64,000 nucleotides of DNA. It comes from Euglena gracilis (lineage: Eukaryota). Where the stretch lies: positions 33,887,737 to 33,951,736 of the forward strand of contig CP154954.1 in assembly GCA_039621445.1 (NCBI GenBank), in the 5' to 3' direction. The number at the start of each line of letters is the position of its first letter. Position 1 is the first letter of the stretch. This document shows positions 1 to 64,000 of the stretch, in pieces. The translations under genes were made by a program, and so were the position numbers. A model generated the notes under the pieces. The model saw only the letters and a list, made by a program, of their open reading frames with translations. It ran no database searches and was not told where the DNA came from.

Positions 1-123
1 GCCCCATGGCTGACAAGGCTTTGAACACGGTTGCACAATCTTTCTTGGCTTTCAGCATCGAAATTTTTTGTCTGACTTCGTGTTCTCTTCTTTGGGTTTT
101 GTGCATCGCGAATTTGGCGAGTC

Positions 124-2592
124 TCATCCCAGGTTGAGGTAGGCATTGGCTCTCTCAGTAATTTTCCGTCCAACTGCAGCCCAATGGCTTTTCCCGCTCC
201 GCTTCAATGGAGCAAGCACAGCTTTTGGGAAGCACCAAAGTGCGTGTAGGGTCTCCCATCCTGGCTTTGACACAAAGCGACTGAGGGTGCTGCAGAAGGC
301 GAGCCCAACGTTTCGCAACGCTCCCCGTGGGATATGGACCAACGTGCCCCGAGTGTCTTGGGAAATTTCTTCCCAAGATGGCTGCATTGGTGGGCAAGGT
401 TGCGAGAAGGGAGTGACTTGCAGCGTATCAGCGTTCATCGAGGATTGCGCTGGTGCTGGAACCACGGGGGGCTGCGGCCTTCGACCATTTTGGCATTCTT
501 GCTCTTGCCCTTGTGGTGAGGACGGCACAAAATTCTCAATCAACCCCTGGCCCTGTGGCGCACACCCGTGAATTTCGGAAATCGCTGAGCGCACCCGGGA
601 CTCTAGTTCGTCAATGACCATGATTTGTTCAGCTGCAGGTGCCCCGGGGCCCCCGTTCAAACTGGGAAACGGCATTATAGCCTGGGACAAAGTAGGCGAG
701 AACAGCGGCGTTGAGTGCATTGGAAACCAAGATCCAAGGAGTGGTACCTCCGTCGGCGGCACAGCAGAGGTCTGTGCGGCTGAGGCCATTTCGACGTCCT
801 CCTGCTGGGGAGGGCGGGTTTCTGTGGGACCTGGGTTGCTTTCAATGTCGCCACAACTGGCAAGGCTTTTGCCCCTGCCACATCGGGGAGGACTGTACCC
901 ATACCGCGTTTTTTCCTGGTCAATCGGTTGCCGTACGTGGTTGGCGTGCCCAGGGGCCACATCTGACAACTTAGAAGGCCCTGGTTGGTTGGTTGGTCGT
1001 CGGCAATGGGGCCGGGTGCTAGGTCGCATGGATAGGGGTCCTTCACGAGGGGTTATCCGATAAATAGGTCCTGGCTCGAGGTGAACGTCACCACAAAGTG
1101 TGACATCTTGGTGTGTGGGCCTCTCGGCTATGACAGCGTTGTTACGGCCTATGTCACCTCGTTGGTGGTTTGGTCGTCTTTGTGCTGTCCGTCGTGCCCT
1201 CCGGATGTGACGGTCAACTGAAACTACTGATCTTGTCGGACGTAACAAGGCCATGATGTCCAGGATATCAACGGTGTGTACATTCAATGGGCAGAGGTCG
1301 GACGAGGAGGGCTCCGTTGGAGGTACTCTGGGGAAAGTGCCTCTCGGCCGGAGAACGTTGGGTAGTGTCATTAGGTGAATAGGGGGCAGGTAGAAGTGAA
1401 AGGCCTCGCCGATGTTGCATACTTCGGACCATAAACAGGTCAGCAACCACATAATGGCATGCACACTCGATGGGGAGTCGTGACGTGGTGGTCGATGTGG
1501 CCATAGCCCTATGAGCACAAACAGAACTCCTCTCAAAACTTCCCAACATTCGGTGAGCTCATAGACGGTAGCGTCCTCAACAAGGACATCGGAAGGGAAG
1601 GTGTCTCGGAAAGTTTGAAGTTCTGCATCCACCTCTTGAAGGCTCGCCAGCAGTCTGTGCCGAATGAAATTTTCTTGAAGTCCCCTGGAGATAGGGATTG
1701 TCGGTCTTTCCATGGTGGCCAGACGGAAGTAGATGGGCCCTGGTTGTGTTTGGACGTCACCATGGGTGGTGATTCGTTCCCCCCTTCCAGTCGGCTGGTG
1801 TCCTTCTGAAAACTTTTCCCGAGCTTGTTCTTGGGTGTATCCTCGGCTTGTTACGGAGTGTACTTTTGCTGTCTCAGTAGATGGATATACTGTGGCTGAA
1901 AAAACAGGGCAGGTTTCCCTGTGGTGCAGGCACCAACCTGCCGAGGCAGTGATGGTTTCAATGTCACACAAAGTGCATTTCAGCCAGTATGTAGCTTTGG
2001 GAAGAAGTGAACGGGAGGAGCCATCGGGGCCTTGCCGCAGTGGTATTTCAGCCTTGATCCGAAAGAAATCAGTCATGTTCATGGCAACAAGTTGGTCCAA
2101 TAGATCCATGACTTCACCACAGGGTCCATTAAATGCCGTCAGCGAGCCTGGATTGGTTTCCACATCACCCATTGTTGTCAGGGAATCACCTCGCCCCGTC
2201 TTCAGATATGCGTCTTCCGGCTTCTTCCCCCCGTGTGGGCATGCAGTGCAGAGGTGTATGGTGCCAACTGTTTCTGCCATGTGGAAATTTTTTGTGGCAG
2301 CACAAGAGTAATAGTCCGACAGGGAGTCATTTGAGTCATCAAGATCGCTGGTGGTCCACACAGACGGGGAAAGACGATCAGCCAATCCAACCTCACACGC
2401 AAACTGTAACGGTCTGGGCATGTCATCCATCAGCCAAATTCTTGGGCAGTATCGCCAGGCAATGGGCAGGGTTGGTTCTCGGGAGGGTGTCAGCCTCTTC
2501 TTTGTCCTCGGGGGGCGGACTGCTTCTGCTGCTGGCACTTTTTGTTTGATTTTTTGTGCGATAGCTCGGCGTACGTTTTTTATGTGCGACAT
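124..2592 (-). CDS. Copy A polyprotein segment with four 2A-like motifs, a CxxC...HH...C zinc-finger-like module and the pre-RT domain
   Basis: Motifs: MGDVETNPGS (2143-2172), HGDVQTQPGP (1735-1764), CGDVHLEPGP (1066-1095), CGDIESNPGP (826-855); LKCTLC...CLHHRETC. Apparent frameshift near 125, with the protein continuing off-window. Confidence 0.75.
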   Translation of the reverse strand: MSHIKNVRRAIAQKIKQKVPAAEAVRPPRTKKRLTPSREPTLPIAWRYCPRIWLMDDMPRPLQFACEVGLADRLSPSVWTTSDLDDSNDSLSDYYSCAATKNFHMAETVGTIHLCTACPHGGKKPEDAYLKTGRGDSLTTMGDVETNPGSLTAFNGPCGEVMDLLDQLVAMNMTDFFRIKAEIPLRQGPDGSSRSLLPKATYWLKCTLCDIETITASAGWCLHHRETCPVFSATVYPSTETAKVHSVTSRGYTQEQAREKFSEGHQPTGRGERITTHGDVQTQPGPIYFRLATMERPTIPISRGLQENFIRHRLLASLQEVDAELQTFRDTFPSDVLVEDATVYELTECWEVLRGVLFVLIGLWPHRPPRHDSPSSVHAIMWLLTCLWSEVCNIGEAFHFYLPPIHLMTLPNVLRPRGTFPRVPPTEPSSSDLCPLNVHTVDILDIMALLRPTRSVVSVDRHIRRARRTAQRRPNHQRGDIGRNNAVIAERPTHQDVTLCGDVHLEPGPIYRITPREGPLSMRPSTRPHCRRPTNQPGPSKLSDVAPGHANHVRQPIDQEKTRYGYSPPRCGRGKSLASCGDIESNPGPTETRPPQQEDVEMASAAQTSAVPPTEVPLLGSWFPMHSTPLFSPTLSQAIMPFPSLNGGPGAPAAEQIMVIDELESRVRSAISEIHGCAPQGQGLIENFVPSSPQGQEQECQNGRRPQPPVVPAPAQSSMNADTLQVTPFSQPCPPMQPSWEEISQDTRGTLVHIPRGALRNVGLAFCSTLSRFVSKPGWETLHALWCFPKAVLAPLKRSGKSHWAAVGRKITERANAYLNLG

Positions 2593-3406
2593 GTCCAGTC
2601 CCTCCTCACGTTGTTCCTCTGGTCGGTATTGATGAAGAATTTGGGTGATTCTGATCCGTTCCAGGGTGAGGTTCTTTTTTGGTGGGGGGGGGCGATTTCA
2701 CAACTTTTGGCGCTGCCAGTGGCAACGTGAGTTTCATGTCAGTGTGCACCATTTTTTGTGACTGCCGAATGTCCACTGTTCTGCCAATGTCGACCCACTT
2801 TTCCTGAATGTTTGCCAGTTTTCTGGCGACCTTCTCGTGAAATAAAATGCCTCCTGCTTGCTGTCTCATGCGCCTTCTCCAAAAAAATTCTTCCCTGAGG
2901 GACCGAAACTCTGGTGTTTCCCAAACTGGGACCCTTTCCAGGGGGGTGTTGGGTGGGGAGGCTGGTAAATCAGTTGCCTGGGGGGGGTCTTGCCATTGAA
3001 AGGGGCTGGGTTCCTCCTGCAGGATCACTGTGCCCAGTTTGGCCCACTGTGTGCCATCAAACATGGTGGGTTTTGTTGGAATTTTAAAAATGCGAAATGG
3101 TGGGCCTGGCCCCCCCCCCTCTTGCAGGGGGGGCTGATATTGGGGGGCTGGTGCTGAGATTTTTTGGGGTTGCATTTGGCTGGGGTTGATGATCCTCCTC
3201 TTTTGGGTGGGGGGGGGGGTGTTTTGCTGACTCCTTTTGATTTGGAGTTGCCTTGGGATGAAATTCTTGATCCACTTGTTTTACTGGGTGAAGGTATTGT
3301 GTTGAGTTGTCCCCTCTTTGGGGGGGACTTTGTGAAACAAAAGGGAAAGCTGCAGGCAGAAAACCATATTGGAAGGCTGATGGTGATGCCAGTACCACAT
3401 CTGGGA

Positions 3407-4195
3407 TTAAGGGTGCTGGCAGGCCAGGGTTGTGTAATGGTGTTGGGAGGGGGGGACTTGTGTACTCTGGCCTGTGCTGAGAAAGGCTCTGAGGCTTCTG
3501 AAGAGTTCAGCCTCTTTCCTTCTCTGCTCTTCTTCTCTGGTCCAATTCTTCCTCTGGTCATCTTCTCTGCTCCAGTTTGATTGCAGTGGTTGCTGAGATT
3601 GCAGGGGTTCACCCCAAAGGTTGCTCTGTGATGGAATGTACATTTGTATGATTGATGTGACAGATGGACATACTTGACTTCTACCCACTGGTGGGCATTG
3701 GAATGGGCTGTTCATTGGAATGCTCACTGATGGGCCTGACTGTGGAATGCCCACTGATGGGCTTGCTGTACAGGGGGGCCCCAGACTCACTTGCTGATGG
3801 AGCTGGGGCTGTGGAGAACTCTGTTGAGATATATGATAACTGGGTCGACCTCTCTGCCATGGGGGCTTGTAATCTCTTCCAAACCTTCTCTGTAGGTACT
3901 CTTCATGCTCTTCCCTCTCTTGCCATGTCCTCTTCCTTCTCTGTGAGCTGCTGTCTTGACTTTCTCTGTCACTATGTACAGGGCGGTCAGCAGTGAGTCG
4001 TTGGGCCACAGCAGTGGTTAGCACCGGCACCAACAGCGGCAACAACATCTTGGCCAGCAGCTCCAACTGTCCAGTGTCCACTGCAACAGTAGGTGTACTT
4101 GAAGGGTTGGTTGTGGTAGCAGCTTGGTTGACAAGGGGTGTATTGTCTTGAGTCTTGGGGTCTTCTGGAGGGCCATCCGGCCCCTTTGCAGCAAT
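3407..4195 (-). CDS. Copy A N-terminal gag/ORF1-like region (start codon apparently ATT; frameshifted downstream)
   Basis: Begins about 15 nt downstream of the SL. Shares PEDP and EEYLQRRFGRDYKP / EEFLKKKHQSRYIP with the N-terminus of copy C; Q/P-rich. Confidence 0.5.
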   Translation of the reverse strand: MAAKGPDGPPEDPKTQDNTPLVNQAATTTNPSSTPTVAVDTGQLELLAKMLLPLLVPVLTTAVAQRLTADRPVHSDRESQDSSSQRRKRTWQEREEHEEYLQRRFGRDYKPPWQRGRPSYHISQQSSPQPQLHQQVSLGPPCTASPSVGIPQSGPSVSIPMNSPFQCPPVGRSQVCPSVTSIIQMYIPSQSNLWGEPLQSQQPLQSNWSREDDQRKNWTREEEQRRKEAELFRSLRAFLSTGQSTQVPPSQHHYTTLACQHP

Positions 4196-4209
4196 GGTGA
4201 TTATGCAGA

Positions 4210-4242
4210 CGAAAAAAAATAGACACTCAGAATAGACACTCA
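4210..4242 (-). other. Retro-copied Euglena-type spliced-leader exon (23 nt) plus a partial tandem copy
   Basis: Minus strand reads TGAGTGTCTA-TTCTGAGTGTCTATTTTTTTTCG, matching the recalled E. gracilis SL ACTTTCTGAGTGTCTATTTTTTTTCG. Not followed by a GT donor. Confidence 0.85.
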
Positions 4243-4258
4243 AAATGCAACCTGCCGA

Positions 4259-4313
4259 ACGGTGGTGGGGCGAACCGAATCCACCGACCACTGGCACAGC
4301 CTACTGGATTTGA
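4259..4313 (-). repeat. Conserved ~55-nt retroelement 3'-terminal motif (other copies 10455-10509, 10749-10803, 10891-10945, 11751-11805; inverted at 18443-18494)
   Basis: + strand acggtggtggggcgaaccga(a/g)tccaccgacca(c/g)tggcacagcctactggatttga; six near-identical copies read directly. Confidence 0.9.
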
Positions 4314-4784
4314 AGAGTTCAGGGGAGTAAGGCTATGTACAGAGGCAACAGTCTGTGCACGCTGGTGAAGGGAGGGAAGGTAAAAGGGGCGAGCAAAGAG
4401 AACAGTATAAGGCGCGAGGTGAGGCCGCTGTTGATCAGCTTCCGGAGTTCTTCGTCCACGTGAGTCAGAGTGGTTGGGCAGGCAATGGGGAGGTGGCAGG
4501 GCTCGGTGCCGTTTAAGGTCTGGGTGTTGATGACGGGTGGGCCGGTGATTCCGGCTTCAGCTGTCTTTCACGCCCTGCGGCTCCTCGGGGGCGTCGTTGC
4601 AGCTCCGACGTGCTGCATTGGTTCTTGGTTGTTGCAGGGGGCATTCCTTATATATCATGGCATGGTCCCGATTCGCTGCCCCCTTGGCTGTGCGTGGCGG
4701 GCCGTTTCCGGGCCTCCGCTAGTTCAGGAAGCACCGCCGGAGGCGGAGGGGTTGCTTCGGGATAGTGGAGCCCGAAGGGGTAGC

Positions 4785-7700
4785 TCATGTGCTGTATGGG
4801 TGGTGAGTGTCCATGCCACCTCCTTCGTTGAGGTCGTCAGGGCATTGGCCCCACACGAGCTGTTTCGCCAGTTCTCTGGCAAGGGCCATGCTGAGGCCAT
4901 GCCAGCAGTTTGCCTCCGCTGCTCGCCTCTCCCATGCGTCATGTTGTCCCGCAAGCAAGTGAACACAGTTTCCAACAAAGGCAAGCGCTGCCTCCCCCAT
5001 TCCTCCGTAGCAATCGAGGACAAAGGGGATGAACGTCCACCCTCTGCGCTTACAACCGTCTCCATACTTTTTGATTTTGTCTTCCTCCTGGCTCTCATGC
5101 CATTTCCCAAGGTCTTCCAATCCTGGCCGTACGCGGGAAGGTGCAAGGGGGTGGCGAACGGTCACATCGATTGCCGCCGGACCGTTTGCATCATATCGCA
5201 TCACAAATACGTCGCCCGGGCGGGAACCATCAGGGGCACTCTCCTCTCTTCTGGCCGGGAAACCTGCCTTTTGGGCCAGCCCAAGGATGTAGGACTGCAC
5301 CGCCCCGTGTCGCCGAACAATGTTGTTCCGGTGGCAACAAACGAGGTGTGATGGCCTCTTGCGTCCAAGGGGTTGTGGCACCGAGGGCACCCGGGACAGG
5401 CATCTGAAGGCGAAACAACCGGAGCACCCAGGGACCATTGCATCAGGGCCTGGAATTCCCTTGTTGGTATGAGCGTCCTTGTGGCGGCTGACGGCGTAAC
5501 GGAGGCCCAAGCCATAGCATGTGGCTTCATCTGACATGCCATTTTCAGTTTATCGCTACCCGTGAGTGAGTTGTACAGAGCTTGCTGTCGGGCCTTTGCA
5601 CACTGTTGTCCCCAGAATTTCTGTGCCGTCATTTCTTGAGGCAGCATCTCCGGACTTTTTGGGTCCTCAACAAAGGCCTTTGCAATCGGTGGGAGCTCAC
5701 ATAGACCCTTGATGGCCTCCACCTGGGCGGTAAATTCCGAAGGTAGGGGGTTCATCCCACAGATGGGTGGCAAGTCGAGGACGCGGTCGCCGCGAACAAG
5801 AAAGTCAAGTGTGGCGGCCCACCTGGCGATCGGGCGCTCCGTGGTAGGGTCCCGGATGCCCAACCCACCCAACCGGACAGGCAAGGTGGCCTGGCGCCAC
5901 TGGTCCTCTTCCAGCGGCCGCCCGACAATGATGCTGGCGGTATTCCGCAGGGTTTTGCTCAGCAGCGTGCACTGCATGGTTGCAAGGCCAATTGGAGTAG
6001 TCCTCAACAGGTCGTTAACCTTGCACGCGTCCAGACACAGCCTTAGAATGGTGAACTGGATGTGCGCAGAAGGCACCTTCTGCAAGGCTGAACACGCCTT
6101 CATAGCTTCTTCGCACCGCCCAAACCACACACGTTCGGCAAATGTCCCGTCCTCCGGATGGCAAATTGGAACCCCGAGGGACTTGATTCCGGAACCAGGA
6201 ATGTATGGAGTTACGGGGATGCGTTGCAATACACTTGTCCCCTCCAGGAAGAGAAAACGGTCGGGTTGGAAGGCTGGCCCCCAAAGGGTGCATTTGTTGA
6301 TATTCAGGTCAACACCAATGGGTGGTCCCTTTTCAAGGACCAAATGTACAACCTCCTCCAGCTGGCGTGTAGTCCCCATGATGTGGGCATCGTCCAGGTA
6401 CCAGGCCTGCCGTCCGCAAACGCCATGGATTTCCTCCACCAGACTCTGAATTGCCATGGCAAAGGCAGCCGGTCCACAAGGATCGCCTTGCTGAACCCCC
6501 GACTGGCTTCGGAGGGATGTGTCGCTCAAGAAGAGGCTCGAGTGTTCTGCATAACAGGTCTCCAGCCACGTCACCATTTCTGGACATCGTTCTCGTGCTG
6601 CTTCGAGAAGGTTATCCCTCCGGATCCGGTTGAATGCGTTCCTGAAGTCCAATTGCAAGACTCCCCAGTCACGAGAGCCTCCATGATGGAGGCTGGTCAC
6701 GAGGTGTTGGAGGCCCATGCCGATCAGGCCACAGGCGTCAGGACAACCCACCCCAAACTGCCCGGGCATCCCATCTTGGGTAAACTTTCGCACGGCAGGT
6801 TGGCGCATCAGCACCTTGCCCACCAGTCGGCGCAAGCATTCTCCGGAAGCAATGGGCCGAGTCCCTTCTTGTGCGGGATCCTGCCCATTGGGTGTGAGGT
6901 TCCCAGCGTCATCCACTGTCGTGGCCGGTTTGACCTTTCGCAGCGCCGTGAGGCGTGCCGATGTGAGGATTTCAGCCACACCGGCGGGCCATCCCGTGTT
7001 GATGCAGCAGAAGACGAAGGTCGTGAGGCCCTCAAGCAGTGTCTCGGCCTGTCCCCCAGCTTCCCTGCTAAGCATGTCCTTAATGTGGTCCGGCTTTAGG
7101 CCCGATGGCCCTGCTGCCGATTCTTTTCCGAAACTGAACACTGCTTTGCGGACCATGGAAAGCCTGTCCCTCCTCTCGTTCTCGTCTCCAGGTGGCGGAA
7201 AAACAGAACCCGTTTATCCGTGGGGCCCCGGCCAGGTGGTTCCTCAGCCGGGTGAAGATCGTTCAACCGTTGGCGCACAACGGGGTGTTTGTCATCTTGC
7301 ACGCCGTCCGAAGTCAGGACCTGGCATGCCTTGCCAACGGCACCCTTGCTCACCAAACGTTCAAGGCGGCGTACGAATGCTTCTTCTTGCACTTCTTGCT
7401 CACGTCGGGCTTGGCCCCTGGTGCGAACAGGTTGACCCATTTGGGGTAAGCGGGCAGAGTCCTTCCAACTGTCTGCCACCGTTCGTTTTAGATAAGCTTC
7501 CGCTCTGCCGCGGATGACCCTTCCCAACCGGGCCCAATGGCCGCGTCCACCCTTTCCCAAAGGTGCCAACACAGCCTTGGGGAAAGCCCACAGGCCATGT
7601 AATGTTTCCCAGGTGGGCCTCTCGTTGAACGCCCGGAGAAGGCAGGAGTACACGTCACAGACCGCGGGAAGGGCTCCCTTTGGTATGGTGGAAACAGTGC

Positions 7701-8108
7701 CCCTTGGATCCGAGGATATTTCCATCCACGACGGGGAGAGATCCGGGCACGGGGATTGAAGGGCAGTGCCAGTTTTCATGCCGGGTAGATATTGAACCCC
7801 CATTTCAACGTCGTCCACCCCATCCAACGCACTGGGTCCTCTTGTGGGCCCTTGGCTGTTTGTTGCGGGGAGGGTGGCCTCCAGCGGTGGCCGGCTGATG
7901 AGCCGTTGCAGCAGGTCTTGAAGCTCCCTGGCATCTTGTGAGGAAGGGGATACTTGCGGCGGGGGCTGCAACGGAGGCATGGTTGTCGCCATGAGGAAGC
8001 CAATTGTACGCTCTGCGTTTTGTTCAAAGTCAAACAGCATTGGCACCAAGGTGTTGTTCGCTTCAGGGAAGGTTGGTCCGGGCCTGGGTTTGATTCGACA
8101 TCCCCTGA
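4785..8108 (-). pseudogene. Copy B 2A-RT-CCHC-RLE coding region, broken into four ORF pieces by three frameshifts
   Basis: SLLTSGDVESNPGP; SAAGPSGLKPDH; RPIASGECLRRLVGK; LDFRNAFN; GVQQGDPCGP; WYLDD (6389-6400); LPVRLGGLG; CPRC...H...C; RPGD...IDVTV...KIKKY; FIPFVLDCYGG. Frameshifts near 8070, 7200 and 5340. Confidence 0.88.
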
Positions 8109-8691
8109 TGTCAGCAGGCTGTCCCCTCTGCCGGTCCGAGGGTGAGCGGAGGCATGGAGCTTGCGGGGAAGGCCGTTCCGCTTCCCAAAAGGTCCAAGGA
8201 TTTGACAAATGCCCGTTCTGCCGGCTCCACCACGTCCATCCGAGAGGATAATTGAACTCAGCGACCTCAAAAACCCTGTGCCTGGCCGCTTTGCGTGGCT
8301 TGGAGAATCCGCCAATGCCCATTCTCCGCAGGGGTCGAGGAGCTTGAGGCTTCGCTCTCTACCAGGACGGTCTTGACGAATGCCGGCTCTGGCGGCTCCA
8401 CCACGTCGGTGTGAGCGGATATTCGGACTCGGCGACCTCAAAAACCCCCCTGAGGGGACTCTGAGTGGGCTGTTCCGGGTGATTTTTGCGAAGAAATTGT
8501 AATGGCTGGTGCCCGGCGGAAATGGTTCCCGTACTCCCCGGTACGGGAAAATTCCGCATGGCCGTTTCCGGCCTCTCGCCGCATTTCGGCGGGACGAGGA
8601 CCGCTTTTTCGGGTCCGCCACCCTCGAAAACCCCCCTTGTGGGCATCTGAGCGGGCTCCGCCGGGTCGTCATTATGAAGCAACTGTGATGG

Positions 8692-9526
8692 TGTATACGT
8701 TGGTCGTCACCACCCGCCGTTGGACGGCCACGGGGCAGCTCATACTGCTTGCCGTGGCACGCCCTCAGGCGGGGAACTACACCCAAGGTCCGGCCAACCA
8801 GTGTCTCGTCCTTGGGCGCAGTTGCACGCGCCGGTCGATCCCCGCGGTATGCCCTCTGCCCGTACGGGATCGACCAGGACTCACACGGCGGGACCTGGGT
8901 CTCGAACCCACGACCTCCCGCGTGTGAGCCCAGCACCTTACCGAATAAGCTACTCGAGCGATACTCGGCTTGGTACTACGCGCCGGCTACCAACCTCCGT
9001 AGGATCTCCCGTCTGCCGCACACACTCCCCTCCCAAGAGCCTTACTACACTAGCCCACTGCGTCACTATGGCCGTGGCCCCTGCAGCTCGGGTTATGCCT
9101 CACACGGCCCTAGTTGGCTGAGTGCCTCTCACGAGTACTGCGTCACCAGGCTGCCGACCCCTGCAGCTCGGGTTTGCTATTGCCGGCAGTTTACGTGTTG
9201 TCGACTTCCACGGGCTCTGCCGCCTTGGAGCGTCCCCCTTAGCATCGGCTTGAGACTTTGGAACGGTGTAGGAGTTTCAGTCGCCCTAGACTCGGCACGT
9301 CCGCCTCCGCCTTCCGGGCGCCGTGGGGTCAGGCTCTGACTTCCCGGTTCGTGTGGCATTAGACGGGTTCCTCTGCTACCATGTATACGTTGGTCGTCAC
9401 CACCCGCCGTTGGACGGCCACGGGGCAGCTCATACTGCTTGCCGTGGCACGCCCTCAGGCGGGGAACTACACCCAAGGTCCGGCCAACCAGTGTCTCGTC
9501 CTTGGGCGCAGTTGCACGCGCCGGTC
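8692..9526. mobile_element. Small TRIM-like insertion with ~148-bp identical direct terminal repeats and a probable 5-bp target-site duplication (TSD)
   Basis: 8692-8839 is identical to 9382-9529. GATGG at 8687-8691 and 9527-9531. Removing the insert restores ctgtgatggccg..., as in the sister repeat near 9886. Confidence 0.7.
8890..8959 (-). pseudogene. tRNA-derived sequence (Val-CAC-like pseudo-tRNA or SINE head)
   Basis: GCTCGAGTAGCTTATTCGGTAAGGTGCTGGGCTCACACGCGGGAGGTCGTGGGTTCGAGACCCA: A-box-like TAGCTTATTCGG, CTCACAC anticodon loop, B-box GGTTCGAGACC. Acceptor and anticodon stems pair poorly. Confidence 0.55.
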
Positions 9527-10454
9527 GATGGCCGCTGCCGGAGGGCAGTGGTTCCCGTGTGCCACCAGGACGCTCTTGACGAATGCGGGCTCTGGCGGCT
9601 CCACCACGTCGATTTGAGCAGATATTCGGACTCGGCGACCTCAAAAACCCCCCTGAGGGGCCTCTCAGTGGGGTCTGCCGGGTCATTTTGGCGAAGAACT
9701 TGTAATGGCTGGCGCCGTGCGGCTGTGGTTCATGTGCTCCACGGGACGAGAAAATTCGGCATGGCCGTTTCTGGCCTCCCGCCGCATTTCGGCGGGACGA
9801 GGACCGCTTTTTCGGGTCCGCCGCCCTCGAAAACCCCCCTTGTGGACATCTGAGCGGGCTCCACCGGGTCTTCTGAATGAAGCAACTGTGATGGCCGATA
9901 CCGGAGGGCAGTAGTTCCCGTGTACAACGGACTCCAACAAAGTACTCAACAAGGGTCGAAACCTCCAAAGAGCATTTTGAGTGCAACAGCAATTTTTGCA
10001 GTCTTTTCGCAAGTGGATATGGCGGACTTCTGATCATAATGGCGGGCCCTTCGCCCAACACCCTTCCGACCGGGGGGGAATGACATGGCACTAATCCGGG
10101 AATCGTCGTGGGAGTCTTTGGGGCAAAAAGTCCACATGTTATGTTTTGTTCGCTTCTCATGCCTTCGGTGATGATGATGATGTCGATGGCTGGTCCGGGG
10201 CTGACCTCCCGGGCTGCTGCTCCAGGGCTGATCTCCTGGGCTCGTTGGGGGTTGGGGGGCTCACCCCTTTGGTTGGCATGCTGGGGGTTGCAAGGCTTGT
10301 TCTCTTGCCCCCGGTGCCATCGAACGCTGCGGGGCTGTGTCTCCCGCTGCTCTGGAGCTGTGGGGCTTGGCATCCCACAGGAATCAAGCTGGTTTGTCAA
10401 GTAGAGAACTGGTCACGATCAACAGTTGCAAAGCACGGTCCGAGATGGATGTAT

Positions 10455-10724
10455 ACGGTGGTGGGGCGAACCGAGTCCACCGACCAGTGGCACAGCCTAC
10501 TGGATTTGAGTGTTCGGGGGAGAGGGAAGCTATGTACAGATGGGGAAACCCCCATGGATAGTCAGAGGTTAATCAGGAGACAGTTGCAAAGGAGTGGAAG
10601 TAGTCGATGACTTCAGAAAGCAATATCTTGAAACTTCAGATACCCAAGGTAAATAATAATGCTTGACCCCGACCCCGGGGCTTTCAAGACAAGTTATGCA
10701 GAAGACGAAAAAAATAGACACTCA
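10455..10724 (-). mobile_element. Short non-autonomous derivative: SL + ~125 nt + 3' end of copy-D type
   Basis: SL remnant at 10706-10724 (TGAGTGTCTATTTTTTTCG). 10455-10580 is nearly identical to 10891-11016. Confidence 0.7.
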
Positions 10725-10748
10725 AAATCCAGTGCAAGCAACAACAAA

Positions 10749-10890
10749 ACGGTGGTGGGGCGAACCGAATCCACCGACCAGTGGCACAGCCTACTGGATT
10801 TGAAGAGTTCAGGGGAGTAAGGCTATGTACAGAGGCAACGGTGTGTGTTCTAGATAGCCTAGTAGCGTCCCCTGTCGTTGAATTAAATAT
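10749..10890 (-). mobile_element. Severely 5'-truncated 3' end of copy-B type
   Basis: 10749-10839 matches 4259-4349 (gaagagttcaggggagtaaggctatgtacagaggcaac). Confidence 0.7.
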
Positions 10891-11739
10891 ACGGTGGTGG
10901 GGCGAACCGAGTCCACCGACCAGTGGCACAGCCTACTGGATTTGAGTGTTCGGGAGAGGGAAGCTATGTACAGATGGGGAAACCCCCATGGATAGTCAGA
11001 GGTTAATCAGGAGACACCGGGGCTTTAGTAGCCCGTGGGAAATGGGGTGGATGGGAGACCATGTCGATGATCGAAGAGAGAGTCGAGGATCAGGTGGCGT
11101 CGTTGGGGTGCGCGCGGGGTGCAGTCTTTGGCAGCGGGGCGGGGAGGAGCGGCCATGGTGCATGCTCGGGTGCGGCCTTTGCTGCCGCAGCCCTGATGCT
11201 CTTGACGAGCTGTCGTGCATCGTGACCCATCTGGTGATTGATCGACGCGGCTGAGTGGTTTTAGCGTAGGAGGTGCTTTGGGCGCAGCATTTGCACAATC
11301 TGCCGGAAGAGGGCAAGCGCCAGAAGCTGGTAGCTTTCAGCCTGCCGCGTAGAACGGACATCTCCATGGTCCCACGAGGTTGTGCGTTTGATTATTCTGG
11401 TCAGCAGCTTCGCGCTTTCTGGTCCAAGGCCGCCCCACGTGCCCATTGCCAAGGTGGCGAAAGACCATCCTCCGTTTCGGCAGGGAGTGTCATACTTGGT
11501 GTGCTTGGCAGCCTCCTTCCTTTTCAGGAAGGTCCTCCAGCGCTCCCGCGTTGCCAGCCTTTCGGCGGCCTGCCAGCCATGAGCGACTGTGATGTCGACT
11601 GCCGTGGGCTTACCGTCCTGCCAGGTAGCCAAAAGCAAGTCAGCCGGCCTGAGCGAGCTGTCGGGTTGGTTAGGCACCAGACCTCGCGTTGCACGCTTTG
11701 ACCGTTCGTTGACAAGATGTTGAAGAGGGCGTCTTGAAC
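10891..11739 (-). mobile_element. CRE copy D, 3' part (RLE domain + 3' UTR)
   Basis: VQDALFNILS...VQREV, then after a frameshift LRPADLLLATWQDGKPTAVDITV...KEAAKHTKY...GTWGGLG, stop at 11261; close paralog of the C-terminus of copy C. Confidence 0.85.
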
Positions 11740-12067
11740 CATAGTGGAATACGGTGGTGGGGCGAACCGAATCCACCGACCAGTGGCGCAGCCTACTGGG
11801 TTTGAAGGTCCGGAGGAGGTTAAAAGTATATACAGGTGGTGCAGGGCAGGGCAGAAGGAAAACGGGCAAGGCCCATCTTCAATATAAGGCGCAGAGGGAC
11901 GGCTGGAGTGGTTGACGGCTGGGGTGGCTGACGGTAGGGGTGAGGCGGCCTGCTTGGCGCGGGCGGGAGGGCGGGCGGATGGTTGTGGTGTTTTGGTGTG
12001 CGTGTGTGCGTGTGTGGGTGTGGGTGTGTGTGCGTGTGTGGGTGTGGGTGTGTGGTTGTGTTGTGTG

Positions 12068-12098
<31 letters not shown>

Positions 12099-12114
12099 TT
12101 ATTTTCTTCCGTGG

Positions 12115-15100
12115 TTAACGGAGGACGTGCTTGGGTTGTAAGAGGTGGAACACTTCTCGGAGCAAGGCGATGGCCACATTTTGGTAGATTTCCGCTTGCT
12201 TGGTTTCGCGCTCAGCGCCCTGTTGCCAGGACGATGCGCGTTTGGCCACTCTGCTCAGTGTCTTGGCCGTTTCCGGTCCCATGCCACCCCATGTCCCGAG
12301 GGCGAAAGGTGTGAAGCACCACCCTGCTTGCTGACATGGCACGTTGTATTTCTGCTTTTTGGCGTCCTCCCTCCTCTTCAGGAAGGATCTCCAGCGTTCG
12401 CGGGTCGCTGTGTGTTCTGCCGCTTGCCAGCCGTGGCAGACGGTAACGTCCAGCGCCGTCGGCTTCCCCTCGGACCAGCAGTCCAGCAGGAGGTCCGCCG
12501 GGCGTAGGTGACTGTCTCGGGCCGTTGGCAGGGAAACTTCCTTCTGCACCCGGTGACCGCTGTTGGACAAGGTTTGAAACAGAGCGTCCTGAACAGCGTT
12601 GTGCCGGGCTGAGAAGTTGTTCCTGCGGCAGCAAAGCAGGTGGTCGCCTTCCTGGTCCAGAGGCTGGCCGCACCCTGTGCACGGCTGGCTGACGTCCTCC
12701 AGCACCGGCAGCCCTAACCACCACTTCAGTCCCAAGGTGTACTCCTCGCTAGAGAAGGTGGTGTGGGAGTTGTTGGAAGGGGTGGCCGCCATCCACCCGT
12801 GTCCGAACCCCGTGGCTTGTTCAAGGAGGCGGTTCTGGTCGCGGGGCCGGGCCTGGTCCACAAGGCCATCCATCGCCTTTTTGCCCAGCTCGTGGTTCCA
12901 CCACTTTTGCCTCCGGGGTTCTTGGTCCGCGGAGGCGAGTCGTCGTGGGTTGTGGAGGAAGGTGGTGACCGTGGCATGGTTGGCTCCTAGCCTGCCCCGG
13001 AGGTCGTCCAGGACGGGCGCGACCAGGGGTAGCTGCAGGCCGGATGCGTAGTCGGGCACACCCACGCGCCTGGCCCCGTCTGAGTAGAAGTCTGCAAGGC
13101 AGGAGATCCTGGCTGCGGGCTGAGTGCAGGACGGGACGCGGAGGCCGCAGCCCCCGCTGGATAGGGGCAGCGACGCTTGTGTCCGCTGTTGTGGGTTCAG
13201 TGCCGTGCCCAGTATGTCCTCGAAGGCGTTCATGATGACCTCCGAGCAGCCTGTAACCTGATCTTGGCTGCCATACGAGTCGGACGCGCGTAGGAGGTGG
13301 TTCACTTTGCAGCCGTCAAGACAGCTCCGCAGAAGGTGATGTGCCACCTGGGCGTCGGTGAGGGACGTTATGGTAGATGAGGCCTTCTCGATCTTAGCGG
13401 CAGCATCCGCCCACGCTTTCTTGGTGGTGTCGGAGGACGCGGGGTGGTCTACTGGGATACCGAGCACGGTATGCCTTCCCCTGGTGACCAAGGGACCACT
13501 TGCAATCTGTCGCAACTGGGTGCACTCCGCGCTCCCGGGCCCCACAAGACGCACTTCTGCAGGTTGAGGCCAAGGCCAATGCGGTGGGACTCTTGCAGCA
13601 GGAAACGGAGGCAGTGTTCAATCCTGTCGGGGGTTCCGACCAGGAGGCCGTCGTCCAGGTACCAGCTGTTCCATAGCAGCTGGCCGTCCCTGGTTATCTG
13701 GTCCAGCAGCGGCTGCAGCGCCAGGGCGAACCCGATGGGGCCCAGAGGGCAGCCCTGGTGTGTGCCCCTCTGGGAAAGGATGGTGCGGCCCCCGCAGAAG
13801 AGGGGGACGGGCCCGCTGTATGCAAACCTCAGGAAATTGAACAGACTGGGTGTACGGGTCTCGGCCTCTGTAAGGTCGCCCCTCGGTCAACTGTGTTGAA
13901 AGCATTGGAGTAGTCCACCTGGAGGGAAACCCAGGGTGAGGTGTCCCCCAGCTGAAGCACGAGGTGCTGCATGCCCAGGGCAACAGCCTCGGCGGCGTTC
14001 CGTACCCCCACCCCGACCTGGGTGGGGGCGAGCGTTGCAACCTCCGACCGGGCATGTGGTGTCTGGAGCAGCGTTTTCCCTACCAGGCGGCGGATGGTCT
14101 CCCCAACCGCCACTGGCCGCACCCCGTTGTCCTTCTTGCGGAGTGGGGTCAGATTCGCGCAGCACCAGGCCGCGGCGTGGTGCGGTGGTAGCTGGCCGTC
14201 AATCCAGAACTGGGTCAGCCGCGCAAGGGCTGTGATCAGCTTGGCTCCCCGGCCCGGCCTACGAAGGCAGTCTTGGAGGTGGCTGGGCCGCAGGCCCGAC
14301 GGGCCTGCGGCGGAACCCCGTGGGAAACGGCGGATGGCCTCCTTCAGTCTGTCCTCCCATTCCGGGATGTGGTTCTCAGGGAAGGGCTTAACCTGTCGCG
14401 GGAGGCGGTTGGTGTCCACCGGTCTGCCGCTTGGGTGCAACTTCTCCAGGGCAGCCCAGACATCCGGATCATCCGGTTGGTGCGCGCCCTCAGAGAGCAG
14501 TAGCTGGACTGCCTTCGCGGACGCCCCTTCTGCGGTGAGGGTGCGCACCCGTCTCGTTATGGCCTCACTGAGGGCGGTCGGCTGCGTTCTTGAGCGTTTT
14601 TCCGCCCTGGTTTCCACGACGGAGTGTCGAGCCTGTGCGTCCTTTAGTGCCTCTGTCAGAAGGGTGCCGTAGTCCCCCTCGCGGAACAGTTTGGTACGCC
14701 GCAGCAGGATGGACTCCAGCTCCGCTGCCGGCGGCGGTTTGGTAGTCGACACCGGTCGGAGGACGAGTTTCGGGAAGGATAGGACGCTGAATAGAGCAGC
14801 GTCCGAGGGTGCGTGCGTGTATGCGTTGATGGCATCTGCCAAAGTGTCAAAGACAGGTTGCTGGCAGGCCGAGGGCAGGTGAATAAGGGTGGAGATTCTT
14901 TGTTGGAGGACGTGGGTGATGTCGCATGGGGGAGTGCCCACGACAAGGTTGTGTGTGGGCCGTCCCCGGAGGTTGGACTCCTGCCCCGCGCTGTCGATAA
15001 CTACCGCGGCGTCAAGTTCCGGGTGGGCCAGGTCCAGAAAGAGGTGGTCGTGGTTCCGGGCATTCGCAGCAGCCGGTGCGCCATGAGGTGGCCCGGAGGC

Positions 15101-18100
15101 CGGGCGCTTGGCTGGCCCAGGGTTCTCCTCCACGTCTCCACAGGTGAGGAGGCTACCCCGTCCGCGGGTTGCCCCCCGTATGCAAGGACTTCCCCGCGGC
15201 GGACAACGATGGCCGTTTTTTGGCAGTGAGTCGGCTACCGCTGCCGGATCCATGGGGGCCCGTGGCTCGTGGAGGAGGGAGTGGGGGGTGGGGGTCAGCC
15301 GAAAAGCCGGGCGTAAGAGCGGTGGGCTAGGGGCGGCAAACTGAAGAGGGAGCAGCGTGGGGCAGTCCCAAGGCCATTGCCACAGTCCGCAGCGAGGGCA
15401 CCAGCAGGGGGTCTGACCGCGGATGTCCCACAAGGCGTTCCGGTGGAATAGGAATGTCCGGCCTGCATAGTCCCCTAGGTGGAAGACTTCGCCGCCATGA
15501 GTGGAGCGGCGTTCTATGATAAGGCGTTGTTGGCCAAGGGAGAGGAGCGGCGCAAGGGGGTAAGGGGAGTGCGCGCGGCGCGAGAGCTGCCGTCCGTGGT
15601 CAGCGCCCCGGTGGGGACCCGGTGGGGGCCGGGCGCCGCATGGGCTGCCGCTGCCGGTGTGGCATATCCGTAGGGCTGTGGTCGACCACGTGGGGGCCGG
15701 CAGCAGCGCTGTCCCCCGGGCCCGGTAGATGGGGCATCGCGGTAAGGTCACGGAATGCAAGGAGAGGCGCCGCAGGCCGGCCAGCGCGGTGGACCACTCC
15801 GGTGCGAGGAGGATGATGTTGCCCCCATATCGAAGGACGTGTTCCAAAACACGGGGGAGCAGGGAGAAGGGTGGGTTGCACCACAGCGGGTTTGGCAAGT
15901 TCCAATTCTGGAGGAAAGCATCCTCCCTTGATGACCAGAAGGCGTCCAGTTGGGTGTTATTTTGGTCGGCGAAAGCGTCGATGGTGGGCGGGTCATGGGG
16001 GGACAGAGCCCGCACCACCGCCTGGAACCACTCGGTGTCCAGCATGAAGTCTTCGCGTGGTGCGAGGGGGGGGAGAACGGAGGAAGCCCGGCCGGAGGTC
16101 GTGGGGCCGGGGTTGCTCTCCACATCTCCCGCAGTGAGGATGTCTGCGCCCCTGCCGCTCCGAGCCCGCGGGGGAACCCCCAGGGGGCGGCAGCCGGCGG
16201 CCTGCCGGCGAAGTGTGGAGGTGAGGACCCGCCCATGCGGGGCTCCCTGTGAGTCACTGAGGGAAGCAGCTACGTGGGGTGGGGGTGAGGCCCCGGGGGG
16301 TGCCGGAGTCGCGCTGCTGGGCCCAAGAGCCGGCGCTCCCCGTCTGGGACGCGTGGAGTCATCGTCGTCGGCATCGTCATCCTCCGGGTCGCTATCGACG
16401 TCAGAGAGAGACGGTGGTTGGCAGATCTGCATGTGGGCGACTATGGGCGCTGGGTACGGGGTCGCAGTCGACCATCCGCACATTTGGCAGTGTACCAGCC
16501 ACCACTCGCCGTTTGGGAGGGACTCCAAGTGCTGTAGCCTCCAGCGCCACGAGTCTTCTCTTATGGAGGGGAGAGAGAAAATGTTGCCCATGGGCCTACC
16601 CGCCTGGCAGTGATGGGACTGCATGCCTTGGAGGGAGGACAGGTTGACGTGCTGAGAGCACAAGAGGCATCTCGCATATTCGGACCCTGCCGACGCGAGG
16701 TCTTCTGCCGTCCCCGACGACGAGGGGCCGGCGGTTACCGGGGTGAGCAGACGTAGCCACCGCCAGTGTTGGCCAGTCCAGTAGATCTCCTCCCAGACGT
16801 CGTCGGGCGCCAGGGGGGGGGATGGGCTCGCCGGTCCCCCCGGGCGAGGCCCCGGGTTCTCCTCGATATCGCCGCAGCAGAGGATATCCCTGTGGCAGAG
16901 CTGCCTCGAGAGGCCGGGGCGACTGTGACCGTCGGCGTGATGCCACCCCATTGTATGCCCGTGGTGCCGGCCCCCCCGAGGGGCGGTAGCCGGCCGCCCC
17001 CCCCCCCTCTTGGGGCTGCACGCAGGGGGGATACAGGAGCAGCTGGACGTCGTCGTCCGCTAGGTCAGACCAGGTGCGACCGGGGGGGTGGGGGGGCAGG
17101 GGGGAAGCGGTGATATGAATTCCCTCCAGCCAGTGGTCCACGAGGACTTTTTTGTATTTTTTCCTGGACCCGGTCCATTCCCCCCAGATGGAGGCGTCCG
17201 TCGAAGACAGCACAGACCAATCGTCTGCTGCTGAAATCGAGTTTGTCGGCAGGTTGGCCGGGGCACTGGAACTGGCTGCTAAGGTGTGCTCCTTTTTTTG
17301 TGCAGCCCTTTTTTGGTCCACCAGGTCGGTGACCATTTTCTTTTCCTCAGTGGACCTTGTCCTGAGTTTTTCCAAAATCCTCTGGATTTGGGGTGTTGTG
17401 GTGCATTTTTTGGGGGGGGGCCTTGGCCCAGTCCTGGGTGTGACTTCAAAAACTTCTGCCCCCCCCCCCTCTTCCACTCCCCCCCCCCTTCGATTTGGCA
17501 GGGCACAAATGAAGGAGATGGTGGGAGGAAGGGTCCAGAGGGTCCAGCTGCCATTAAGAGCGGGGCATCGGTAGCAATGGACATGTGGCTGCCATTTGAA
17601 TTTAAATTTAAATTTGGAACATTTCCAAGCAGCATCCACATGATTTGTAGCAGCAGCTGTCGCAGCACGTCGGTGGGGAGCTGCAGCCCTTGGTTGGCTG
17701 TTGCACAGGCTGTCATGGTGGGGGTGTTCCCCACAGGGCCCCCCAGGAGGCTGCCCATCTGGGCCCCCATTTGGCTGCCCATTTGCCCCATTTGGGGCTG
17801 CAGCTGTTGCTGCTGTTGCTGCTGTGGCTGCTGTTGTTGCTGGGCAGTCCTTCCAGGCTTCCCCTGGGGATTTAAAGGTGTGTGGTGTGTGTGGTGTGTG
17901 TGTGTGTGTTGTAGCCAGGGGGGAGGTAAGGGCTGCTCAGGCTGGTGTCGGAGGTGGCGGGGGATGTAGCGGCTCTGGTGTTTTTTTTTGAGGAACTCCT
18001 CGTAGGCTTCGTCTTCTTGTCGCCTCCTTTTTCCCGGTCGTCCTTCCTCCACCTTGTCGGCCAGCTCTTCCACTTTGCTTGCTAATACCACCATATTCTG

Positions 18101-18214
18101 AGCCACCAGGCTCACTTGCTCCAGCACCGAATTCAATTTTTTGTTGAGGATGACGTTGTCCAGCGGCACTTCCAGCACGGCTGGCGGGTCTTCTGGGGCC
18201 GCGGCCCCCGACAT
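12115..18214 (-). CDS. Copy C polyprotein (gag-like / 2A / Zn fingers / 2A / methyltransferase / 2A / RT-CCHC-RLE), frameshifted in this assembly
   Basis: ORFs 17279..18214, 16596..17639, 13829..16951 and 12115..13554 overlap or abut. RT motifs SGLRPSHL, RPVAVGETIRRLVGK, VDYSNAFN, GTHQGCPLGP, WYLDDG (13650-13661); CTGC...DHLLCC; RPAD...LDVTV...KKQKY. Confidence 0.8.
15660..16060 (-). CDS. Dam-like/DIRS1-like amino (N6A/N4C) methyltransferase domain within the copy C ORF
   Basis: DFMLDTEWF...IDAFADQNN...FWS..EDAFLQNW...LWCNPPFSLLPRVL...LLAPEW...PAPTW; NPPF at 15866-15877. Confidence 0.8.
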
Positions 18215-18232
18215 GGCGGTTTATGCGGAAAT

Positions 18233-18258
18233 CGAAAAAAAATGGACACTCAGAAAGT
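18233..18258 (-). other. Full 26-nt spliced-leader copy (1 mismatch) at the 5' end of copy C
   Basis: ACTTTCTGAGTGTCCATTTTTTTTCG followed by ATTTCCGCATAAACCGCC-ATG. Confidence 0.9.
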
Positions 18259-18265
18259 TGTGACA

Positions 18266-18494
18266 CTTGAACGGCGTTGTGACGGTTCGCGAAGTTGTTA
18301 CGGATGTAGCAAAGATCGTGGTCTCCATGAACATCCACCGGGGCCTGACAGCCAGCACAGATAGTCGGTGTGACCGCTAGTGGCAAACCCAGCCACCATT
18401 TCAGTCCCAGCCGGTAGTCCGCCGGGTCGATGACGGTGTGTATCAAAATCCAGTAGGCTGTGCCACTGGTCGGTGGATTCGGTTCGCCCCACCA
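18266..18494 (-). mobile_element. CRE copy D, upstream part (zinc knuckle), capped by an inverted 3' motif
   Basis: YRLGLKWWLGLP...CAGC...GDHDLC...NNFANRHNAVQ joins VQDALF at 11739; inverted motif at 18443-18494. Confidence 0.8.
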
Positions 18495-19002
18495 AACCCG
18501 CGCCCAAGTGAAATTGGGCACCCCGTTTCCCCCTCAGGAGTGTTTTAAACACTTCTTTCAACCAGGCTGTAACGGCGCGCTGCACGCTTGTGCATGGCTG
18601 ACCACGCTGGACAAAAACCTGAAATTTTGGCATCACAATGGTTTTTTGGCATATCACTGAATTTGTCAGAATTTTTTTTGTTGGCCAGGTGCACGAATGA
18701 TAGGAGGATCCCACCGAGCCAAAGTCCTTGGGGTGAGAACATTGTGCGGTGAATGTTCGCCGATCCAATCAACCGCATCAACCCCCTTTATTGAATTTGA
18801 GCCCCCCCCCTCCAAATTCATTTCTCTTGGTTGGGCTGAAAATGCATGCAGACACATTGGACCTCAAAAACTGTCAAAAAAGTCCCATTTTTAAAAAAAA
18901 ATTGAAACTGTGCTGGGTGGAGGCCGAGGACACATCCATCATGCAAATCATTGGATAAGTGAATAGGGATATGGATACGGTTAGGGTGAGGGTTAGGGGG
19001 TT

Positions 19003-19428
19003 CTTGTTCGCTGCACGAACCACCAAAAGTTTTACAAGTCGGATCACCCAGGCGCACCAAGAAAATTTTTAATGGATTTTAGCTTGGGCAGAATCCAGGA
19101 TTGGCCCTGCCGTACCTCGGGCAGGGCAGTGTTCCCAAAGGCAGACGGCAGGCAGGAGAAAGGAAGATAAAGTCCACCGACATTTCGCCCCCACAAAGGG
19201 AATGGCCCGCCGTTGGCTGGAGGAAAAGGTGCCAGCGGCCCTTTTTTCTTTTTCCCACTTTCCCTCCCCCACAGCCTCCTTGGGGTCAAAGCCAGGTCAC
19301 AAGGCTGCACGCCACCCAAAAAGCAAAACCTCAGACCCCGACCCTTCAAAATACCTCATACAACCACTATTCAGGCCTCAGAGCAACTGACTTGTAAAAC
19401 TTTTGGTGGTGGTCGTGCAGTGAACAAG
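19003..19428. mobile_element. Small inverted-repeat element flanked by TTAGGG-variant repeats
   Basis: 19003-19040 is an imperfect reverse complement of 19389-19428; ttaggg/tcaggg/ataggg variants lie on both flanks. Confidence 0.45.
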
Positions 19429-20218
19429 CAACGGTTGGGGTTAGGGTCAGGGTCAGGGATAGGGATACGGCCAGGGTCAGGGATAGGGATAGCTAGATAC
19501 CACCCCCCCCCTTTATTTGAGCACACCTTTATTTGAGTATTGTATGTATGTATGTATGTATGTAGGGGGGGGGATATGCAACTTGCATAATTTGCGGGGG
19601 GTTTTTTGCATAATCAGGCTTTTCTGAAATTTGCATTTTTTTTGCATTTTTTTGCATAAAAATTTTTGCCCTGGAAAAATTTTGTGCAAAAAAATGACCT
19701 TTGTGCTGCATTCCGAGAAGCAGGTATGCGCTCCATTTTCGTAAATGTCCTAAATGTCCGCTTTATTGATGTTCAATGGTGACCTGGAGGGACGATTTGC
19801 TTAGACTGAACGTGCAGGTGCCATTCATGTTGATTTTCAAAGCTTCAGTGCTTGCCGTTGTCTTCCGGGAGGTCTTCTCCACGGGCCAACGGACCCCCCA
19901 AATGCTCAAATAAGGGGGGGGGGTCAAATAAGGGGGGGGGTCAAAAATTCCTTTAGAAAGCGGGTAAAAAAAATTTTCGGCGCCTTCGGCGCATGAAAAA
20001 AAATTTTCCCCGGACCCAAATGCTCAATTAAGGGGGGGGGGGTCAAATAAAGGGGGGGGGTAACCCTCGGGGTCTGACTTCGGCGACCGAAAGAATACCG
20101 CCCCCCGGTTTCGGGCCGAAGGCCCGGATTCTAACCTGAAAATGTAATTGGTAAAAATCACAATCTCTGACAACAAATTACAAACAAAATCAATTTTTCC
20201 GGTTACCAAACTCTTTTC

Positions 20219-20859
20219 GGTACTTGTCTGTTATCGTACGACCGACCCCCCCCTTTCGGTTATGGTGCGACGCCCGGTAATTATGGGGTTATTTGAAGGA
20301 GTAGGGTTAGGCGCTAATGGCCATGTTGCGCTACACGGCCGTGCTATGCGGTCACGTAGCGCTACATGGGAGGTTCGGCAGCCATCCCCCCCCTGGTGGT
20401 TGGACCCCCTCGGCACAGCAAAATGGGGACCCCCCCCCCCCTGGTCAGCCAACCCCCTCGGCACGGCATGCCGAACCATACCAATGAATTTTCCTTTGGG
20501 AAATTCCGGCTGTCCGCCACGGTGGACCCCCCCCCCTGGGGGACTGACCCCCTCGGCACGGCAAAATGGGCCCCCCCTGGTGGCCGAGGGTCCTCGTCAG
20601 ACGTGCCGAACCTCCATGGCCGTGTTGCGCAACATGGCCATGTAGCGCAACATGGCCGTGTTGCGCTGCATGGCCATGTAGCGCTACGTGGCCGCGTAGC
20701 ACAACACGGCCATGTTGCGCAACATGGCCGTGTTGCGCAACATGGCCATTCGCACCTAACCCAACTCCTTCAAATAACCCCATAATAACCCAAAAATAGG
20801 GCGTCGTACCATACCGAAAGGGGGGGGGGGCATCGGTTGTACGATAACAGACAAGTACC
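20219..20859. mobile_element. MITE/foldback element with GG...CC termini and 8-bp TSD (Merlin-like signature)
   Basis: ~110-bp imperfect terminal inverted repeats (TIRs) ggtacttgtctgttatcgtac / gtacgataacagacaagtacc; CTCTTTTC at 20211-20218 and 20860-20867; internal 18-bp tandem repeats near 20615-20750. Confidence 0.8.
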
Positions 20860-21699
20860 CTCTTTTCAACAGACGGCCCATTTTTGGGCCTCAAACCTCG
20901 CAATTTTTTCGCGAATTTTTTTTCTTGGGGAAGCCAGGCACAGAGGGTTCCAAGTCCAAGACACAGTTCTCAAAATAAAATCCCCTTGTGTGTGCAAGGC
21001 ATGGATGGCCACGGGTAAACATAAAATGTGCAATGATGGAAGACAGCTGATGACACTCATATGACACCTTGCATGGCTGGCGTTTTGTGGGGAAAAAATG
21101 GGGGGCAAAAAAAACATCAAAAAAAAGGGGGGAAGTGAGACAAAATTTCCCTCTGTCGCAAGGGTACTCAATGGTCCAAAATGCTGGAATGGAATTTTTG
21201 TTTGGAAAAAATCGGCACAATTGTTTTTGCCATTTTCAAGGGGGGTCAAAAATCTGTTTATGACCCTTGAGGCAGAGGGAGGGGGGTCCGAGGAGGGGGG
21301 GGGGGGGCGCCGCGAGGGGAGGGGTCTTCTCTCATCGTTCATCCATGTTATGTTTATTTATTCATTTTTTCAATGGCTTCTTAGATTATTTAAACATTTT
21401 TCTATCTAGAACAACATGACTGGCAGCAAGCACCCAAGGGACAGCCCAAACCCCAGCCCCTCCAAAAGAAGGAGAGAGGTGTGCCAAGGACATGACAGGC
21501 AACCCTTTTCAACAGCTTGCAAAACAAATTCACAAAAAAAGTGTTTTTGCAGACCACGGATCCCGACCCTGAATTTTGTTTTTGGCCACAAATATCAGGG
21601 CAGGCGTTTGGCGGGTTGAACACAGTTTTTTCAAAGGGAAAATTTTGATAAGTTTCAATTTTCTTTTGGTGGTGAAATCGTGGAGGGATGACAGCGTGC

Positions 21700-21707
21700 G
21701 CGCACAC

Positions 21708-21761
<54 letters not shown>

Positions 21762-21804
21762 GCACGCACGCACGCACGCACGCATGCACGCACGCACGCA
21801 CACG

Positions 21805-21835
<31 letters not shown>

Positions 21836-21855
21836 GCGCGCACGCACACACACAA
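21700..21855. repeat. (CA)n/(CACG)n microsatellite
   Basis: Seen directly. Confidence 0.95.
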
Positions 21856-22029
21856 ACAAACACAAATACACTGACTGATTGTTGAAAATTGGTGATTGAT
21901 TTTTTTTGGCGAGTGCTGGAGACCAGTCGCCAGCGACCATTGGTGGCACCTCTGGCGACCCCACTGGTGGTCGGGCCGACAAGTCGACCGACCACCAACA
22001 ATATGACAGTGATTTTTGGACCCCCCAAT

Positions 22030-23091
22030 TGTAACCGTGAATTGAGGCCCGGCGCCTGCCCTGTATTTCGTGGGTGTGAACACGAAATACAGGGCGTTAT
22101 TTTGGATTCACGAATACAGGCTGTATTCGTGAATAGGGAATTCACGAAATACAGGCTGTATTTCGTGAATCGGATTTTTTTTTTGTGTTTTAACCAGCTT
22201 CTGAAACCAGAAACCTCCTTGCATCACATCGTCCGAAGTGATTCAGAAAAAAAACCAAATGCACAAAGCAAAAGAAAATTGAATGGCATATCCAGGGTGA
22301 GAAAAGAAGGCGGTGCACAACTAGTGCAACGTCAGACAGCAAAGTGTGTGGATTAACGCAGGGAAAGCTAACGTGGTTTGCATGAATGACACACCCATGA
22401 CCCATGTTTGGGCTCATGGCATAAATTCACACAACGCCAGTGGTATGAAAGGGAACAAACATCACACTGCACTCGGTTCATATCACGACACGGGGTGAAC
22501 GACCACGCCACATCTGGCTCCTGTTTGGGGTAGTGACACAAGGCGGCGTTTCTCCCAACCCTGCTTAACTGTGGCCAAAAATTCAGCAACTTTTGGGGGT
22601 TGTGGCAACATTCTTTCCATGGTGTTTGCCGCTTTCTTCGCCATTTTTCGGAGAACAGACTGAGGAGAAACACAGTGTGAAGGTGGGAAAATAGCACTTT
22701 TTGCTCTAAAACCGAAAAGCATTGTGGGGGCCTTTGCGGGGGGACCGGCCGCCTTCGGCGCCCCCCCCCCCCAAAGTGCCCCCCAATAACTTGGCCTTAC
22801 ACCCATATCTCGTTTTCCAGGAGCAAGGGTGTGTTATCAATGTGTTCCAGGTCATCTCGACAATGTTTTCACATTTTGGTTTCTATTCACGGAATACAGG
22901 GCGTTATTTTCAATTCACGAATACAGGCTGTATTTGTGAATAGGGTATTCACGAAATACAGGCTGTATTTCGTGAATAGGATTTTTAGGAAATTTTGGGC
23001 AAAAAAACGGTCCAAAAGTGCCCTAAACCATGGCGTGAAGCACATCAACGAAATACGGGGCAGGCGCCGGGCCTCTTGATTAACGGTTACA
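22030..23091. mobile_element. Non-autonomous TIR element carrying a PHD-finger coding remnant
   Basis: TIRs tgtaaccgtgaattgaggcccggcgcctgccc / gggcaggcgccgggcctcttgattaacggttaca; subterminal ttcacgaaatacagg repeats; minus strand near 22368-22475 encodes VQCDVCSLSYHWRCV...WVCHSC*. Confidence 0.6.
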
Positions 23092-23569
23092 GAAAAATCG
23101 TGGGCTATAACCCGTATACAGGCCGTATAACGGGTCAAGGGCGCCGTAGGCACCCTTGACCCGTTATACGGCCTGTATACGGGCTCGGGCGGGAAATTGG
23201 CCATGGAACTTTTGGTGGTCGCTAGCGACCGAATTCTGGCGACCGGTCGCTAGCGACCGTTGGTGGTCGGAGCGACCGGTCGCTAGCGACCATAGGTGTC
23301 ACAAGGGGGGGTCGGGGGGGGCGGCCGCCCCCCCCGGGATTTTGGAAAGAAAAAAAATTTTTGTAGCATGAATGTGATGTTTTTCTTTGTAATGCCATGT
23401 TCAATGGTTCAAAGGGCGTTACCGTCTCGGCTGCCTTCGGCAGCCACCTTGCCAGTTAAAAGCACATTTTTGGAGAATGAAATTGCAAAATCCATTACCG
23501 TCTCGGCCGCCTTTGGCGGCCGAAATAAAAATCCTTGAAAAAACCCTACGGCACTTCTTGATGTTTAAA

Positions 23570-24273
23570 CCGGCGTTTGAGACGCCGGGTCCAGGACAGA
23601 ACCGGCGTCCCCCCCGCACGGGTTTTCCAGACGCCCGTTCTGTCCTAAAACCCGGCGTCAGGAACGCCGGTTCTGTCCAAAACCCGGCGTCCGGTTTGGA
23701 TTTTGGCCACAAACCGCCTTTTTTTCCCCTCCTTTGGTGCTAATTGTTTCTTGGGACCCCACAAACCACTTTCACCTTGGCTGTTTGAATACAAACTGAT
23801 ATCCTCATATGTCCCCCTGCCTCCATTTTCTTGACCAGCCGAGTTTGGGGGAAACTCTTCGGGTCAACGAAAAAAAATGATTTTGCGCAAAGTGAAAAAA
23901 ATGGCTTCACCCCCCCCCCCAGGTTGCGAAGTCGACACAGTTGGGTTGAGTTGGGAGGTTTCCAAAGGGGTTCTACCCATGGAGGCTAGGCACAATGGGG
24001 GGGGGGGGGGCTGGGGGGGCGGGCGGGCGGCGGGGGGGGGGGGGGGCGCAGTCCGAGGGCGGCCGCACGGGCGGCGCGCGGCCCATTTTCGGGTCCAAAA
24101 GTGGCCATTTTTGGCCATTTTTGCAAAAAAAAATGCCTTTTTCTTGGGCACAGTGGGGGGAGGGGGGGGTTGAGGGGGGGGGGCGAGTGGCTACTCCCCA
24201 CCCCTCACTACCATACCCACCCCCCACCTACCGCCTCCCTTCCGCACCACCTTCCAAACCCCGCGCAGGGCCG

Positions 24274-24307
<34 letters not shown>

Positions 24308-27300
24308 GTTTCCCCTGAGCGGCGCGCCTAGCCTCCCATGATTTCGCTTTCTAGCTCAAGTTTTTGGAGCATTGGACTTCAAAAAAGGCGTTAGCGTCTC
24401 GGCCCCTTCGGGGCCAGGGGACAGAAAAAAAAATGGATTCTGGTTGTGCCATGAAAAAAATTTTCCTCGGCGCTTCGCGCCGGGGAAAAAAAGGATGTGC
24501 TCCAAATTTTGTCGGCTCCTCGCCCCCCCCCGGGAAAAAATTGTTCCGACACCGCTGCTAGCGACCACCAAAAATTCGCCCCCCCCCCTCTCAGAAGATT
24601 TTTAAGCCCCCCCCCCCCCCGCCCTGTGAAGGAAAAATTTCCCCCAGAGAAAGCCATGAAATTTCATATGAAAAGTTCCTTTTTCTGCTTTTAGGATCTT
24701 GCACTATGTCACACAATGTTTACGTTACTTTGTCATTGGAAGGGGGGGGGGGGGTAGGGGGGGGGGGCGGCAGCGGGGTGGGGGGGCGTGGCATAACCCT
24801 CACCCCCCCCTCAGAGTGGCTAACGTTTTTTGTCAAATTTGCTTTACCCCGCCCTCAAAGTGGCCACTTTCGTTTGGCGCCAAAGCCCAAAAATTTACCC
24901 CCCAAAGTGTCCCCTCCCCCAGAGTGGCCGTTTTGGGGCCCCATGGTGCCTGGAGGGGGGGTGAGGGTACATGCGCACCTGGCCCTGGGTCGGTTACCCC
25001 CCCCCCCCCAGAGGGGATTTTGTTATTGGAGGGCGGGGGGGCGGCAGCCCCCCCCCGCCCCCGCTAGACGACCAAGGGCGCCAAAGGCGCCTTGGGACGG
25101 TTTTGTTTACGGTGCGCGTGGCATTACATGCGCGCCTGGGCCCTGGGTCGGTAACCCCCCGGAGGGGATTTTGTTATTGGAGGGCGGGGGGGGGGGGGCG
25201 GGGGGGGGGGGCGGCAGCCCCCCCCCCCGCTAGACGACCAAGGGCGCCGAAGGCGCCTTGGGACGGTTTTGTTTACGGTGCCCGTGGCATTACATGCGCG
25301 CCTGGCCCTGGTAGCATCGTTTTGCCGTACAACGGGGGGGGGTTTTGTATAACATCCCAATGGGGGGAGGGCTTAAAAAATCTTTGGAGGGGGGGGGGTG
25401 GTCGAAATTTTGGTGGTCGCTGGCGACCGGTCACTCCGACCACCAATGGTCGGTCGACCGTGACCAACGGTCGCTAGCGACCACCAAAAGTTCCACGGCC
25501 AATTTCCCGCAATGAGGTCGCTAGCGACCACCAAAAGTTCCACGGCCAATTTCCCGCAATGAGCCCTGTATACGGGTTATGTCCACAATTTTTATAGAAA
25601 GTCCCTCATTAAACCCCCCCACTTCTCGTTAAACCGGCGTTTGAGACGCCGGGTTCAGGACAGAACCGGCGTCCCCCCCCCACGGGTTTTACGGACGCCG
25701 GTTCTGTCCTAAAACCCGGCGTTAGGAACGCCGGTTCTGTCCAAAACCCGGCTTCCGGTTTGGGACTGTATTTTGTGTAAAAAAGTGTGCCAATGTGACC
25801 CCAGAAACAAAAATCTCCTTGGATGAAAGGGGATAAAAGGCACAATTGCTGAGTGCAAAATATCATGACAGACGGCAAGCGTTTTGCAGTTTCTGAGGTG
25901 GGGGGGGGAGGATTGCTAGGCATACAGGTTGCTACAGCTGCACTGATTACAGGGCAAAACATATTGCCGGCAAGGAGACACATTACAGAAATTTTGGCTG
26001 GACCCCATTGGATTTTTTCAGAAGTACGGTTGGGAATTTTGGGTGGACCCCCCCTGGGTTTTTTCAGACATACGGCAGGGAAATTTTGGCTGGACCCGCC
26101 CTGGGTTATTTCAAAAATTCCGATTGGGGGGTTCTGGAGCCATTTGGGTGGGTTTTGACTGGTGTTGGGGTGATTTGGACAGAAGTTTTTTTCAGGGGCT
26201 TAAAAATCGGCGATACTGACCCGTTAGTACATTAGAGTGGGTAGTCTCCCCCATCAAAGTGGCCGCCCTCCGGGCGCCGTGGGACCCCTAAGCGGCGGGA
26301 GGGATTCTTTGGGGGGGGGGGGTCAATTTGGCGACTTTTGCCGCCAAAAGAAAGCAGCCACTTTGAGGGTATACCAAAATTTGCCTAAAAAAATGGCAAA
26401 TTTTGGCAAATTTCCAAAAATGACAATTGGACACTGATCGACGGTGAGACTCTCCTGGGCCTTCTTTCTCGAGGGGTGGTTTGGGACGCGGGGGGAGACT
26501 GTGGCCCAACTGCCCCCACACGTTTTCTTTGACGCCACTCAAAATTGTGTATTTTTCCTTTGGTTGACAAAAAAATGTGCCCGGCCAAAAGCTGGGACGC
26601 GGGGGGGGGGACGCGGGGGGACACGGGGCAAACACCCCCTCTACTACAAAAAAGGGGTGGCGGACGCCGGTTCTGTCCTGAACCCGGCGTCCGGGGACGC
26701 CGGGTTCAGGACAGAACCGGCGTCTGCCACCCCTTGTTTAAAGCAGCGTTTTAGAGACGCCGGGTTCAGGACAGAACCGGCGTTCACCCCCTTCGGGCCA
26801 GGGAGCACTTAGAAGTACGTTCACTAGCGTTCCCCTTTAGTCCCATGGGGGAACAGCCAAAACGTCCCAAAGCAAATTCTGAAAGAAAAACCAGAGGATT
26901 CAAACATAAAATCTCTGAAACTCTAAAAAAGCCATGGGGGTTCCAGCCGTATTCCCCAACCGTATTTCTGACAGAAAAAAACCCAGCAGGTCCAGCCAAA
27001 ATTTCCCAACCGTGATAATAAACCCAGCGCGGTCCAACCACAGTTTCCCCTCCGTATGTCTGAAACCCAGGGGCTCCAGCCAACATTTACCAGCCGCAAT
27101 TCTGAAACCGTGTATTGGGGCTGTGGCTTCACGCCCGAACCGGCGTTCTGGACGCCGGTTCGGCGCATAAATTTTTGCGCCGAACCGGCGTCCAGAACGC
27201 CGGTTCGGGCGGGAAGACGGCGTCCCAGGGACCCAAAATAAAAAGCGCCAAAAAGTGTCCAAAATGGTTTTTCGACATGTGGCAATCATATCAATCATAT

Positions 27301-30300
27301 CTGAGCAGTTTTCGGGGGGTATTTGGCCAGAAATTGGGGTATTTTGTGCAACAATTTCCATTTGGTCAAATTTGGGGAATTTCTGAAATAGAATATCATG
27401 CAGCACGGCTGAAATCTAAGGCCATCTGCTGAAATCCCTCGAGAAGGGCTATCGATGGGCAACATGGGGGGATTGGTACGACGTGGCGAGGGGGTCCGAA
27501 TAGGGGGGGGGGAGGGGGGGAAATGGCGGGAAAATGGCGTGGCGAGGGGGTCTCGGGGGGGGGGGGGGGAGGGGTGTGCCATGGTTGCAGAATGAAAAAT
27601 GTGTTGGGTGGCGTGGCGAGGGGGTCCGGCTAGGAAGAGGGAGGGGCGGTAAATAGCGTGGCGAGCCCCTCGGAGGGGGAGGGGGTGGGTGTACCAACCC
27701 CCCATAGCAGGTGCACAGTGGATTTTGGAATTTGCGAAAAGGGTCGGAACATGCAATCGGCAATTTTCAGAGTGCTATGCAGTGTGGCTGAGTTCTAAGG
27801 GCACCAAATGAAAGCTCATGGGGAGAGCTTTCGATTGATATGCCGTATGGCACCTGAGGTGTGGGATTTGACAGATCAGGATGTCAAATTTTGGAATACA
27901 TGATTGCTGAAAAGAAGCGCTGTGTGATATTGCTGAATCCTGTGGCCATCTGTCAAAAGCCCTTGAGAAGAGCTTTCGATTGATGGGTAACATGGCATCA
28001 CGTTTGTGAAAACTTCAATCGGCCGATCGACATCGCCATTCGCCCAAAGGAGGTCAAAAATGCTCAAAAAGGTTCAAAAAATGGGTATTTAGGGCGAAAT
28101 TGGCCTGGATTCCTTGAACGCCGGTTCGGGCGTGAAGCCAGAGCCCCTAATCCACAGTTTCAACAACTGTGTCCAGAACGCCGGTTCGGGCGTGAAGCCG
28201 TGTTCCAGAACGCCGGTTTGGGCTGCCGCCCGAACCGGCGTTCTGGAACACGGCTTCCCGCCCGGACCGGCGTTCTGGACACAGTTTTCGTATCAGAAAA
28301 ACGCACGGGGGGTTCCAGCCAGCATTTAACAACCGTATTTCTAAAAAACCCAGCGGGGTCGGCCCATTGCGGGAAACTGGTGCTGCACTTGTCGGTCGTC
28401 GCTAGCGACTAGTCGCTAGCGACCAAGTCTACAAGTCTACTGACCATTGGTGGTCGGGCCGACCACCAATTTTAAGTCCACCCCCCCCCTCCAAAAATTT
28501 TTTCAAGCCCCCCCCGAAAAAATTTTCATTCAAATATGAAAGAAAATGACTCAAAACGGGAACTTAGTCGGCCTACGGCCTCCTCCGGGGGGGGCTGCCG
28601 CCCCCCCCCCTTACCCCCCCCCCCGCCCAAAATAACAAAATCCCCTTGTGTGTGCAAGGCAAAGATGGCCGAATCGCGCTTCGTAATGAATGTAGTCTTG
28701 CGTGTGCAAGACAAGGATGGCCGAGTCGCGCTCCCAGGCTATTGTAAATGCTATGGTTTCATAGAACAGGCCCAAAGAGAAGATATTACACGAAATTTTT
28801 TGTAAATTGACCCCCGAATGGGGGTTTTGGAAGGCATTTGGGTGGGTTTTGAGTCATTTTCTTTTATATTTGAATGAAAAATTTTTGGAGGGGGGGGCTT
28901 AAAATTTTTTCTAGAGGGGGGGGGGGTGGACTTAAAATTGGTGGTCGGAGCGACTAGTCGCTCCGACCACCAATGGTCGCTAGCGACTAGTCGGTAGCGA
29001 CCCTAGCGACTAGTCGCTAGCGACCACCAAAAAGTCCATCACCAATTTCTCGCTCGGGGCCAAGTTGGGTCCAGCCAACATTTCCCAACCGTAATTCTAA
29101 GAAAAAACCCAGGGGTGGGCAGTCAACATTAAACCGGGTGAATATGCAAAAACTTGGGGGGAAAATGCCCATTTTGGGCCGAGTTGGCAAAAGAACACCT
29201 CTCCCCAATGGATTTTCAATATAATGGCACAAAAAGGACTTAGCCCTCCAAGTATATTGCCAACATAGAAGGGATTTTGTTATTTGAGGGGGGGGGGTGC
29301 GGGGGGGCAGAGCCCCCCCGCCCATGTCAAAATTTCGCACGAAAAGGACTTAGCCCTCCAAGTATGTTGCTATTTGAGGCTCGGGTGGGGGTTGAGGGGG
29401 GACTTTTCTGCCCTTCGTAATGCAGAATGCTTGCATTTCTAAAGGATTTTCATGTAATCCCTGTTTCACCATTAAACCGGCGTTTGAGACGCCGGGTTCA
29501 GGACAGAACCGGCGTCCCCCCCCACGGGTTTTCCGGACGCCGGTTCTGTCCTAAAACCCGGCGTTAGGAACGCCGGTTCTGTCCAAAACCCGGCGTCCGG
29601 TTTGGGACTGTATTTTGTGTAAAAAAGTGTGCCAATGTGACCCCAGAAACAAAAATCTCCTTGGATGAAAGGGGATAAAAGGCACAATTGCTGAGTGCAA
29701 AATATCATGGATGACTGACGGCAAGCGTTTTGCAGTTTCTGAGGTGGGGGGGGGGGAGGATTGCTAGGCATACAGGTTGCTACAGCTGCACTGATTACAG
29801 GGCAAAACATATTGCCAGCAAGGAGACACATTACAGAAATTTTGGCTGGACCCCACTGGATTTTTTCAGAAGTACGGTTGGGAATTTTGGGTGGACCCCC
29901 CCCTGGGTTTTTTCAGACATACGGCAGGGTAATTTTGGCTGGACCCGCCCTGGGTTATTTCAAAAATTCGGTTTAATGTTGACTGCCCACCCCTGGTTTT
30001 TTTCTTAGAATTACGGTTGGGAAATGTTGGCTGGACCCCCTGGGTTTTTTAGAAATACGGTTGTTAAATGCTGGCTGGAACCCCCCGTGCGTTTATCACG
30101 GTTGGGAAATTTTGGCTGGACCTGCTGGGTTTTTTTCTGTCAGAAATACGGTTGGGGAATACGGCTGGAACCCCCATGGCTTTTTTAGAGTTTCAGAGAT
30201 TTTATGTTTGAATCCTCTGGTTTTTTTTTCAGAATTTGCTTTGGGACGTTTTGGCTGTTCCCCCATGGGACTAAAGGGGAACGCTAGTGAACGTACTTCT

Positions 30301-31385
30301 AAGTGCTCCCTGGCCCGAAGGGGGTGAACGCCGGTTCTGTCCTGAACCCGGCGTCTCTAAAACGCCGCTTTAAGCCGGCGTTTGAGACGCCGGGCTCAGG
30401 ACAGAACCGGCGTCCCCCCCCCCACGGGCTTTCCGGACGCCGGTTCTGTCCTAAAGCCCGGCGTTAGGAACGCCGGTTTTGTCCAAAGCCCGGCGTCCGA
30501 TTTTCATTCCTAAAAATGTCACCAAAAGTGCCCAAAAGTGGCCCTAAGGTGCTGGTATGAGTGTTTCAACCATCAAGGACAATGATTTTTGCCATCTGGG
30601 GACCAGTGGGGTGGATATCCAAATCTCGTGAAAATCGGCCCAGATTTGGAAATAGAGTACCGTGCAGCGTGGAAAGATCTGATGAGCACCGCTGGTCGTC
30701 TGTTGAAAAGAGCTTTCGATCGAGGGGTAACTTGGTACCCTAACGTTGCACGCAGCCCGAGATACGCTCGCGATGGTCGGATCGGCCAGAATCTGAGTCG
30801 AAACTTGCAGAAATCTTCAGTGACTTTTGGTTTAAGATGCTGAATAAACCCTACAGAAACGTTTTTCCTCTTCGAATCAACGACCTGACGGGTCCTAGGG
30901 GGCACCAGAGTTGTGAAATTAGGATTCCCCACTGACAGAAAATAAGAGCTCCAGGCGACGTGGCTGAATTTGGTGGTGATCGCCAGTCGTCTGATGAAAG
31001 AGCTTTCGATCGAGGGGTGATTTTATACCTGGACGATTGACACAGCCAGAAATACCTTCGCGATCGCCAGAATTTGGTGAAGTGCAAAGTGGTGTGACAT
31101 TGCAGATCAGTGGTCGGAGATTGGTCCTGGGAGTGTCCTTTGGCCGAAGGTTGGGGACGCCGGTTCTGTCCTGAGCCTGGCGTCTCTAAAACGCCGGCTT
31201 AAACAAGAGGTGGCGGACGCCGGTTCTGTCCAAAGCCCGGCGTTCCGGACGCCGGGCTTTGGACAGAACCGGCGTCCGCCACCTCTTTTTTGTAGTAAAA
31301 CAAGGGGTGGCGGACGCCGGTTCTGTCCTGAACCCGGCGTCCCCGGACGCCGGGATCAGGACAGAACCGGCGTCCGCCACCCCTT
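23570..31385. repeat. Nested foldback/MITE cluster built on the GACGCCGGTTCTGTCC motif
   Basis: Many motif copies in both orientations. 26746-27018 is inverted at 30093-30365; ~25629-26120 is repeated directly at ~29472-29965. Confidence 0.75.
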
Positions 31386-31607
31386 TTTTGTACTAGATTT
31401 TTTCCCCTCCGGACCCCCATCAAGGGCCCACCGACCCCCACCGACCAAAGACTTCCATCTGAGGGTGTTTATGTTGGTGTAAGGCATTTATTTGGACCCA
31501 TCCGGACCATTTCCGGGTGATTTGGGCCCGCCACAGACCATTTTTATGACCACCGACTAGCCACCATCGATTTTCTTCATGGGGGGGGCTTACAAGTCGG
31601 CGATAGT

Positions 31608-34600
31608 GTCCCGTTAGTAACGTACTAGTACTAACGTACTAGTACGTCAGTACTGGTTGGCCGACTCCCCCCCCCCCCCCCGATACTGTCCCGTTAGTAA
31701 CGTACTAGTACTAACGTACTAGTACGTTAGGGCTCCCGGATCTGGCCTGGGGGGGGGGGGGTTGTGGGCCGACCCTAGGGTCGGCCCACGGTCGCCAAAG
31801 GTCGCCAAAGGTCGCTATGGTCGACCCCCCCCCGAGGCTGTGGAGTGGGTGGCGACCCTAGAAACCCTTTGTGGGCCGACCCTAGGGTCGACTTAGGGTC
31901 GGCCCAACCCACGACCTACCCCCCACTAACTCCTCAGGGTCGACTTAGGGGGGCAAATCCCTTTTGTTGCCCAAACGGTGTGGAGGGCCACAAAATAACA
32001 AAATTCCTTGTGTTGCACCACCCGTTTGCTGGGGGACCAAATACCTTTGTTGTGGCCCAACTGTGCGAGGGCCCCAGACAGGAATAACAAAAATCCCTTG
32101 TGTTCCACCCGTTTTTTTGGGAGGCAAATCCCTTGTGTTAACCAAGCCCCACCGTTTGGGTGGGGCAACTTCCTTTTGGTTGCCCAACTTTCGTTCGAGG
32201 GCCGCCAACAAAAGATAAAAAAATCCCTTGTGTTACACCCGTTTTGGGAGGCAAATCCCTTTTGTCTGGCCCAACTGTTCGAGGGCCCCAAAATAACAAA
32301 AAATACCTTGTGTTACCCACCCGTTTTGGGAGGCAAATCCTGTGTAACCCAGCCGTTTTGGGGGGCAAATCCCTTTTGTTGCCCAACTGTTCGAGGGCCC
32401 CAAAATAAAAAAATCCCTTGTGTTACCCACCCGTTTTGGGGGGCAAATCCCTTTTGTTTCCCAACTGATCTGGGGGGCAAATCCCTTTTGTTGCCCAACT
32501 GTTCGAGGGCCCCAAAATAACAAAATCCCTTGTGTTACCCACCCGTTTTGGGGGGCAAATCCCTTGTGTAACCCAGCCGTTTTAGGGGGCAAAATCCCTT
32601 TTGTTGCCCAACTGTTCGAGGGCCCCAAAATAAAAAAAATCCCTGTTGTTACCCACCCGTTTTGGGGGGCAAATCCCTTTTGTTGCCCAATTGTTCGAGG
32701 GCCCCAAAAATAACAAAATCCCTTGTGTTACACACCCGTTTTGGGGGGCATAACCCAACTGATCTGGGGGGCAAATCCCTTTTGTTGCCCAACTGTTCGA
32801 GGGCCCCAAAATAACAAAATCCCTTGTGTTACCCACCCGTTTTGGGGGGCAAATCCCTTTTGTTGCCCAACTGTTCGAGGGCCCCAAAATAACAAAATCC
32901 CTTGTGTTACCCACCCGTTTTGGGAGGCAAATCCCTTGTGTAACCCAGCCGTTTTGGGGGGCAAATCCCTTTTGTTGCCCAACTGTTCGAGGGCCCCAAA
33001 ATACCTGTGTTACCCACCCCGTTTGGGAGGCAAATCCCTTGTGTAACCCAGCCGTTTTGGGGGGCAAATCCCTTTTGTTGCCCAACTGTTTGAGGGGCCC
33101 AAAATAACAAAATCCCTTGTGATACCCACCCGTTTTGGGAGGCAAATCCTTTGTGTAACCCAGCCGTTTTGGGGGGCAAATCCCTTTTGTTGCCCAACTG
33201 TTCGAGGGCCCCAAAATAACAAAATCCCTTGTGTTACCCACCCGTTTTGGGGGGCAAATCCCTTTGTGTAACCCAACTGATTTGGGGGGCAAATCCCTTT
33301 TGTTGCCCAACTGTTCGAGGGCCCCAAAATAACAAAATCCCTTGTGTTACCCACCCGTTTTGGGAGGCAATCCCTTGTGGTAACCCAGCCGTTTTGGGGG
33401 CAAATCCCTTTTGTTGCCCAACTGTTCGAGGGCCCAAAATAAAAAAAAATCCCTTGTGTTACCCACCGTTTTGGGGGGCAAATCCCTTTTGTGTAACCCA
33501 GCCGTTTTCTGGGGGGCAAATCCCTTTTGCCAAACTGTTTCGAGGCCCCCAAAATAACAAAAATCCCTTGTGTTACCCACCCGTTTTGGGAGGCAAATCG
33601 CTTGTGAAACCCAACTGTTTGGGGGGCAAATCCCCTTTTGTTGCCCAAATGTTCGAGGGCCCCCAAAATAACAAAAATCCCTTGTGTTACCCACCCGTTT
33701 GGGGGGCAAATCCCTTTTGTGTCAGCCGTTTTGGGGGGCAAATCCCTTTTGTTGCCCAACTGTTCGAGGGCCCCAAAATAACAAAATCCCTTTTTTTACC
33801 CACCCGTTTTGGGGGGGCAAATCCCTTTTGTTGCCCAACTGTTCGAGGGCCCCAAAATAAAAAAAACCCTTGAACCCAGCCGTTTTGGGGCAAAATCCTT
33901 GTGTAACCCGAGGGCCGTTTTGGGAGGCAAATCCCTTGTGTTACCCAGCCGTTTTGGGGGGCAAATCCCTTTTGTTGCCCAACTGTTCGAGGGCCCCAAA
34001 ATAACAAAATCCCTTGTGTTGCCCACCCGTTTTGGGAGGCAAATCCCTTTTGTTTCCCAACTGATCTGGGGGGCAAATCCCTTTTGTTGCCCAACTGTTC
34101 GAGGGCCCCAAAATAACAAAATCCCTTGTGTTACCCACCCGTTTTGGGAGGCAAATCCCTTTTGTAGCTCAGCGGTGTTGGGTGACAAATCCCTTTTGTT
34201 GCCCAACTGTTCGAGGGCCCCAAAATAAAAAAAATCCCTTGTGTTACCCAGCCGTTTTGGGGGGCAAATCCTTTGTGTAACCCAGCCGTTTTGGGGGGCA
34301 AATCCCTTTTCTTGCCCAACTGTTCGAGGGCCCCAAAATAAAAAAAATCCCTTGTGTTACCCAGCCGTTTTGGGAGGCAAATCCTTTGTGTAACCCAGCC
34401 GTTTTGGGGGGCAAATCCCTTTTGTTGCCCAACTGTTCGAGGGCCCCAAAATAACAAAATCCCTTGTGTTGCCCACCCGTTTTGGTGGGCAAATCCCTTT
34501 TCTGGCCCAACTGTTCGAGGGCCCCAAAATAAAAAAATCCCTTGTGTAACCCAGCCGTTTTGGGGGGCAAATCTTTTTTGTTGCCCAACTGTTCGAGGGC

Positions 34601-37140
34601 CCCAAAATAACAAAATCCCTTGTGTTTCCCAGCCGTTTTGGGAGGCAAATCCCTTTTGTTGCTCAACTGTCCCAGGGCCCCAAAATAACAAAATCCCTTG
34701 TGTTACCCACAGTGTGTCACCCCAAGTCGACCTAACCCTATCCCTTTCATTAACAAAATAAACCCCCTTTATCCGCCAACCCCTTCTCGGGTGCAAGTCG
34801 ACCTAACCCTATCCCTTTCATTAACAAAATAAACCCCCTTTATCCGCCAACCCCTTTTCGGGTGCAAGTCGACCTAACCCTATCCCTTTCATTAACAAAA
34901 TAAACCCCTTTTATCTGCCAACCCCTTTTATCTGCCAACCCCTTCTCGGGTGCAAGTCGACCTAAATCCCTTGTGTTGCCCACCCGTTTTGGGGGGCAAA
35001 TCCCTTTTGTTGCCCAACTGTTCGAGGGCCCCAAAATAACAAAATCCCTTGTGTTACCCACCCGTTTTGGGGGGCAAATCCCTTCTGTTGCCCAACTGAT
35101 CTGGGGGGCAAATCCCTTTTGTTGCCCAACTGTTCCAGGGCCCCAAAATAACAAAATCCCTTGTGTTACCCACCCGTTTTGGGGGGCAAATCCCTTGTGT
35201 AACCCACCTGATTTAACCCACCTGATGTATGTAACGCAACTGATTTGGGGGGCAAATCCCTTTTGCCCAGCTTAGGGTTGGGTTGCAGGGGGGGGGGAGG
35301 GGGTGGGGGGGGCCGACCCTAAGTCGACCCTGGGGTTGTAGGGGGGGGGGGAGGGGGGGTAGATCTGGCCTGGGGGGGGGGGGGGTTGTGGGCCGACCCT
35401 AGGGTCGGCCCACGGTCGCCAAAGGTCGCCAAAGGTCGCCCAAGGAGCCGTCCGGGAGACCCCCCTAGTGGGCCGACCCTAGGGTCGCCGACCCCAGGGT
35501 CGACTTAGGGTCGTGGGCCGACCCCAGGGTCGGCCCACCCCACGACCTCCTCGAACGGTTGGGCAACAAAAGGGATTTGCCCCCCAGATCAGTTGGGAAA
35601 CAAAAGGGATTTGCCTCCCAAAACGGGTGGGCAACACAAGGGATTTTTTTTATTTTGGGGCCCTCGAACAGTTGGGCAACAAAAGGAATTTGCCCCCCAA
35701 AACGGCTGGGTTACACAAGGGATTTGCCTCCCAAAACGGGTGGGTAACACAAGGGATTTTGTTATTTTGGGGCCCTCGAACAGTTGGGCCAGAAAAGGGA
35801 TTTGCCCCCCAAAACGGGTGTGCAACACAAGGGATTTTGTTATTTTGGGGCCCTCGAACAGTTAGGCAACAAAAGGGATTTGCCCCCCAGATCAGTTGGG
35901 AAACAAAAGGGATTTGCCCCCCAAAACGGGTGGGTAACACAAGGGATTTTGTTATTTTGGGGCCCTCGAACAGTTGGGCAACAAAAGGGATTTGCCCCCC
36001 AAAACGGCTGGGTAACACAAGGGATTTTTTTTATTTTGGGGCCCTGGGACAGTTGGGCAACAAAAGGGATTTGCCTCCCCAAAACGGCTGGGTAACACAA
36101 GGGATTTTTTTTATTTTGGGGCCCTCGAACAGTTGGGCAACAAAAGGGATTTGCCCCCCAGATCAGTTGGGAAACAAAAGGGATTTGCCCCCCAAAACGG
36201 GTGGGTAACACAAGGGATTTTGTTATTTTGCGGCCCTCGAACAGTTGGGCAACAAAAAGGATTTGCCCCCCAAAACGGGTGGGTAACACAAGGGATTTGC
36301 CTCCCAAAACGGGTGGTAACACAAGGGATTTTTGTTATTCTGGGGCCCTCGAACAGTTGGCCAACAAAAGGGATTTGTCCCCCAAAACGGGTGGGCAACA
36401 CAAGGAATTTTGTTATTTTGGGGCCCTCCAACAGTTGGGCAACAAAAGGGATTTGCCCCCCAAATCAGCTGGGTTACAGAAAGGATTTGTCCCCTGAAAA
36501 CGGTCCGAAAATTTCATTTTTTTTCTTTGGAGGGGGGGGGAGGTCGTGGGGTGGGCCGACCCTAAGTCGACCCAGGGGGGGGGGGGGGAGTTCGGGGGGT
36601 GGGCCGACCCTAAGTCGACCCTAGGGTTGTAGGGGGGGGGGAGGTCGTGGGGTGGGCCGACCCTAAGTCGACCCTAGGGTCGGCCCACAAAGGGTTTCTA
36701 GGGTCGCCACCCACTCCACAGCCTCGGGGGGGGTCGACCATAGCGACCTTTGGCGACCTTTGGCGACCGTGGGCCGACCCTAGGGTCGGCCCACAACCCC
36801 CCCCCCCCAGGCCAGATCCTGGACCGGGGGCGGGGGAGGTCGTGGGGTGGGCCGACCCTAAGTCGACCCTAGGGTTGTAGGGGGGGGGGAGGTCGTGGGG
36901 TGGGCCGACCCTGGGGTCGGCCCACGACCCTAAGTCGACCCTGGGGTCGGCGACCCTAGGGTCGGCCCACTAGGGGGGTCTCCCGGACGGCTCCTTGGGC
37001 GACCTTTGGCGACCTTTGGCGACCGTGGGCCAACCCTAGGGTCGGCCCACAACCCCCCCCCCCCCAGGCCAGATCTACCCCCCAGTACGTTAGTATTAGT
37101 ACTAACGTACTAGTACGTTAGTACTAGTCGGCCGACTACC
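31608..37140. repeat. Palindromic satellite block (composite ~80-110-bp units in two opposed arrays with GC-rich palindromic caps)
   Basis: gggggcaaatcccttttgttgcccaactgttcgagggccccaaaataacaaaatcccttgtgttacccacccgtttt repeated ~31950-35270; reverse-complement array ~35550-36480; gggccgaccctagggtcggccc caps. Confidence 0.9.
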
Positions 37141-37285
37141 CCCCCCCCCCAGTCTACCGCCGGATTGGGACCCGGGGGGGGGGGGGTTCGGCTCAGACCC
37201 GCAGCTGTAAAACTCCAAATTTTGTACGAAAAATGTTGCAACAATCTGATGATTCTGGATGATTGATTTTCCATCCGTTTTGCAG

Positions 37286-40200
37286 GTGTCTGGGCTGGAG
37301 TATTGGAGGCAGTACCTTGCTGAGCCACGGGCTGTGGCCAAGCTGCCCACAGACCTTCCAAGGCCAGACAAATTGCGTTCAAGCTTTTGTGTTCCCATCG
37401 TGATTTTCAAAAATGAGGCATGCGTGCGGTTTAGGGAAGTTCCAAATGTGGGTCCACTGAAACAGTGTTTCAATGGGTTTGCTGGAAGCCAAAGGCTTGC
37501 CCCAGCAGTCATCAAGGTTTGTGGAGGCCAAGCTGCCCTCCGGCTGCCTCCCCGATGAAGCCCACCTGGCCTCCCTCTTCGCCCTCCACGTCCACCGGCT
37601 GTCGGCGGAGGACGACGTCATCGTTGGGGCTGCCCTGCCCAGCGTGGGCCCGGCGGTGCTGCCCCTCCGCCTGGACTTCAGCAGCAGTTCCCCGGCGGCG
37701 GCGCGGACGTTCGCGACGGTGGCGGCGGCGGCCAAGGCGCACCTGGAGGTGGCGAAGGACGCGGTGCTGCCCCTGGGCAGGGCTGGGTGGGACCGGCGGT
37801 GCTCGTCATTCTCACATTCCTCCACCCAGCACTGCCGCCGAATGACATCGAGGCTGCGGCAGGAGTGAGCCAGGGACACGCAAGTGCCAGCCAACTCCAA
37901 ACAACCAAATGATGGTTGGTTGGTCCCAACATCCTTGCCTGGGGGGCAAGCAGCACCCAGAACAAAGTTGACCATTTTCCCTGTTAGAAAAACAGGGAGA
38001 GGGCGTTCAGGAGCATTTTTGTAAGGCGTAATTTTTCAATTTTTTTTCTTGCATTTTTAAATTTTCAGGCGTCTATTTTTCTGAGGGAATTCAAGCCACG
38101 CCTGTGCTTAGTCGGGTGCCTACCTCACGGGGGGGGTGCTAGGGGCAGGCACCCTATACCACCCATCCGACCCCCCCGGGGGGGGGGGTTGGGTTTTGGG
38201 GGGTGCCTGCCCATAGCAGGCACCCCCTCTGACCGGGGGCCCGGAAAAGGCCCTTTTCAATGAAAATTTTCTGGGTCCCCCCCGTTCCCCTACCCGGGGG
38301 GGGGTGTGCCTGCTAGGGCAGGCCCTATAGCACCCACCCACCAGGCATTATTTTTTTGGCGAAATTTCTCAATTTTTAAGGCGTTTTTTAAGGTTTTTTG
38401 AGGATTTAAAAAAATTTAAGGTTTTTTAAGGCAGCTAAAATGTCAGAGTTCTGGGTCGGCAATGTTACGTGGTTGCCAGAAATTGTATTTCTTGTGTTCT
38501 CAGGCATTTTTGATTCCCCCATTTCGTAAAATTTGCGCATTTGCGCAAATGCGCCCATTTCAAAGAAAAAACCCTTAAGCGCGAATCCGGCCGCCTAAGT
38601 AAAATTAAGTGCCAATCCTCCCCGAATCCGGTGGCAGTTGCCTGGAAAAACCTCGCGGGCGTGGCGGGACCGAAAACTCTAAAAGTGGGACCTGGGTCAC
38701 TCCATACGACCCCCCCCCCCCCGGCACTCTTGATGACCCGCTGCTGCAGCCCCATCAGCCGCTGATGTTTCAGCACCCACCAGGCTGGCATCCACCTCCC
38801 CGGTGCAACAGCACCCACCGAAGCGGCCATGTTATTCCATGCAATTGGGGCGTGAGACTGGGGGGGCGACCTGGTGCCAGCTCATGGCAACCAACAGCCG
38901 AAGAGAGATAGCCCTCAAACACCCGTTACTTTGGGTGCAAGGAAGTGGTGAACCATTACCACTCGATTGGTTGCATCAAAGCTGTGGAACTCACTCCCCA
39001 CAAATTCAATTCATTACGCTTATCTGCCAAACGGATGAGGCCAAAACAACAGGCCTTGTGTGCCGGGGAACAGCAGTACAAATGTACACACGTAAGGCAG
39101 GAAAATTTTGGCCAGTCACGCCACGTTCAACTGCACATTACACACTACCTCTCTAATGCCAGAAACCTTGGCAAACAATCTGGTTTTCATATTGTTTGTT
39201 CACAACCGCTTCTGCATTGACTGGCTTTATGCGGGGTTTCAGACATGCCATTATTTGTTTGCTGCAAGAAAATTTTTCTCAGGGAGAATTTTTAAGTCAT
39301 CAAAGGGAAGAAAAACTTCCCCAGGGTGATTTTTTTAAGGTTTTTTAAGGTTTTTTAAGGCTTTTTAAGGCATTTTGGCAAAAAATATTTTAAGGCTTTT
39401 TAAGGTTTTTTAAGGTTTTTTAAGGCGCCTTAAAAAATAATAATGCCTGCCACCCACCCCCTCCCCCCCCCCGGTCGGTAAGCACAATCCTGATTCAAGC
39501 CCAAAATTAAGAAAAAAATGTTGAAACCCCCACTTTTTCGAGTTTGGGTCTGTGGATGATGTTCCAGCGATGCCAGTTCTTCCCCCGGAACTGGCTTATT
39601 CTTGCCGAGATTTTGCGACTTCATTTAATTTCGAAAATTTTCCCAGATTTAAAAAAAATTTAAGGAGTTTTAAGCCATTGACAAAACTTTAATTTGTGTT
39701 TTAAAAAGGGCTTTTCGGGCGCCTTAAAAAAGAACCCTGAGGTCCTGGCCACCTGGGGGGAACAGGTACGAGTGGACACCCGGAGGTTACCCCTTATATT
39801 TGGCACAAAACAACCGCAAAGTCCTGAAGAATTTTTGGGATCTCAAAATGGTTCCCTGTTCAACTTGCAATGCAAGGCTTGCAATTCCACCGATGAAATC
39901 TAGCTCTTTCCTTTGGAACAATCAAGCAATTGTGTGCCGAGGAAGCGCCACTCTTTACTGCAGTGTTTTCCTCAACGGGCAGTGGTTTAGACGCGGTGTG
40001 TTTTTTTTTTGCCATACGTTCATGGAGAAGCCCTGATGACCTGCCCCTCCGTGTGCATTCCTGCGGTTTATGAGAAGCTTTTCATCCATCCCAGGCCATA
40101 GGATCCGCCAAGCAATCCACGGTAAGTTATGGAGGTGAACAGTGACTCTCTGGTGTCTTATTTGGTCTCTTACTCCCCCAAGCTCAAAAATTCTGTTTTC

Positions 40201-43200
40201 CGTACATAGCATGCACATTAAGACCACAAAGACTGTGGGGGTTGAGTTGACCGCTCCATCCCTCACTTTGTTTGCCCAGTATGCGTTGGTCTCTAACCCC
40301 AAAGCCCCACATGGTTTAAAGTCGAGCCTTGCTCTGCGCTTCTCGAGTGATTTGATACAATCAGCGTGCTTCCTCTGTCCATTCTCTCGTTCATTGCAGG
40401 AGGGGCAGTCGCCATATGAGTTGCTGCTGCAAGTAGTGGGAGAGACCCTGTGCCTGCACTACCAGACCGCTTTGTTCACGGCCGAGTTTGTTGCAGACCT
40501 GCTGCAGCAATACCTCCTCCTCCTGGAGCAGTTCAGGCTTTTGCATTGGTTTTTTTAATGCAGATTTTCTTGCCGTTCTCCATTTGTTGAATTTGTGGTG
40601 GGGGAGCTTTTTTCCACCACCATGTTGTTATTTCAGCGGTTTTTTGAGTTCTGCTCACAATTCCGAATTTTGAAAAAAAAATGCATCTCTTTGTCTGGCC
40701 ATTATTGGATTTTTGGCCCAAAAAACATATTTTATGCTTAAAATAAAACCAAACTCCCAAAATCATGGAAAAAGGTGTTTGCATTTCTCCTCTCCTCGTA
40801 TCGCCCCTGCAGATCTCATTCCCAATGCCAAATCTGAATTCTGGCCTCTAATGAGGAAAATTTGCAATCCACGCACCCTCTTTCTGTCTAACCCCCCCCA
40901 CCCACCCTTGTTCATGCCGCATTTGGAATTGATGAGCAGATGAGCTTGGTTATGACAGAAAGCCTTAAAAAATTGAGGACAATGAAAAAAAAATTTGTGT
41001 TTTTGTATTTTGTGTGTGTGTGTGTGTGTGTGTGTGCCAGAAACGGTGGGAATGACAGCAGCAGACAGGACGTGAACCAAATGTGCATCATGCTGGTGAG
41101 ACAGGGTGCACGATTCTCAGCTCTGGCCTGGCATTGACCAGTGCAAACCCCGAGCAGGGGATTTACAGTTACTCCGTCATCACCGCGCAGGCGAAGCAAG
41201 TGCTGCCTGATGCCACCGCCCCTCAGGACACAGAGTTCCCCGGGCCAATCCCACACTGCTTTCATGCGAATGCAGAGAAGCATCCACAGGTCCGTCAGCA
41301 CTGGTGGTGTGTAGGGCCTCAGAAAATTGATGCAATTTCTTGTTGATATGTCGGTAATTGATAACATTCAGAACTAGACACAATTTCAGTTCTGTTCCCG
41401 ACGTTGTGGGGTGCATGATGTTTGGCAAGGAGGTGGTGGCCTCGAGGCAGCTACAGTGGGTTCCCTCGACCACTTCCAGCCCGCCAGTCTGGAAAAAAAA
41501 AGTGCACCACTCCGGAAACACAACCAGCGGCCCCTGACCTGTCTTCGTGGCTGCGTCACCTCGGGCAAATGCTCTCAAGTCCAAACCGTTTCTCAAAATT
41601 GCATGTGACCCCCCCCATTAACACCGACGAGTTGGTGTATCATTTTCACATTTTTGAGATCCTGGGGGGGGTCAGAATAAGTGGGTTAAGGTGCTTGACA
41701 TGGGGGGCCAGGGACGAAGCGATGTGCATTCATGCTCTCCAATGTTTCACATCACCCCCAATAAACAACAGTCAATCTGTTCATATTTTGGCAAAAAGTG
41801 GATGCTGGGGTAAGCCTGAATGCTCTTTTTTGTTTATTGCGACTTTTGTGCTTTGTTGTGGTTTCCCTTAGTGGTCCCGGATGCAAGCGAGGGGGTAGGT
41901 ATAGATATAAATGGGGGGGGGGTCGGTACAAATGGATTTCTTCTGATTTTTCCGGGGGGGGGGGGTCGGTATAAATGGGGGGGGTTAACAATGGCAGCCT
42001 CATGCCCTTACGGTGCTCTCCACAGCGCATCGCCATCTCCTACCAAGGCTTGTCGGTGACATATGAGGAGTTGGACCATACAACTGCTTAAATCTGGGCC
42101 AGCTGTGTTGAATTTTTAAGAAAAGGTCTTAAATGGTGGAAAATTGGGGTTGAGGGATTTTTTAATGGGTACTTTTAGTGCTCCCCCTATCCGGGGAGAT
42201 ATCCGGGGAGATTCCGGTATGGAATAAACTGGAATTAACCGGAATGAATTAGAGTACATTGGAATAGGAACATGCGGGATTCGCCAGAATAAAGTTTTCA
42301 GCGCAACGTATGGAAATTTTAAAAAAGAAATGGAAGCCAAGGTGAATCTGCGGCTTTTTTGGACCACTGGAATTTCTTTTCATATTTTCTCTTGATTTAT
42401 GCATAATTTTGGCAATTTCGGCCAGTTTTTGCCTTTTTTGAATTTTCTTTTTCTTCAGTTCTGTTGGGGGAAAAATTCGAACTTATAAACTCTGCATTAG
42501 GACCTCGTTTCTTCCTGACACCAAAGTTTTCGTCAAAATTTGACATTTTTTTTCCTTCAATTTTTGGTCAACAAATTCCATGTTTTTGGAATTGGTATGT
42601 TCCCAAAATCACAAAATGCGATTCAAAATTTAAACATCCACCAATGTTGCAAAATCAAAAAGAATCCCCAAGGAGTTGAAAATTCTCTAAGTCCTGTCAA
42701 GCAGAAATCTACCAGAATAACTGGAAAGATCCCAAATTTTGTGGAATAAAGCCCCTATCCGAATTAAAATTTTTTTTGGAAACTGGAATCTCCCTCCCCC
42801 TGCCTGTGGGTGGTGGGCGGGTGGGATCGACCACCCCCAACCACATCCCCACCTCCAAACCCCCATCTAAACACCCGCCCGTGGCAATGGAGTTTTGGCT
42901 GAAGGGTTTGGGAACAGTGGGGTGTCTTCACTCTGACACCCCCCCCCCCCCCAATACCAGGTCCATTTCCGGGGACACCGATTTTCCAGTAAATTTGACC
43001 GACCCCCCTCCCCACCTCCCAGGTGGGGGGGGTCAACCCCCACCAGTCCTTCAAGTACAGCATTGGCAGTTCCTGGTGGGGGGCTGGCTTGAAAAGAAGC
43101 CTGCCCAGCCAGGTTCGACATAAGCAGGGTGCCTGTGTTTCAAGGGATGGGGTGTCCCCACCCGCCCCGACCCTGCTTTTTTTGACAATTCCGGATCACC

Positions 43201-46200
43201 CCCCCCCCGGTCGTATGGACCAGCACCAGGGTTTTTCACAAAAAAAGTGCTGGTGACCCAATACAGGGGGGGGGAATGCGTTTCGCATTTTTTTCGCATT
43301 TTTTGCGCATTTTTTCAAATTTTCCAAAAATGCGCATTTTTGCGCATTTTTGCGCATTTTTTGCGCATTTTTTCGTTTTTTTCAGCGCATTTTTTTGCTT
43401 TTTGGCACATTTTTTCGTGATTTTCCAAAATTTTCGCATTTTTTGACCATTTTTGCAATTTTTTGCAAAAATTTGAAATTTTCGACTTTTTTTTGATACT
43501 TACATTTTTTCCTCATTATTCTACATAATTTCTTCAAATTTGGTGCCATTTTTGCATGTTTTTGGGTAATTTTTGCATTTTCGTGATTTTTGCGCATTTT
43601 TCCTCGATTTTGCACATTTTTTGCGCATTTTTTTTCCAAAAATGCGCATTTTTTGCGCATTTTTTTGCGCATTTTTGCACATTTTTTTCCGAGGCCGGGC
43701 GAGCGCATTTCCCTCCCCCCTGCCCAATACTCAATGCGTGATTTTGCATGCTTTCTTTTCAGAGACAAAATTCCGGTTTGACAGAAACCAGAAAATTTGT
43801 ACCTATTTTGCTGCAATTATATGTCATTTCTCAGAACATATGAATGATCTCGGATGTGTGAATCAGAAAAATAACAGCAGATCGCCAGCATGGTGATAAT
43901 TCTCAAGAATGTCATTTTCAGAGTGCAATGCATCTTCTCTAGACTGAGAGCCCTCCCAAAAAATAAGCCCCCTGGTTTATTTGGAATTTGGGGTTTTTAT
44001 TTGGTGATTTGACATCGTACATTGGAGGCAGTCTATTATTTTAAGTTGGGAGGTTATGATTGGAGAAAAAACCTCGAGCATGAAAGTTAGTGAAAAGGCA
44101 TTTTTTCGTTTCATTGGTTGTTTTTTTTTGTTGTGATTTTCGTGTTTGTCATACATGCATACTTTCCATTGCATGTGAGTAAACTTTGTCAATTTCTGTG
44201 ATTTTCGGATGTATCTGCAGATTTTTATTATTGGATTGTGGGAAGGCAGGAATATTTTTTTGGATAATCCAAAATCTTGAAAATTTGTGTTTTTTTGGCA
44301 TAATTTGTATTTCTTGCAATAATTTGTGAAAATTTATAATTTTTGCATTTTTTGCACATTTTGCCTTTCCGATTTGGGGGGGAGGTAAGTAAAAGCGTGT
44401 GATTGAGGCACATTGAGCACGTGCTCATCATCATCATTTATTGTGGTTCAAATAAGACAAACAAATACAAATAGTTTGACCCCAAAAAATACCCCAAATG
44501 GCATTTTGGCGAATTTCTGAGGGCTTTTTTTCTAGCCCGGCGCTGTACACCGGACGAAAATTAACCACATTGGCCACGTCCTCCTCCTTGACTGGCCACC
44601 CCCCCATAAATAAAAGCAACCGCCCTCTACAAACATCCCCCAAATATAAGCAACCCTTTGGCCGATTTTCGCCAACACCCAAATATGAGCAACCACCAGA
44701 ATACAAGCAACCCCTGACTGGACGATATGAAAGGAATTTTCATCACACCTGACATCACAATTTTGGGATTTCCTGCCAAAATTGTTGACCACGTTCCCCA
44801 TAATTTTGGCCTTTTGCCAAAATCTTTGAGACTGGTGGGAATTTTTTTGAGATTCCGTTGCGGAGACTTTCGTACTTACTTTCAGAATTATTGGGACGTT
44901 TTGCAAAAGCTCTCTGAATCTAACAAATCAAGAGATGTGCCATCTCTGAACAAACCGGTGCAACCCCCCCCCCCCTCATTTAAACCGACCCGTCGGTTTA
45001 GGACTTTTGGGTTGGCGGAAATCCTGGAGGGGGTCGGTTTAGACGGGGGGTCGGTTTCAGGGGGAGCACACGGCTGGCCGACGGCGTGACGGAAGCAGGT
45101 TGATGTTAGCAAGGCAATTTCAATGGGCAAAAGCCCAATTTGGTCGGCCAATTCCTAATTTTGAATGACAAATGCCTAATTTGGGATGCAAATTCTTAAT
45201 TTTCGGGGGCAAATGCTGAATTTTGGGTGTAATATCCAATTTTTGGTGGCAAACTGCTGAATTTTGGGTGCAAATTTCAAATTTAGATAGCAAATGCCTA
45301 TTTTTGTAATTTTTGGGTTCCAACACCAAATTTTCGGAGGAAAATGCCCAAGTTGAGGTGCAAACTCCAAAATTTGGAAGCAAATGCCTAATTTTGGGTG
45401 TAAAATCCTAATTTTGGGTCATCAATACTAATTATTCAATGAGCATGGACGCTCTTTCCATTGGTGGCTTCCATTATGTTGTGCATGTTTGTCATCCAAC
45501 TTGCCATGGGTCGGTTTATTTCTTTTTTTGGTTGAAATTCTGCAAGGGGTCGGTTTGGAAGGGTAGGTCGGTTTAGAAGGGGGGTCAGTTTAAATGGGGG
45601 GGGGTTCAACCCCACAGCTCTTCAGAGCACAGCTGTTGCAAATGAGATGATACCCGGTGGAAATGCACCATGAAAGTAACCCCCCCCATTTAAACCGACT
45701 CCCCTTCTAAACCGACCTACCCTTCCAAACCGACCCATTGCAGAATTTCAACCAAAAAAAGAAATAAACCGACCCATGGCAAGTTGGATGACAAACATGC
45801 ACAACATAATGGAAGCCGCAAACGGAAAGAGCGTTCATGCTCATTGAATAGTTAGTATTGATGACCCAAAATTAGGATTTTACACCCAAAATTAGGCATT
45901 TGCTTCCAAATTTTGGAGTTTGCACCTCAAATTGGGCATTTTCCTCCGAAAATTTGGTGTTGGAACCCAAAAATTACAAAAATAGGCATTTGCTATCTAA
46001 AATTTGAAGTTTGCACCCAAAATTAGGCAGTTTGCCACCAAAAATTGGATATTACACCCAAAATTCAGCATTTGCCCCCGAAAATTAAGAATTTGCATCC
46101 CAAATTAGGCATTTGTCACTCAAAGTTAGGAATTGGCCGACCAAATTGGGCATTTGCCCATTGAAATTGCCTTGCTAACATCAACTTCCCGCTTCCGTCA

Positions 46201-48174
46201 CGTCGTCGGCCAGCCGTGTGCTCCCCCTGAAACCGACCCCCCGTCTAAACCGACCCCCTCTAGGATTTCCGCCAACCCAAAAGTCCTAAACCGACGGGTC
46301 GGTTTAAATGGGGGGGGTTTACCCTCCCTCAAAGTGGCAAAAGTCTTGGTTTACCCCCTCAAAGGAGCCATTTGCCTTCGACACCAAAGTCCATGGTGGG
46401 ATGCATCATGACTTTTCTTCTTTGGCAAATTTTAAAAATTTTCAAATGGACGTTTTTTTTTTTTTAGGTTTGAAGGACACTTTACAGGGACACGTTGGTT
46501 ACAGGGACACTTTACAGGGACACTTTGGTTACAGGGACACTTTACAGTGACACGTTGGTTACAGGGACACTTTACAGGGACACTTTGGTGACACAAACAC
46601 TTTATAGGGACACTTTGGTTACAGGGACACTTTACAGGGACACTTTGGTTACAGGGACCCTTTACACGGACACTTTGGTGACACGGACACTTTACAGGGA
46701 CACTTTGGACAGGGACACATTTCTGAACCCTTTTTGCAGCCTTGCTGAAATTGGCCATCTTGTGCCGGGTGTTTTTTGGCTGATTTTTTTTTGCCAAGAA
46801 AGGGCATTTTAGGCAAGTGGGTACTGCATATTTTTCACTAGCTAGCCCTGCGAGCGCCCCCCGCCCCCCCCCCCCCCGGGACTCCGTCCTGTGTTTAAAA
46901 CCCATCCTCCAGTTTGTCCTTGGTCAGATAGCGACAACACCCTCTTGGTGCGTGTGCAGCATTCGACCCGGCGTAGCTGGTGTTTTTTTAAAAAAAGAAG
47001 ACGTTTTTTTTTAATTTAAAAAACCTTCGAAATTCCCCAGCAAATAAGTGGGGACATACTTGCCCAACAGGGTGATAAAAAATGATCAAAATTGGTGATT
47101 CTGTGCATTTTTCTTTGTTAATTTCACCAAAAATTGTGTGGTTTTGAAGCATTTTGGTCCATTTTGATGTCACCCTTGCGATCAAGGGAAATCTGGTCTC
47201 AATTATTGTTGTTTTGAACCTGATCCTCGCCCCGTCCAGGATTGGGTGCAGGTTACAGATTGGTTTCCCAAGTGCCCCCGCTCCAACGCGAAGCAGTTGC
47301 GGATGAGGGAGACCACCAGTCCTCCCAGCTGGCCAACCGGCTCCGCCAGGACGGCATCGCCCAGCACGACGTGATCGGCCTCTACGGCCACCGGTCCCCG
47401 GCGGTGGTGCTCTGCATCCTGGCGGTGCTGAAGGCCGTCCGGGGATCGCTGGAGGGCAGGGGGAAGGGGTCCGGCCGACCTCCGATTGCCTCCGCCCCCA
47501 ACCCAAGTAATTGCCGTGAGAACGTTTGCCTTGCCCAAAAGTGCCCAAAAATGCAAGGCATTTTGAATGGTGGGGTGTGACACAAGAGGCAGCCCTCCTC
47601 TTAGATTTTCAACAACAAAAGAAGCCTTGGGCAGAGACGCTGCAAGTCTGGCTTTGTGGGGGGGCAGCCACTGCCAGCCATTCCTGATGCCGGGGCGGCG
47701 TATTCAATGATGGACCCGGCATACCCCTCCGACCGCATCATGCTGTGCATGCAGATCGCTCAGCCCAAGGGATGGCTGCAGATTGCAGCTGCAGGGGCAC
47801 CACCGGAGGACCTGCGCAACTTCCTCCAAGGTATCCCCTTTGCAGCCCAAAGCTCTTTGTGGGTGGCCATGGTTCGAAATCCGGGTTTCATTTTCTTTTC
47901 AGAGAATTGAACACGATACGCTCAAAGGAAAATAAGGGAGCAGACGCTGCAATACATTGGGTGTTTTTTCCGCCAGAGTTTGCTTTAGAGGGGAACTCCT
48001 GCTTTCCCCCCAGGGCTGCAGCTGAAGGCGTGGCACAGCATCGACGAGCCGAACTCCGCCGGGCTGGCGCAGTTGCTGCAGGGGGTCCCCACCACCTTGC
48101 CTGCAGTGACCATCGCCCCGCTGGACACCGCCATGGTGGCATTCACCTCTGGGTCCACTGGCATCCCCAAGGCG

Positions 48175-48176
<2 letters not shown>
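37286..48176 (+). CDS. LYS2: Lys2-like L-aminoadipate reductase / NRPS-type C-A domain gene, partial, multi-exon
   Basis: Exons: 37286-~37377 (YWRQYL...LPTDLPRP), ~37505-37775, 40400-40530 (YQTALF...LLEQ), 41136-41289 (LPDATAPQDTEFPGPIPHCFHANAEKHP), 42026-~42077 (RIAI...TYEELD), ~47311-47436 (LANRL...VLKA), 47692-47830 (GAAYSMMDPAYP), 48014-48176 (FTSGSTGIPKAV). Possible small exons near 38725-38773 and 39742-39765. No T or R domain seen. Confidence 0.7.
38342..39449. mobile_element. CAGG...CCTG TIR element with 8-bp TSD (hAT-like)
   Basis: caggcattatt / aataatgcctg; CCACCCAC at 38334-38341 and 39450-39457. Confidence 0.6.
43264..43722. mobile_element. MITE with CAGGG...CCCTG ends and 7-bp TSD
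   Basis: CCCAATA at 43257-43263 and 43723-43729; internal gcgcattttt repeats. Confidence 0.7.
44962..46319. repeat. Long inverted repeat formed by two opposed ~640-bp MITE copies
   Basis: 44962-45607 is approximately the reverse complement of 45679-46319; each arm has its own cccccatttaaaccgac-type TIRs. Confidence 0.85.
46475..46718. repeat. 30-bp minisatellite (acagggacactttacagggacactttggtt)
   Basis: About eight units seen directly. Confidence 0.9.
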
Positions 48177-48225
<49 letters not shown>

Positions 48226-49559
48226 TTTCCGTGTGCCTAACGGTTCAGGCAGGGCCAACCCCAGCTCATTGCGGGAGCCACCAACCCCTGCCCACCTGGG
48301 CATTTATCTATTCAAGGGCATCATCGCTGGTTGGTAAATAAAAGGGCCTGCCACCTCCGTGGTCTGCTGGTTCTCTGTGGATGCCTTTTTGTCGCAATTG
48401 AAATTCAGCATTGATGTGCGAAGGCTTCTTTTTAACTCAGATGACCCCCCCCCCCGGCGGTGGGCTCAACGATGTAGGCCGGGGGGGGGGTTATGTTGGG
48501 CGCACAGCGCTGAATTACACCAGAGTTACTCACCCGGCCAGGGGGAGCAACAAAAGAGGACTGGTGTAAGGGGTCCCTGGCCACTCACCACGCAGCAAAC
48601 TGGGCCAGAAGCGAAGTTGGCGCCGGCCATAAACAGACAAGAAGCCTTAGTGCAACTAAGCGGGGGGGGGGGGGGGTATGTTGGGTCGACCAACCTAGGT
48701 CGGTCGACCCAACACTGCAATGTTCCGGAGCACAAGTTTTTCTACTGAGAGGAAAACCATGGGGTGGTTGTTGGTTGTCTTGGCGACGGGCCACCGGGCC
48801 ATTCCCATAAATCGTATGGGCCACTGAGCTTGGCCAATGCTTTCTCAAGAACAGGACCCAAGCCAGGTGTCCGGTTGAGTGGTGGAACCACATGGGCTGC
48901 TGGACCCAGGGTATTCAGTGAGTGGGGGGGGGGGAGGAGGTGGTCTCTGACCCCTGGGGGGGTCAACATCTTCCTTCCCTCTGGGGAAAAGAAAACCTGA
49001 CGCGAAGCGCCGTAAAATTTTTTTGAGGGCTATTTTGTTTCCAGGTGACTTTTTCAACAAATTGACAAAAAAAAACAGTTGATAAAAACTTAAGTTTTAC
49101 AGCACAAAGCGCTGGGGGAAAGAGTTTTTTTTTTGACCCCCCAGCTTGGAAAAAAAAACGGTGCTCCGGACCCCCCTTCCACTCCCTGTACAAAACCAAC
49201 GCTCACTTTACACCCTGGACTTCCACTGGTGTTTTATTCCTGCCCTCAAAACCAAACTTTCGGACCATGCAAAATGGGAGGGACTGCCCATAAACGCTGG
49301 CCAGGGCAAAAAAGGGAGGGTTTCAAGGAATTTGGTCAACTTCGTTGCGTGACTCACTGTGCCCCTGGTTTCGGCAAATATCGTCAGATCGAGTGCAAAA
49401 AAATATAAATGAAACAACACTGCCGGGTTGAGACAACTCAGGGGAGTAGGGCAGTGGGATCCAGGACCAGGCTGACGTTGGGCTGGGCTCTTCTCCTAAA
49501 GCAGAGAGCACGCCCACTCCCAAAACCCCATCTGGACTGCCACCCCACCGCGACTTGTC

Positions 49560-51583
49560 GGTGAACCAAGATCTTGCCACGGGACCCCCCGGGGCGATGC
49601 TCCGGTTCTGGGCTCGCCACTGGAGGTACGCCAGGCCGACGAAGCCCTGGTCGGTGGCCGCCTTCTGGACGGCGTTGCTCTTCGGGTTCCTCTTTCGGTA
49701 CTCCTGTTGGCAGGGGGTGCGCTGGGCCCCCCCTTCCGACAAACCAAAACCACCCCAAATGCAGAGAAATGTCCCAAATTAAAAATGCACTCAAACGTCA
49801 CTTGAGACACAGTAAGGTTTGCCCTCTTGGGCACAAGCCCTCCCCAAATGTTCTCACAGCGACCCATCTTGCCGATCCTCTCACAAGCACATCAGCTCCG
49901 TGGCAAATTCAAAACAAGACTATTTCCAAGTGGTAAACTGGTATTTCTGAAAAACAAAACAAGCATAAAACATTCTTATTGGCTACCCCCCCCCCCCCAA
50001 GCACAAGCCTGGTCACATGTGCATGCCTTTATATATGGAAAGTTCATAATCCACAAAAACAAGCAAAGAATTTGTCCACGCAAGTGTGAAACGTAAAAAC
50101 CATCAACAAATTAAAACTTAACGCACTTTTACCTTGAAATCCCAAAAAAGTTGAGAATGCTCGTGCTCTTTGTAGTGTAAAGTTTGTTTGCAAACACACA
50201 CACACATACACACCAGAGGTGCAACCTTCCTTTTTTGTTTTTAAAAACATGCTGCATGATTGTTAAAATTTGACAGAAAGGTAATTTTCTTTGAAAGGTT
50301 TATTATGACTTTGCATTTCATTTCACAAAAATTGAAGTATACAGTCCCCTCTCCAATGAAGAGCATCTGCAAGTGCACAATCCATACTGCGGCTAACTGG
50401 TACAACTCGGTAACGGCACCAGCCTTGCCGATGAGTGCACCACTATTCAGTCCCCCATAGCCACTTGCAGGGCCTCGGCATCGGATAAAATGTTTCTGGG
50501 GAGGTTTTCTTCCCAACGTAATTACTGCACTATACTTTATATGTAACTATACATAAAATTTGCCTCTCCTCCATTACCGATAAAATGACCAGTACCACCT
50601 GTGCTCTTTACCAGGGGGTGAAACCAAGACACTTTATATATTTGTTTTGCACATGGAAACAACATCTCAAAAAGGGGAATGAAGAGTGTGCTAAAAAAGA
50701 GGGTGATCATTAGACAATGCCCTTGTGTCTCCTGGTGGATTCTCCATTTCTTCAACTCACCGGCATAGTGGGGCTTCGCCCTCAGAAGAAGAGCGCCATG
50801 GGAATGGGGTGAAGGCAGGCTTCGATATAAAGGCAGGTGGGGGGGGGGGTCGGACCCCCTTCGGTCGAGGTGGGGGGTGGGGGGACCCCCACCTAAACCC
50901 TGTATGGCTCTCCTTATAGCGAACCCTTGGTGAGGGGCCGGGGGCCTGGCTGGAGGGCTGGCGGGGGAACCGCTCGTAGCATGTCTGGCCGAGCATTTCA
51001 TTGTAACACGCCCGCTCGCACCCTGGGCCGACGGGACCCTCGCATAAAGGAACCTGACGTGCGCACACACCACACCTCACACCTTCACAGACACCCACGC
51101 GCGCGCACACACACACACACATTCACACACATTAGGATTTCCATTAGCTAAACTTGGACTAGCTGCAGTACAGCCATCCGGGGAGGGGGTTAATGCGAAC
51201 CCTTAAGCAAAGGGCTGGTGCATACGCAGAGGGTGGATGTATGTTTGTGTTTGTTGGCGGGTGGTTGTAGCATTTTTATTCTTTTGCAAGATATCGCATC
51301 CACAAGTCGTTGTCAGGAGTTAGTCTGCTTGCCTGGATACTTTATTTCCCAAATAATTTCAACCAGCCACCGGCCATCTTAAGATATCCCTAATTCTTTG
51401 TCCTTCACCGTACAAAAAGCAAGCATTTGTAGCAATTCCACAATTCAAAGACAAACAACGAAACCAACCCCCACAGTCGCCGCAATCAATTTCACATTTC
51501 TTGATCTTTTCATGAAAATATAAAAAAAATTCTCACAAAACAGGGAAACTGGTGGAGATTGTGTTTGCGCGTGCACGCGCGTT

Positions 51584-51658
<75 letters not shown>

Positions 51659-53211
51659 TTTGTGCTGAGCCTGTGCATGTGTGCGCGCGCATGTGTGGGG
51701 GATGGGTGGGTTGGTGTGGTATGTTGTGTAAGGGCGTGTATGCAGAAGTGTTGTGCCCATTGTGCATATGCATGTGCGTGCATGCGTGTCTGGGTGGGTG
51801 AATGCATGCACCAATGCATTCACGTGCACACACATAAACCATTTTGGATTCTTGCACGCTCAATACAAAAAAAAACAACCACACTTGATTTTTTGAATGA
51901 GAATTCAGTAGTTGCCTTATGACCGGTTCAACCACACAACATACACGCATGTGTAACATGGATATAAAAGAAGGTAACAATAATGCAGACATGGTCATAC
52001 ATACAGACAATTTACTCAATCATCATTGCATACCGACCACCACGTCCGCGTTCAGCTCCCGGTAGCGCCGAGCGATGGTTGCCTCAGCATCCGCAAACAG
52101 GACGTCGAAGGCATCCACCATCACCACCACCGTGTCCGGCGGCACCGTCTGATGGGCCAGGGGAGGGGGTGGGGAGACGGGCCCCCCTAATCCGCATCAG
52201 TCAGGCACGCAGGCAGCCATGGCGCCGCAGCCCCCCCCCCCCCCCGCTCCTTTGCTTGTGTCTGGTGGCTGCAGCCTGATGGTTGATGCAAGGCACTGCC
52301 TGATAGTGATCACTGATGGTTGGTGCGCGGCGCAGCGTTCCGCCGCCGCCGAGAATCTGCCAGCGGGGGCGTTGAGGCGGGGCGGGTGGCCCTGGGCACC
52401 CTCCCCGCCCGTCCCCTAGTCCCCGGTCACGACCCATCCCCCCCCCATCTCCGGGCCGAGGGGCCACACCTTGAGGGCGGCCAGGATGAGGGGGATCTTG
52501 ACCACCTTCGTCTTCTTTGTCAGGTGCTTCTCGTGCCACCCAAACACGTGCATCGGAGGCCCGGGCCCCCACCCTCTCGGAGAGGACATCCAGGCGGAGA
52601 AATCCAGAGGGCTTTGGGAGGCTACTGTCACGAAAGAGCGCCGGCCGTAGCGGGTGGGCTGGGGGCCTGGCCGTGATGTTGTTGCGGACGGCGCTGCGGA
52701 GCATGTCGCACACGAAGCCGTACTGCCGCGACGCGATGGTGAAGAAGAAGAGCTCCCCAGGCCGGGGACTGGGGCGCAGGTCCTCGGGCAAGGGATCCGG
52801 GTGGAGCTCCTCGGGCGGAGGATTCGGGCTGAGCTCCTCGGGCGGGGGACGGGGGCGGGGGCACTCCACGCGATGGGTGAGGCTGTGGGGGTTTCTGCAG
52901 GCATGCAGACACAGCTGCTTTCTTTCTGGGCGGAATCGCCCCCCCCCCCCCGGCATCCTCTATACTATGGCACAGGTCAGCGGTGCCGGCGTTCAATGCT
53001 GGTTGGCTTGCTGGAAGGCACTTCGTTGGTGGCCCTGCCCCACCTTCCGAGAGTTTGCTGTGGCATGGCCTGGGGGGGGGGGGGAGAGGACGGCCCCCGG
53101 GTTGGGAGGGAGGGGGGAGGGCTCAGCGGAGACGGCCCCCGCCACCAGCAGCATCAGCCACACCGCCGCCACAATGATGGCAGCGCGGGGGCGGAGCAGT
53201 GTGTGCGCCAT
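49560..53211 (-). CDS. PLOD-type (GT-A) glycosyltransferase-like secretory protein, multi-exon, 3' end unresolved
   Basis: N-terminal hydrophobic segment MAHTLLRPRAAIIVAAVWLMLLVAG (ATG 53211). Exons ELFFFTIASRQYGFVCDMLRSAVRNNIT, VFGWHE...KIPLILAALK, DTVVVMVDAFDVLFAD...DVVV (~52035-52150), GLNSGALIGKA (~50390-50470), ATDQGFVG (~49570-49710). Confidence 0.65.
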
Positions 53212-56200
53212 CCCGTCATGGTCGCATCCCGGGTCAGTGCTGGCCTGCGGATGACATGGAGGGGGGGCAGCCAAAATTTTTATTAACTGTATGAGACAGA
53301 AAAATTAAAGCAGAAAATCGCAATTAACTATTTAGCGTAAAAAAAAACAACGCCAATTGTCTTTGCTTTAACCCTTTTTTTTCCAAAAACTAAAAAATCA
53401 CTCAAATGAATCGAATAATACTAAATTGCTGGATTATGGCTTCTTCCTTGCTTCTGTTGTGTCCAACAAACACTTAGGTGACAAAATTTTTGTGGCCCGA
53501 ACAGAGGGCATTCGTTGGAATGTACAATGTTCTGGGAATGTGCCAGTGAGATGGGATGTGTTTTGACCACCTGCTGTGTCAACAAAACGATACCATTGAC
53601 CGATGACAATAATAAATAACCCTTTTTTGCAACCCAGCCCACCCCCACCCTTATCCAAGAATACTTCTCCAAGAATCCAAGAATATCCAAGAATACCATC
53701 CCGTCTTGATGAGGCAGCCGTTTGACAGTTTCCAAACACACATATGCTGAGTGTTACGTACCCCATGTGCTTTGGTGGCACCTGCTCTTATGCACCCCTG
53801 GCCCCACAACCGGCCGCAAATTCATTCCTGTCAGAGCGCCTTTTAAGCTGCAGGAACCCCACGTTGGAGGGGGGGGAGGGTTCCAGCCAGTTTCCAGCCG
53901 GTAGCTTGTATCCAGCCCCACAGGGGTACGTCAGCGACACGCTGTGTCTGAAAATACTTAGGAAGGTGAGACAAAACCTGAAACTATGCCCTAAACCTTG
54001 ACTTTTTGATGAATTGGTGGTCGGTGTGTGCGTTTGCACAAATGAACGGTGTGCGCAAATGCACAAATCAACCATTTGTGCAAATGTGTAAAGGGGCCAC
54101 ACACGCAAGCTGAAATTGGTGTGTTTGCAAATTGCACAAGTGGTTGGTTTGCGCAAATGAGCACATCACCTGTTTGCTTGGTTTGGTTGCAACGGCACAT
54201 AACAGCCACTTGCGCAACTTAACACGTACCAATTAGAGGGTGCGGCATTACTGCAGTTTGAAAATCCTGAAGCGCAAGATATTTTGTAGAACTAATAGAC
54301 CAGACTTCTGGGTCCAAATTTGGGCTTTGGCAATTGGGCGTATGAAAATCCATTTTTTTGATCTCTAAAACACCAAAATAACCAGCACTTCCAAATTTTA
54401 TCTTGAAAAGTGCCCGGACTTCTGAGACAAGGGAAGAGTGGAAAAATGAGGAGAGCACGTGGAGATGTTGTGCTCAAAATGGAGGTGTTACGCAGTATGT
54501 TTCAAAAGGACAAAAAGCGTGTCAGGGTTTGCATTATATGGCCCCTTGAATACAAGATTTTCAAATCAGCTGACACATCCATTCCCAGTCAATATACCGT
54601 GCCTCATTTTCGGACGAAAATACTTGGGGTGAAATATCGTTAATTTTTCAAAATTAAAAATATTTTGGTTGGTGTGTAAATCAACCATTTCAATGGTCGG
54701 GCATTTGCACCAAAGATACCAGCAATGTTCGTGGGGACGTGGTCCAAAGGAGGGAATACCAAAATTTCATCACATTCATATTCCAGCTCCAAACAAGCTG
54801 GCATAGGAGGTGCTTGGTTGATTTTAAAGTGGACGGTGTTTTCAAATGCACACATCGTCAATGTGCGCATTTGCAAACACCGACATCATTTTTGCTGTTG
54901 TGTGGCTGGTACAGAATCTTAAACATCAGTGGGGTGGTGTGGACAACTTGCCACCGAACTCAACTGGTGCGGCAATCCTCCCGTGTTCTGCATCCCAGTC
55001 ATCAACCACCCGTGGCAGAGTTCTCCAACAGTCCATTTCCACCCTCCTTGTTTGTTGCATGTGAATTTCCACTCCTTTCGTAACCAGCTTCAGAAACCTC
55101 CACAACGTGCCTCAGGGCCTCTGAAAGCAAGCAAAGGCATGGACCTGCCACCCCACCTCCAGAACACCACCCGGGGCCGGCACTTGTCACAAGGAGGGAG
55201 GCAAGGACCGGGGTTTCGTGTGTTTTTTGGGGTGAATTTCTCACTTCGGGGAGGTCAGTGCCGGGGACATAATTCGGCGACAATCCCAAAACTCGGCGAC
55301 ATAATTCGGAGGTCAAAAAAAAAACACCATTCCCCCAGGTGTCACCGCAGGAAAATTGCGAAAATAAACAAATGGAGTGCCTGTGTGTCACAAGCAGTTC
55401 AAAAGCCTGGGTCACAACCCTCTAAAACAAACGTTTCAAAGTTCTTGTGTCCAAGCGCGCACATGCGCACATGCGCACATGCGCACATGCGCACATGACA
55501 CAAGAAAGCTTAAATGCGAGATACACCGCCTGAGTGGCTTCTGTCTGACGCACTGTCGCTCTTCAGCAAGATCTGAGATGCTCTTGGAAAACTGGGCATG
55601 CGCATCGTTGTTGGTTTTTTTAATTTTTTTGAGGGGAAAGGTGGCCACATTTGTGTAGAAAGGCTTGACCTACTCAGGAACAATGGGGGGGAGGGTCAAA
55701 ATTGCAACCTTTTATTTCGGAGAATGGGAATCTGGAGGACCGAGCGGTGCCCAGACATCCCCCCGTGCGGACACCTCAAAAAAACAACACCCCTGGAAAC
55801 ATATAAATATAAAAAGGGTCCTGGGGGCAGTGGGGAGAAGCGATTTTCATGCGTTGAAATGGGGGGTTTCAACTGAGGGCATAAAATTGCAGAATGGCCT
55901 TCCAGCTGCATCCTGGGGCATGCAGAACCTCCAACCACTGAAGAAAATCCCAGAAACGGAAGAGGCAAGTGCTTTGTTGCAAACCCAGAACCTGTAAAGA
56001 GCTTAGACTCGGCAGCGGCTAAAAGAAACGTTTGCCATCCAAAGAAATGCACCGAAGCAGAGACATCTCCCCCCCACCACACCAGAGGTTTTCTTCAAGA
56101 CCCGGGGGGGGGGGGGAGGGGTCCATCCGGCCAGCTGGAAAAAGGTGCTGGCTGGACCCCTCCAGGGGGGGGGGGGAACCAGCCAACTGCCGGGCTGGAA

Positions 56201-56780
56201 TCAGATGATACACAAAACCTGGTGGAAAAGGCCAAACCCAGGTGAGTTGGAATTTTTCTGCCAAAATTTGCAGCAAAAGGCGCCGAAACCTTCAGAAATG
56301 CCACGTTGGGCCAAATTTGACTCCATTCTTTCAAAAAAAATTTTGACGCTTCGCGCCAAAAAGAGAGGAAATACCCGCCTCTGGCGAGCACGACCCCCCC
56401 AGGGGGGGGGGCTCGGCCGCGCCCACCCACCCACCTGGGTCACGAAACTTAAAAAAGCCTCTGGGGGGTTCAGCGGGCTGGGAGCTGCTGGCTGAAAAAA
56501 AAAAGGAAAAAAGGACCCCCTCCCCCCTGGGGGGTGGTAGGGTCCCCTCCGGCTTACAAAAACCCCTGCCCCCCACCGGGAGGAGAACTGCCTGGCATCC
56601 GAATCCTTCCAAACGTGCACAGCAAGCTCCGCAGTGAAAGCAGACGCAGCGAGGGTTCGGCGGCAAAACCAAAGAACACAGAATGGCCGCCGGATGGGGT
56701 GCCTCATTCGATGCCACACTGGACTGGCGTCGTGTGACCCGCCGAGGGCCAATGGCCCTGTGGTGGAACCGCCTCGGGGT

Positions 56781-56901
56781 CAGGGTTTGAAATAAGGACA
56801 GGTGGGGGGGTGGTCCGGACCCCCCCCTCCCGGCCAGGAGGGGGGGGGTGGGGGGACACCCCCCACCTAAACCATGTACGCCCTCCTTATATCAAACCCT
56901 G
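56781..56901. mobile_element. hAT-like MITE (family also at ~50816-50929, 59194-59557, 63572-63976)
   Basis: TIR cagggtttgaaataagg / ccttatatcaaaccctg; TSD CTCGGGGT. The 59194-59557 copy has TSD GTCAACAG. Confidence 0.85.
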
Positions 56902-57399
56902 CTCGGGGTGCGCCATGCTTCGCATGGAGGTGTGTGCGTGTGTGTGTTCTTGTGTGTCCATATGTGGAGGAGGAGCAGGGAGGGGGGGCAATCCTGATCA
57001 ATGCGACTGCCCCACCGAAGGCGGAAGGCACTCCACAGCAGGCTGGCCCCCATACCCCGGTGGGCTCTTACGTACCCTGGAACCAGAATGCCAAATTCAA
57101 CTTGGGATTGGGTTGCGCTGGGATGATTGAGGAGGTCGAATTTTTAATTGGTCGTCAGAAAATTTTTTTGTCGTTCGCTGCACAGAGAAAAAAACTCTTC
57201 GGGTCTCCTGAAACGCAACAAATTTTTTTTTCGTTTGCACTTGCGCCACAACTGAATTGCGACTGAATTGCCTTATGTTGACAGTTCGCATCTGCTGCAA
57301 GGAATACCAAGGAATCCAAAACCACCAGCTCTGTGTTGGAAATTGGGCCTTTTATTTTACCAATTTCCCGGCCCCTCCCTGCCGGATGGTGCCCGGGCC

Positions 57400-60300
57400 G
57401 GGGGACGACCAAGGGGCTGGCCTGGGCGGTGAGGGCCGCCGCCAGGGCCGCCAGGCCGCTCATCGCCGTGAACGGCAGCATGAGCCGCAGCAGCCCCAGG
57501 TCGGGGCTCAGCGAGTTGCTCCACGAGAACAGCGGCCCCCACACGGCGGTGCCTGCGGGGAGGGGAAGGGGGTGTGGTGGCGGGGGCAGGGGGGGGGGGT
57601 CCCTCCTCCCAATCAAGGGACGGGGGGGGGGGCCGTCCCGCCTCAACGCCAGACAGCCCTGGGCTCTGCGGGGGACGGCCGGTGCCTCAAATGAGGCACT
57701 CACAGCTCTGTGGGAAATGGAAAACCTATCAGCGGGTTTCCATTTGGAGGATGGGCCAGCAGAAAAACAGAAACATGCACCAGCACATGCGGCAGTGAAC
57801 CCGCGAACAAAACAACGCCACATATGCGGGGATGCATTTGCAGACCCAACACGAAACACTGCCCCGGGAGAGGCAGTTGCGTCAGGTGGATGAAGGGGGA
57901 GACCGGCGGTCCGGCCCACGGCGACCAACACCGCCGCCACGCCGTTGGCGCGGCCGCGGACGCGGTGGGGCACGGAGTCGTTGATGAGGATGAAGACGAA
58001 CGTGTACGCGGCCTCCGTGCTGACGCTGAGCAGCATGAACGCCGCCGCGGCTGAGGGGTGGGTGGGGTGGGGGGGCTGTTGTTGATTTTTTTGCAGATCC
58101 GACAAAACAAAAAAAATTTGCGGGGGACGAAACTTTGGGACTTCCCCCCCCAGGCACATTCATTGGAAACACATTCAATTTCTGTGAGGACCATTCCAAA
58201 ACGTTCACGGTCCTGAGTCCTTTTCCTCCACCTGACCCTCCAATCACAAAGCCATCAAGAATTACTTCGGCACTTGAGGCTCCGAAGGAAAAAAAATGGC
58301 CCAAAAAATCTGGAAACGTGAGAAGAGATGGTGGCAGGGCTGTACGGGAAGGGGGCGGCTGGCACGGGAGGAAGGAGGTGGGGGGGGGTCGACTCCCCCC
58401 CACCACAGCACCTTGCAAGAAGAAATTCATTTGGTGTCGAAGGAAAAAGTTAAAAACTTGCCCCCCCCCCGGAAATATGGGAAGGCCTGGTGGGGGTTGG
58501 GGGTGGTCGACCCCCCATAGGGTTCCGGGGATTCCTGCACAGCCCTGACCCAACCTCAAAGCCGAAGGGCTTCCTGGAGGGGGCCCTGCACCCCTCATTC
58601 GCCCCCCCGGGGGGGGGCAAACTGGGCCAGAACCGAAGTTAGCGCCGGCCATAAACAGACAAGAAGCCTCGGTGCAACCAAGGGAGGGAATGGGACGGCG
58701 GCGGGCGACCAGCGCTGCAGGGAAGGCAGGGGAAGGGCGGGGCACCGGCGGCGGTCTCCGCCAGCGGGGAGTTGGTCCGGCCGGCGAGGGACCAGAGCGG
58801 CGCGGCGAAGGCGTTGAGGGCGAGGCCGCCCATCGCGAGCCGGAACGCTGCGGTGGGGGGGCGGGAGGTGTGTTGGGGGTGTGGGTGGGGTGTGTAGCCC
58901 CTCCCCGGCCCCTTGGTCCCCGCCTGCCGACTGCGGGCACTCCGAGCCTCCATGGGGGTGGCCCTCTGCCTCGGGGGGGGGGGCAAAAGCCACGCAAGCG
59001 ATTCTCTGAAATCAGGGGGAGGGAGACGTACACCGGTGGGGTGTGGACCACCGGGGGGTGGGGTGTGTGTGAGGGGACCGGACCTTGGCGGCAGCACAGC
59101 CGTCGCGTGAGCCACGGCACCAACAACAGCTGTGACCCGATCAACGCAGGGCCTGCAGGGCGGGGGGGGGGGGTTGCCATGTGGGGTCAACAGCAGGCTT
59201 CGATATAAGGGCGGGTGTCGGACCCCCCTCTCCGGTCCAGGGGGGAGGGCACCCCCACCTAAATAAAAACGCGGTCTTGGCAAGTGATTTCGGCCCGGCG
59301 CAAAGCGATTTGACCGCCCAAACGGCCAAAAATGCCATTTTGGGCACTTTTTTTGGGCAAAAATTTGGCAAATGCAAAAAATTCTCGGCAAGAAGCGCCG
59401 AAAGGAAAAAATTGACCTTTTTGGGGGGTCCCGGGTATCCCCCCAGGGTCGGTCCGGACCCCCCCCCTACCAGGTGGGGGGCTGGTCCAGACCCCCCCCC
59501 CCCTCTCCGGTCTTGGGGGGACACTCCCCCGCCGAAACCCCGTCCTCCTTATCCCTGGTCAACAGGGGGTGAATGGGACGGCAAAGAGGGGGATGTGGGT
59601 GCAACGCACAAATAGGACCGACGTCAGGATTGCTGGCCGTTGATGAATCGGCATCGTTACCAACATCTAGGACAGAAATATGCGCTCCATTGCCAGGCTT
59701 TGAGGCCAGAGGGAACATGGCATCAACCCTCATTGCTGGCAACGAAATTGCGCCAACCATTTACTGCCCATCTGGTGTATCATTTGATTTTTTGGAACTT
59801 GTTAATATTGTTTCGACCCTTTGCCGACCATCGACGATGAGCACACCAGTGAAAGCCATGGCGGAGCCCAGCTGTGCAGCAGAAAACCCAAAGCCACCAT
59901 GGGGGTGGTCCATGATGACCCACTGCCAGGTCCCGCCTTGTAACACCCAATGCAATTTGGCAGGAGAATGCATGCACAAAACACTGATCACACCAAACAG
60001 TTCACAACAATACACGTAACATATGCATGAACCATACATACATGCGCACACACAAACACACAGCAAAAAAAAACAGCAGCAGGAAGCACCAGCAGCAAAA
60101 CAACGACGAGCAGTGTTGTTGCAACGACGAGCATTGTTGCAGCAGCATCAGCAACAAATGCTTGTTGCTGCAGCAGTTGTTGCTGCAGCAACATCGTAAT
60201 TGAGTTATTATGCTATCGTGAGAGTTATGATTTGTTTTCTCTGTTGTTGCCACTGCTGCTGTCACACATGTTCTCTTGGTGGCATTGGCACAAGGAAATG

Positions 60301-60420
60301 CCTGCCCACAGGGGGAAGAGCTCTTCATATCCGATGTGGCATACTCCCAACATACAGTACAGCGCGCTGCTGACTAAAAAGAGCAGAGGAGGTGACGCCA
60401 GATGATGCTTCCTCGTCACA
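57400..60420 (-). CDS. MFS transporter (ZIF/ZIFL-like), C-terminal exons
   Basis: IGYEELFPLWA (~60300-60345); HGGFGFSAAQLGSAMAFTG (~59845-59915); GSQLLLVPWLTRRL; AAFRLAMGGLAL; FVFILINDSVPHRVRGRANGVAAVLVAVGRTAG; WGPLFSWS. Upstream exons not resolved. Confidence 0.7.
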
Positions 60421-63207
60421 AAACAGAAGATAATGTGGTGCAAACTGGGATGATGACACATTCGATATTTACCAAAAATGTTCATTTTGCAAAAATGCAA
60501 ATTTTCATGCAAAAAAGTTGCAAATTCTGCAACTTGCATATTGCTTTGCATAAAAAACCGTGCATTGCATAATATCTATTGTGTGTAACCTTTTTTGGCC
60601 AATTACTGTGGCGTCTATGCAAGATCCTGGGACAGGTTGGCACACCCTGTGGGTGGAGGTGACCCGTGGGGGGGGGACCCAACGCTCCTCCCCCCAGGTG
60701 AGTCCTGAATTTTTTTTAAAAAAAAACTAGTAAACCCCCCCCAAATATAAAACCCCCCGGTTTTATATTTGGGCGGAAATTTCAAGACCCCGAGGGGGGG
60801 GTTTTATATTTGGGGGGGGGGGTTATATTCGGTCGGAAAAATAAACTTCCCGGCGGGCTCCGGTAGTCACTTTTTTGGTCCAAAATCACAAATACGCCCA
60901 CCCTTGGGGGTCCAAAAACTTCATTTTTCGGGCGAAGGAGCAATTTTGACATTTTTTGGTAAAAATTGTTCCCAAATCTGCCAAAAAATCACAATTTCTG
61001 GAGAGAATTGTCGAAAAATTTTCCTTCCGGCGCTTCGCGCCGGAGGGGGGGGTTTATATTTGGGCGGGATTTCAAGGTCCTCAGGGGGGGGTTTATATTT
61101 GGGGGGGGGTTGTATTTTGGGGGGGGGGTTGTATTTGGGGGGGTGTTGTATTTGGGGAGGGTTGGGGGGGGGTCATGAGAAGACAAATAAATGGTGCTAA
61201 AAAAACTGAAACAGGACACACAGGTGGGTCTGGAGGAGTTGGGGGGGGGGGACTCTGGACTGCGTTCAATCAAAACAAAACCTTTCTTGCAAACGTTTAT
61301 TCGGCCACGTGGCACTTTTGGCACCAAGAGGAGGGGTGCGCAACACCGAGAGGGCTGGAGCACACTTAACAGTGCGGGGCGCAGTACCGGTTCCTCCACA
61401 GCGATCAGAGGGGCGGCCTCTGAAGGGAGGGAAGGGAAATGAAGGGATGCGGGGGCAGCAGAGAGTCCACCAGGGCCTTTCTAAAAGACCCCTGAGGCGA
61501 GGGAAGCTGGAAAAACGTGCTGGCTGCCGGTGGACTCCAGGGAGTGGTCTAGCTGGCTGGCAGCTGGACCTGGATGGTCGCCCCAAAAAAACAGGCAAAA
61601 GCCCGAAAGAAACAGCCCAGATCCCACCGGCAGCCGGACTTTTTGGAGGCCCCCAAAAAACAACCACTCAAAGATAGGCAACATGGATAATTTTTGGACC
61701 CCTTTTTCAAAAAAAATTGGTCCAGCCCAGCTTTGCCGGGCTGGCCTAACTTTGTTTCAGCGGACCCCCCAGTGGGGGGGGGGGGGGGCTGGAAGCTGCC
61801 ATTTTGGCTGATTGGTCCTAAATGACCGACCCCCGGGGGGTTGGGAAATTGGTGACTGGTTTTTGAAGCGTGACTGAAAGTGTAAGTGAGCCCCTGTGGA
61901 CGCCAGGGGTTTTCTTTAGCCAGAGGGACCCTGCCCACATCGGGGGGGGGGGTGGAGCCAGCCAGCACCTTTTTTTCCAGCCAGCTCAAAATCAATGGAT
62001 TTTGGCCAAGAACCCGAAAAACTTTCTGGCACCTTCGGCGCTGGGCGTTTAGACGGATGGGAATGCACTTTTCTTGTTGAGTCACAAAATTCTGGCAGTT
62101 TCAGTGAAAATGCGCATCCGCGCATTCTGGAAGCGGAGTGCGCATGTGCAGATTCCGAATGGTTTGATGCCTCTTCCAGACTGTGTGTGAAAACACCACA
62201 AAAATGAGCTGTTTCGATTTAAAACGACAACAAAGACCACCCACTCATATTCTACTTCAACTGCGTATCATGCTGTTTACAGCTGTTTCCCGACGACTGC
62301 GGTAGAATGCATGGCTGGACACACACTGTGCACACTCCAAACGACATGCGGAACACGGGCGACACAGGCCAATTTGGACCTGGGTGTGCCACCTTGTGTT
62401 CACCGATGTGTGCTGATGGCTTCCGGGGGCAGGGCCTGGTGAACCCGGGATGAGCATGGGAAAGAACTCCTTGCAGCCAGAGAGACACAGCCCTCCCAAG
62501 GTCAAAATAATAGGGGTGCCACTGAGTATCAAGGCCGAAGAATGCTCACCTGCGCATCTTTGGAAACCCAAAAAATTTTTTTTCGTGCTGCTTTTTCTGT
62601 GCATTCCACTGTGTCGCACCATGGGAAAATGGATGAGAAAGGGAGTTCAGTGCCTGAGAAAATTCCTCAGTGACGGGCACCCTAATTCCCAACTGCGGTC
62701 AGCAGCCTTTCATGGCATGAGTCAGAAGCTGGCGAATGGGCACATGCGCAAAAAAGCGTCCTGTGCCTTTCTTCAAATTACAGCCACACTGCTAAATTTT
62801 TGCACTCCCAGGTGGGCCTGCCACCACCCACGCCAACTCCCCCTGCCTGGCCTGGGTTGGAAACCACACAGCTGAAGTGTAGACCTCCCTGCGAGGATCG
62901 AATGGTGTCCGAGGACGAGGCAGCCCTGGAGCGAAACACAACAGAGGAGGACCACTGGGGCCTTGTTGGCAACGAACGTCATCCACCACACAAACCCTTA
63001 TTTATCGTATACTGAGTGTCGACGCTCCAGCACTGAAAACAACACCACCCTGGCCGCTGTGAAGACCAAGGAAAGCACATATGCACACACTTTCTGCACA
63101 GACCCCATCCGCAATGGCTGCAGTCAAGCATGGCACATCGGGATGAATGCGCACGTGAATTCCCTTCTTGTGTCTCCCCTTAAAGCACCCTGGTAGGAGG
63201 TTGCCAC

Positions 63208-63475
63208 CAGGGGTTTTTTTTAAGACCGGGGGAGGGGGGGGTCCCCCCACCCACCCCTGGGGGGCCCCCCCGGGGGTCCCGGGGGACCCACAAAAAAAAA
63301 GAGCGAAAAATTGCGAAAAATGCTCAAAAAAAAGCACTTTTTCAAAAATTTTCGGCGCCTTTGGCGGCGAAAAGTATATCCCACCCCCCTCCGGGGGGAC
63401 CCCCCGGGGTGGGGGGGGGGGCTCGGCCGGACCCACCCACCCTACGGGGGTCCACAACCAAAAAAAAAAACCCTG
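63208..63475. mobile_element. CAGG...CCTG MITE with 8-bp TSD
   Basis: GTTGCCAC at 63200-63207 and 63476-63483. Confidence 0.8.
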
Positions 63476-64000
63476 GTTGCCACCAGGCTTGTGCTTAAGT
63501 ACCCCGGGGGGGTACTGGCTAGCCAATCGGCTAGACACTGGAAAAAATGGACCAGCTAGACCCCCCCTCCCCAGGGTTCGATATAAGGACAGGTGGGGGG
63601 GGGGGGTCCGGACCCCCCCCCTGCGGGCCAGGAGGGGGGGGGGTGGGGGGGGAAACCCCCCCCCCACCTAAACAGGTGCGCGGTCTGGGTTACCGAAAAT
63701 TTTTGACCCCCAAAACGACCAAAAGTGCCATTTTGGGCACTTTTTGGGCGAAAATGTGCCAAAAATGCAAAAAAATTTTCGGCGCAAAGCTCCGGAGGAA
63801 AAAATTGACCATTTTTGGGGGGGGGGGTCCCGGGAAAAACCACCCCGAGGGTGGGGTCGGACCCCCCTGGCAGGTGGGGGGGGGTGCGGACCCCCCCTGC
63901 GAACCAGGAGGGGGGGGGGGTGGGGGGGGCCACCCCCCCACCTAAACCATGTACGCCCTCCTTATATCAAACCCTGGCCCTCCCCCCCGGGGGGGTCCGG

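What the first reader, a model, noticed from the sequence alone, without database searches (positions are those of the whole stretch)
826..16876. Virus-style 2A-segmented polyproteins with variable cargo across three retrotransposon copies
Seen: eight 2A-like motifs, several preceded by GRG. Copy A has four (one canonical, three degenerate: NPGS, QTQPGP, HLEPGP), copy B one and copy C three (all canonical). In each copy a canonical motif directly precedes the RT-containing unit, while the segments between upstream motifs differ. Established: 2A-like motifs occur in some non-LTR elements such as trypanosome L1Tc. Inference: serial 2A sites work as a modular expression chassis in a lineage where mRNA 5' ends are set by trans-splicing; degenerate sites may tune stoichiometry or be decaying.
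Basis: partly seen in the sequence, partly recalled or inferred. Interest (0 to 1): 0.85.

Follow-up and report, generated by a model that had tools for sequence, protein, structure and literature searches.

The report
2A-split polyproteins in R2-like retrotransposons
Three diverged R2-like jumping genes lie head to tail here, and their long gene is divided by virus-type 2A "ribosome-skipping" peptides into separate proteins, one resembling an adenine methyltransferase, which extends a known trick to a class of element and a cargo not described together before.

Summary
All eight 2A-like motifs exist, on the minus strand. Five are strict D[VI]ExNPGP, against 0.0 expected in 200 shuffles. The three "copies" are different subfamilies (about 30-54% protein identity). 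A family profile matches solved R2 proteins across RT, CCHC and restriction-like endonuclease at E 7e-39, so these are RLE-type non-LTR retrotransposons, not the APE type in which 2A is documented.

Copy C is a discrete 6.5-kb insertion with a 7-bp target duplication; an empty-site form exists in independent DNA contigs. Its ORF2 reads leader, 2A, CCHC zinc protein, 2A, Dam-like methyltransferase, 2A, RT-RLE. An uninterrupted 1736-aa environmental relative has the same order. Of the 150 best relatives of the Dam module, 54 carry NPGP sites, up to five each.

The peptides are conserved while synonymous codons are scrambled. Copy A's degenerate sites look like decay: NPGS reads NPGP in other data, and its ORF1 start is ATT.

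The window copies are frame-broken. Skipping and methylase activity are inferred. The trans-splicing link has no support. Verdict: new variant of a known kind.

The parts
11740..18265 (-). Copy C, full-length element (6526 bp). It is inserted inside the endonuclease coding region of another element (D).
   Evidence: D's reading frame stops at 18266 and resumes at 11739. DNA contigs of run X1 join 11732 to 18266, skipping 6533 bases, with 7 shared letters, 2 contigs and depth 178.
18266..18272 (-). 5' copy of the 7-bp target-site duplication GTTCAAG.
   Evidence: 'both = 7' at the joint.
11733..11739 (-). 3' copy of the target-site duplication GTTCAAG.
17279..18214 (-). Copy C ORF1 (311 aa from the ATG at 18214), with a coiled-coil-like N-terminus and a Q-rich middle. 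No family was found. A protein-like frame continues in another frame from about 17455.
   Evidence: Pfam nothing significant. Atlas nothing. Weak similarity to copy A's ORF1, E 0.003.
16850..16951 (-). Copy C ORF2 leader: 34 aa from the first ATG, ending in 2A site C-1 (LCHRDILCCGDIEENPG|P).
16106..16849 (-). Copy C segment 1: a 248-aa protein with two C-x2-C...H-x3-C zinc motifs, ending in 2A site C-2 (GRGADILTAGDVESNPG|P).
   Evidence: Homologous to A1 and to P0121 segment 1.
15116..16105 (-). Copy C segment 2: a 330-aa Dam-like adenine-methyltransferase-like protein with an NPPF motif, a second small domain and a disordered tail. It ends in 2A site C-3 (GRGSLLTCGDVEENPG|P).
   Evidence: Pfam PF05869, 29.0 bits against a cut-off of 28.1. 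37% identical to the P0121 segment, E 1e-65. AF2 pLDDT above 90 for residues 20-150. PCIF1 Z 9.9, E. coli and T4 Dam Z 7.8.
12115..15115 (-). Copy C RT-RLE unit: N-terminal region, RT, CCHC and restriction-like endonuclease. In this assembly the frame changes near 13870 and at 13470.
11740..12114 (-). Copy C 3' UTR: an A-run, a (CA)n stretch, then a conserved terminal motif of about 75 nt ending ...CCCCACCACCGT.
4262..10740 (-). Copy B (about 6.5 kb; ends set approximately from the shared 5' and 3' motifs). Its 5' third is disrupted by repeats and a short inserted fragment.
   Evidence: 5' motif at 10724-10708. 3' motif at 4345-4262. RVT_1 E 5.9e-14. Frame map. Joints skipping 158 and 161 bases at 10421-10586.
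8079..8132 (-). 2A site B-1 (GRGDSLLTSGDVESNPGP), in frame 2. The RT unit begins downstream in frame 1.
1..4250 (-). Copy A, cut by the window edge. It has the 5' motif, an ORF1-like region with ATT in place of the ATG and three frame changes, and an open 857-aa polyprotein frame (2697-124).
2143..2196 (-). Site A-1, GRGDSLTTMGDVETNPGS, degenerate (P to S). The serine codon reads as a proline codon in X1 and X16 contigs.
1738..2145 (-). Copy A segment 1 (136 aa): a CCHC zinc segment homologous to P0121 segment 1.
   Evidence: E 4.7e-9.
1735..1788 (-). Site A-2, GRGERITTHGDVQTQPGP, degenerate (E to Q, N to Q).
1069..1737 (-). Copy A segment 2 (223 aa): cargo of unknown kind, with no relatives found.
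1066..1119 (-). Site A-3, PTHQDVTLCGDVHLEPGP, degenerate.
826..879 (-). Site A-4, GRGKSLASCGDIESNPGP, canonical, directly before the N-terminal part of the RT unit (828-127).
10890..11739 (-). Element D, 3' part (end of the RLE domain and the 3' UTR). Its upstream part lies at 18266-18443 and beyond.

Best explanation
The region is a head-to-tail and nested cluster of R2-like (restriction-like-endonuclease type) non-LTR retrotransposons of about 6.5 kb each. Each has a shared 5' terminal motif, a conserved 3' terminal motif of about 75 nt, an ORF1, and one long ORF2.

ORF2 is a polyprotein divided by class-A 2A (StopGo) peptides of the form TGRGxxLL(T/S)CGD(V/I)ExNPG|P. During translation the ribosome is expected to skip the Gly-Pro bond at each site. 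One mRNA would then yield, in copy C, a short leader peptide, a small CCHC zinc protein, a free Dam-like adenine-methyltransferase-like protein, and last the RT-endonuclease that carries out target-primed insertion.

The 2A sites mark module borders, so segments can be gained, lost or swapped without touching the RT unit. That explains why the upstream segments differ between subfamilies.

Shown here: the motifs, their frame, the element borders and target duplication, the R2-type domain set, the methyltransferase fold with NPPF, and conservation of the same layout in independent sequences.

Inferred: actual skipping, a gradient of products (upstream more abundant than downstream, as known for viral 2A), and any methylase activity.

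The window's own copies are damaged. A is decaying. B and C carry frame changes that other data sets lack at two of the sites.
For: Motifs far above chance: 5 strict and 8 loose against 0.0 and 0.03 in shuffles.

Peptide-level selection: between the eight sites, residues that agree use the same codon in only 0 of 7 to 6 of 11 cases per pair. The sites are therefore old, and kept as peptides, not as DNA.

In-frame conservation:
- P0121, an uninterrupted 1736-aa ORF, has three canonical sites and the same order (zinc segment, Dam-like segment, RT-RLE) at 37-39% identity to copy C.
- P0029, P0032 and P0081 have one site ahead of the RT unit.
- 54 of the 150 best relatives of the Dam segment hold NPGP, up to 5 in one 587-aa protein.
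- Across their 81 sites, G at -8 occurs in 70, D at -7 in 71, V/I at -6 in 74, and E at -5 in 70.

R2 type: a profile of 33 family members hits R2 proteins 9nl3_A (E 7.3e-39) and 9dou_A (1.2e-38) across RT, CCHC and RLE. L1 ORF2p matches the RT part only (about 1e-12). No APE domain was found by Pfam.

Discrete mobile unit: a 7-bp duplication and an empty-site joint in X1 DNA contigs. The 5' motif occurs three times against 0.04 expected. The 3' motif is shared by five ends.

Dam-like segment: Pfam PF05869 at 29.0 bits against a 28.1 cut-off when scanned alone. 134 of the 150 relatives keep [ND]PP[FYW]. A confident fold for residues 20-150 has PCIF1 as best match (Foldseek E 2.5e-4; Z 9.9), with E. 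coli and T4 Dam at Z 7.8.

P0124, P0134 and P0147 combine Dam, 2A and RVT_1.

In the RT tree, all rows with 2A lie in one 36-row clade (support 98), and Dam-bearing rows fall in at least three of its branches.
Against: No experiment shows skipping or separate products in this organism.

The window copies are not intact as assembled:
- C changes frame twice in the RT unit and once in ORF1.
- B changes frame three times, and its 2A is out of frame with its RT unit.
- A has three degenerate sites, no ATG for ORF1, and a stop at 124.

Only 3 of the 120 listed RT-family relatives show a 2A in the predicted protein, though many of those are short or truncated ORFs.

Copy A's cargo region has no relatives at E <= 0.001, so its sites could not be compared across a family.

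Within the full 1076-aa frame the Dam hit is below Pfam's cut-off (26.9 against 28.1), and it covers only 42 residues of a 169-position model.

The 2026 DAM preprint (section 9 read) reports that related transposon DAMs raised no 6mA when expressed in E. coli.

A 2026 preprint (passages read) reports that most retrotransposon 2A-like peptides it tested lowered protein abundance rather than skipping cleanly.
Confidence: 0.75

Rival explanations
1. The 2A-like peptides act mainly as translational attenuators. They would stall ribosomes or lower the yield of what follows, keeping RT-endonuclease levels low, and would not cleanly release separate cargo proteins.
For: A 2026 preprint (10.64898/2026.06.17.732966, passages read) reports reduced abundance for 59% of the ORF2p-associated and 70% of the ORF1p-associated 2A-like peptides it tested. 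Several relatives carry two sites only 22-47 residues apart (P0138, P0134, P0172). That spacing fits repeated attenuation as well as it fits separation.
Against: The sites sit exactly at the borders of independently folding or independently conserved segments. They match the class-A consensus that is usually active. The two roles are not exclusive.
Confidence: 0.15
2. The sites are relics. The elements here are dead, and ORF2 would be translated, if at all, as fused or truncated protein. The pattern reflects history, not a working expression system in this genome.
For: All three window copies carry frame changes or degenerate sites.
Against: Contigs of an independent DNA run differ in length at exactly two of the frame-change places (13470 and 5346) by amounts that leave the frame continuous, and they read a proline codon at the NPGS site. 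An intact 1736-aa relative exists. Copy A keeps an 857-codon open frame. Pieces 95-99% identical occur in an RNA library, though DNA carry-over is not excluded.
Confidence: 0.1
3. One reading: serial 2A sites are an adaptation to a host in which mRNA 5' ends are made by trans-splicing, so several proteins must come from one capped message.
For: None from this window. By established knowledge, 2A-bearing L1Tc and Ingi elements occur in trans-splicing trypanosomes. One paper places class-B 2A peptides in dinoflagellates (PMC12338488, passages read).
Against: The recalled dinoflagellate spliced-leader motif gives 0 matches with up to 3 mismatches. Rfam finds no SL RNA or any other family. 2A-bearing non-LTR elements are also reported in many animals (Odon 2013, passages read).
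Confidence: 0.07
4. The Dam-like and zinc segments are not part of the element. They would be pieces of another transposon (for example a DIRS element, which is known to carry Dam) that landed inside copy C.
For: Nested insertions are common in this region. Dam domains are typical of DIRS elements (preprint 10.64898/2026.05.21.726589).
Against: The segments are in frame with 2A sites on both sides. The same order occurs in the uninterrupted P0121, and Dam plus 2A plus RVT_1 occurs in P0124, P0134 and P0147. Pfam found no tyrosine recombinase or RNase H in these frames.
Confidence: 0.03

Closest known systems
L1Tc/Ingi of trypanosomes and the 2A-bearing APE-type non-LTR clades (Rex1, L2, Crack, CR1): Heras 2006 (reference seen only as a citation), Odon 2013 PMC3708506 and Luke 2013 PMC3894237 (passages read)
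   Same: A class-A 2A peptide lies in frame ahead of the RT-bearing protein of a non-LTR retrotransposon. Copies with mutated motifs occur alongside canonical ones.
   Different: Those elements have an N-terminal APE endonuclease, a single site near the start of ORF2, and usually no ORF1. Here the endonuclease is the C-terminal R2 type, there are up to three or four sites, and the sites bound whole extra proteins.
R2 and other RLE-type non-LTR retrotransposons (solved R2 proteins 9nl3, 9dou, 8gh6)
   Same: RT, linker, CCHC and PD-(D/E)xK-type endonuclease in the same order, with a profile match at E 7e-39. A short target duplication and a conserved 3' UTR end.
   Different: R2 encodes one protein with N-terminal zinc-finger and Myb DNA-binding domains (established knowledge). 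Here a zinc protein and a methyltransferase-like protein lie upstream as separate 2A-bounded units, and an ORF1 is present. Insertion into rDNA or another fixed site was not seen.
DAM-carrying DIRS and Ty3-like LTR retrotransposons (bioRxiv 10.64898/2026.05.21.726589; abstract, section 4 part 1, section 9 and passages read)
   Same: The same short eukaryotic transposon Dam domain with an Asn-Pro-Pro pocket. One relative found here, P0252, is such a Ty3-like element.
   Different: There the domain is part of a Pol polyprotein or a separate ORF of DIRS or LTR elements. In the text I read, non-LTR carriers are not defined as a class (figures and supplements not seen). Here the carrier is R2-like, and the domain is bounded by 2A sites.
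ORF2p-like proteins with 2A-like peptides and N-terminal extra domains (bioRxiv 10.64898/2026.06.17.732966; passages read)
   Same: A 2A-like peptide lies between an N-terminal added domain and the RT protein of a non-LTR element. The examples include the Dualen/RandI clade of Haematococcus and a Symbiodinium necroappetens protein.
   Different: The cargo named there is deubiquitinase (Josephin, OTU) and pentatricopeptide repeats. No Dam-like cargo, CCHC segment or chains of three to five sites are described in the passages I read.
SymbioLINE-Dnmt of Symbiodiniaceae (PMC5890265; passages read)
   Same: A non-LTR retrotransposon that carries a DNA-methyltransferase-type gene upstream of the RT gene.
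   Different: That is a cytosine-5 methyltransferase in a separate ORF1 of an APE-type element. 'self-cleav' has 0 occurrences in that paper, and no 2A was seen in the passages read.
Picornavirus polyproteins with several 2A-NPGP sites (PMC11512398; search listing and abstract only)
   Same: Several StopGo sites in series within one polyprotein.
   Different: Those are RNA virus genomes. Here the carrier is a cellular retrotransposon with RT and endonuclease.

Membership tests
Class-A 2A / StopGo peptide | C-terminal motif D(V/I)ExNPG|P | tested here: met
   5 of 8 sites meet it (C-1, C-2, C-3, B-1, A-4). A-1 (NPGS), A-2 (QTQPGP) and A-3 (HLEPGP) do not.
Class-A 2A / StopGo peptide | About 18-22 residues, with a leucine-rich stretch upstream of GD(V/I)E | tested here: met
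   The window sites match the consensus built from 81 sites in relatives: L in 54 of 81 at -12 and L in 46 of 81 at -11.
Class-A 2A / StopGo peptide | Lies in frame inside a long ORF, between protein units | tested here: met
   Met for C and A and for relatives. In B the unit downstream is in another frame in this assembly.
Class-A 2A / StopGo peptide | Peptide-bond skipping on eukaryotic ribosomes | not testable with these tools
   Needs a reporter assay or proteomics.
RLE-type (R2-like) non-LTR retrotransposon | Non-LTR-type reverse transcriptase domain | tested here: met
   RVT_1 E 5.9e-14 in B. The family profile matches R2 proteins best.
RLE-type (R2-like) non-LTR retrotransposon | C-terminal CCHC motif plus restriction-like endonuclease | tested here: met
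   The profile alignment to 9nl3_A runs through C-x2-C, RHN, (K/R)PD, D-V-T-V and K..KY. These columns are nearly invariant in alignment A3. The motif names are recalled.
RLE-type (R2-like) non-LTR retrotransposon | No APE (Exo_endo_phos) endonuclease | tested here: met
   No Pfam hit at E <= 0.1 in the B or C frames or in P0121, P0029, P0081 or P0002.
RLE-type (R2-like) non-LTR retrotransposon | Insertion with a short target-site duplication and no terminal repeats | tested here: met
   7-bp GTTCAAG at both ends of C, and an empty-site joint.
RLE-type (R2-like) non-LTR retrotransposon | Sequence-specific target (rDNA, SL genes, microsatellites) | tested here: inconclusive
   Only one clean insertion site was seen. 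The elements lie head to tail or inside each other, which hints at a preference but does not define one.
APE-type 2A-bearing non-LTR (Odon 2013) | N-terminal APE endonuclease in the 2A-bearing ORF | tested here: not met
Eukaryotic transposon DAM family (Pfam PF05869-like) | Sequence match to the Dam model | tested here: met
   29.0 bits against a 28.1 cut-off for the segment alone; 26.9 bits within the whole frame. Only profile positions 30-71 of 169 are matched.
Eukaryotic transposon DAM family (Pfam PF05869-like) | Asn-Pro-Pro-aromatic catalytic motif | tested here: met
   NPPF in C and P0121. 134 of 150 relatives have [ND]PP[FYW].
Eukaryotic transposon DAM family (Pfam PF05869-like) | Class-I methyltransferase fold | tested here: met
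   pLDDT above 90 for residues 20-150. PCIF1 Z 9.9 (rmsd 3.0, 128 aligned); E. coli Dam Z 7.8 (rmsd 3.3, 111 aligned); T4 Dam Z 7.8 (rmsd 3.1, 107 aligned).
Eukaryotic transposon DAM family (Pfam PF05869-like) | Adenine methylation of DNA (or RNA) | not testable with these tools
   Related transposon DAMs gave no 6mA in E. coli according to the preprint.
DIRS retrotransposon | Tyrosine recombinase and RNase H, with terminal repeats | tested here: not met
   No such Pfam hits in the frames scanned. A target duplication and R2-type endonuclease are present instead.

The most novel reading that the evidence does not exclude
2A peptides serve as universal connectors that let a widespread clade of R2-like retrotransposons collect and exchange small genes: a zinc protein, a Dam/PCIF1-like adenine methyltransferase, and many unknown 40-250-aa proteins. 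Each would be expressed as a free protein from one message. That would make a eukaryotic, operon-like cassette system carried by a transposon. The freed methyltransferase could mark the element's own cDNA, its RNA cap-proximal adenosine, or host chromatin to favour its expression.
Probability: 0.35. Interest if true: 0.75.

Novelty: new variant of a known kind. Interest (0 to 1): 0.55.

Why it matters
2A peptides in cellular genes are mostly catalogued as single N-terminal sites of unclear use. Here the sites sit at the borders of recognisable units in a mobile element with defined ends, and the same layout recurs in many independent sequences. That makes the function directly testable: separate release, product ratios, and cargo exchange.

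The finding places 2A in the ancient RLE branch of non-LTR elements, which the papers read here describe as single-ORF elements and do not list among 2A carriers. It also adds a non-LTR carrier to the recently described transposon Dam family, where the domain would act as a free protein and not as part of Pol.

The natural GRG-led peptides, and the chains of up to five sites, may also interest people who use 2A for co-expression.

Tried and rejected
- **Whole genome.** None is held for this window, so no genome-wide census was possible.
- **tRNA and Rfam scans.** Nothing found.
- **Earlier findings of the scan.** Nothing relevant.
- **Direct phmmer of P0121 against PDB sequences.** 0 hits at E <= 1. 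The profile search was needed.
- **Copy A cargo (residues 1-625).** No relative at E <= 0.001 among 7981 candidates of 471-1500 aa. Atlas look-ups of A segment 2 and of C's ORF1 gave no usable hit.
- **My by-eye idea that A's segment 0 matches the C-terminal half of C's ORF1.** Not supported (best E 5.7). The ORF1 N-termini are only weakly alike (E 0.003). Whether ORF1 is joined to the polyprotein through the first 2A therefore stays open.
- **Length differences in X1 at 16970 and 16996.** They lie upstream of C's first ATG and, by frame arithmetic, do not join ORF1 to the 2A frame.
- **Dinoflagellate spliced-leader motif (recalled).** 0 matches. This does not identify or exclude any host.
- **Recent duplication or gene conversion of the 2A-coding DNA.** Rejected, because synonymous codons differ.
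- **3' motif structure.** Two hairpins are predicted, but 0 of 16 pairs show compensatory change, so there is no support for or against a structure.
- **RNA evidence.** Runs X15 and X16 are only guessed to be RNA, and X20 is an RNA library in which DNA may be present. All are contigs, so they show presence of 95-99% identical pieces, not transcription, ends or levels.
- **Maximum-likelihood tree.** The first run did not finish. A FastTree run replaced it. 8 of the 66 candidate proteins shorter than 600 aa were left out.
- **Supplements and figures of the papers.** Not seen. They may list non-LTR Dam carriers or multi-2A retrotransposon proteins that I could not check.


Full report
**1. Observation**

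- Copy C: CCGDIEENPGP (16861-16847), TAGDVESNPGP (16114-16103), TCGDVEENPGP (15127-15113).
- Copy B: TSGDVESNPGP (8090-8079).
- Copy A: GDVETNPGS (2154-2143), GDVQTQPGP (1746-1735), GDVHLEPGP (1077-1066), CGDIESNPGP (837-826).

GRG precedes six of the eight. In 200 dinucleotide-preserving shuffles of the whole window, the strict motif D[VI]ExNPGP occurred 0.0 times on average against 5 observed. The loose form occurred 0.03 times against 8 observed.

**2. What the three "copies" are**

They are not copies of one element. The RT regions of B and C are 29-36% identical. A and B are 54% identical over the 94 residues that can be compared.

Pfam finds RVT_1 in B at E 5.9e-14. A profile built from 33 relatives matches solved R2 proteins 9nl3_A (E 7.3e-39) and 9dou_A (E 1.2e-38). 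The match runs from the RT through the CCHC motif and the restriction-like endonuclease to the end. LINE-1 ORF2p matches the RT part only, at about 1e-12. Pfam finds no APE domain.

These are therefore RLE-type, R2-like non-LTR retrotransposons. The papers that established 2A in non-LTR elements concern the APE type, and they describe the RLE clades as single-ORF elements (PMC3708506 and PMC3894237, passages read).

**3. Borders of the elements**

Copy C sits inside the endonuclease coding region of a fourth element, D. D's frame stops at 18266 and resumes at 11739. Both junctions carry GTTCAAG.

Contigs of an independent DNA run (X1) join 11732 directly to 18266. They skip 6533 bases, with 7 letters fitting either side (2 contigs, depth 178). 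Copy C is thus a discrete 6526-bp insertion with a 7-bp target duplication.

A 5' motif, TGAGTGTCYATTTTTTT, occurs three times on the minus strand, at 18252, 10724 and 4229, against 0.04 expected. A conserved motif of about 75 nt ending ...CCCCACCACCGT closes five element ends. From these marks:
- B runs from about 10740 to 4262.
- A starts at about 4250 and runs off the window.
- The order on the minus strand is D (with C inside), a short fragment, B, then A, head to tail.

**4. Anatomy of the polyprotein**

In C, ORF1 starts at the ATG at 18214. No family was found for it.

ORF2 starts at the ATG at 16951 and reads in this order:
- a 34-aa leader ending in site C-1;
- a 248-aa segment with two C-x2-C...H-x3-C motifs, ending in C-2;
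- a 330-aa Dam-like segment, ending in C-3;
- the RT-RLE unit, to the stop at 12115.

The Dam-like segment:
- scores 29.0 bits against Pfam's Dam cut-off of 28.1 when scanned alone, and 26.9 within the whole frame;
- has the NPPF motif;
- folds with pLDDT above 90 over residues 20-150;
- is most like the cap-specific adenosine methyltransferase PCIF1 (Foldseek E 2.5e-4; Z 9.9, rmsd 3.0, 128 aligned);
- matches E. coli Dam (rmsd 3.3, 111 aligned) and T4 Dam (rmsd 3.1, 107 aligned) at Z 7.8, and rRNA adenine methyltransferases at Z about 8.

Its last 75 residues, which lead into the 2A site, are predicted disordered.

In A, the segment after the NPGS site is homologous to the zinc segment of relative P0121 (E 4.7e-9). 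So is the second half of C's zinc segment (E 1.8e-8). A's next two segments (223 aa and 80 aa) match nothing.

In B, only one site is left. The 2.3 kb upstream of it is filled with repeats and a short inserted fragment.

**5.

- P0121 is an uninterrupted 1736-aa ORF from a 5.8-kb public contig. It has three canonical sites and the same order as C (zinc segment, Dam-like segment, RT-RLE), at 37% identity over the Dam segment with E 1e-65. Its RT unit is closest to copy B.
- Of 120 listed relatives of the RT unit, three show a GRGxxLLSCGDVESNPGP site 70-85 residues from their start. Many of the rest are short or begin inside the unit.
- An exhaustive search with the Dam segment found 629 proteins at E <= 0.001.
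- Of the best 150, 54 hold at least one NPGP, up to five in one 587-aa protein, and 134 keep [ND]PP[FYW].
- Over 81 such sites, G at -8 occurs in 70, D at -7 in 71, V or I at -6 in 74, and E at -5 in 70.
- P0124, P0134 and P0147 combine Dam, 2A and RVT_1. P0252 is a Ty3-like element with Dam and no 2A.

In a FastTree of 60 rows, every row with a 2A lies in one 36-row clade (support 98). The 24-row sister clade, which holds the named animal proteins, has none. Dam-bearing rows fall in at least three branches of the 2A clade, next to rows without visible Dam. Eight of 66 candidates shorter than 600 aa were left out. Rows without Dam may be truncated ORFs.

**6. Peptide or DNA?**

Between the eight window sites, positions with the same residue use the same codon in only 0 of 7 to 6 of 11 cases per pair. 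The peptide is what is kept. The sites are not recent DNA duplicates.

**7. State of the window copies**

*Frame changes*
- C changes frame near 13870 and at 13470 in the RT unit, and near 17455 in ORF1.
- B's site is in frame 2, while its RT unit runs in frames 1, 0 and then 2, with the last change at 5348.
- A has three degenerate sites, ATT where C has the ORF1 ATG, three frame changes in its ORF1 region, and a stop at 124.

*What other data sets show*
- X1 contigs carry one more letter at 13470 (depth 225.9 of 225.9) and two fewer at 5346 (96.9 of 100). These are exactly two of the frame-change places, and the amounts leave the frame continuous.
- X1 and X16 contigs read a proline codon where the window has the serine codon of NPGS (203.8 of 203.8 and 8.07 of 8.07).
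- At site A-3, the X1 contig is degenerate too (H to Q).

*Reading*
- Several differences lie in G or C runs. I cannot tell assembly error from real mutation in this strain.
- Of 34 listed single-letter differences in copy A's frame, 15 are synonymous. This is only the best-supported subset of the table; 466 more rows were not shown.
- My reading is that A is decaying. The degenerate sites are loss, not tuning.

**8. How it most likely works**

*Shown:* one long frame with class-A 2A peptides at the borders of independently conserved units, ahead of an R2-type RT-endonuclease, in a mobile unit with defined ends.

*Inferred from established knowledge of 2A:* at each NPG|P the ribosome releases the upstream chain and continues. 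One message then gives several proteins, with upstream products at least as abundant as downstream ones. The RT-endonuclease, made last, would be the scarcest.

*Inferred from the zinc segment:* it may supply the nucleic-acid binding that R2 proteins carry in their own N-terminus.

*On the Dam-like protein:* it would be released free. Its substrate is open: DNA, RNA-DNA hybrid, or capped RNA as its best structural match suggests. Related transposon Dam domains showed no activity in E. coli (preprint 10.64898/2026.05.21.726589, section 9).

*An alternative or added role:* lowering the yield of downstream protein is raised by a 2026 preprint.

**9. Comparison with what is known**

*2A peptides*
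- 2A in non-LTR elements is established for L1Tc/Ingi and several APE-type clades, as a single N-terminal site.
- A 2025 paper records eukaryotic genes with up to three 2A instances and notes class-B peptides in dinoflagellates (PMC12338488, passages).
- A 2026 preprint describes ORF2p-like proteins with a 2A-like peptide after N-terminal deubiquitinase or PPR domains, including Dualen/RandI elements.

*Methyltransferases in transposons*
- Dam domains in DIRS and LTR retrotransposons are described in another 2026 preprint. In the text I read, non-LTR carriers are not a defined class.
- SymbioLINE-Dnmt carries a cytosine methyltransferase in ORF1 of an APE-type element.

*Literature searches*
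- Searches made: 2A-like with non-LTR and NPGP; retrotransposon with adenine methyltransferase and dinoflagellate; Symbiodini with non-LTR and 2A peptide; 2A-like with the RLE terms.
- None returned a paper that describes 2A sites in R2-like elements or 2A-bounded Dam cargo. Figures and supplements were not seen.

The finding is therefore a new variant of a known kind, not a new principle.

**10. The trans-splicing idea**

No tool names the organism (run labels are coded), and no genome is held. The recalled dinoflagellate spliced-leader motif is absent, and Rfam finds nothing. Pieces 95-99% identical to A, B and C occur in contigs of a leaf-litter metatranscriptome. That shows presence in an RNA library only. 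The link to trans-splicing is unsupported.

**11. Verdict**

The best explanation is a 2A-divided polyprotein of R2-like retrotransposons with exchangeable upstream cargo that includes a Dam-like methyltransferase (confidence 0.75). Interest is 0.55.

Noticed in passing
window 10440-11030, 4190-4370, 11740-11860 (minus strand): A motif of about 75 nt (...TCAAATCCAGTAGGCTGTGCCACTGGTCGGTGGATTCGGTTCGCCCCACCACCGT) ends five element copies whose proteins are only about 30% identical. Two hairpins are predicted, but no pair shows compensatory change. It may be the RT's recognition site on the RNA.
   Followed up: partly
window 4213-4229, 10708-10724, 18236-18252 (minus strand): A shared 5' terminal motif, TGAGTGTCYATTTTTTT, lies about 20-50 nt before the ORF1 start. 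In two cases it follows the 3' end of the preceding element within about 10-25 nt, so the elements lie head to tail.
   Followed up: partly
window 10421-10586: A 158-161-bp fragment holding only the 3' terminal motif sits inside copy B's 5' region. Contigs of X1 and X16 skip it (depths 35-82). It looks like a heavily 5'-truncated insertion that is present in some copies only.
   Followed up: partly
window 8681-9535: A very high-copy repeat lies inside copy B's 5' region (depth 5079 in X1 against about 50-130 for the rest of B). A 661-nt contig of the RNA library X20 matches it with 5 differing letters, but with its parts in another order. Its nature is unknown.
   Followed up: no
window 8202-8447 and 9576-9650: Units of about 171 nt are repeated upstream of copy B's 2A site, giving an arginine/glycine/proline-rich pseudo-frame. 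This is reminiscent of tandem monomers in LINE 5' regions, but it was not tested.
   Followed up: no
window 31945-36500: A large tandem array with a short period (shifts of about 78-125 bases between self-matches), 72-96% identity between units. The part at 35549-36503 is inverted relative to 31945-35200.
   Followed up: no
window 3448, 16970, 16996, 17455: Length differences between the window and X1 contigs, and one frame change, fall in long G or C runs. These are typical places for assembly error or slippage.
   Followed up: partly
proteins P0136, P0139, P0184, P0209, P0213, P0244, P0266, P0270 (relatives of the Dam segment): Some 2A sites beside Dam modules have a tryptophan about 16-18 residues before the final proline (for example SVWVPYLPADGDVESNPGP). 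This resembles the class-B feature described in PMC12338488, but with a class-A GDVE core.
   Followed up: no
proteins P0138, P0134, P0172, P0155: Pairs of canonical 2A sites lie only 22-47 residues apart, which would release very short peptides.
   Followed up: no
window 1-18265 against 19000-64000: CpG observed/expected is 0.51 (A), 0.77 (B), 0.73 (C) and 0.64 (rest of the window). There is general CpG depletion, strongest in the decayed copy A.
   Followed up: no
window 15116-15530 (residues about 190-250 of the Dam-like segment): A second small beta-rich domain with a C-x2-C...W-x-W-x-C-P pattern, conserved in P0121 and modelled at pLDDT about 72-82. It was not searched on its own.
   Followed up: no

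What the first reader, a model, noticed from the sequence alone, without database searches (positions are those of the whole stretch)
4259..11805. Near-invariant 55-nt double-hairpin 3' terminus shared by divergent elements, with no poly(A) tail
Seen: the 3' UTRs of B, C and D differ except for the terminal TCAAATCCAGTAGGCTGTGCCACTGGTCGGTGGATTCGGTTCGCCCCACCACCGT. This can fold as CCAGU-A-GGC(UGU)GCC-ACUGG plus GGUGG-AUUC-GG(UUCG)CC-CCACC. The A/G variants gaatcc/gagtcc and cacag/cgcag fall in the unpaired bulge and loop. Inference: an RT-recognition or 3'-processing RNA element allowing cross-mobilisation, possibly captured from a host ncRNA.
Basis: partly seen in the sequence, partly recalled or inferred. 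Interest (0 to 1): 0.72.

Follow-up and report, generated by a model that had tools for sequence, protein, structure and literature searches.

The report
Shared 3′ tail of LINE retrotransposons
A nearly identical 55-base sequence sits at the 3′ end of several quite different jumping genes (LINE-type retrotransposons) nested in one another; it travels with the elements and is not their landing site, and is most likely the handle their copying enzyme grips, a known kind of signal.

Summary
The 55-nt block occurs 5 times on the minus strand with 0-2 mismatches (0 expected by chance), and a sixth, partial, inverted copy lies at 18443-18494. It closes the 3′ UTRs of three lineages of non-LTR retrotransposons (RT + CCHC + restriction-like endonuclease, 2A peptides). 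Their proteins are only 27-56% identical, yet the block is 52-55/55 identical.

It is carried by the elements and is not a host target. Two insertions have target-site duplications (7 and 12 bp), and their empty sites lack the block, both in the window and in public-run contigs.

It is not the literal terminus: 11 and 21 unconserved bases separate it from the duplications. There is no poly(A).

Two hairpins are predicted (-20.1 kcal/mol, z -1.75), but 0 of 16 pairs covary and one natural variant breaks a pair. Structure is therefore unproven.

Rfam, tRNA and collection searches found no host RNA origin.

Best reading: a "stringent" LINE 3′ tail recognised for target-primed reverse transcription. 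This function is inferred, not shown.

It is a new member of a known kind. The near-invariance across lineages and the heterogeneous post-motif tails are the unusual features.

The parts
4259..4313 (-). 55-nt block, 3' end of element B (1 mismatch, C->G, breaks a stem-1 pair)
10455..10509 (-). 55-nt block of a 5'-truncated C-type fragment inserted in B's 5' region
10749..10803 (-). 55-nt block (reference copy, 0 mismatches) of a ~100-nt B-type 3' fragment lying just upstream of B's 5' end
10891..10945 (-). 55-nt block, 3' end of element C
11751..11805 (-). 55-nt block, 3' end of element D (2 mismatches, both in unpaired positions)
18443..18494 (+). Sixth copy. Inverted relative to the others, has one extra A, lacks the last 4 bases. 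It abuts the 5'-truncated start of the interrupted element C/X.
11740..18265 (-). Element D: 5' block, broken ORFs with three 2A-like NPGP sites, Dam-like domain, RT, CCHC + restriction-like endonuclease, 364-nt 3' UTR, block, 11-nt tail. It is an insertion into element C/X.
18266..18272 (-). Target-site duplication GTTCAAG, upstream copy, for D
11733..11739 (-). Target-site duplication GTTCAAG, downstream copy, for D
   Evidence: In one search, X1 contigs run on from 11739 into uninterrupted C-family coding sequence.
11740..11750 (-). 11-nt unconserved tail between D's block and the duplication
   Evidence: In one search another D-type copy in X15 has a different flank from 11752 on.
10891..11739 (-). 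Element C, 3' part: endonuclease C-terminus, 370-nt 3' UTR, block. Its 5' part is 18273-18442.
18273..18442 (-). Element C/X, 5' part: CCHC-region coding fragment, 58% identical to D's protein. It is split from 10891-11739 by the D insertion.
10434..10579 (-). 5'-truncated C-type insertion: 70 nt of UTR, the block, and a 21-nt tail (10434-10454)
   Evidence: In one search the joint 10421->10580 skips it in X1, X6 and X7.
10580..10591 (-). Target-site duplication CTTTGCAACTGT, upstream copy
10422..10433 (-). Target-site duplication CTTTGCAACTGT, downstream copy
4259..10724 (-). Element B: 5' block at 10694-10724, RT (PF00078), frameshifted CCHC + endonuclease, 526-nt 3' UTR, block. The exact 5' edge lies a few to ~20 nt further upstream and is uncertain.
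4334..4341 (-). Invariant TGTA[C/T]ATA 20-22 nt upstream of the block. Also at 10531-10538, 10824-10831, 10965-10972 and 11827-11834. These are 5 of the window's 6 occurrences on the two strands.
4201..4229 (-). Conserved 5'-terminal block of the next element (A). The same block opens B (10694-10724) and D (18221-18252).

Best explanation
The 55-nt block is the conserved core of the 3' tail of a group of eukaryotic non-LTR (LINE) retrotransposons that carry a C-terminal restriction-like endonuclease. It is part of the element's RNA and is copied into every new insertion, including copies truncated to about 100 nt.

Shown: it is carried by the elements, it sits at the 3' end, it is not the target, it is far more repeated than any one element body, and it is nearly invariant across lineages.

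Inferred: the element's reverse transcriptase, perhaps with a host factor, binds this block, possibly folded as two hairpins, and starts target-primed reverse transcription there. This is how 'stringent' LINEs and R2 use their 3' tails. Because three lineages carry the same block, each enzyme could in principle copy the others' RNAs and any short RNA ending in the block.

The 8-21 unconserved bases that follow each block are made anew at each event. They appear both before a target-site duplication and before the 5' end of the next element in head-to-tail junctions. The likely sources are untemplated extension of the primer or capture of filler before the template is engaged. The head-to-tail junctions are best read as template jumps from the 5' end of one RNA to the 3' block of another.
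For: Copies and specificity:
- 5 copies with 0-2 mismatches against 0 in shuffles. 6 model hits at E<=5e-20, next hit E=0.16.

The host elements are restriction-like-endonuclease LINEs:
- RVT_1 at E=5.9e-14.
- CCHC, then RPAD...D.T...E..K, nearly invariant in 34 aligned sequences.
- The profile hits the endonuclease region of two solved R2 proteins at E=3e-5 and 4.8e-5.

The lineages are divergent but the block is not:
- Protein identity is D-C 56%, D-B 27-28% in the linker and endonuclease, and B-D 29-36% in RT.
- The block is 52-55/55 identical in all 10 pairs. The 32 nt upstream are 15-20/32 identical between lineages.

The block is carried by the elements and is not the target:
- D is flanked by GTTCAAG and splits one reading frame (…RHNAVQ | VQDALF…).
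- The C-type fragment is flanked by CTTTGCAACTGT.
- In public-run contigs a joint skips 10422-10579 with 12 shared letters in 3 of 4 runs. 7 X1 contigs continue from 11739 into uninterrupted C-family coding sequence.

The conserved unit ends at the block:
- Flanks just past 10749 are diverse: 37 X6 contigs with agreement 0.38, and 3 X7 contigs with agreement 0.57.

Abundance:
- Summed word depth over the block bins is about 10-300 times that over element bodies in X1, X6 and X7. In X15 (RNA by guess, 31 records laid) it varies between copies.

Analogy:
- R2Bm needs its 3'-terminal stem-loop for robust TPRT, and its RT makes longer cDNAs that the authors read as likely template jumps (passages of PMC11194090).
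- Stringent LINE ORF2 proteins bind their tail's stem-loop (abstract of PMC4176376).
Against: - No direct evidence of RNA-protein binding or of where reverse transcription starts.
- Structure is unproven. 0 of 16 predicted pairs covary. The fold's z-score is only -1.75, and 15 of 200 shuffles fold as well. The 4259 copy breaks a pair, which lowers the energy from -20.1 to -16.5 kcal/mol.
- Invariance extends to loops and bulges, which is more than a stem-loop signal needs.
- In zebrafish each stringent LINE recognises only its own tail (abstract). One tail shared by proteins that are 27-36% identical is therefore not what that model predicts.
- The block is 8-21 nt from the junction and is not the terminus.
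- No DNA of relatives from other species could be fetched. Conservation is shown only in this window and in runs that hold nearly the same sequence.
- Only 40 of 123 variant rows were shown, so variants inside the block cannot be excluded.
Confidence: 0.6

Rival explanations
1. The block is shared because 3' modules are exchanged between lineages, by template switching or recombination during reverse transcription. Under this reading, near-identity reflects recent spread of one successful tail and not long purifying selection on every base. This does not exclude an RT-recognition function.
For: - Identity jumps from 15-20/32 upstream to 52-55/55 in the block.
- Loops and bulges are as invariant as stems.
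- Head-to-tail junctions in the window (B-fragment->B at ~10748, B->A at ~4258) show that RNAs of different copies are joined.
- R2 RT makes longer cDNA products that the authors read as likely template jumps (passages).
- D's 3' UTR starts with AATAAA, A21 and (CA)n right after the stop codon. This would fit a tail added behind an older end.
Against: - The upstream TGTA[C/T]ATA and other islands are also shared at fixed spacing. The homologous region is therefore longer than the block and has diverged, which suggests common descent with unequal constraint.
- The samples are too few and too short for any tree test.
Confidence: 0.25
2. The block serves RNA 3'-end formation, stability, export or host-protein binding, and not RT recognition. 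It might work together with the upstream UGUA[C/U]AUA, which matches the Pumilio-type consensus UGUANAUA as I recall it.
For: - Every base is invariant across lineages whose own proteins have diverged. This would fit a conserved host partner.
- TGTA[C/T]ATA is present 20-22 nt upstream in 5 of 5 copies. Only one other match exists on the two strands of the 64 kb, and the one variable base falls on the consensus N.
Against: - No known processing RNA or ribozyme family matches.
- The bases after the block differ from the first position on between copies. So there is no sign of a fixed cleavage product or of inherited read-through.
- No RNA data were available. The Pumilio match is recalled and could be chance.
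Confidence: 0.15
3. The block is a host sequence: the preferred target site, or a fragment of a host non-coding RNA gene that flanks the elements or was captured by them.
For: - Restriction-like-endonuclease LINEs are mostly site-specific (passage of PMC4640811).
- Three of five copies are followed within 8-50 nt by another element.
- One copy (18443-18494) is not preceded by a 3' UTR.
Against: - Both empty sites lack the block, and the two targets are unrelated to each other and to the block.
- Each block continues upstream into a lineage-specific UTR and ORF.
- Rfam gave 0 hits at gathering score over the window and none on the block at E<=5 over 4000-19000. ARAGORN gave 0.
- The lone copy abuts a 5'-truncated element in inverted orientation.
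Confidence: 0.04

Closest known systems
Conserved 3' tails of 'stringent' LINEs and their partner SINEs (eel UnaL2/UnaSINE1, zebrafish ZfL2-1/ZfL2-2)
   Same: A short conserved stem-loop tail at the 3' end of the LINE RNA. It is recognised by the element's own protein, is required for retrotransposition, and can be shared with other elements. No poly(A) is needed. Sources: abstract of PMC4176376 and search-listing abstract of PMC1636434.
   Different: - Those are APE-type L2-clade LINEs; these carry a restriction-like endonuclease.
- Each zebrafish protein accepts only its own tail (abstract), whereas here three lineages keep one tail.
- As I recall, those tails end in short tandem repeats. 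Here 8-21 unconserved bases follow.
- Binding is untested here.
R2 retrotransposon 3' UTR RNA (Bombyx mori R2 and avian R2)
   Same: - An RT plus C-terminal CCHC and restriction-like endonuclease. The profile of this family hits the R2 endonuclease region at E=3e-5.
- No poly(A).
- The protein binds the 3' RNA, the 3'-terminal stem-loop is needed for robust TPRT, and the authors read longer cDNA products as likely template jumps to further RNAs (passages of PMC11194090).
   Different: - R2 inserts at one 28S rDNA site with a precise 3' junction. These elements inserted at two unrelated sites with 7- and 12-bp duplications and variable tails.
- As I recall, R2 3' UTRs keep structure but not sequence between species. 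Here the sequence is frozen.
HERO clade of restriction-like-endonuclease LINEs
   Same: HERO is the only one of the five such clades described as holding many elements that are not site-specific (passage of PMC4640811). The elements here behave that way.
   Different: Clade membership rests on RT phylogeny against reference elements, which I could not obtain. The 2A peptides and the Dam-like domain seen here are not features I can assign to HERO.

Membership tests
Non-LTR retrotransposon with restriction-like endonuclease (RLE LINE) | Reverse transcriptase domain | tested here: met
   PF00078 at E=5.9e-14 in B's ORF. B and D RT regions are 29-36% identical.
Non-LTR retrotransposon with restriction-like endonuclease (RLE LINE) | C-terminal CCHC motif followed by a PD-(D/E)XK nuclease | tested here: met
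   C..C…GDH…C, then RPAD…D.T…E..K, invariant or >=90% conserved in 34 sequences. The profile aligns to residues 985-1130 of a solved R2 protein at E=3e-5.
Non-LTR retrotransposon with restriction-like endonuclease (RLE LINE) | Insertion by TPRT: 5' truncations, target-site duplications, no LTRs | tested here: met
   Copies are truncated to ~100-146 nt but keep the 3' end. Duplications are 7 and 12 bp. Empty sites are seen in run contigs.
Site-specific RLE clades (R2, R4, CRE, NeSL/Utopia) | Insertion at one conserved host sequence that flanks every copy | tested here: not met
   The two duplications and their flanks are unrelated, and both lie inside other elements. Flanks after the block are diverse in run contigs (agreement 0.38).
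HERO clade | Position in the RT phylogeny with reference HERO elements | not testable with these tools
   No reference element sequences are held. All 77 protein relatives are unnamed.
Stringent-type LINE 3' tail | Conserved block at the 3' end of the element, kept in 5'-truncated copies, no poly(A) | tested here: met
   Caveat: 11 and 21 unconserved bases lie between the block and the duplication.
Stringent-type LINE 3' tail | Stem-loop structure maintained in evolution | tested here: inconclusive
   Two hairpins are predicted (-20.1 kcal/mol, z -1.75). 0 of 16 pairs covary, 13 never vary, 3 depart only by unpaired cells. RNAalifold gives the same result.
Stringent-type LINE 3' tail | Bound by the element's own protein and required for retrotransposition | not testable with these tools
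   Needs binding and TPRT or retrotransposition assays.
Stringent-type LINE 3' tail | Shared with non-autonomous partner elements (SINEs) | tested here: inconclusive
   Block bins carry far more summed depth than the lineage-specific UTR bins beside them. The tool warns that summed depth is not a copy number. No SINE was seen in the window.
Known structured RNA families (host ncRNA, tRNA, self-cleaving ribozymes) | Match to a curated covariance model or tRNA detector | tested here: not met
   Rfam at gathering score: 0 in 64 kb. Rfam at E<=5 over 4000-19000: 4 weak hits, none on a block. ARAGORN: 0.

The most novel reading that the evidence does not exclude
This group of restriction-like-endonuclease LINEs starts reverse transcription in an unusual way. 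A sequence-frozen 55-nt RNA module, shared by lineages whose proteins have diverged to ~30% identity, is held by the enzyme or by a conserved host partner. The DNA primer is first extended by 8-21 untemplated or captured bases, and only then is the module copied. The primer can be a nicked target or the end of a cDNA that has just finished another RNA. The same step would explain three observations: the variable tails at target junctions, the head-to-tail arrays, and the inverted block at a 5'-truncated junction, which would come from a second priming event on the opposite strand. It would make all carriers of the module mobilisable by any of the lineages.
Probability: 0.2. Interest if true: 0.6.

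Novelty: new member of a known kind. Interest (0 to 1): 0.4.

Why it matters
If the block is the recognition handle, it defines a compact (55-90 nt), sequence-defined cis element for a little-studied group of LINEs that are not site-specific and carry a restriction-like endonuclease. One tail serving several divergent enzymes would be a natural case of relaxed partner choice among otherwise "stringent" elements. That would bear on how LINE families compete and how SINE-like parasites arise. The heterogeneous tails and the head-to-tail junctions offer a genomic record of how such enzymes engage a template. None of this changes the basic picture of LINE biology. It is a useful annotation and a modest mechanistic lead.

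Tried and rejected
- **Host-target reading.** Rejected on two empty sites.
- **Host ncRNA, tRNA or ribozyme origin.** Rfam at gathering score, Rfam at E<=5 over 4000-19000 and ARAGORN gave nothing on the block.
- **Whole genome of the window.** Not held.
- **Relatives' DNA for covariation.**
  - Block pattern in viral contigs: 0.
  - Protein profile A2 was too diverse for the tool. Profile A3 in metagenome contigs matched 596 pattern stretches, none confirmed. In viral contigs it matched 10, none confirmed.
  - A 24-nt half-block pattern in metagenome contigs gave 4 loci (L001-L004). All sit in one conserved, coding-looking sequence without hairpin 1, so they are chance matches.
  - A protein-database search with the translated D 3' UTR + block, looking for spurious ORFs over the block, scored nothing.
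- **Expression.** No RNA holder was listed among the sequencing runs. X15-X20 are RNA only by guess, so nothing is said about expression.
- **Earlier findings of this scan.** Nothing for this genome or these sequences. A word search returned three LINE-tail cases from other genomes that do not bear on this one.
- **The antisense of the sixth copy as coding sequence.** It is in frame with the CCHC fragment, but the family's conserved residues upstream of that point are absent, so I treat it as non-coding.
- **Alternative helix AAUCC/GGAUU and A-box/B-box-like readings of the block.** Considered by eye. The natural variants do not support the helix, and no detector supports a tRNA-like origin.
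- **Tails as inherited read-through of the parent's flank.** Rejected. The two 98.5%-identical C-type ends share only 3 tail bases, and a D-type copy in X15 differs from the first base.


Full report
**1. The observation**

The 55-nt sequence occurs five times on the minus strand: 4259-4313, 10455-10509, 10749-10803, 10891-10945 and 11751-11805. These copies have 1, 1, 0, 1 and 2 mismatches, and none was found in 100 shuffles.

A self-comparison of the window found a sixth copy on the opposite strand. It reads as motif positions 1-51 with one extra A, at 18443-18494.

A covariance model built from the six copies finds only these six in the 64 kb. All six have E <= 5e-20, and the next hit has E = 0.16.

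No A-run follows any copy.

**2. What carries it**

The window is eukaryotic, and no genome is held for it. From about 4.2 to 18.5 kb the minus strand is a nest of non-LTR retrotransposons.

- B's ORF has a reverse transcriptase domain (PF00078, E=5.9e-14).
- B, C and D end in a CCHC motif followed by RPAD…D.T…E..K. These residues are invariant or >=90% conserved in an alignment with 31 database relatives.
- The profile of that alignment matches the C-terminal endonuclease region of two solved R2 proteins (E=3e-5 and 4.8e-5).
- D holds three 2A-like …NPGP sites and B holds one.
- D also has a Dam-like NPPF segment that scores just under Pfam's cut-off (26.9 against 28.1 bits).
- The 77 protein relatives found are all unnamed metagenome or genome proteins.
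- A language-model look-up lists eukaryotic clusters in which Porifera is the commonest phylum. The phylum is known for only 2 and 5 members of the two wholly eukaryotic clusters, so this is a lead only.

The lineages are far apart. D and C are 56% identical over 154 aa. D and B are 27-28% identical in the linker and endonuclease. B and D are 29-36% identical in RT.

**3. Anatomy, reading the minus strand**

- **Element D (18265 down to 11740)** is an insertion. GTTCAAG stands on both sides (18266-18272 and 11733-11739). The sequence on either side joins into one reading frame of an older element: …NNFANRHNAVQ | VQDALFNIL…, which aligns to D's own …NNFSARHNAVQDALFQTL….
- **That older element (C/X)** therefore consists of 18273-18442 plus 11739-10891.
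- **A C-type 3' fragment (10579 down to 10434)** is flanked by CTTTGCAACTGT (10580-10591 and 10422-10433). It sits in the 5' region of element B.
- **Element B** runs from a conserved 5' block (10694-10724) to its own motif at 4259.
- **Two head-to-tail junctions.** Just upstream of B's 5' end lies a ~100-nt B-type 3' fragment ending in the motif at 10749. Just downstream of B's motif, another element (A) begins with the same 5' block (4201-4229).
- **The 5' block is shared.** D opens with it as well (18221-18252).

**4. Not a target site**

In both insertions with duplications, the reconstructed empty site has no motif.

Independent contigs agree. When contigs of four public runs were laid on 10400-11980, one contig in each of X1, X6 and X7 joined 10421 to 10580, with 12 letters fitting both sides. 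That is the empty site of the C-type fragment.

Seven X1 contigs (agreement 0.91) ran on from 11739 into sequence that, by my reading, is the reverse complement of the …RNNFANRHNA coding stretch. It differs at 3 of 30 letters from window 18273-18302. That is the empty site of D (the comparison was done by eye).

The two targets resemble neither each other nor the motif. So these elements are not strictly site-specific, unlike four of the five restriction-like-endonuclease clades. In the passage I read, HERO is the clade described as holding many non-specific elements (PMC4640811).

**5. Where the conserved unit ends**

The motif is not the literal end of an insertion. 11 nt (D) and 21 nt (C-type fragment) lie between it and the duplication. 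Some 8-24 nt lie between it and the next element's 5' block at the two head-to-tail junctions.

These tails share no sequence.

- The two C-type ends are 98.5% identical over 131 nt, yet their tails agree for only 3 bases.
- In X15 a D-type 3' UTR contig (depth 560) leaves the window sequence at 11752.
- Flanks just beyond 10749 are diverse in X6 (37 contigs, agreement 0.38) and X7 (3 contigs, 0.57).

Upstream, contigs leave the window sequence at about 10520 and at 10815-10847 with low agreement (0.46-0.61). The widely shared unit is therefore about 66-100 nt.

Summed word depth over the motif bins was 34,500-82,200 in X1, against 190-3,200 over the C body. X6 and X7 show ratios of about 10-100. 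The tool warns that such sums are not copy numbers.

Among the 40 variant rows shown (83 were hidden), none lies inside a motif copy. Six lie 7-19 nt upstream of two copies.

**6. Conservation**

Between lineages the 55 nt are 52-55/55 identical. The 32 nt before them are 15-20/32 identical, and the 16-18 nt before those are 3-8 of 16-18 identical.

Inside the weakly conserved part, TGTA[C/T]ATA is invariant. It lies 20-22 nt upstream of all five copies. It occurs only once more on the two strands of the window. B and D also share GCGCCTTATA about 95 nt upstream of the motif start.

The homologous tail is thus longer than the motif, but only the motif is frozen.

**7. Structure**

The minimum-energy fold is two hairpins at -20.1 kcal/mol. 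Its z-score is -1.75, and 15 of 200 shuffles fold as well.

For hairpin 2 the favoured register pairs CGGUGG with CCACCG.

Covariation is absent. Of 16 pairs, 13 never vary, 3 depart only by unpaired cells, and none changes on both sides. RNAalifold on 102-104-nt tails (105 alignment columns) adds no further helix.

There are four kinds of natural variant. One lies 5' of hairpin 1. One, in the 4259 copy, turns a G-C pair into G·G, which gives -16.5 kcal/mol.

The structure is a reasonable prediction, no more.

**8. Origin**

Rfam gives nothing at gathering score over the window and nothing on the motif at E<=5 over 4000-19000. ARAGORN finds no tRNA.

The one copy without a UTR upstream (18443-18494) directly abuts the 5'-truncated start of element C/X in inverted orientation. 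So that old insertion has the motif at both ends, as an inverted repeat.

A second priming event on the opposite DNA strand that also started at the motif would give this arrangement. This resembles "twin priming", a mechanism I recall and did not look up. Two X6 contigs also join motif copies on opposite strands. This explanation is inference.

**9. Mechanism**

The best-supported reading is a 3' tail of the "stringent" kind. The element's protein binds the tail and begins target-primed reverse transcription there.

- For zebrafish L2-type LINEs the abstract I read states that each ORF2 binds the stem-loop of its own tail strictly (PMC4176376).
- For R2Bm, the passages I read show weaker TPRT without the 3'-terminal stem-loop, and longer cDNAs that the authors read as likely template jumps to further RNAs (PMC11194090).

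The head-to-tail junctions here fit such jumps: a truncated B-type end, then a full B, then A.

Two things do not fit the textbook case. One nearly invariant tail serves three divergent lineages. And there are the unconserved 8-21-nt tails. Rival or complementary readings are recent exchange of the tail module between lineages, and a host-factor or RNA-end function.

**10. What could not be done**

No DNA of relatives from other species could be fetched. No RNA run was available. Breadth, covariation and transcript ends therefore remain open.

Papers seen only as search listings or abstract starts: PMC1636434, PMC10499050, PMC3708506 and PMC11481361. My searches turned up no description of this element group or tail. 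Three keyword searches are no proof that none exists.

**11. Verdict**

This is a real, well-delimited, element-borne 3' tail of a poorly described group of restriction-like-endonuclease LINEs. It is a known kind of signal, with an unusual degree of sequence invariance across lineages and an unusual variable tail behind it.

Noticed in passing
18221-18252, 10694-10724, 4201-4229 (minus strand): Elements D, B and A also share a conserved 5'-terminal block: TGAGTGTC[C/T], a T run, CG…GCATAA. In A and D part of it is duplicated. So both termini are conserved across divergent lineages, not only the 3' end.
   Followed up: partly
4334-4341, 10531-10538, 10824-10831, 10965-10972, 11827-11834 (minus strand): TGTA[C/T]ATA lies 20-22 nt upstream of every 3' block. 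These are 5 of the window's 6 matches on the two strands. It fits the Pumilio-type consensus UGUANAUA as I recall it, with the variable base at the N.
   Followed up: partly
13829-17059 (minus strand), and 8079-8138 for B: D's long ORF holds three 2A-like sites (…IEENPGP, …VESNPGP, …VEENPGP) and a Dam-like N6-adenine methyltransferase segment with NPPF (PF05869, 26.9 bits, cut-off 28.1). B keeps one 2A-like site. My searches turned up no description of 2A sites or a methyltransferase-like domain in a restriction-like-endonuclease LINE.
   Followed up: no
18443-18494 (+ strand) against 10891-10945 (minus strand): The old element C/X carries the block at both ends as an inverted repeat. The 5' copy lacks the last 4 bases and joins directly to a 5'-truncated coding sequence. 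Two X6 contigs also join block copies on opposite strands.
   Followed up: partly
11980-12105 (minus strand): D's 3' UTR begins 12 nt after the stop codon with AATAAA, a run of about 21 A, and a long imperfect (CA)n. About 270 nt later comes the block. This might mark an older poly(A)-type end.
   Followed up: no
8361-8839 and 9382-9894 (minus strand), inside B's 5' region: A large internal duplication: 331 nt at 89% identity, adjoining 148 nt at 100% identity. It brackets a ~540-nt segment that contains a tRNA-like T-arm string (GGTTCGAGACC). ARAGORN calls no tRNA there.
   Followed up: no
31945-36503: A satellite-like array of ~110-nt units at 78-96% identity, present in both orientations. 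Other dense short repeats lie at 21.7-21.9 kb, 25.6-31.4 kb and 45-46.7 kb.
   Followed up: no
L001-L004 (metagenome contigs): The 24-nt half-block pattern matched one conserved, coding-looking sequence in four contigs. These are chance matches without hairpin 1.
   Followed up: yes

Follow-up and report, generated by a model that had tools for sequence, protein, structure and literature searches.

Retrotransposon-borne methyltransferases are a recent theme; the cytosine enzymes come from elements of dinoflagellates and charophytes, the adenine enzymes from DIRS and LTR elements. The main text of a preprint on the latter (10.64898/2026.05.21.726589) describes a Pfam Dam-like enzyme with an NPP motif and a compact core in the retrotransposon polyproteins of DAM-DIRS and DAM-LTR elements, lists Euglena gracilis among the hosts and proposes that the enzyme places 6mA on the element. 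Its classes are DIRS elements, with a tyrosine recombinase, and Ty3-like LTR elements, and Euglena DAM elements with LINE/L1-like reverse transcriptases (RTs) are mentioned only as possible chimeras. In that text the terms ‘2A-like’ and ‘endonuclease’ are absent, ‘non-LTR’ occurs once in a general list and there is no LINE class; its supplements may list such elements. The DIRS1 MT domain was placed in the PCIF1 clade by Iyer et al. (2016), whose account judges the DIRS1 copies inactive (PMC4738411). The published views conflict, one being of a prokaryote-derived, active DAM and the other of a PCIF1-derived, inactive domain.

Three groups of non-LTR elements are also relevant. SymbioLINE-Dnmt of Symbiodinium (de Mendoza et al. 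2018, PMC5890265) is a LINE with a methyltransferase upstream of the RT, target-site duplications (TSDs) and no poly(A) tail. Activity of 2A peptides has been described in LINEs (PMC3708506, PMC13405545), where L1Tc/Ingi and other APE-type clades, and elements whose ORF2p carries N-terminal DUB or PPR cargo, have 2A sequences toward the N terminus of the RT polyprotein, which in some cases bound accessory domains. The texts of PMC13405545, PMC12846837 and PMC12338488 contain no occurrence of ‘methyltransferase’. R2 and CRE/SLACS/CZAR elements have a single ORF with N-terminal Cys/His motifs, RT, CCHC and a PD-(D/E)XK nuclease with RH and K..KY motifs; we found no mention of a 2A peptide or methyltransferase in the parts of that literature covered here. 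A search of the literature, subscription journals and supplements excepted, found nothing joining 2A, methyltransferase and non-LTR element.

The element analysed here, copy C, lies in a 64,000-nucleotide stretch of Euglena gracilis contig CP154954.1 (assembly GCA_039621445.1, positions 33,887,737 to 33,951,736), referred to below as the window, which also holds two related elements, copies A and B. Copy C encodes a methyltransferase of the DAM-DIRS/DAM-LTR family, but it belongs to the non-LTR elements, having a CCHC motif, a C-terminal restriction-like endonuclease (RLE), a TSD and no integrase. Its catalytic core is homologous to the DIRS1 MT/PCIF1 clade. In DIRS elements, MT lies within Pol after RT and RNase H, without a 2A; in copy C it is upstream of the RT, 2A-delimited and accompanied by an extra Cys module, and it keeps the catalytic motif, unlike the DIRS1 copies judged inactive. 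SymbioLINE-Dnmt is APE-type (Exo_endo_phos) and has a C5-cytosine DNMT in a separate ORF1, whereas copy C has a putative N6-adenine methyltransferase in the same ORF as the RT, with predicted 2A release, and an RLE. The 2A-bearing LINEs named above are APE-type and Dualen/RandI; copy C shares their N-terminal placement of 2A sites but has an RLE only, three serial 2As and methyltransferase cargo. By motifs, its remaining layout is that of R2 and CRE/SLACS/CZAR. Whether the architecture was already catalogued, a question raised in a preliminary description of the locus, can be answered in part: the preprint anticipates it for DIRS and LTR elements and treats the Euglena elements with LINE-like RTs as possible artefacts. 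What is new is that an adenine methyltransferase lineage so far described in DIRS and LTR elements extends to an RLE-type LINE.

Results

Boundaries and insertion site of copy C

Copy C is a full-length non-LTR retrotransposon, RLE-bearing and without an APE domain. The features that define the insert are as follows.

11740-18265, minus strand: copy C, whole; 6,526 bp, inserted in an older, 5′-truncated relative and delimited by an empty-site joint
18266-18272, minus strand: TSD GTTCAAG, upstream copy; 7 bp, with the downstream copy at 11733-11739; read directly and matching the joint overlap
18233-18258, minus strand: spliced-leader sequence at the 5′ end of the insert; 25 of 26 positions identical to the Euglena gracilis spliced leader
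11740-12114, minus strand: 3′ UTR; an A run and CA repeats right behind the stop, then a conserved family tail

The empty site was recovered as a joint from 11732 to 18266, which skips 6533 nucleotides with 7 letters shared, in two DNA contigs (run X2, depth 178) and one RNA read. Both flanks of copy C are RLE-coding fragments, 57% (18267-18440) and 56% (11261-11725) identical to copy C’s own RLE. The window is rich in nested repeats, and copy C is itself nested in another element. Compared with the published Euglena gracilis leader (PMC6242988), whose first base is A, the match at the 5′ end has one mismatch, and a DNA pattern search gave no match in 100 shuffles. The leader lies inside the TSD-bounded insert and the empty site lacks it. 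Copy C’s RNA began with a spliced leader.

The CRE clade, to which the preliminary description had assigned the element, inserts site-specifically and takes spliced-leader RNA genes as its target. Copy C differs, with the RLE-coding region of another element as its site and a TSD that lies outside the leader. Spliced leader exons are described as a non-LTR target (PMC4640811), and CRE/SLACS/CZAR elements share with copy C a link to the leader, but in copy C the leader is part of the insert and not the target.

At the other end, the family tail of about 90 nt (11749-11839) closes the 3′ UTR without a terminal poly(A). This tail (family D17) occurs six times in the window and not at all in shuffles; its predicted folding was no better than that of shuffles (z -0.02), and no Rfam family was found within 10400-18600. 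Summed contig depth in run X2, a figure that does not measure copy number, drops from the 3′ toward the 5′ part of copy C, which fits 5′ truncation.

A methyltransferase between 2A sites

The coding features, in the order in which they would be translated, are listed below.

16871-18214, minus strand: N-terminal segment, from the ATG at 18212-18214 to 2A site 1; coiled-coil-like and Q-rich at its start; frame broken twice at or near G runs
16847-16870, minus strand: 2A site 1, context CCGDIEENPGP
16133-16846, minus strand: Cys/His-rich segment between 2A sites 1 and 2; one C..C...H...C motif at 16421-16489
16103-16132, minus strand: 2A site 2, AGDVESNPGP
15656-16048, minus strand: predicted N6-adenine methyltransferase core, residues 20-150 of the inter-2A protein, from Pfam, predicted fold and conservation
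15968-15982, 15866-15877 and 15794-15811, minus strand: methyltransferase motifs IDAFA, NPPF and LLAPEW
15362-15517, minus strand: small beta-rich Cys module in the same predicted released protein; CPRC at 15389-15400, WPWDC at 15362-15376
15113-15142, minus strand: 2A site 3, CGDVEENPGP
13449-15112, minus strand: reverse transcriptase with an N-terminal extension; GPSGLRP at 14285-14305, YLDD at 13650-13661; frame broken near 13829-13886 and 13449-13617
12115-12681, minus strand: CCHC knuckle and RLE; CCHC at 12628-12681, RH at 12592-12606, P(A)D at 12487-12504, D at 12439-12453, K..KY at 12346-12360, stop at 12115-12117

A stop-free frame of 1076 codons (13829-17059, minus strand) takes in the three 2A motifs, the methyltransferase and the start of the RT. 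The translation of 15113-16132 on the minus strand runs for 340 residues without a stop, from AGDVESNPGP to CGDVEENPGP, and bears out the preliminary description, which had read these two 2A sequences at 16103-16132 and 15113-15142 and, between them in one frame, IDAFA, DAFLQNW, WCNPPF, LLAPEW and a small CPRC module; all are present, CPRC within CWCPRC. The same description had one frame running through to the RT and RLE. This holds for the start of the RT only, which goes on past a frameshift and is followed by the RLE. The 2A site at 16847-16870 was missing from its list.

With the strict form D[VI]ExNPGP of the 2A consensus (10.64898/2026.09.24.754024), a six-frame search of the whole window found five motifs, all on the minus strand, and none in each of 30 base shuffles. 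Three belong to copy C (16847-16870, 16103-16126 and 15113-15136), one to copy A (826-849) and one to copy B (8079-8102). All three copy C sites are in frame, and the ORF goes on from the proline. Sites 1 and 2 have (D)IL..GD ahead of the motif, and the 17 residues before the final proline of site 3, GRGSLLTCGDVEENPG, equal the 2A tag of PDB constructs 7p2p and 8ut1 in a phmmer search of the PDB. Such 2A tags were the only PDB matches of the inter-2A protein by phmmer.

Translation of the polyprotein of about 2,000 codons would be split by three 2A (StopGo) sites into four products: an N-terminal protein; a Cys/His-rich protein; a protein of 330 amino acids predicted to combine a compact N6-adenine methyltransferase core with a small Cys-containing beta module; and the RT fused to CCHC and RLE. 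We consider this anatomy of copy C very probably correct, and it is quite likely that the 2A sites free the methyltransferase as a separate protein from the same message as the RT.

No Pfam family scored below E 0.01 in the N-terminal and Cys/His segments or in the upstream frames of copies A and B, and the single Pfam row for the Cys/His segment is weak (zf-C2H2_12, E 0.02). The Cys module has invariant W47, D48, C57, C60, W67 and C69 in 10 sequences and was modelled with a pLDDT of 76; searched alone, it gave no convincing fold match (VIA best Z 3.2; Foldseek best E 1.0) and no Pfam family.

RT and RLE

The RT of copy C matches Pfam RVT_1 (E 3.3e-8) and is collinear with the intact protein P0154 over three window frames. 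Downstream, between 12346 and 12681, the motifs CCHC, RH, P(A)D, D and KKQKY follow in the order listed for the R2Bm RLE (PMC4838377); the RLE is known from these motifs, and its frame had no PDB match at E<=1. No Exo_endo_phos match was found at E<=1 in the copy C frames scanned, nor at E<=0.001 in the related proteins P0007, P0016 and P0032, and these scans added no further Pfam domain. Pfam gave no match to Phage_integrase, tyrosine recombinase or RNase H in the scanned copy C frames. From the motif order, the TSD and the absence of LTRs and of an APE, copy C is an RLE-type (R2/CRE-group) non-LTR retrotransposon. Assignment to DIRS1-like retrotransposons was rejected: the scanned frames hold no tyrosine recombinase or RNase H, MT is upstream of the RT, and the MT domain alone is shared. 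P0007 had no significant phmmer match in the PDB, the ESM Atlas matches of the RT-RLE part were RVT_1 clusters without names only, uninformative on the clade, and the named relatives are one hypothetical protein each from Diplonema and Effrenium.

Fold and conservation of the methyltransferase

The AlphaFold model of the inter-2A protein has pLDDT values of 95-98 across residues 21-150 (10-residue blocks). The preliminary description had suggested a Foldseek search with this peptide, and the matches are to SAM methyltransferases. The closest solved relative of the model is PCIF1 (Foldseek E 7e-5; VIA Z 9.8, rmsd 2.9 over 123 residues), an RNA cap methyltransferase by its PDB titles, and further VIA matches are T4 Dam (Z 8.2, rmsd 2.7 over 105 residues), EcoDam (Z 8.0) and the rRNA adenine methyltransferases KsgA, Erm and DIMT1 (Z ~8). 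All top structural matches are N6-adenine or related SAM methyltransferases. A profile of 88 homologues matched PCIF1 alone in the PDB (E 0.0032), with FAS..N, NPPF and PEW as common motifs. The Pfam Dam family (PF05869) match is marginal for the copy C protein (28.9-29 bits against a cut-off of 28.1, E 1e-6, only 42 residues) and solid for the family, with matches in 73 of the 88 homologues (best E 2.1e-18).

Conservation in the 88 sequences reaches at least 90% at residues D43, F45, W68, N77, P78, P79 and P102, and [ND]PP[FYW] is kept in 132 of the 150 best representatives. IDAFA, which contributes D43 and F45, sits at what we take to be the expected place of SAM-binding motif I, without its glycines. 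The modelled fold confirms the inter-2A piece as a predicted SAM-dependent methyltransferase of Class I (Rossmann-like) fold with NPPF intact. The earlier reading of NPPF as an intact catalytic motif IV agrees with this conservation, and the likeness it had drawn to the DIRS1 MT domain is borne out by locus L002, which has the order RT-RNaseH-MT and an MT 34% identical to that of copy C. By sequence, the enzyme belongs to the retrotransposon ‘DAM’ lineage (PF05869-like) known from DIRS and LTR elements.

Recurrence of the architecture

Searches recovered 642 representative methyltransferase homologues at E<=1e-3, and a 2A-like motif was present in 47 of the best 150. In public assemblies, the order 2A, methyltransferase, 2A, RT, RLE runs without interruption through four full-length proteins, P0007, P0016, P0032 and P0154, with methyltransferase identities of 39-53%. 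P0154 keeps the full set of three 2As in the order of copy C, with a C..C...H...C motif between the first two. A metagenome scan with P0154 found no relative, and one with alignment A3 found three short loci. Metagenome locus L001 repeats the order Cys/His segment, 2A, methyltransferase; its similar Cys/His segment is preceded by a 2A-like DIEPNPGL, in which the final proline is replaced, and followed by a canonical 2A. The same layout in independent proteins at this level of identity indicates a family feature and not a chimera. The preliminary description had proposed looking for the linkage elsewhere, and the four shared layouts speak against a one-off fragment.

Within the window, the 88-homologue profile finds exactly one methyltransferase (E 2.9e-50; next best 0.2), in line with the earlier remark that copies A and B lack it. 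The suggestion that followed, of exchangeable cargo, fares less evenly: the domain is carried by 4 of the 12 informative RT relatives, but the carriers share a collinear cassette at 39-53% identity, which favours long retention. Pairwise identities of the MT and C-terminal parts among five carriers correlate with r = 0.34 over 10 non-independent pairs, a value that fits co-inheritance or transfer alike.

Integrity and expression of this copy

Copy C as assembled lacks coding competence. It has two frameshifts in the RT and further ones at upstream G runs, and an extra A at 13470 is present in all X2 depth. Among the 40 within-species variants listed (there are 135 further ones), 26 lie in the long frame and were classified. 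Seven fall in the cassette, three synonymous and four non-synonymous, too few to speak of constraint; the counts are 7 and 3 in the N-terminal part of the RT and 1 and 8 in the Cys/His segment, again too few. Two RNA-seq runs, each sampled at ~5%, gave 45 and 47 reads on the stretch, nearly all partial and at tails and repeats, and zero depth over 15152-16139, which is no evidence of silence.

Discussion

For those E. gracilis DAM elements whose RTs are LINE-like, the preprint raises the possibility of nested insertions or assembly artefacts (10.64898/2026.05.21.726589), and with nested repeats throughout the window and copy C inside another element, the methyltransferase-LINE linkage could be a DIRS or LTR fragment nested in a LINE, or an assembly chimera. 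We regard this as exceedingly improbable and already largely refuted, given a single continuous frame across 2A, methyltransferase, 2A and RT, the collinear order in P0007, P0016, P0032, P0154, P0002, P0003 and L001 from two sources (ENA and JGI) at methyltransferase identities of 39-53%, and Pfam scans of copy C frames, which revealed no integrase, RNase H or tyrosine recombinase. Site 2 of the 2A series is moreover spanned by a 1,324-nt X2 contig (15996-17315), and an X1 contig joins the methyltransferase to the RT region, but with a 538-bp deletion. A second possibility is that the NPGP motifs cause no skipping in this host, so that the polyprotein stays fused or is cut by a protease. Many retrotransposon 2A-like peptides are described as lowering protein abundance instead of skipping (PMC13405545). 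Five strict motifs in three related elements, against none in shuffles, make this very unlikely in our view, as do the recognisable segments that the motifs flank in all cases seen, the near identity of site 3 to a widely used 2A tag and the use of 2A-based expression tools in Trypanosoma cruzi, also a euglenozoan (PMC10830525).

The preliminary description had suggested that the freed enzyme could mark new cDNA, shield it from the element’s own endonuclease or host defence, or modify host chromatin, ideas that all stay hypothetical. Our best overall explanation, which we hold to be about evenly poised between right and wrong, is an RLE-type LINE with a 2A-released, active methyltransferase that places 6mA on the element’s new DNA. 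The released enzyme would be catalytically active; its most likely job would be 6mA methylation of cDNA, an RNA:DNA hybrid or a fresh insertion, and a new copy so marked would carry the host’s permissive-chromatin mark. Taken by itself, DNA 6mA as the substrate is a tentative assignment. The preprint gives evidence in both directions, reporting that 6mA-methylated insertions are more frequent in DAM-LTRs than in the remaining LTRs of three species including E. gracilis, and no 6mA rise when representative eukaryotic DAMs were expressed in dam-deficient E. coli (10.64898/2026.05.21.726589). That the closest solved relative is PCIF1, an RNA cap methyltransferase, points to RNA over DNA. The released enzyme may instead be a PCIF1-like N6-adenosine methyltransferase acting on the element’s RNA, for example on the cap-adjacent A of the spliced-leader 5′ end, and the transcript might thereby be stabilised or its translation or recognition altered. 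We consider this possible if on the unlikely side. PCIF1 is both the best structural match and the sole PDB match of the family profile, KsgA, Erm and DIMT1 are among the next structural matches, and the element RNA starts with a spliced leader whose first base is A; the DIRS1 MT was placed in the PCIF1 clade (PMC4738411), and the preprint authors, with no DNA 6mA in E. coli, raise non-dsDNA substrates (10.64898/2026.05.21.726589). The PCIF1 match is, however, limited to the catalytic core of about 130 amino acids, T4 Dam and EcoDam lie less than 2 Z units from it, Pfam Dam matches in the family reach E 2.1e-18, and DAM-LTR insertions are richer in DNA 6mA (10.64898/2026.05.21.726589). A bolder form, in which the LINE brings its own cap-adjacent adenosine methyltransferase for spliced-leader-capped RNA and the entire retrotransposon ‘DAM’ lineage consists of RNA and not DNA enzymes, seems decidedly improbable; if true, a LINE would stabilise or disguise its template RNA with its own mRNA cap-modifying enzyme. 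Catalytic death of the domain is rather unlikely. The domain would then bind nucleic acid or protein, the role proposed for DIRS1, and might hold template RNA or mimic PCIF1; the judgement on DIRS1 MT domains (PMC4738411), the negative E. coli assay and a domain shorter than prokaryotic DAMs, without CD-1 and TR-1 (10.64898/2026.05.21.726589), agree with it, but across 88 sequences N77-P78-P79 and D43/F45 show conservation of 90% or more, an NPP[FYW]-type motif is found in 132 of the best 150 representatives, and the preprint describes a conserved pocket (10.64898/2026.05.21.726589).

Whichever substrate applies, copy C would represent a different deployment of a retrotransposon methyltransferase, as a separate protein that 2A is predicted to release from the RT’s own message. 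For questions of activity and of DNA, hybrid or RNA substrate, the inter-2A protein provides a natural construct, complete in itself. TSD-bounded copies that start with the spliced leader suggest how, in a trans-splicing host, a LINE without an obvious promoter may obtain a capped 5′ end. The Euglena ‘DAM elements with LINE-like RTs’ include at least some genuine LINEs, as opposed to chimeras, which settles a loose end in the text of the preprint (10.64898/2026.05.21.726589).

A 2A-delimited methyltransferase in element C

The preliminary description placed methyltransferase (MTase) motifs and a small CPRC module between two 2A peptides in one open frame. Translation of 15113-16132 (minus strand) gave precisely this arrangement: 340 stop-free residues that begin with AGDVESNPGP, end with CGDVEENPGP and contain IDAFA, DAFLQNW, WCNPPF, LLAPEW and CWCPRC, all within a 1076-codon open frame (13829..17059, minus strand). 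Scanning all six frames of the 64-kb window for the strict motif D[VI]ExNPGP identified five sites, all on the minus strand, compared with none in 30 window shuffles. Three fall in element C, a non-LTR retrotransposon, and one in each of its relatives, copies A and B.

2A motifs in the window
16847-16870, minus strand: 2A-1 of element C, absent from the preliminary description
16103-16126, minus strand: 2A-2 of element C, from the strict-motif scan
15113-15136, minus strand: 2A-3 of element C, from the strict-motif scan
826-849, minus strand: 2A of copy A, upstream of the actual or expected reverse transcriptase (RT) part
8079-8102, minus strand: 2A of copy B, upstream of the actual or expected RT part

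The 17 residues preceding the last proline of 2A-3 are those of the 2A tag on PDB expression constructs, which we take to be Thosea asigna virus 2A. The polyprotein runs from an N-terminal segment through 2A-1, a Cys/His-rich part (238 residues), 2A-2, the MTase protein (330 residues) and 2A-3 to the RT part. The latter comprises an extension, RT (GPSGLRP, YLDD), a C-terminal CCHC knuckle and then RH, P(A)D, D and K..KY, which PMC4838377 gives as the defining motifs of the restriction-like endonuclease (RLE) of R2Bm. RVT_1 and Dam were the only Pfam families matched in the scanned element frames, with no match to APE, RNase H, integrase or tyrosine recombinase. The long upstream frames of copies A and B (124-2697 and 7096-10412) contain neither a Pfam family nor an MTase. 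In sequencing run X1, a 1,428 nt contig (depth 12) has 538 bases (14716-15253) replaced by 8 other letters, a deletion variant of element C in which 2A-3 is lost and the end of the MTase protein is joined to the RT extension.

The RT/RLE of element C is spread over three window frames that are collinear with an uninterrupted public-assembly homologue, P0154; the RT of this copy is therefore frameshifted twice. At 13470, the extra A is present in all of the depth from run X2. The RT breaks may be real or may be homopolymer assembly errors. The N-terminal segment changes frame twice, at or near G runs; the overlaps contain runs of 10-12 G (about 17450-17480 and 16990-17000), where other copies show 1-3 base indels. 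These changes may reflect homopolymer errors of long reads and not mutations.

Structure and conservation of the methyltransferase

The inter-2A protein gave a 42-residue match to Pfam Dam PF05869 that scored 29 bits, just over the cut-off of 28.1. A HMMER search of 1.84 billion representatives returned 642 relatives at E<=1e-3; 73 of 88 aligned sequences match Pfam Dam, with E as low as 2.1e-18. An AlphaFold model, with 87 relatives in the alignment, had pLDDT values of 95-98 for residues 21-150 (10-residue blocks).

Structural matches of the MTase model
PCIF1/CAPAM, cap-specific adenosine methyltransferase: Foldseek E 7e-5; VIA Z 9.8
KsgA, Erm and DIMT1, rRNA adenine methyltransferases: Z about 8
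T4 Dam: Z 8.2; rmsd 2.7 over 105 residues
E. coli Dam: Z 8.0

The suggested SAM-dependent MTase fold is thus upheld by matches of the model to PCIF1, T4 Dam and E. coli Dam, and the possibility that no such fold is present falls away. When the PDB was searched with the 88-sequence profile, PCIF1 was the sole match (E 0.0032), with FAS..N, NPPF and PEW in common. Residues D43, F45, W68, N77, P78, P79 and P102 are conserved in at least 90% of the 88 sequences, and an NPP[FYW]-type motif is kept in 132 of the best 150 representatives (of 642). All 10 sequences compared share W47, D48, C57, C60, W67 and C69 of the CPRC module. It is modelled as a beta-rich unit (pLDDT 76) with no convincing structural match and no Pfam family; judged by its alignment, the module is real and conserved.

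Recurrence of the layout and variation of the cargo

Linkage of MTase, RT and RLE extends beyond a single copy, with four public-assembly proteins sharing the order.

Uninterrupted proteins containing MTase, 2A, RT and RLE
P0007: 1,294 aa
P0016: 1,273 aa
P0032: 1,805 aa
P0154: 2,111 aa

The contigs encoding them are 6.5-7.5 kb, about the element length. P0154 is 42% identical to the window frame over 779 residues and has all three 2As ordered as in the window, the first two flanking a C..C...H...C motif. In two further proteins (P0002, P0003), the MTase is followed by the Cys module, a 2A and the beginning of the RT protein; metagenome locus L001 has a Cys/His segment, 2A and MTase, as in element C. 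Among the best 150 MTase representatives, 47 have a 2A-like motif. On these sequence comparisons, the 2A-MTase-2A-RT-RLE layout is a family feature and not a one-off. A second metagenome locus, L002, encodes RT (YVDD), an RNase H-like domain and a 34% identical MT in DIRS/LTR-like order, which ties the cassette to the domain of DIRS type. In P0134 (1,448 aa), an LTR-type element, Dam precedes RT, RNase H and integrase; in P0111 (923 aa) it precedes RVT_1. Both contexts agree with the DAM-LTR class of bioRxiv 10.64898/2026.05.21.726589.

We surveyed 49 RT-RLE relatives for cargo, setting aside 37 with fewer than 650 residues before YxDD, whose N-termini are uninformative. The remaining 12 included four with MTase and eight with 2A. 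From just past the Cys module onward, P0152 and P0007 are 86% identical, and the parts upstream are unrelated. A profile search of the window found MTase in element C only, confirming its absence from copies A and B. Together, these three comparisons indicate that cargo differs between lineages. The earlier view of the MTase as exchangeable cargo stands to that extent, but the carriers' MTases are 39-53% identical, a divergence similar to that of the RLE region, which suggests long residence in the elements that have it. A correlation test among carriers gave r = 0.34, a value that favours neither co-inheritance nor transfer.

Boundaries, leader and tail of element C

Searching the window with element frames (tblastn) revealed that element C interrupts an older relative: RLE-coding fragments adjoin its ends at 18267-18440 and 11261-11725 (57% and 56% identity to its own RLE, respectively). 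Public contigs aligned to 11200-18600 yielded a joint, 11732->18266, at which 6,533 bases are missing and 7 letters are shared; it is present in two X2 DNA contigs (depth 178) and one RNA read. This is the empty site of element C; with the two GTTCAAG copies, it fixes the insert as 18265..11740 (6,526 bp).

Features of element C and its tail family
18266-18272 and 11733-11739: 7-letter repeat GTTCAAG, by direct reading
18233-18258, minus strand: 26-base spliced-leader stretch, after the first 7 bases of the insert
18212-18214, minus strand: ATG, 18 bases past the leader
12115-12117, minus strand: stop, then an A run and CA repeats
4257-4347, 10453-10543, 10747-10837, 10889-10979 and 11749-11839, minus strand: tail copies (~90 nt)
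18450-18493, plus strand: tail copy

The leader stretch has one mismatch to the E. gracilis spliced leader as quoted in PMC6242988, with no matches in 100 shuffles. As it lies inside an insert bounded by a target-site duplication, the retrotransposed RNA carried the leader, through trans-splicing or leader-gene transcription. Our literature search found no paper describing a spliced-leader start for such elements. A second family element also starts with the leader (4210-4235, minus strand; three mismatches, no matches in 100 shuffles).

Element C ends in a ~90-nt tail with six copies in the window; this tail folds no better than shuffled sequences and has no terminal poly(A). Every family element ends in this conserved tail, three consecutive copies consist of the tail alone, and the elements from 18440 to position 1 are all on the minus strand, head to tail. 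Three more X2 contig junctions run from tail through 11-28 letters to leader. The tail rows, head-to-tail order and junctions suggest that elements insert beside pre-existing tails. Elsewhere in the window, large satellite-like arrays (31900-36500 and 45100-46200) have 34/78/112-nt periodicity in both orientations; their inverted arms reach 334 nt, and an inverted repeat of 347 nt lies at 45257-46026.

Abundance and expression

Fourteen public runs each contained half or more of the words sampled from the cassette, and 20 runs from 17 studies contained at least part of it; a leaf-litter metatranscriptome (X20) contained about a tenth. Summed contig depth in X2, which is not a copy number, was 275-764 for RT/RLE, 148-199 for the cassette and 64-111 for the 5′ part, a fall that fits 5′ truncation. 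Two RNA-seq runs sampled at ~5% yielded 45 and 47 reads, nearly all at tails or repeats, and none over 15152-16139. Euglena TE expression is described as low or undetectable in bioRxiv 10.64898/2026.05.21.726589.

Discussion

The data above establish the anatomy and boundaries of element C, the MTase fold, the conservation of its motifs and the recurrence of the layout. We propose that 2A skipping would free four proteins from one message, that MTase and RT would come from the same message, and that the released MTase would methylate adenine on the element's nucleic acid. Our leading, if tentative, candidate for the substrate is DNA, as cDNA, RNA:DNA hybrid or new insertion. The sole in vivo data on the domain family, from bioRxiv 10.64898/2026.05.21.726589, show higher 6mA on insertions of DAM-LTRs than of other LTRs in three species, one of them E. 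gracilis. RNA ranks second, as a less likely substrate. In its favour, PCIF1 is the closest solved relative by sequence as well as by structure, and the same preprint reports that heterologously expressed DAMs failed to methylate DNA in E. coli. A dead binding module, as proposed for DIRS1 by Iyer et al. (PMC4738411), is the least probable of the three, and the conservation of NPPF in this family argues against it. The MTase might conceivably shield the element from its own RLE, as raised in the preliminary description, but nothing supports this idea.

PMC13405545 reports 2A in Dualen/RandI and in ORF2p-like proteins whose N-terminal cargo is DUB or PPR, with no mention there of a methyltransferase, and Odon et al. 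(PMC3708506) report 2A in APE-type elements, with RLE clades as background only. The LINE described in PMC5890265 encodes its cytosine MTase in a separate ORF1 and has a nuclease of the APE type, whereas element C has an adenine MTase within the RT polyprotein and an RLE. In the openly available main texts searched, we found no paper on a 2A-delimited adenine MTase in an RLE-type LINE. Assignment of element C to the CRE clade is a guess, and this copy is not inserted in a spliced-leader gene, a hallmark of that clade.

The cassette of element C is a real, coherent feature. Retrotransposons with Dam-like enzymes are already known, Euglena included: bioRxiv 10.64898/2026.05.21.726589 (May 2026) lists 10,030 eukaryotic DAM proteins and assigns 53.9% to retrotransposons, in classes given as DIRS or LTR, and its accessible text makes no mention of 2A, endonuclease or PCIF1. 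In contrast to those classes, the DAM-carrying retrotransposon described here is an RLE-type LINE with putative 2A release of its adenine MTase.
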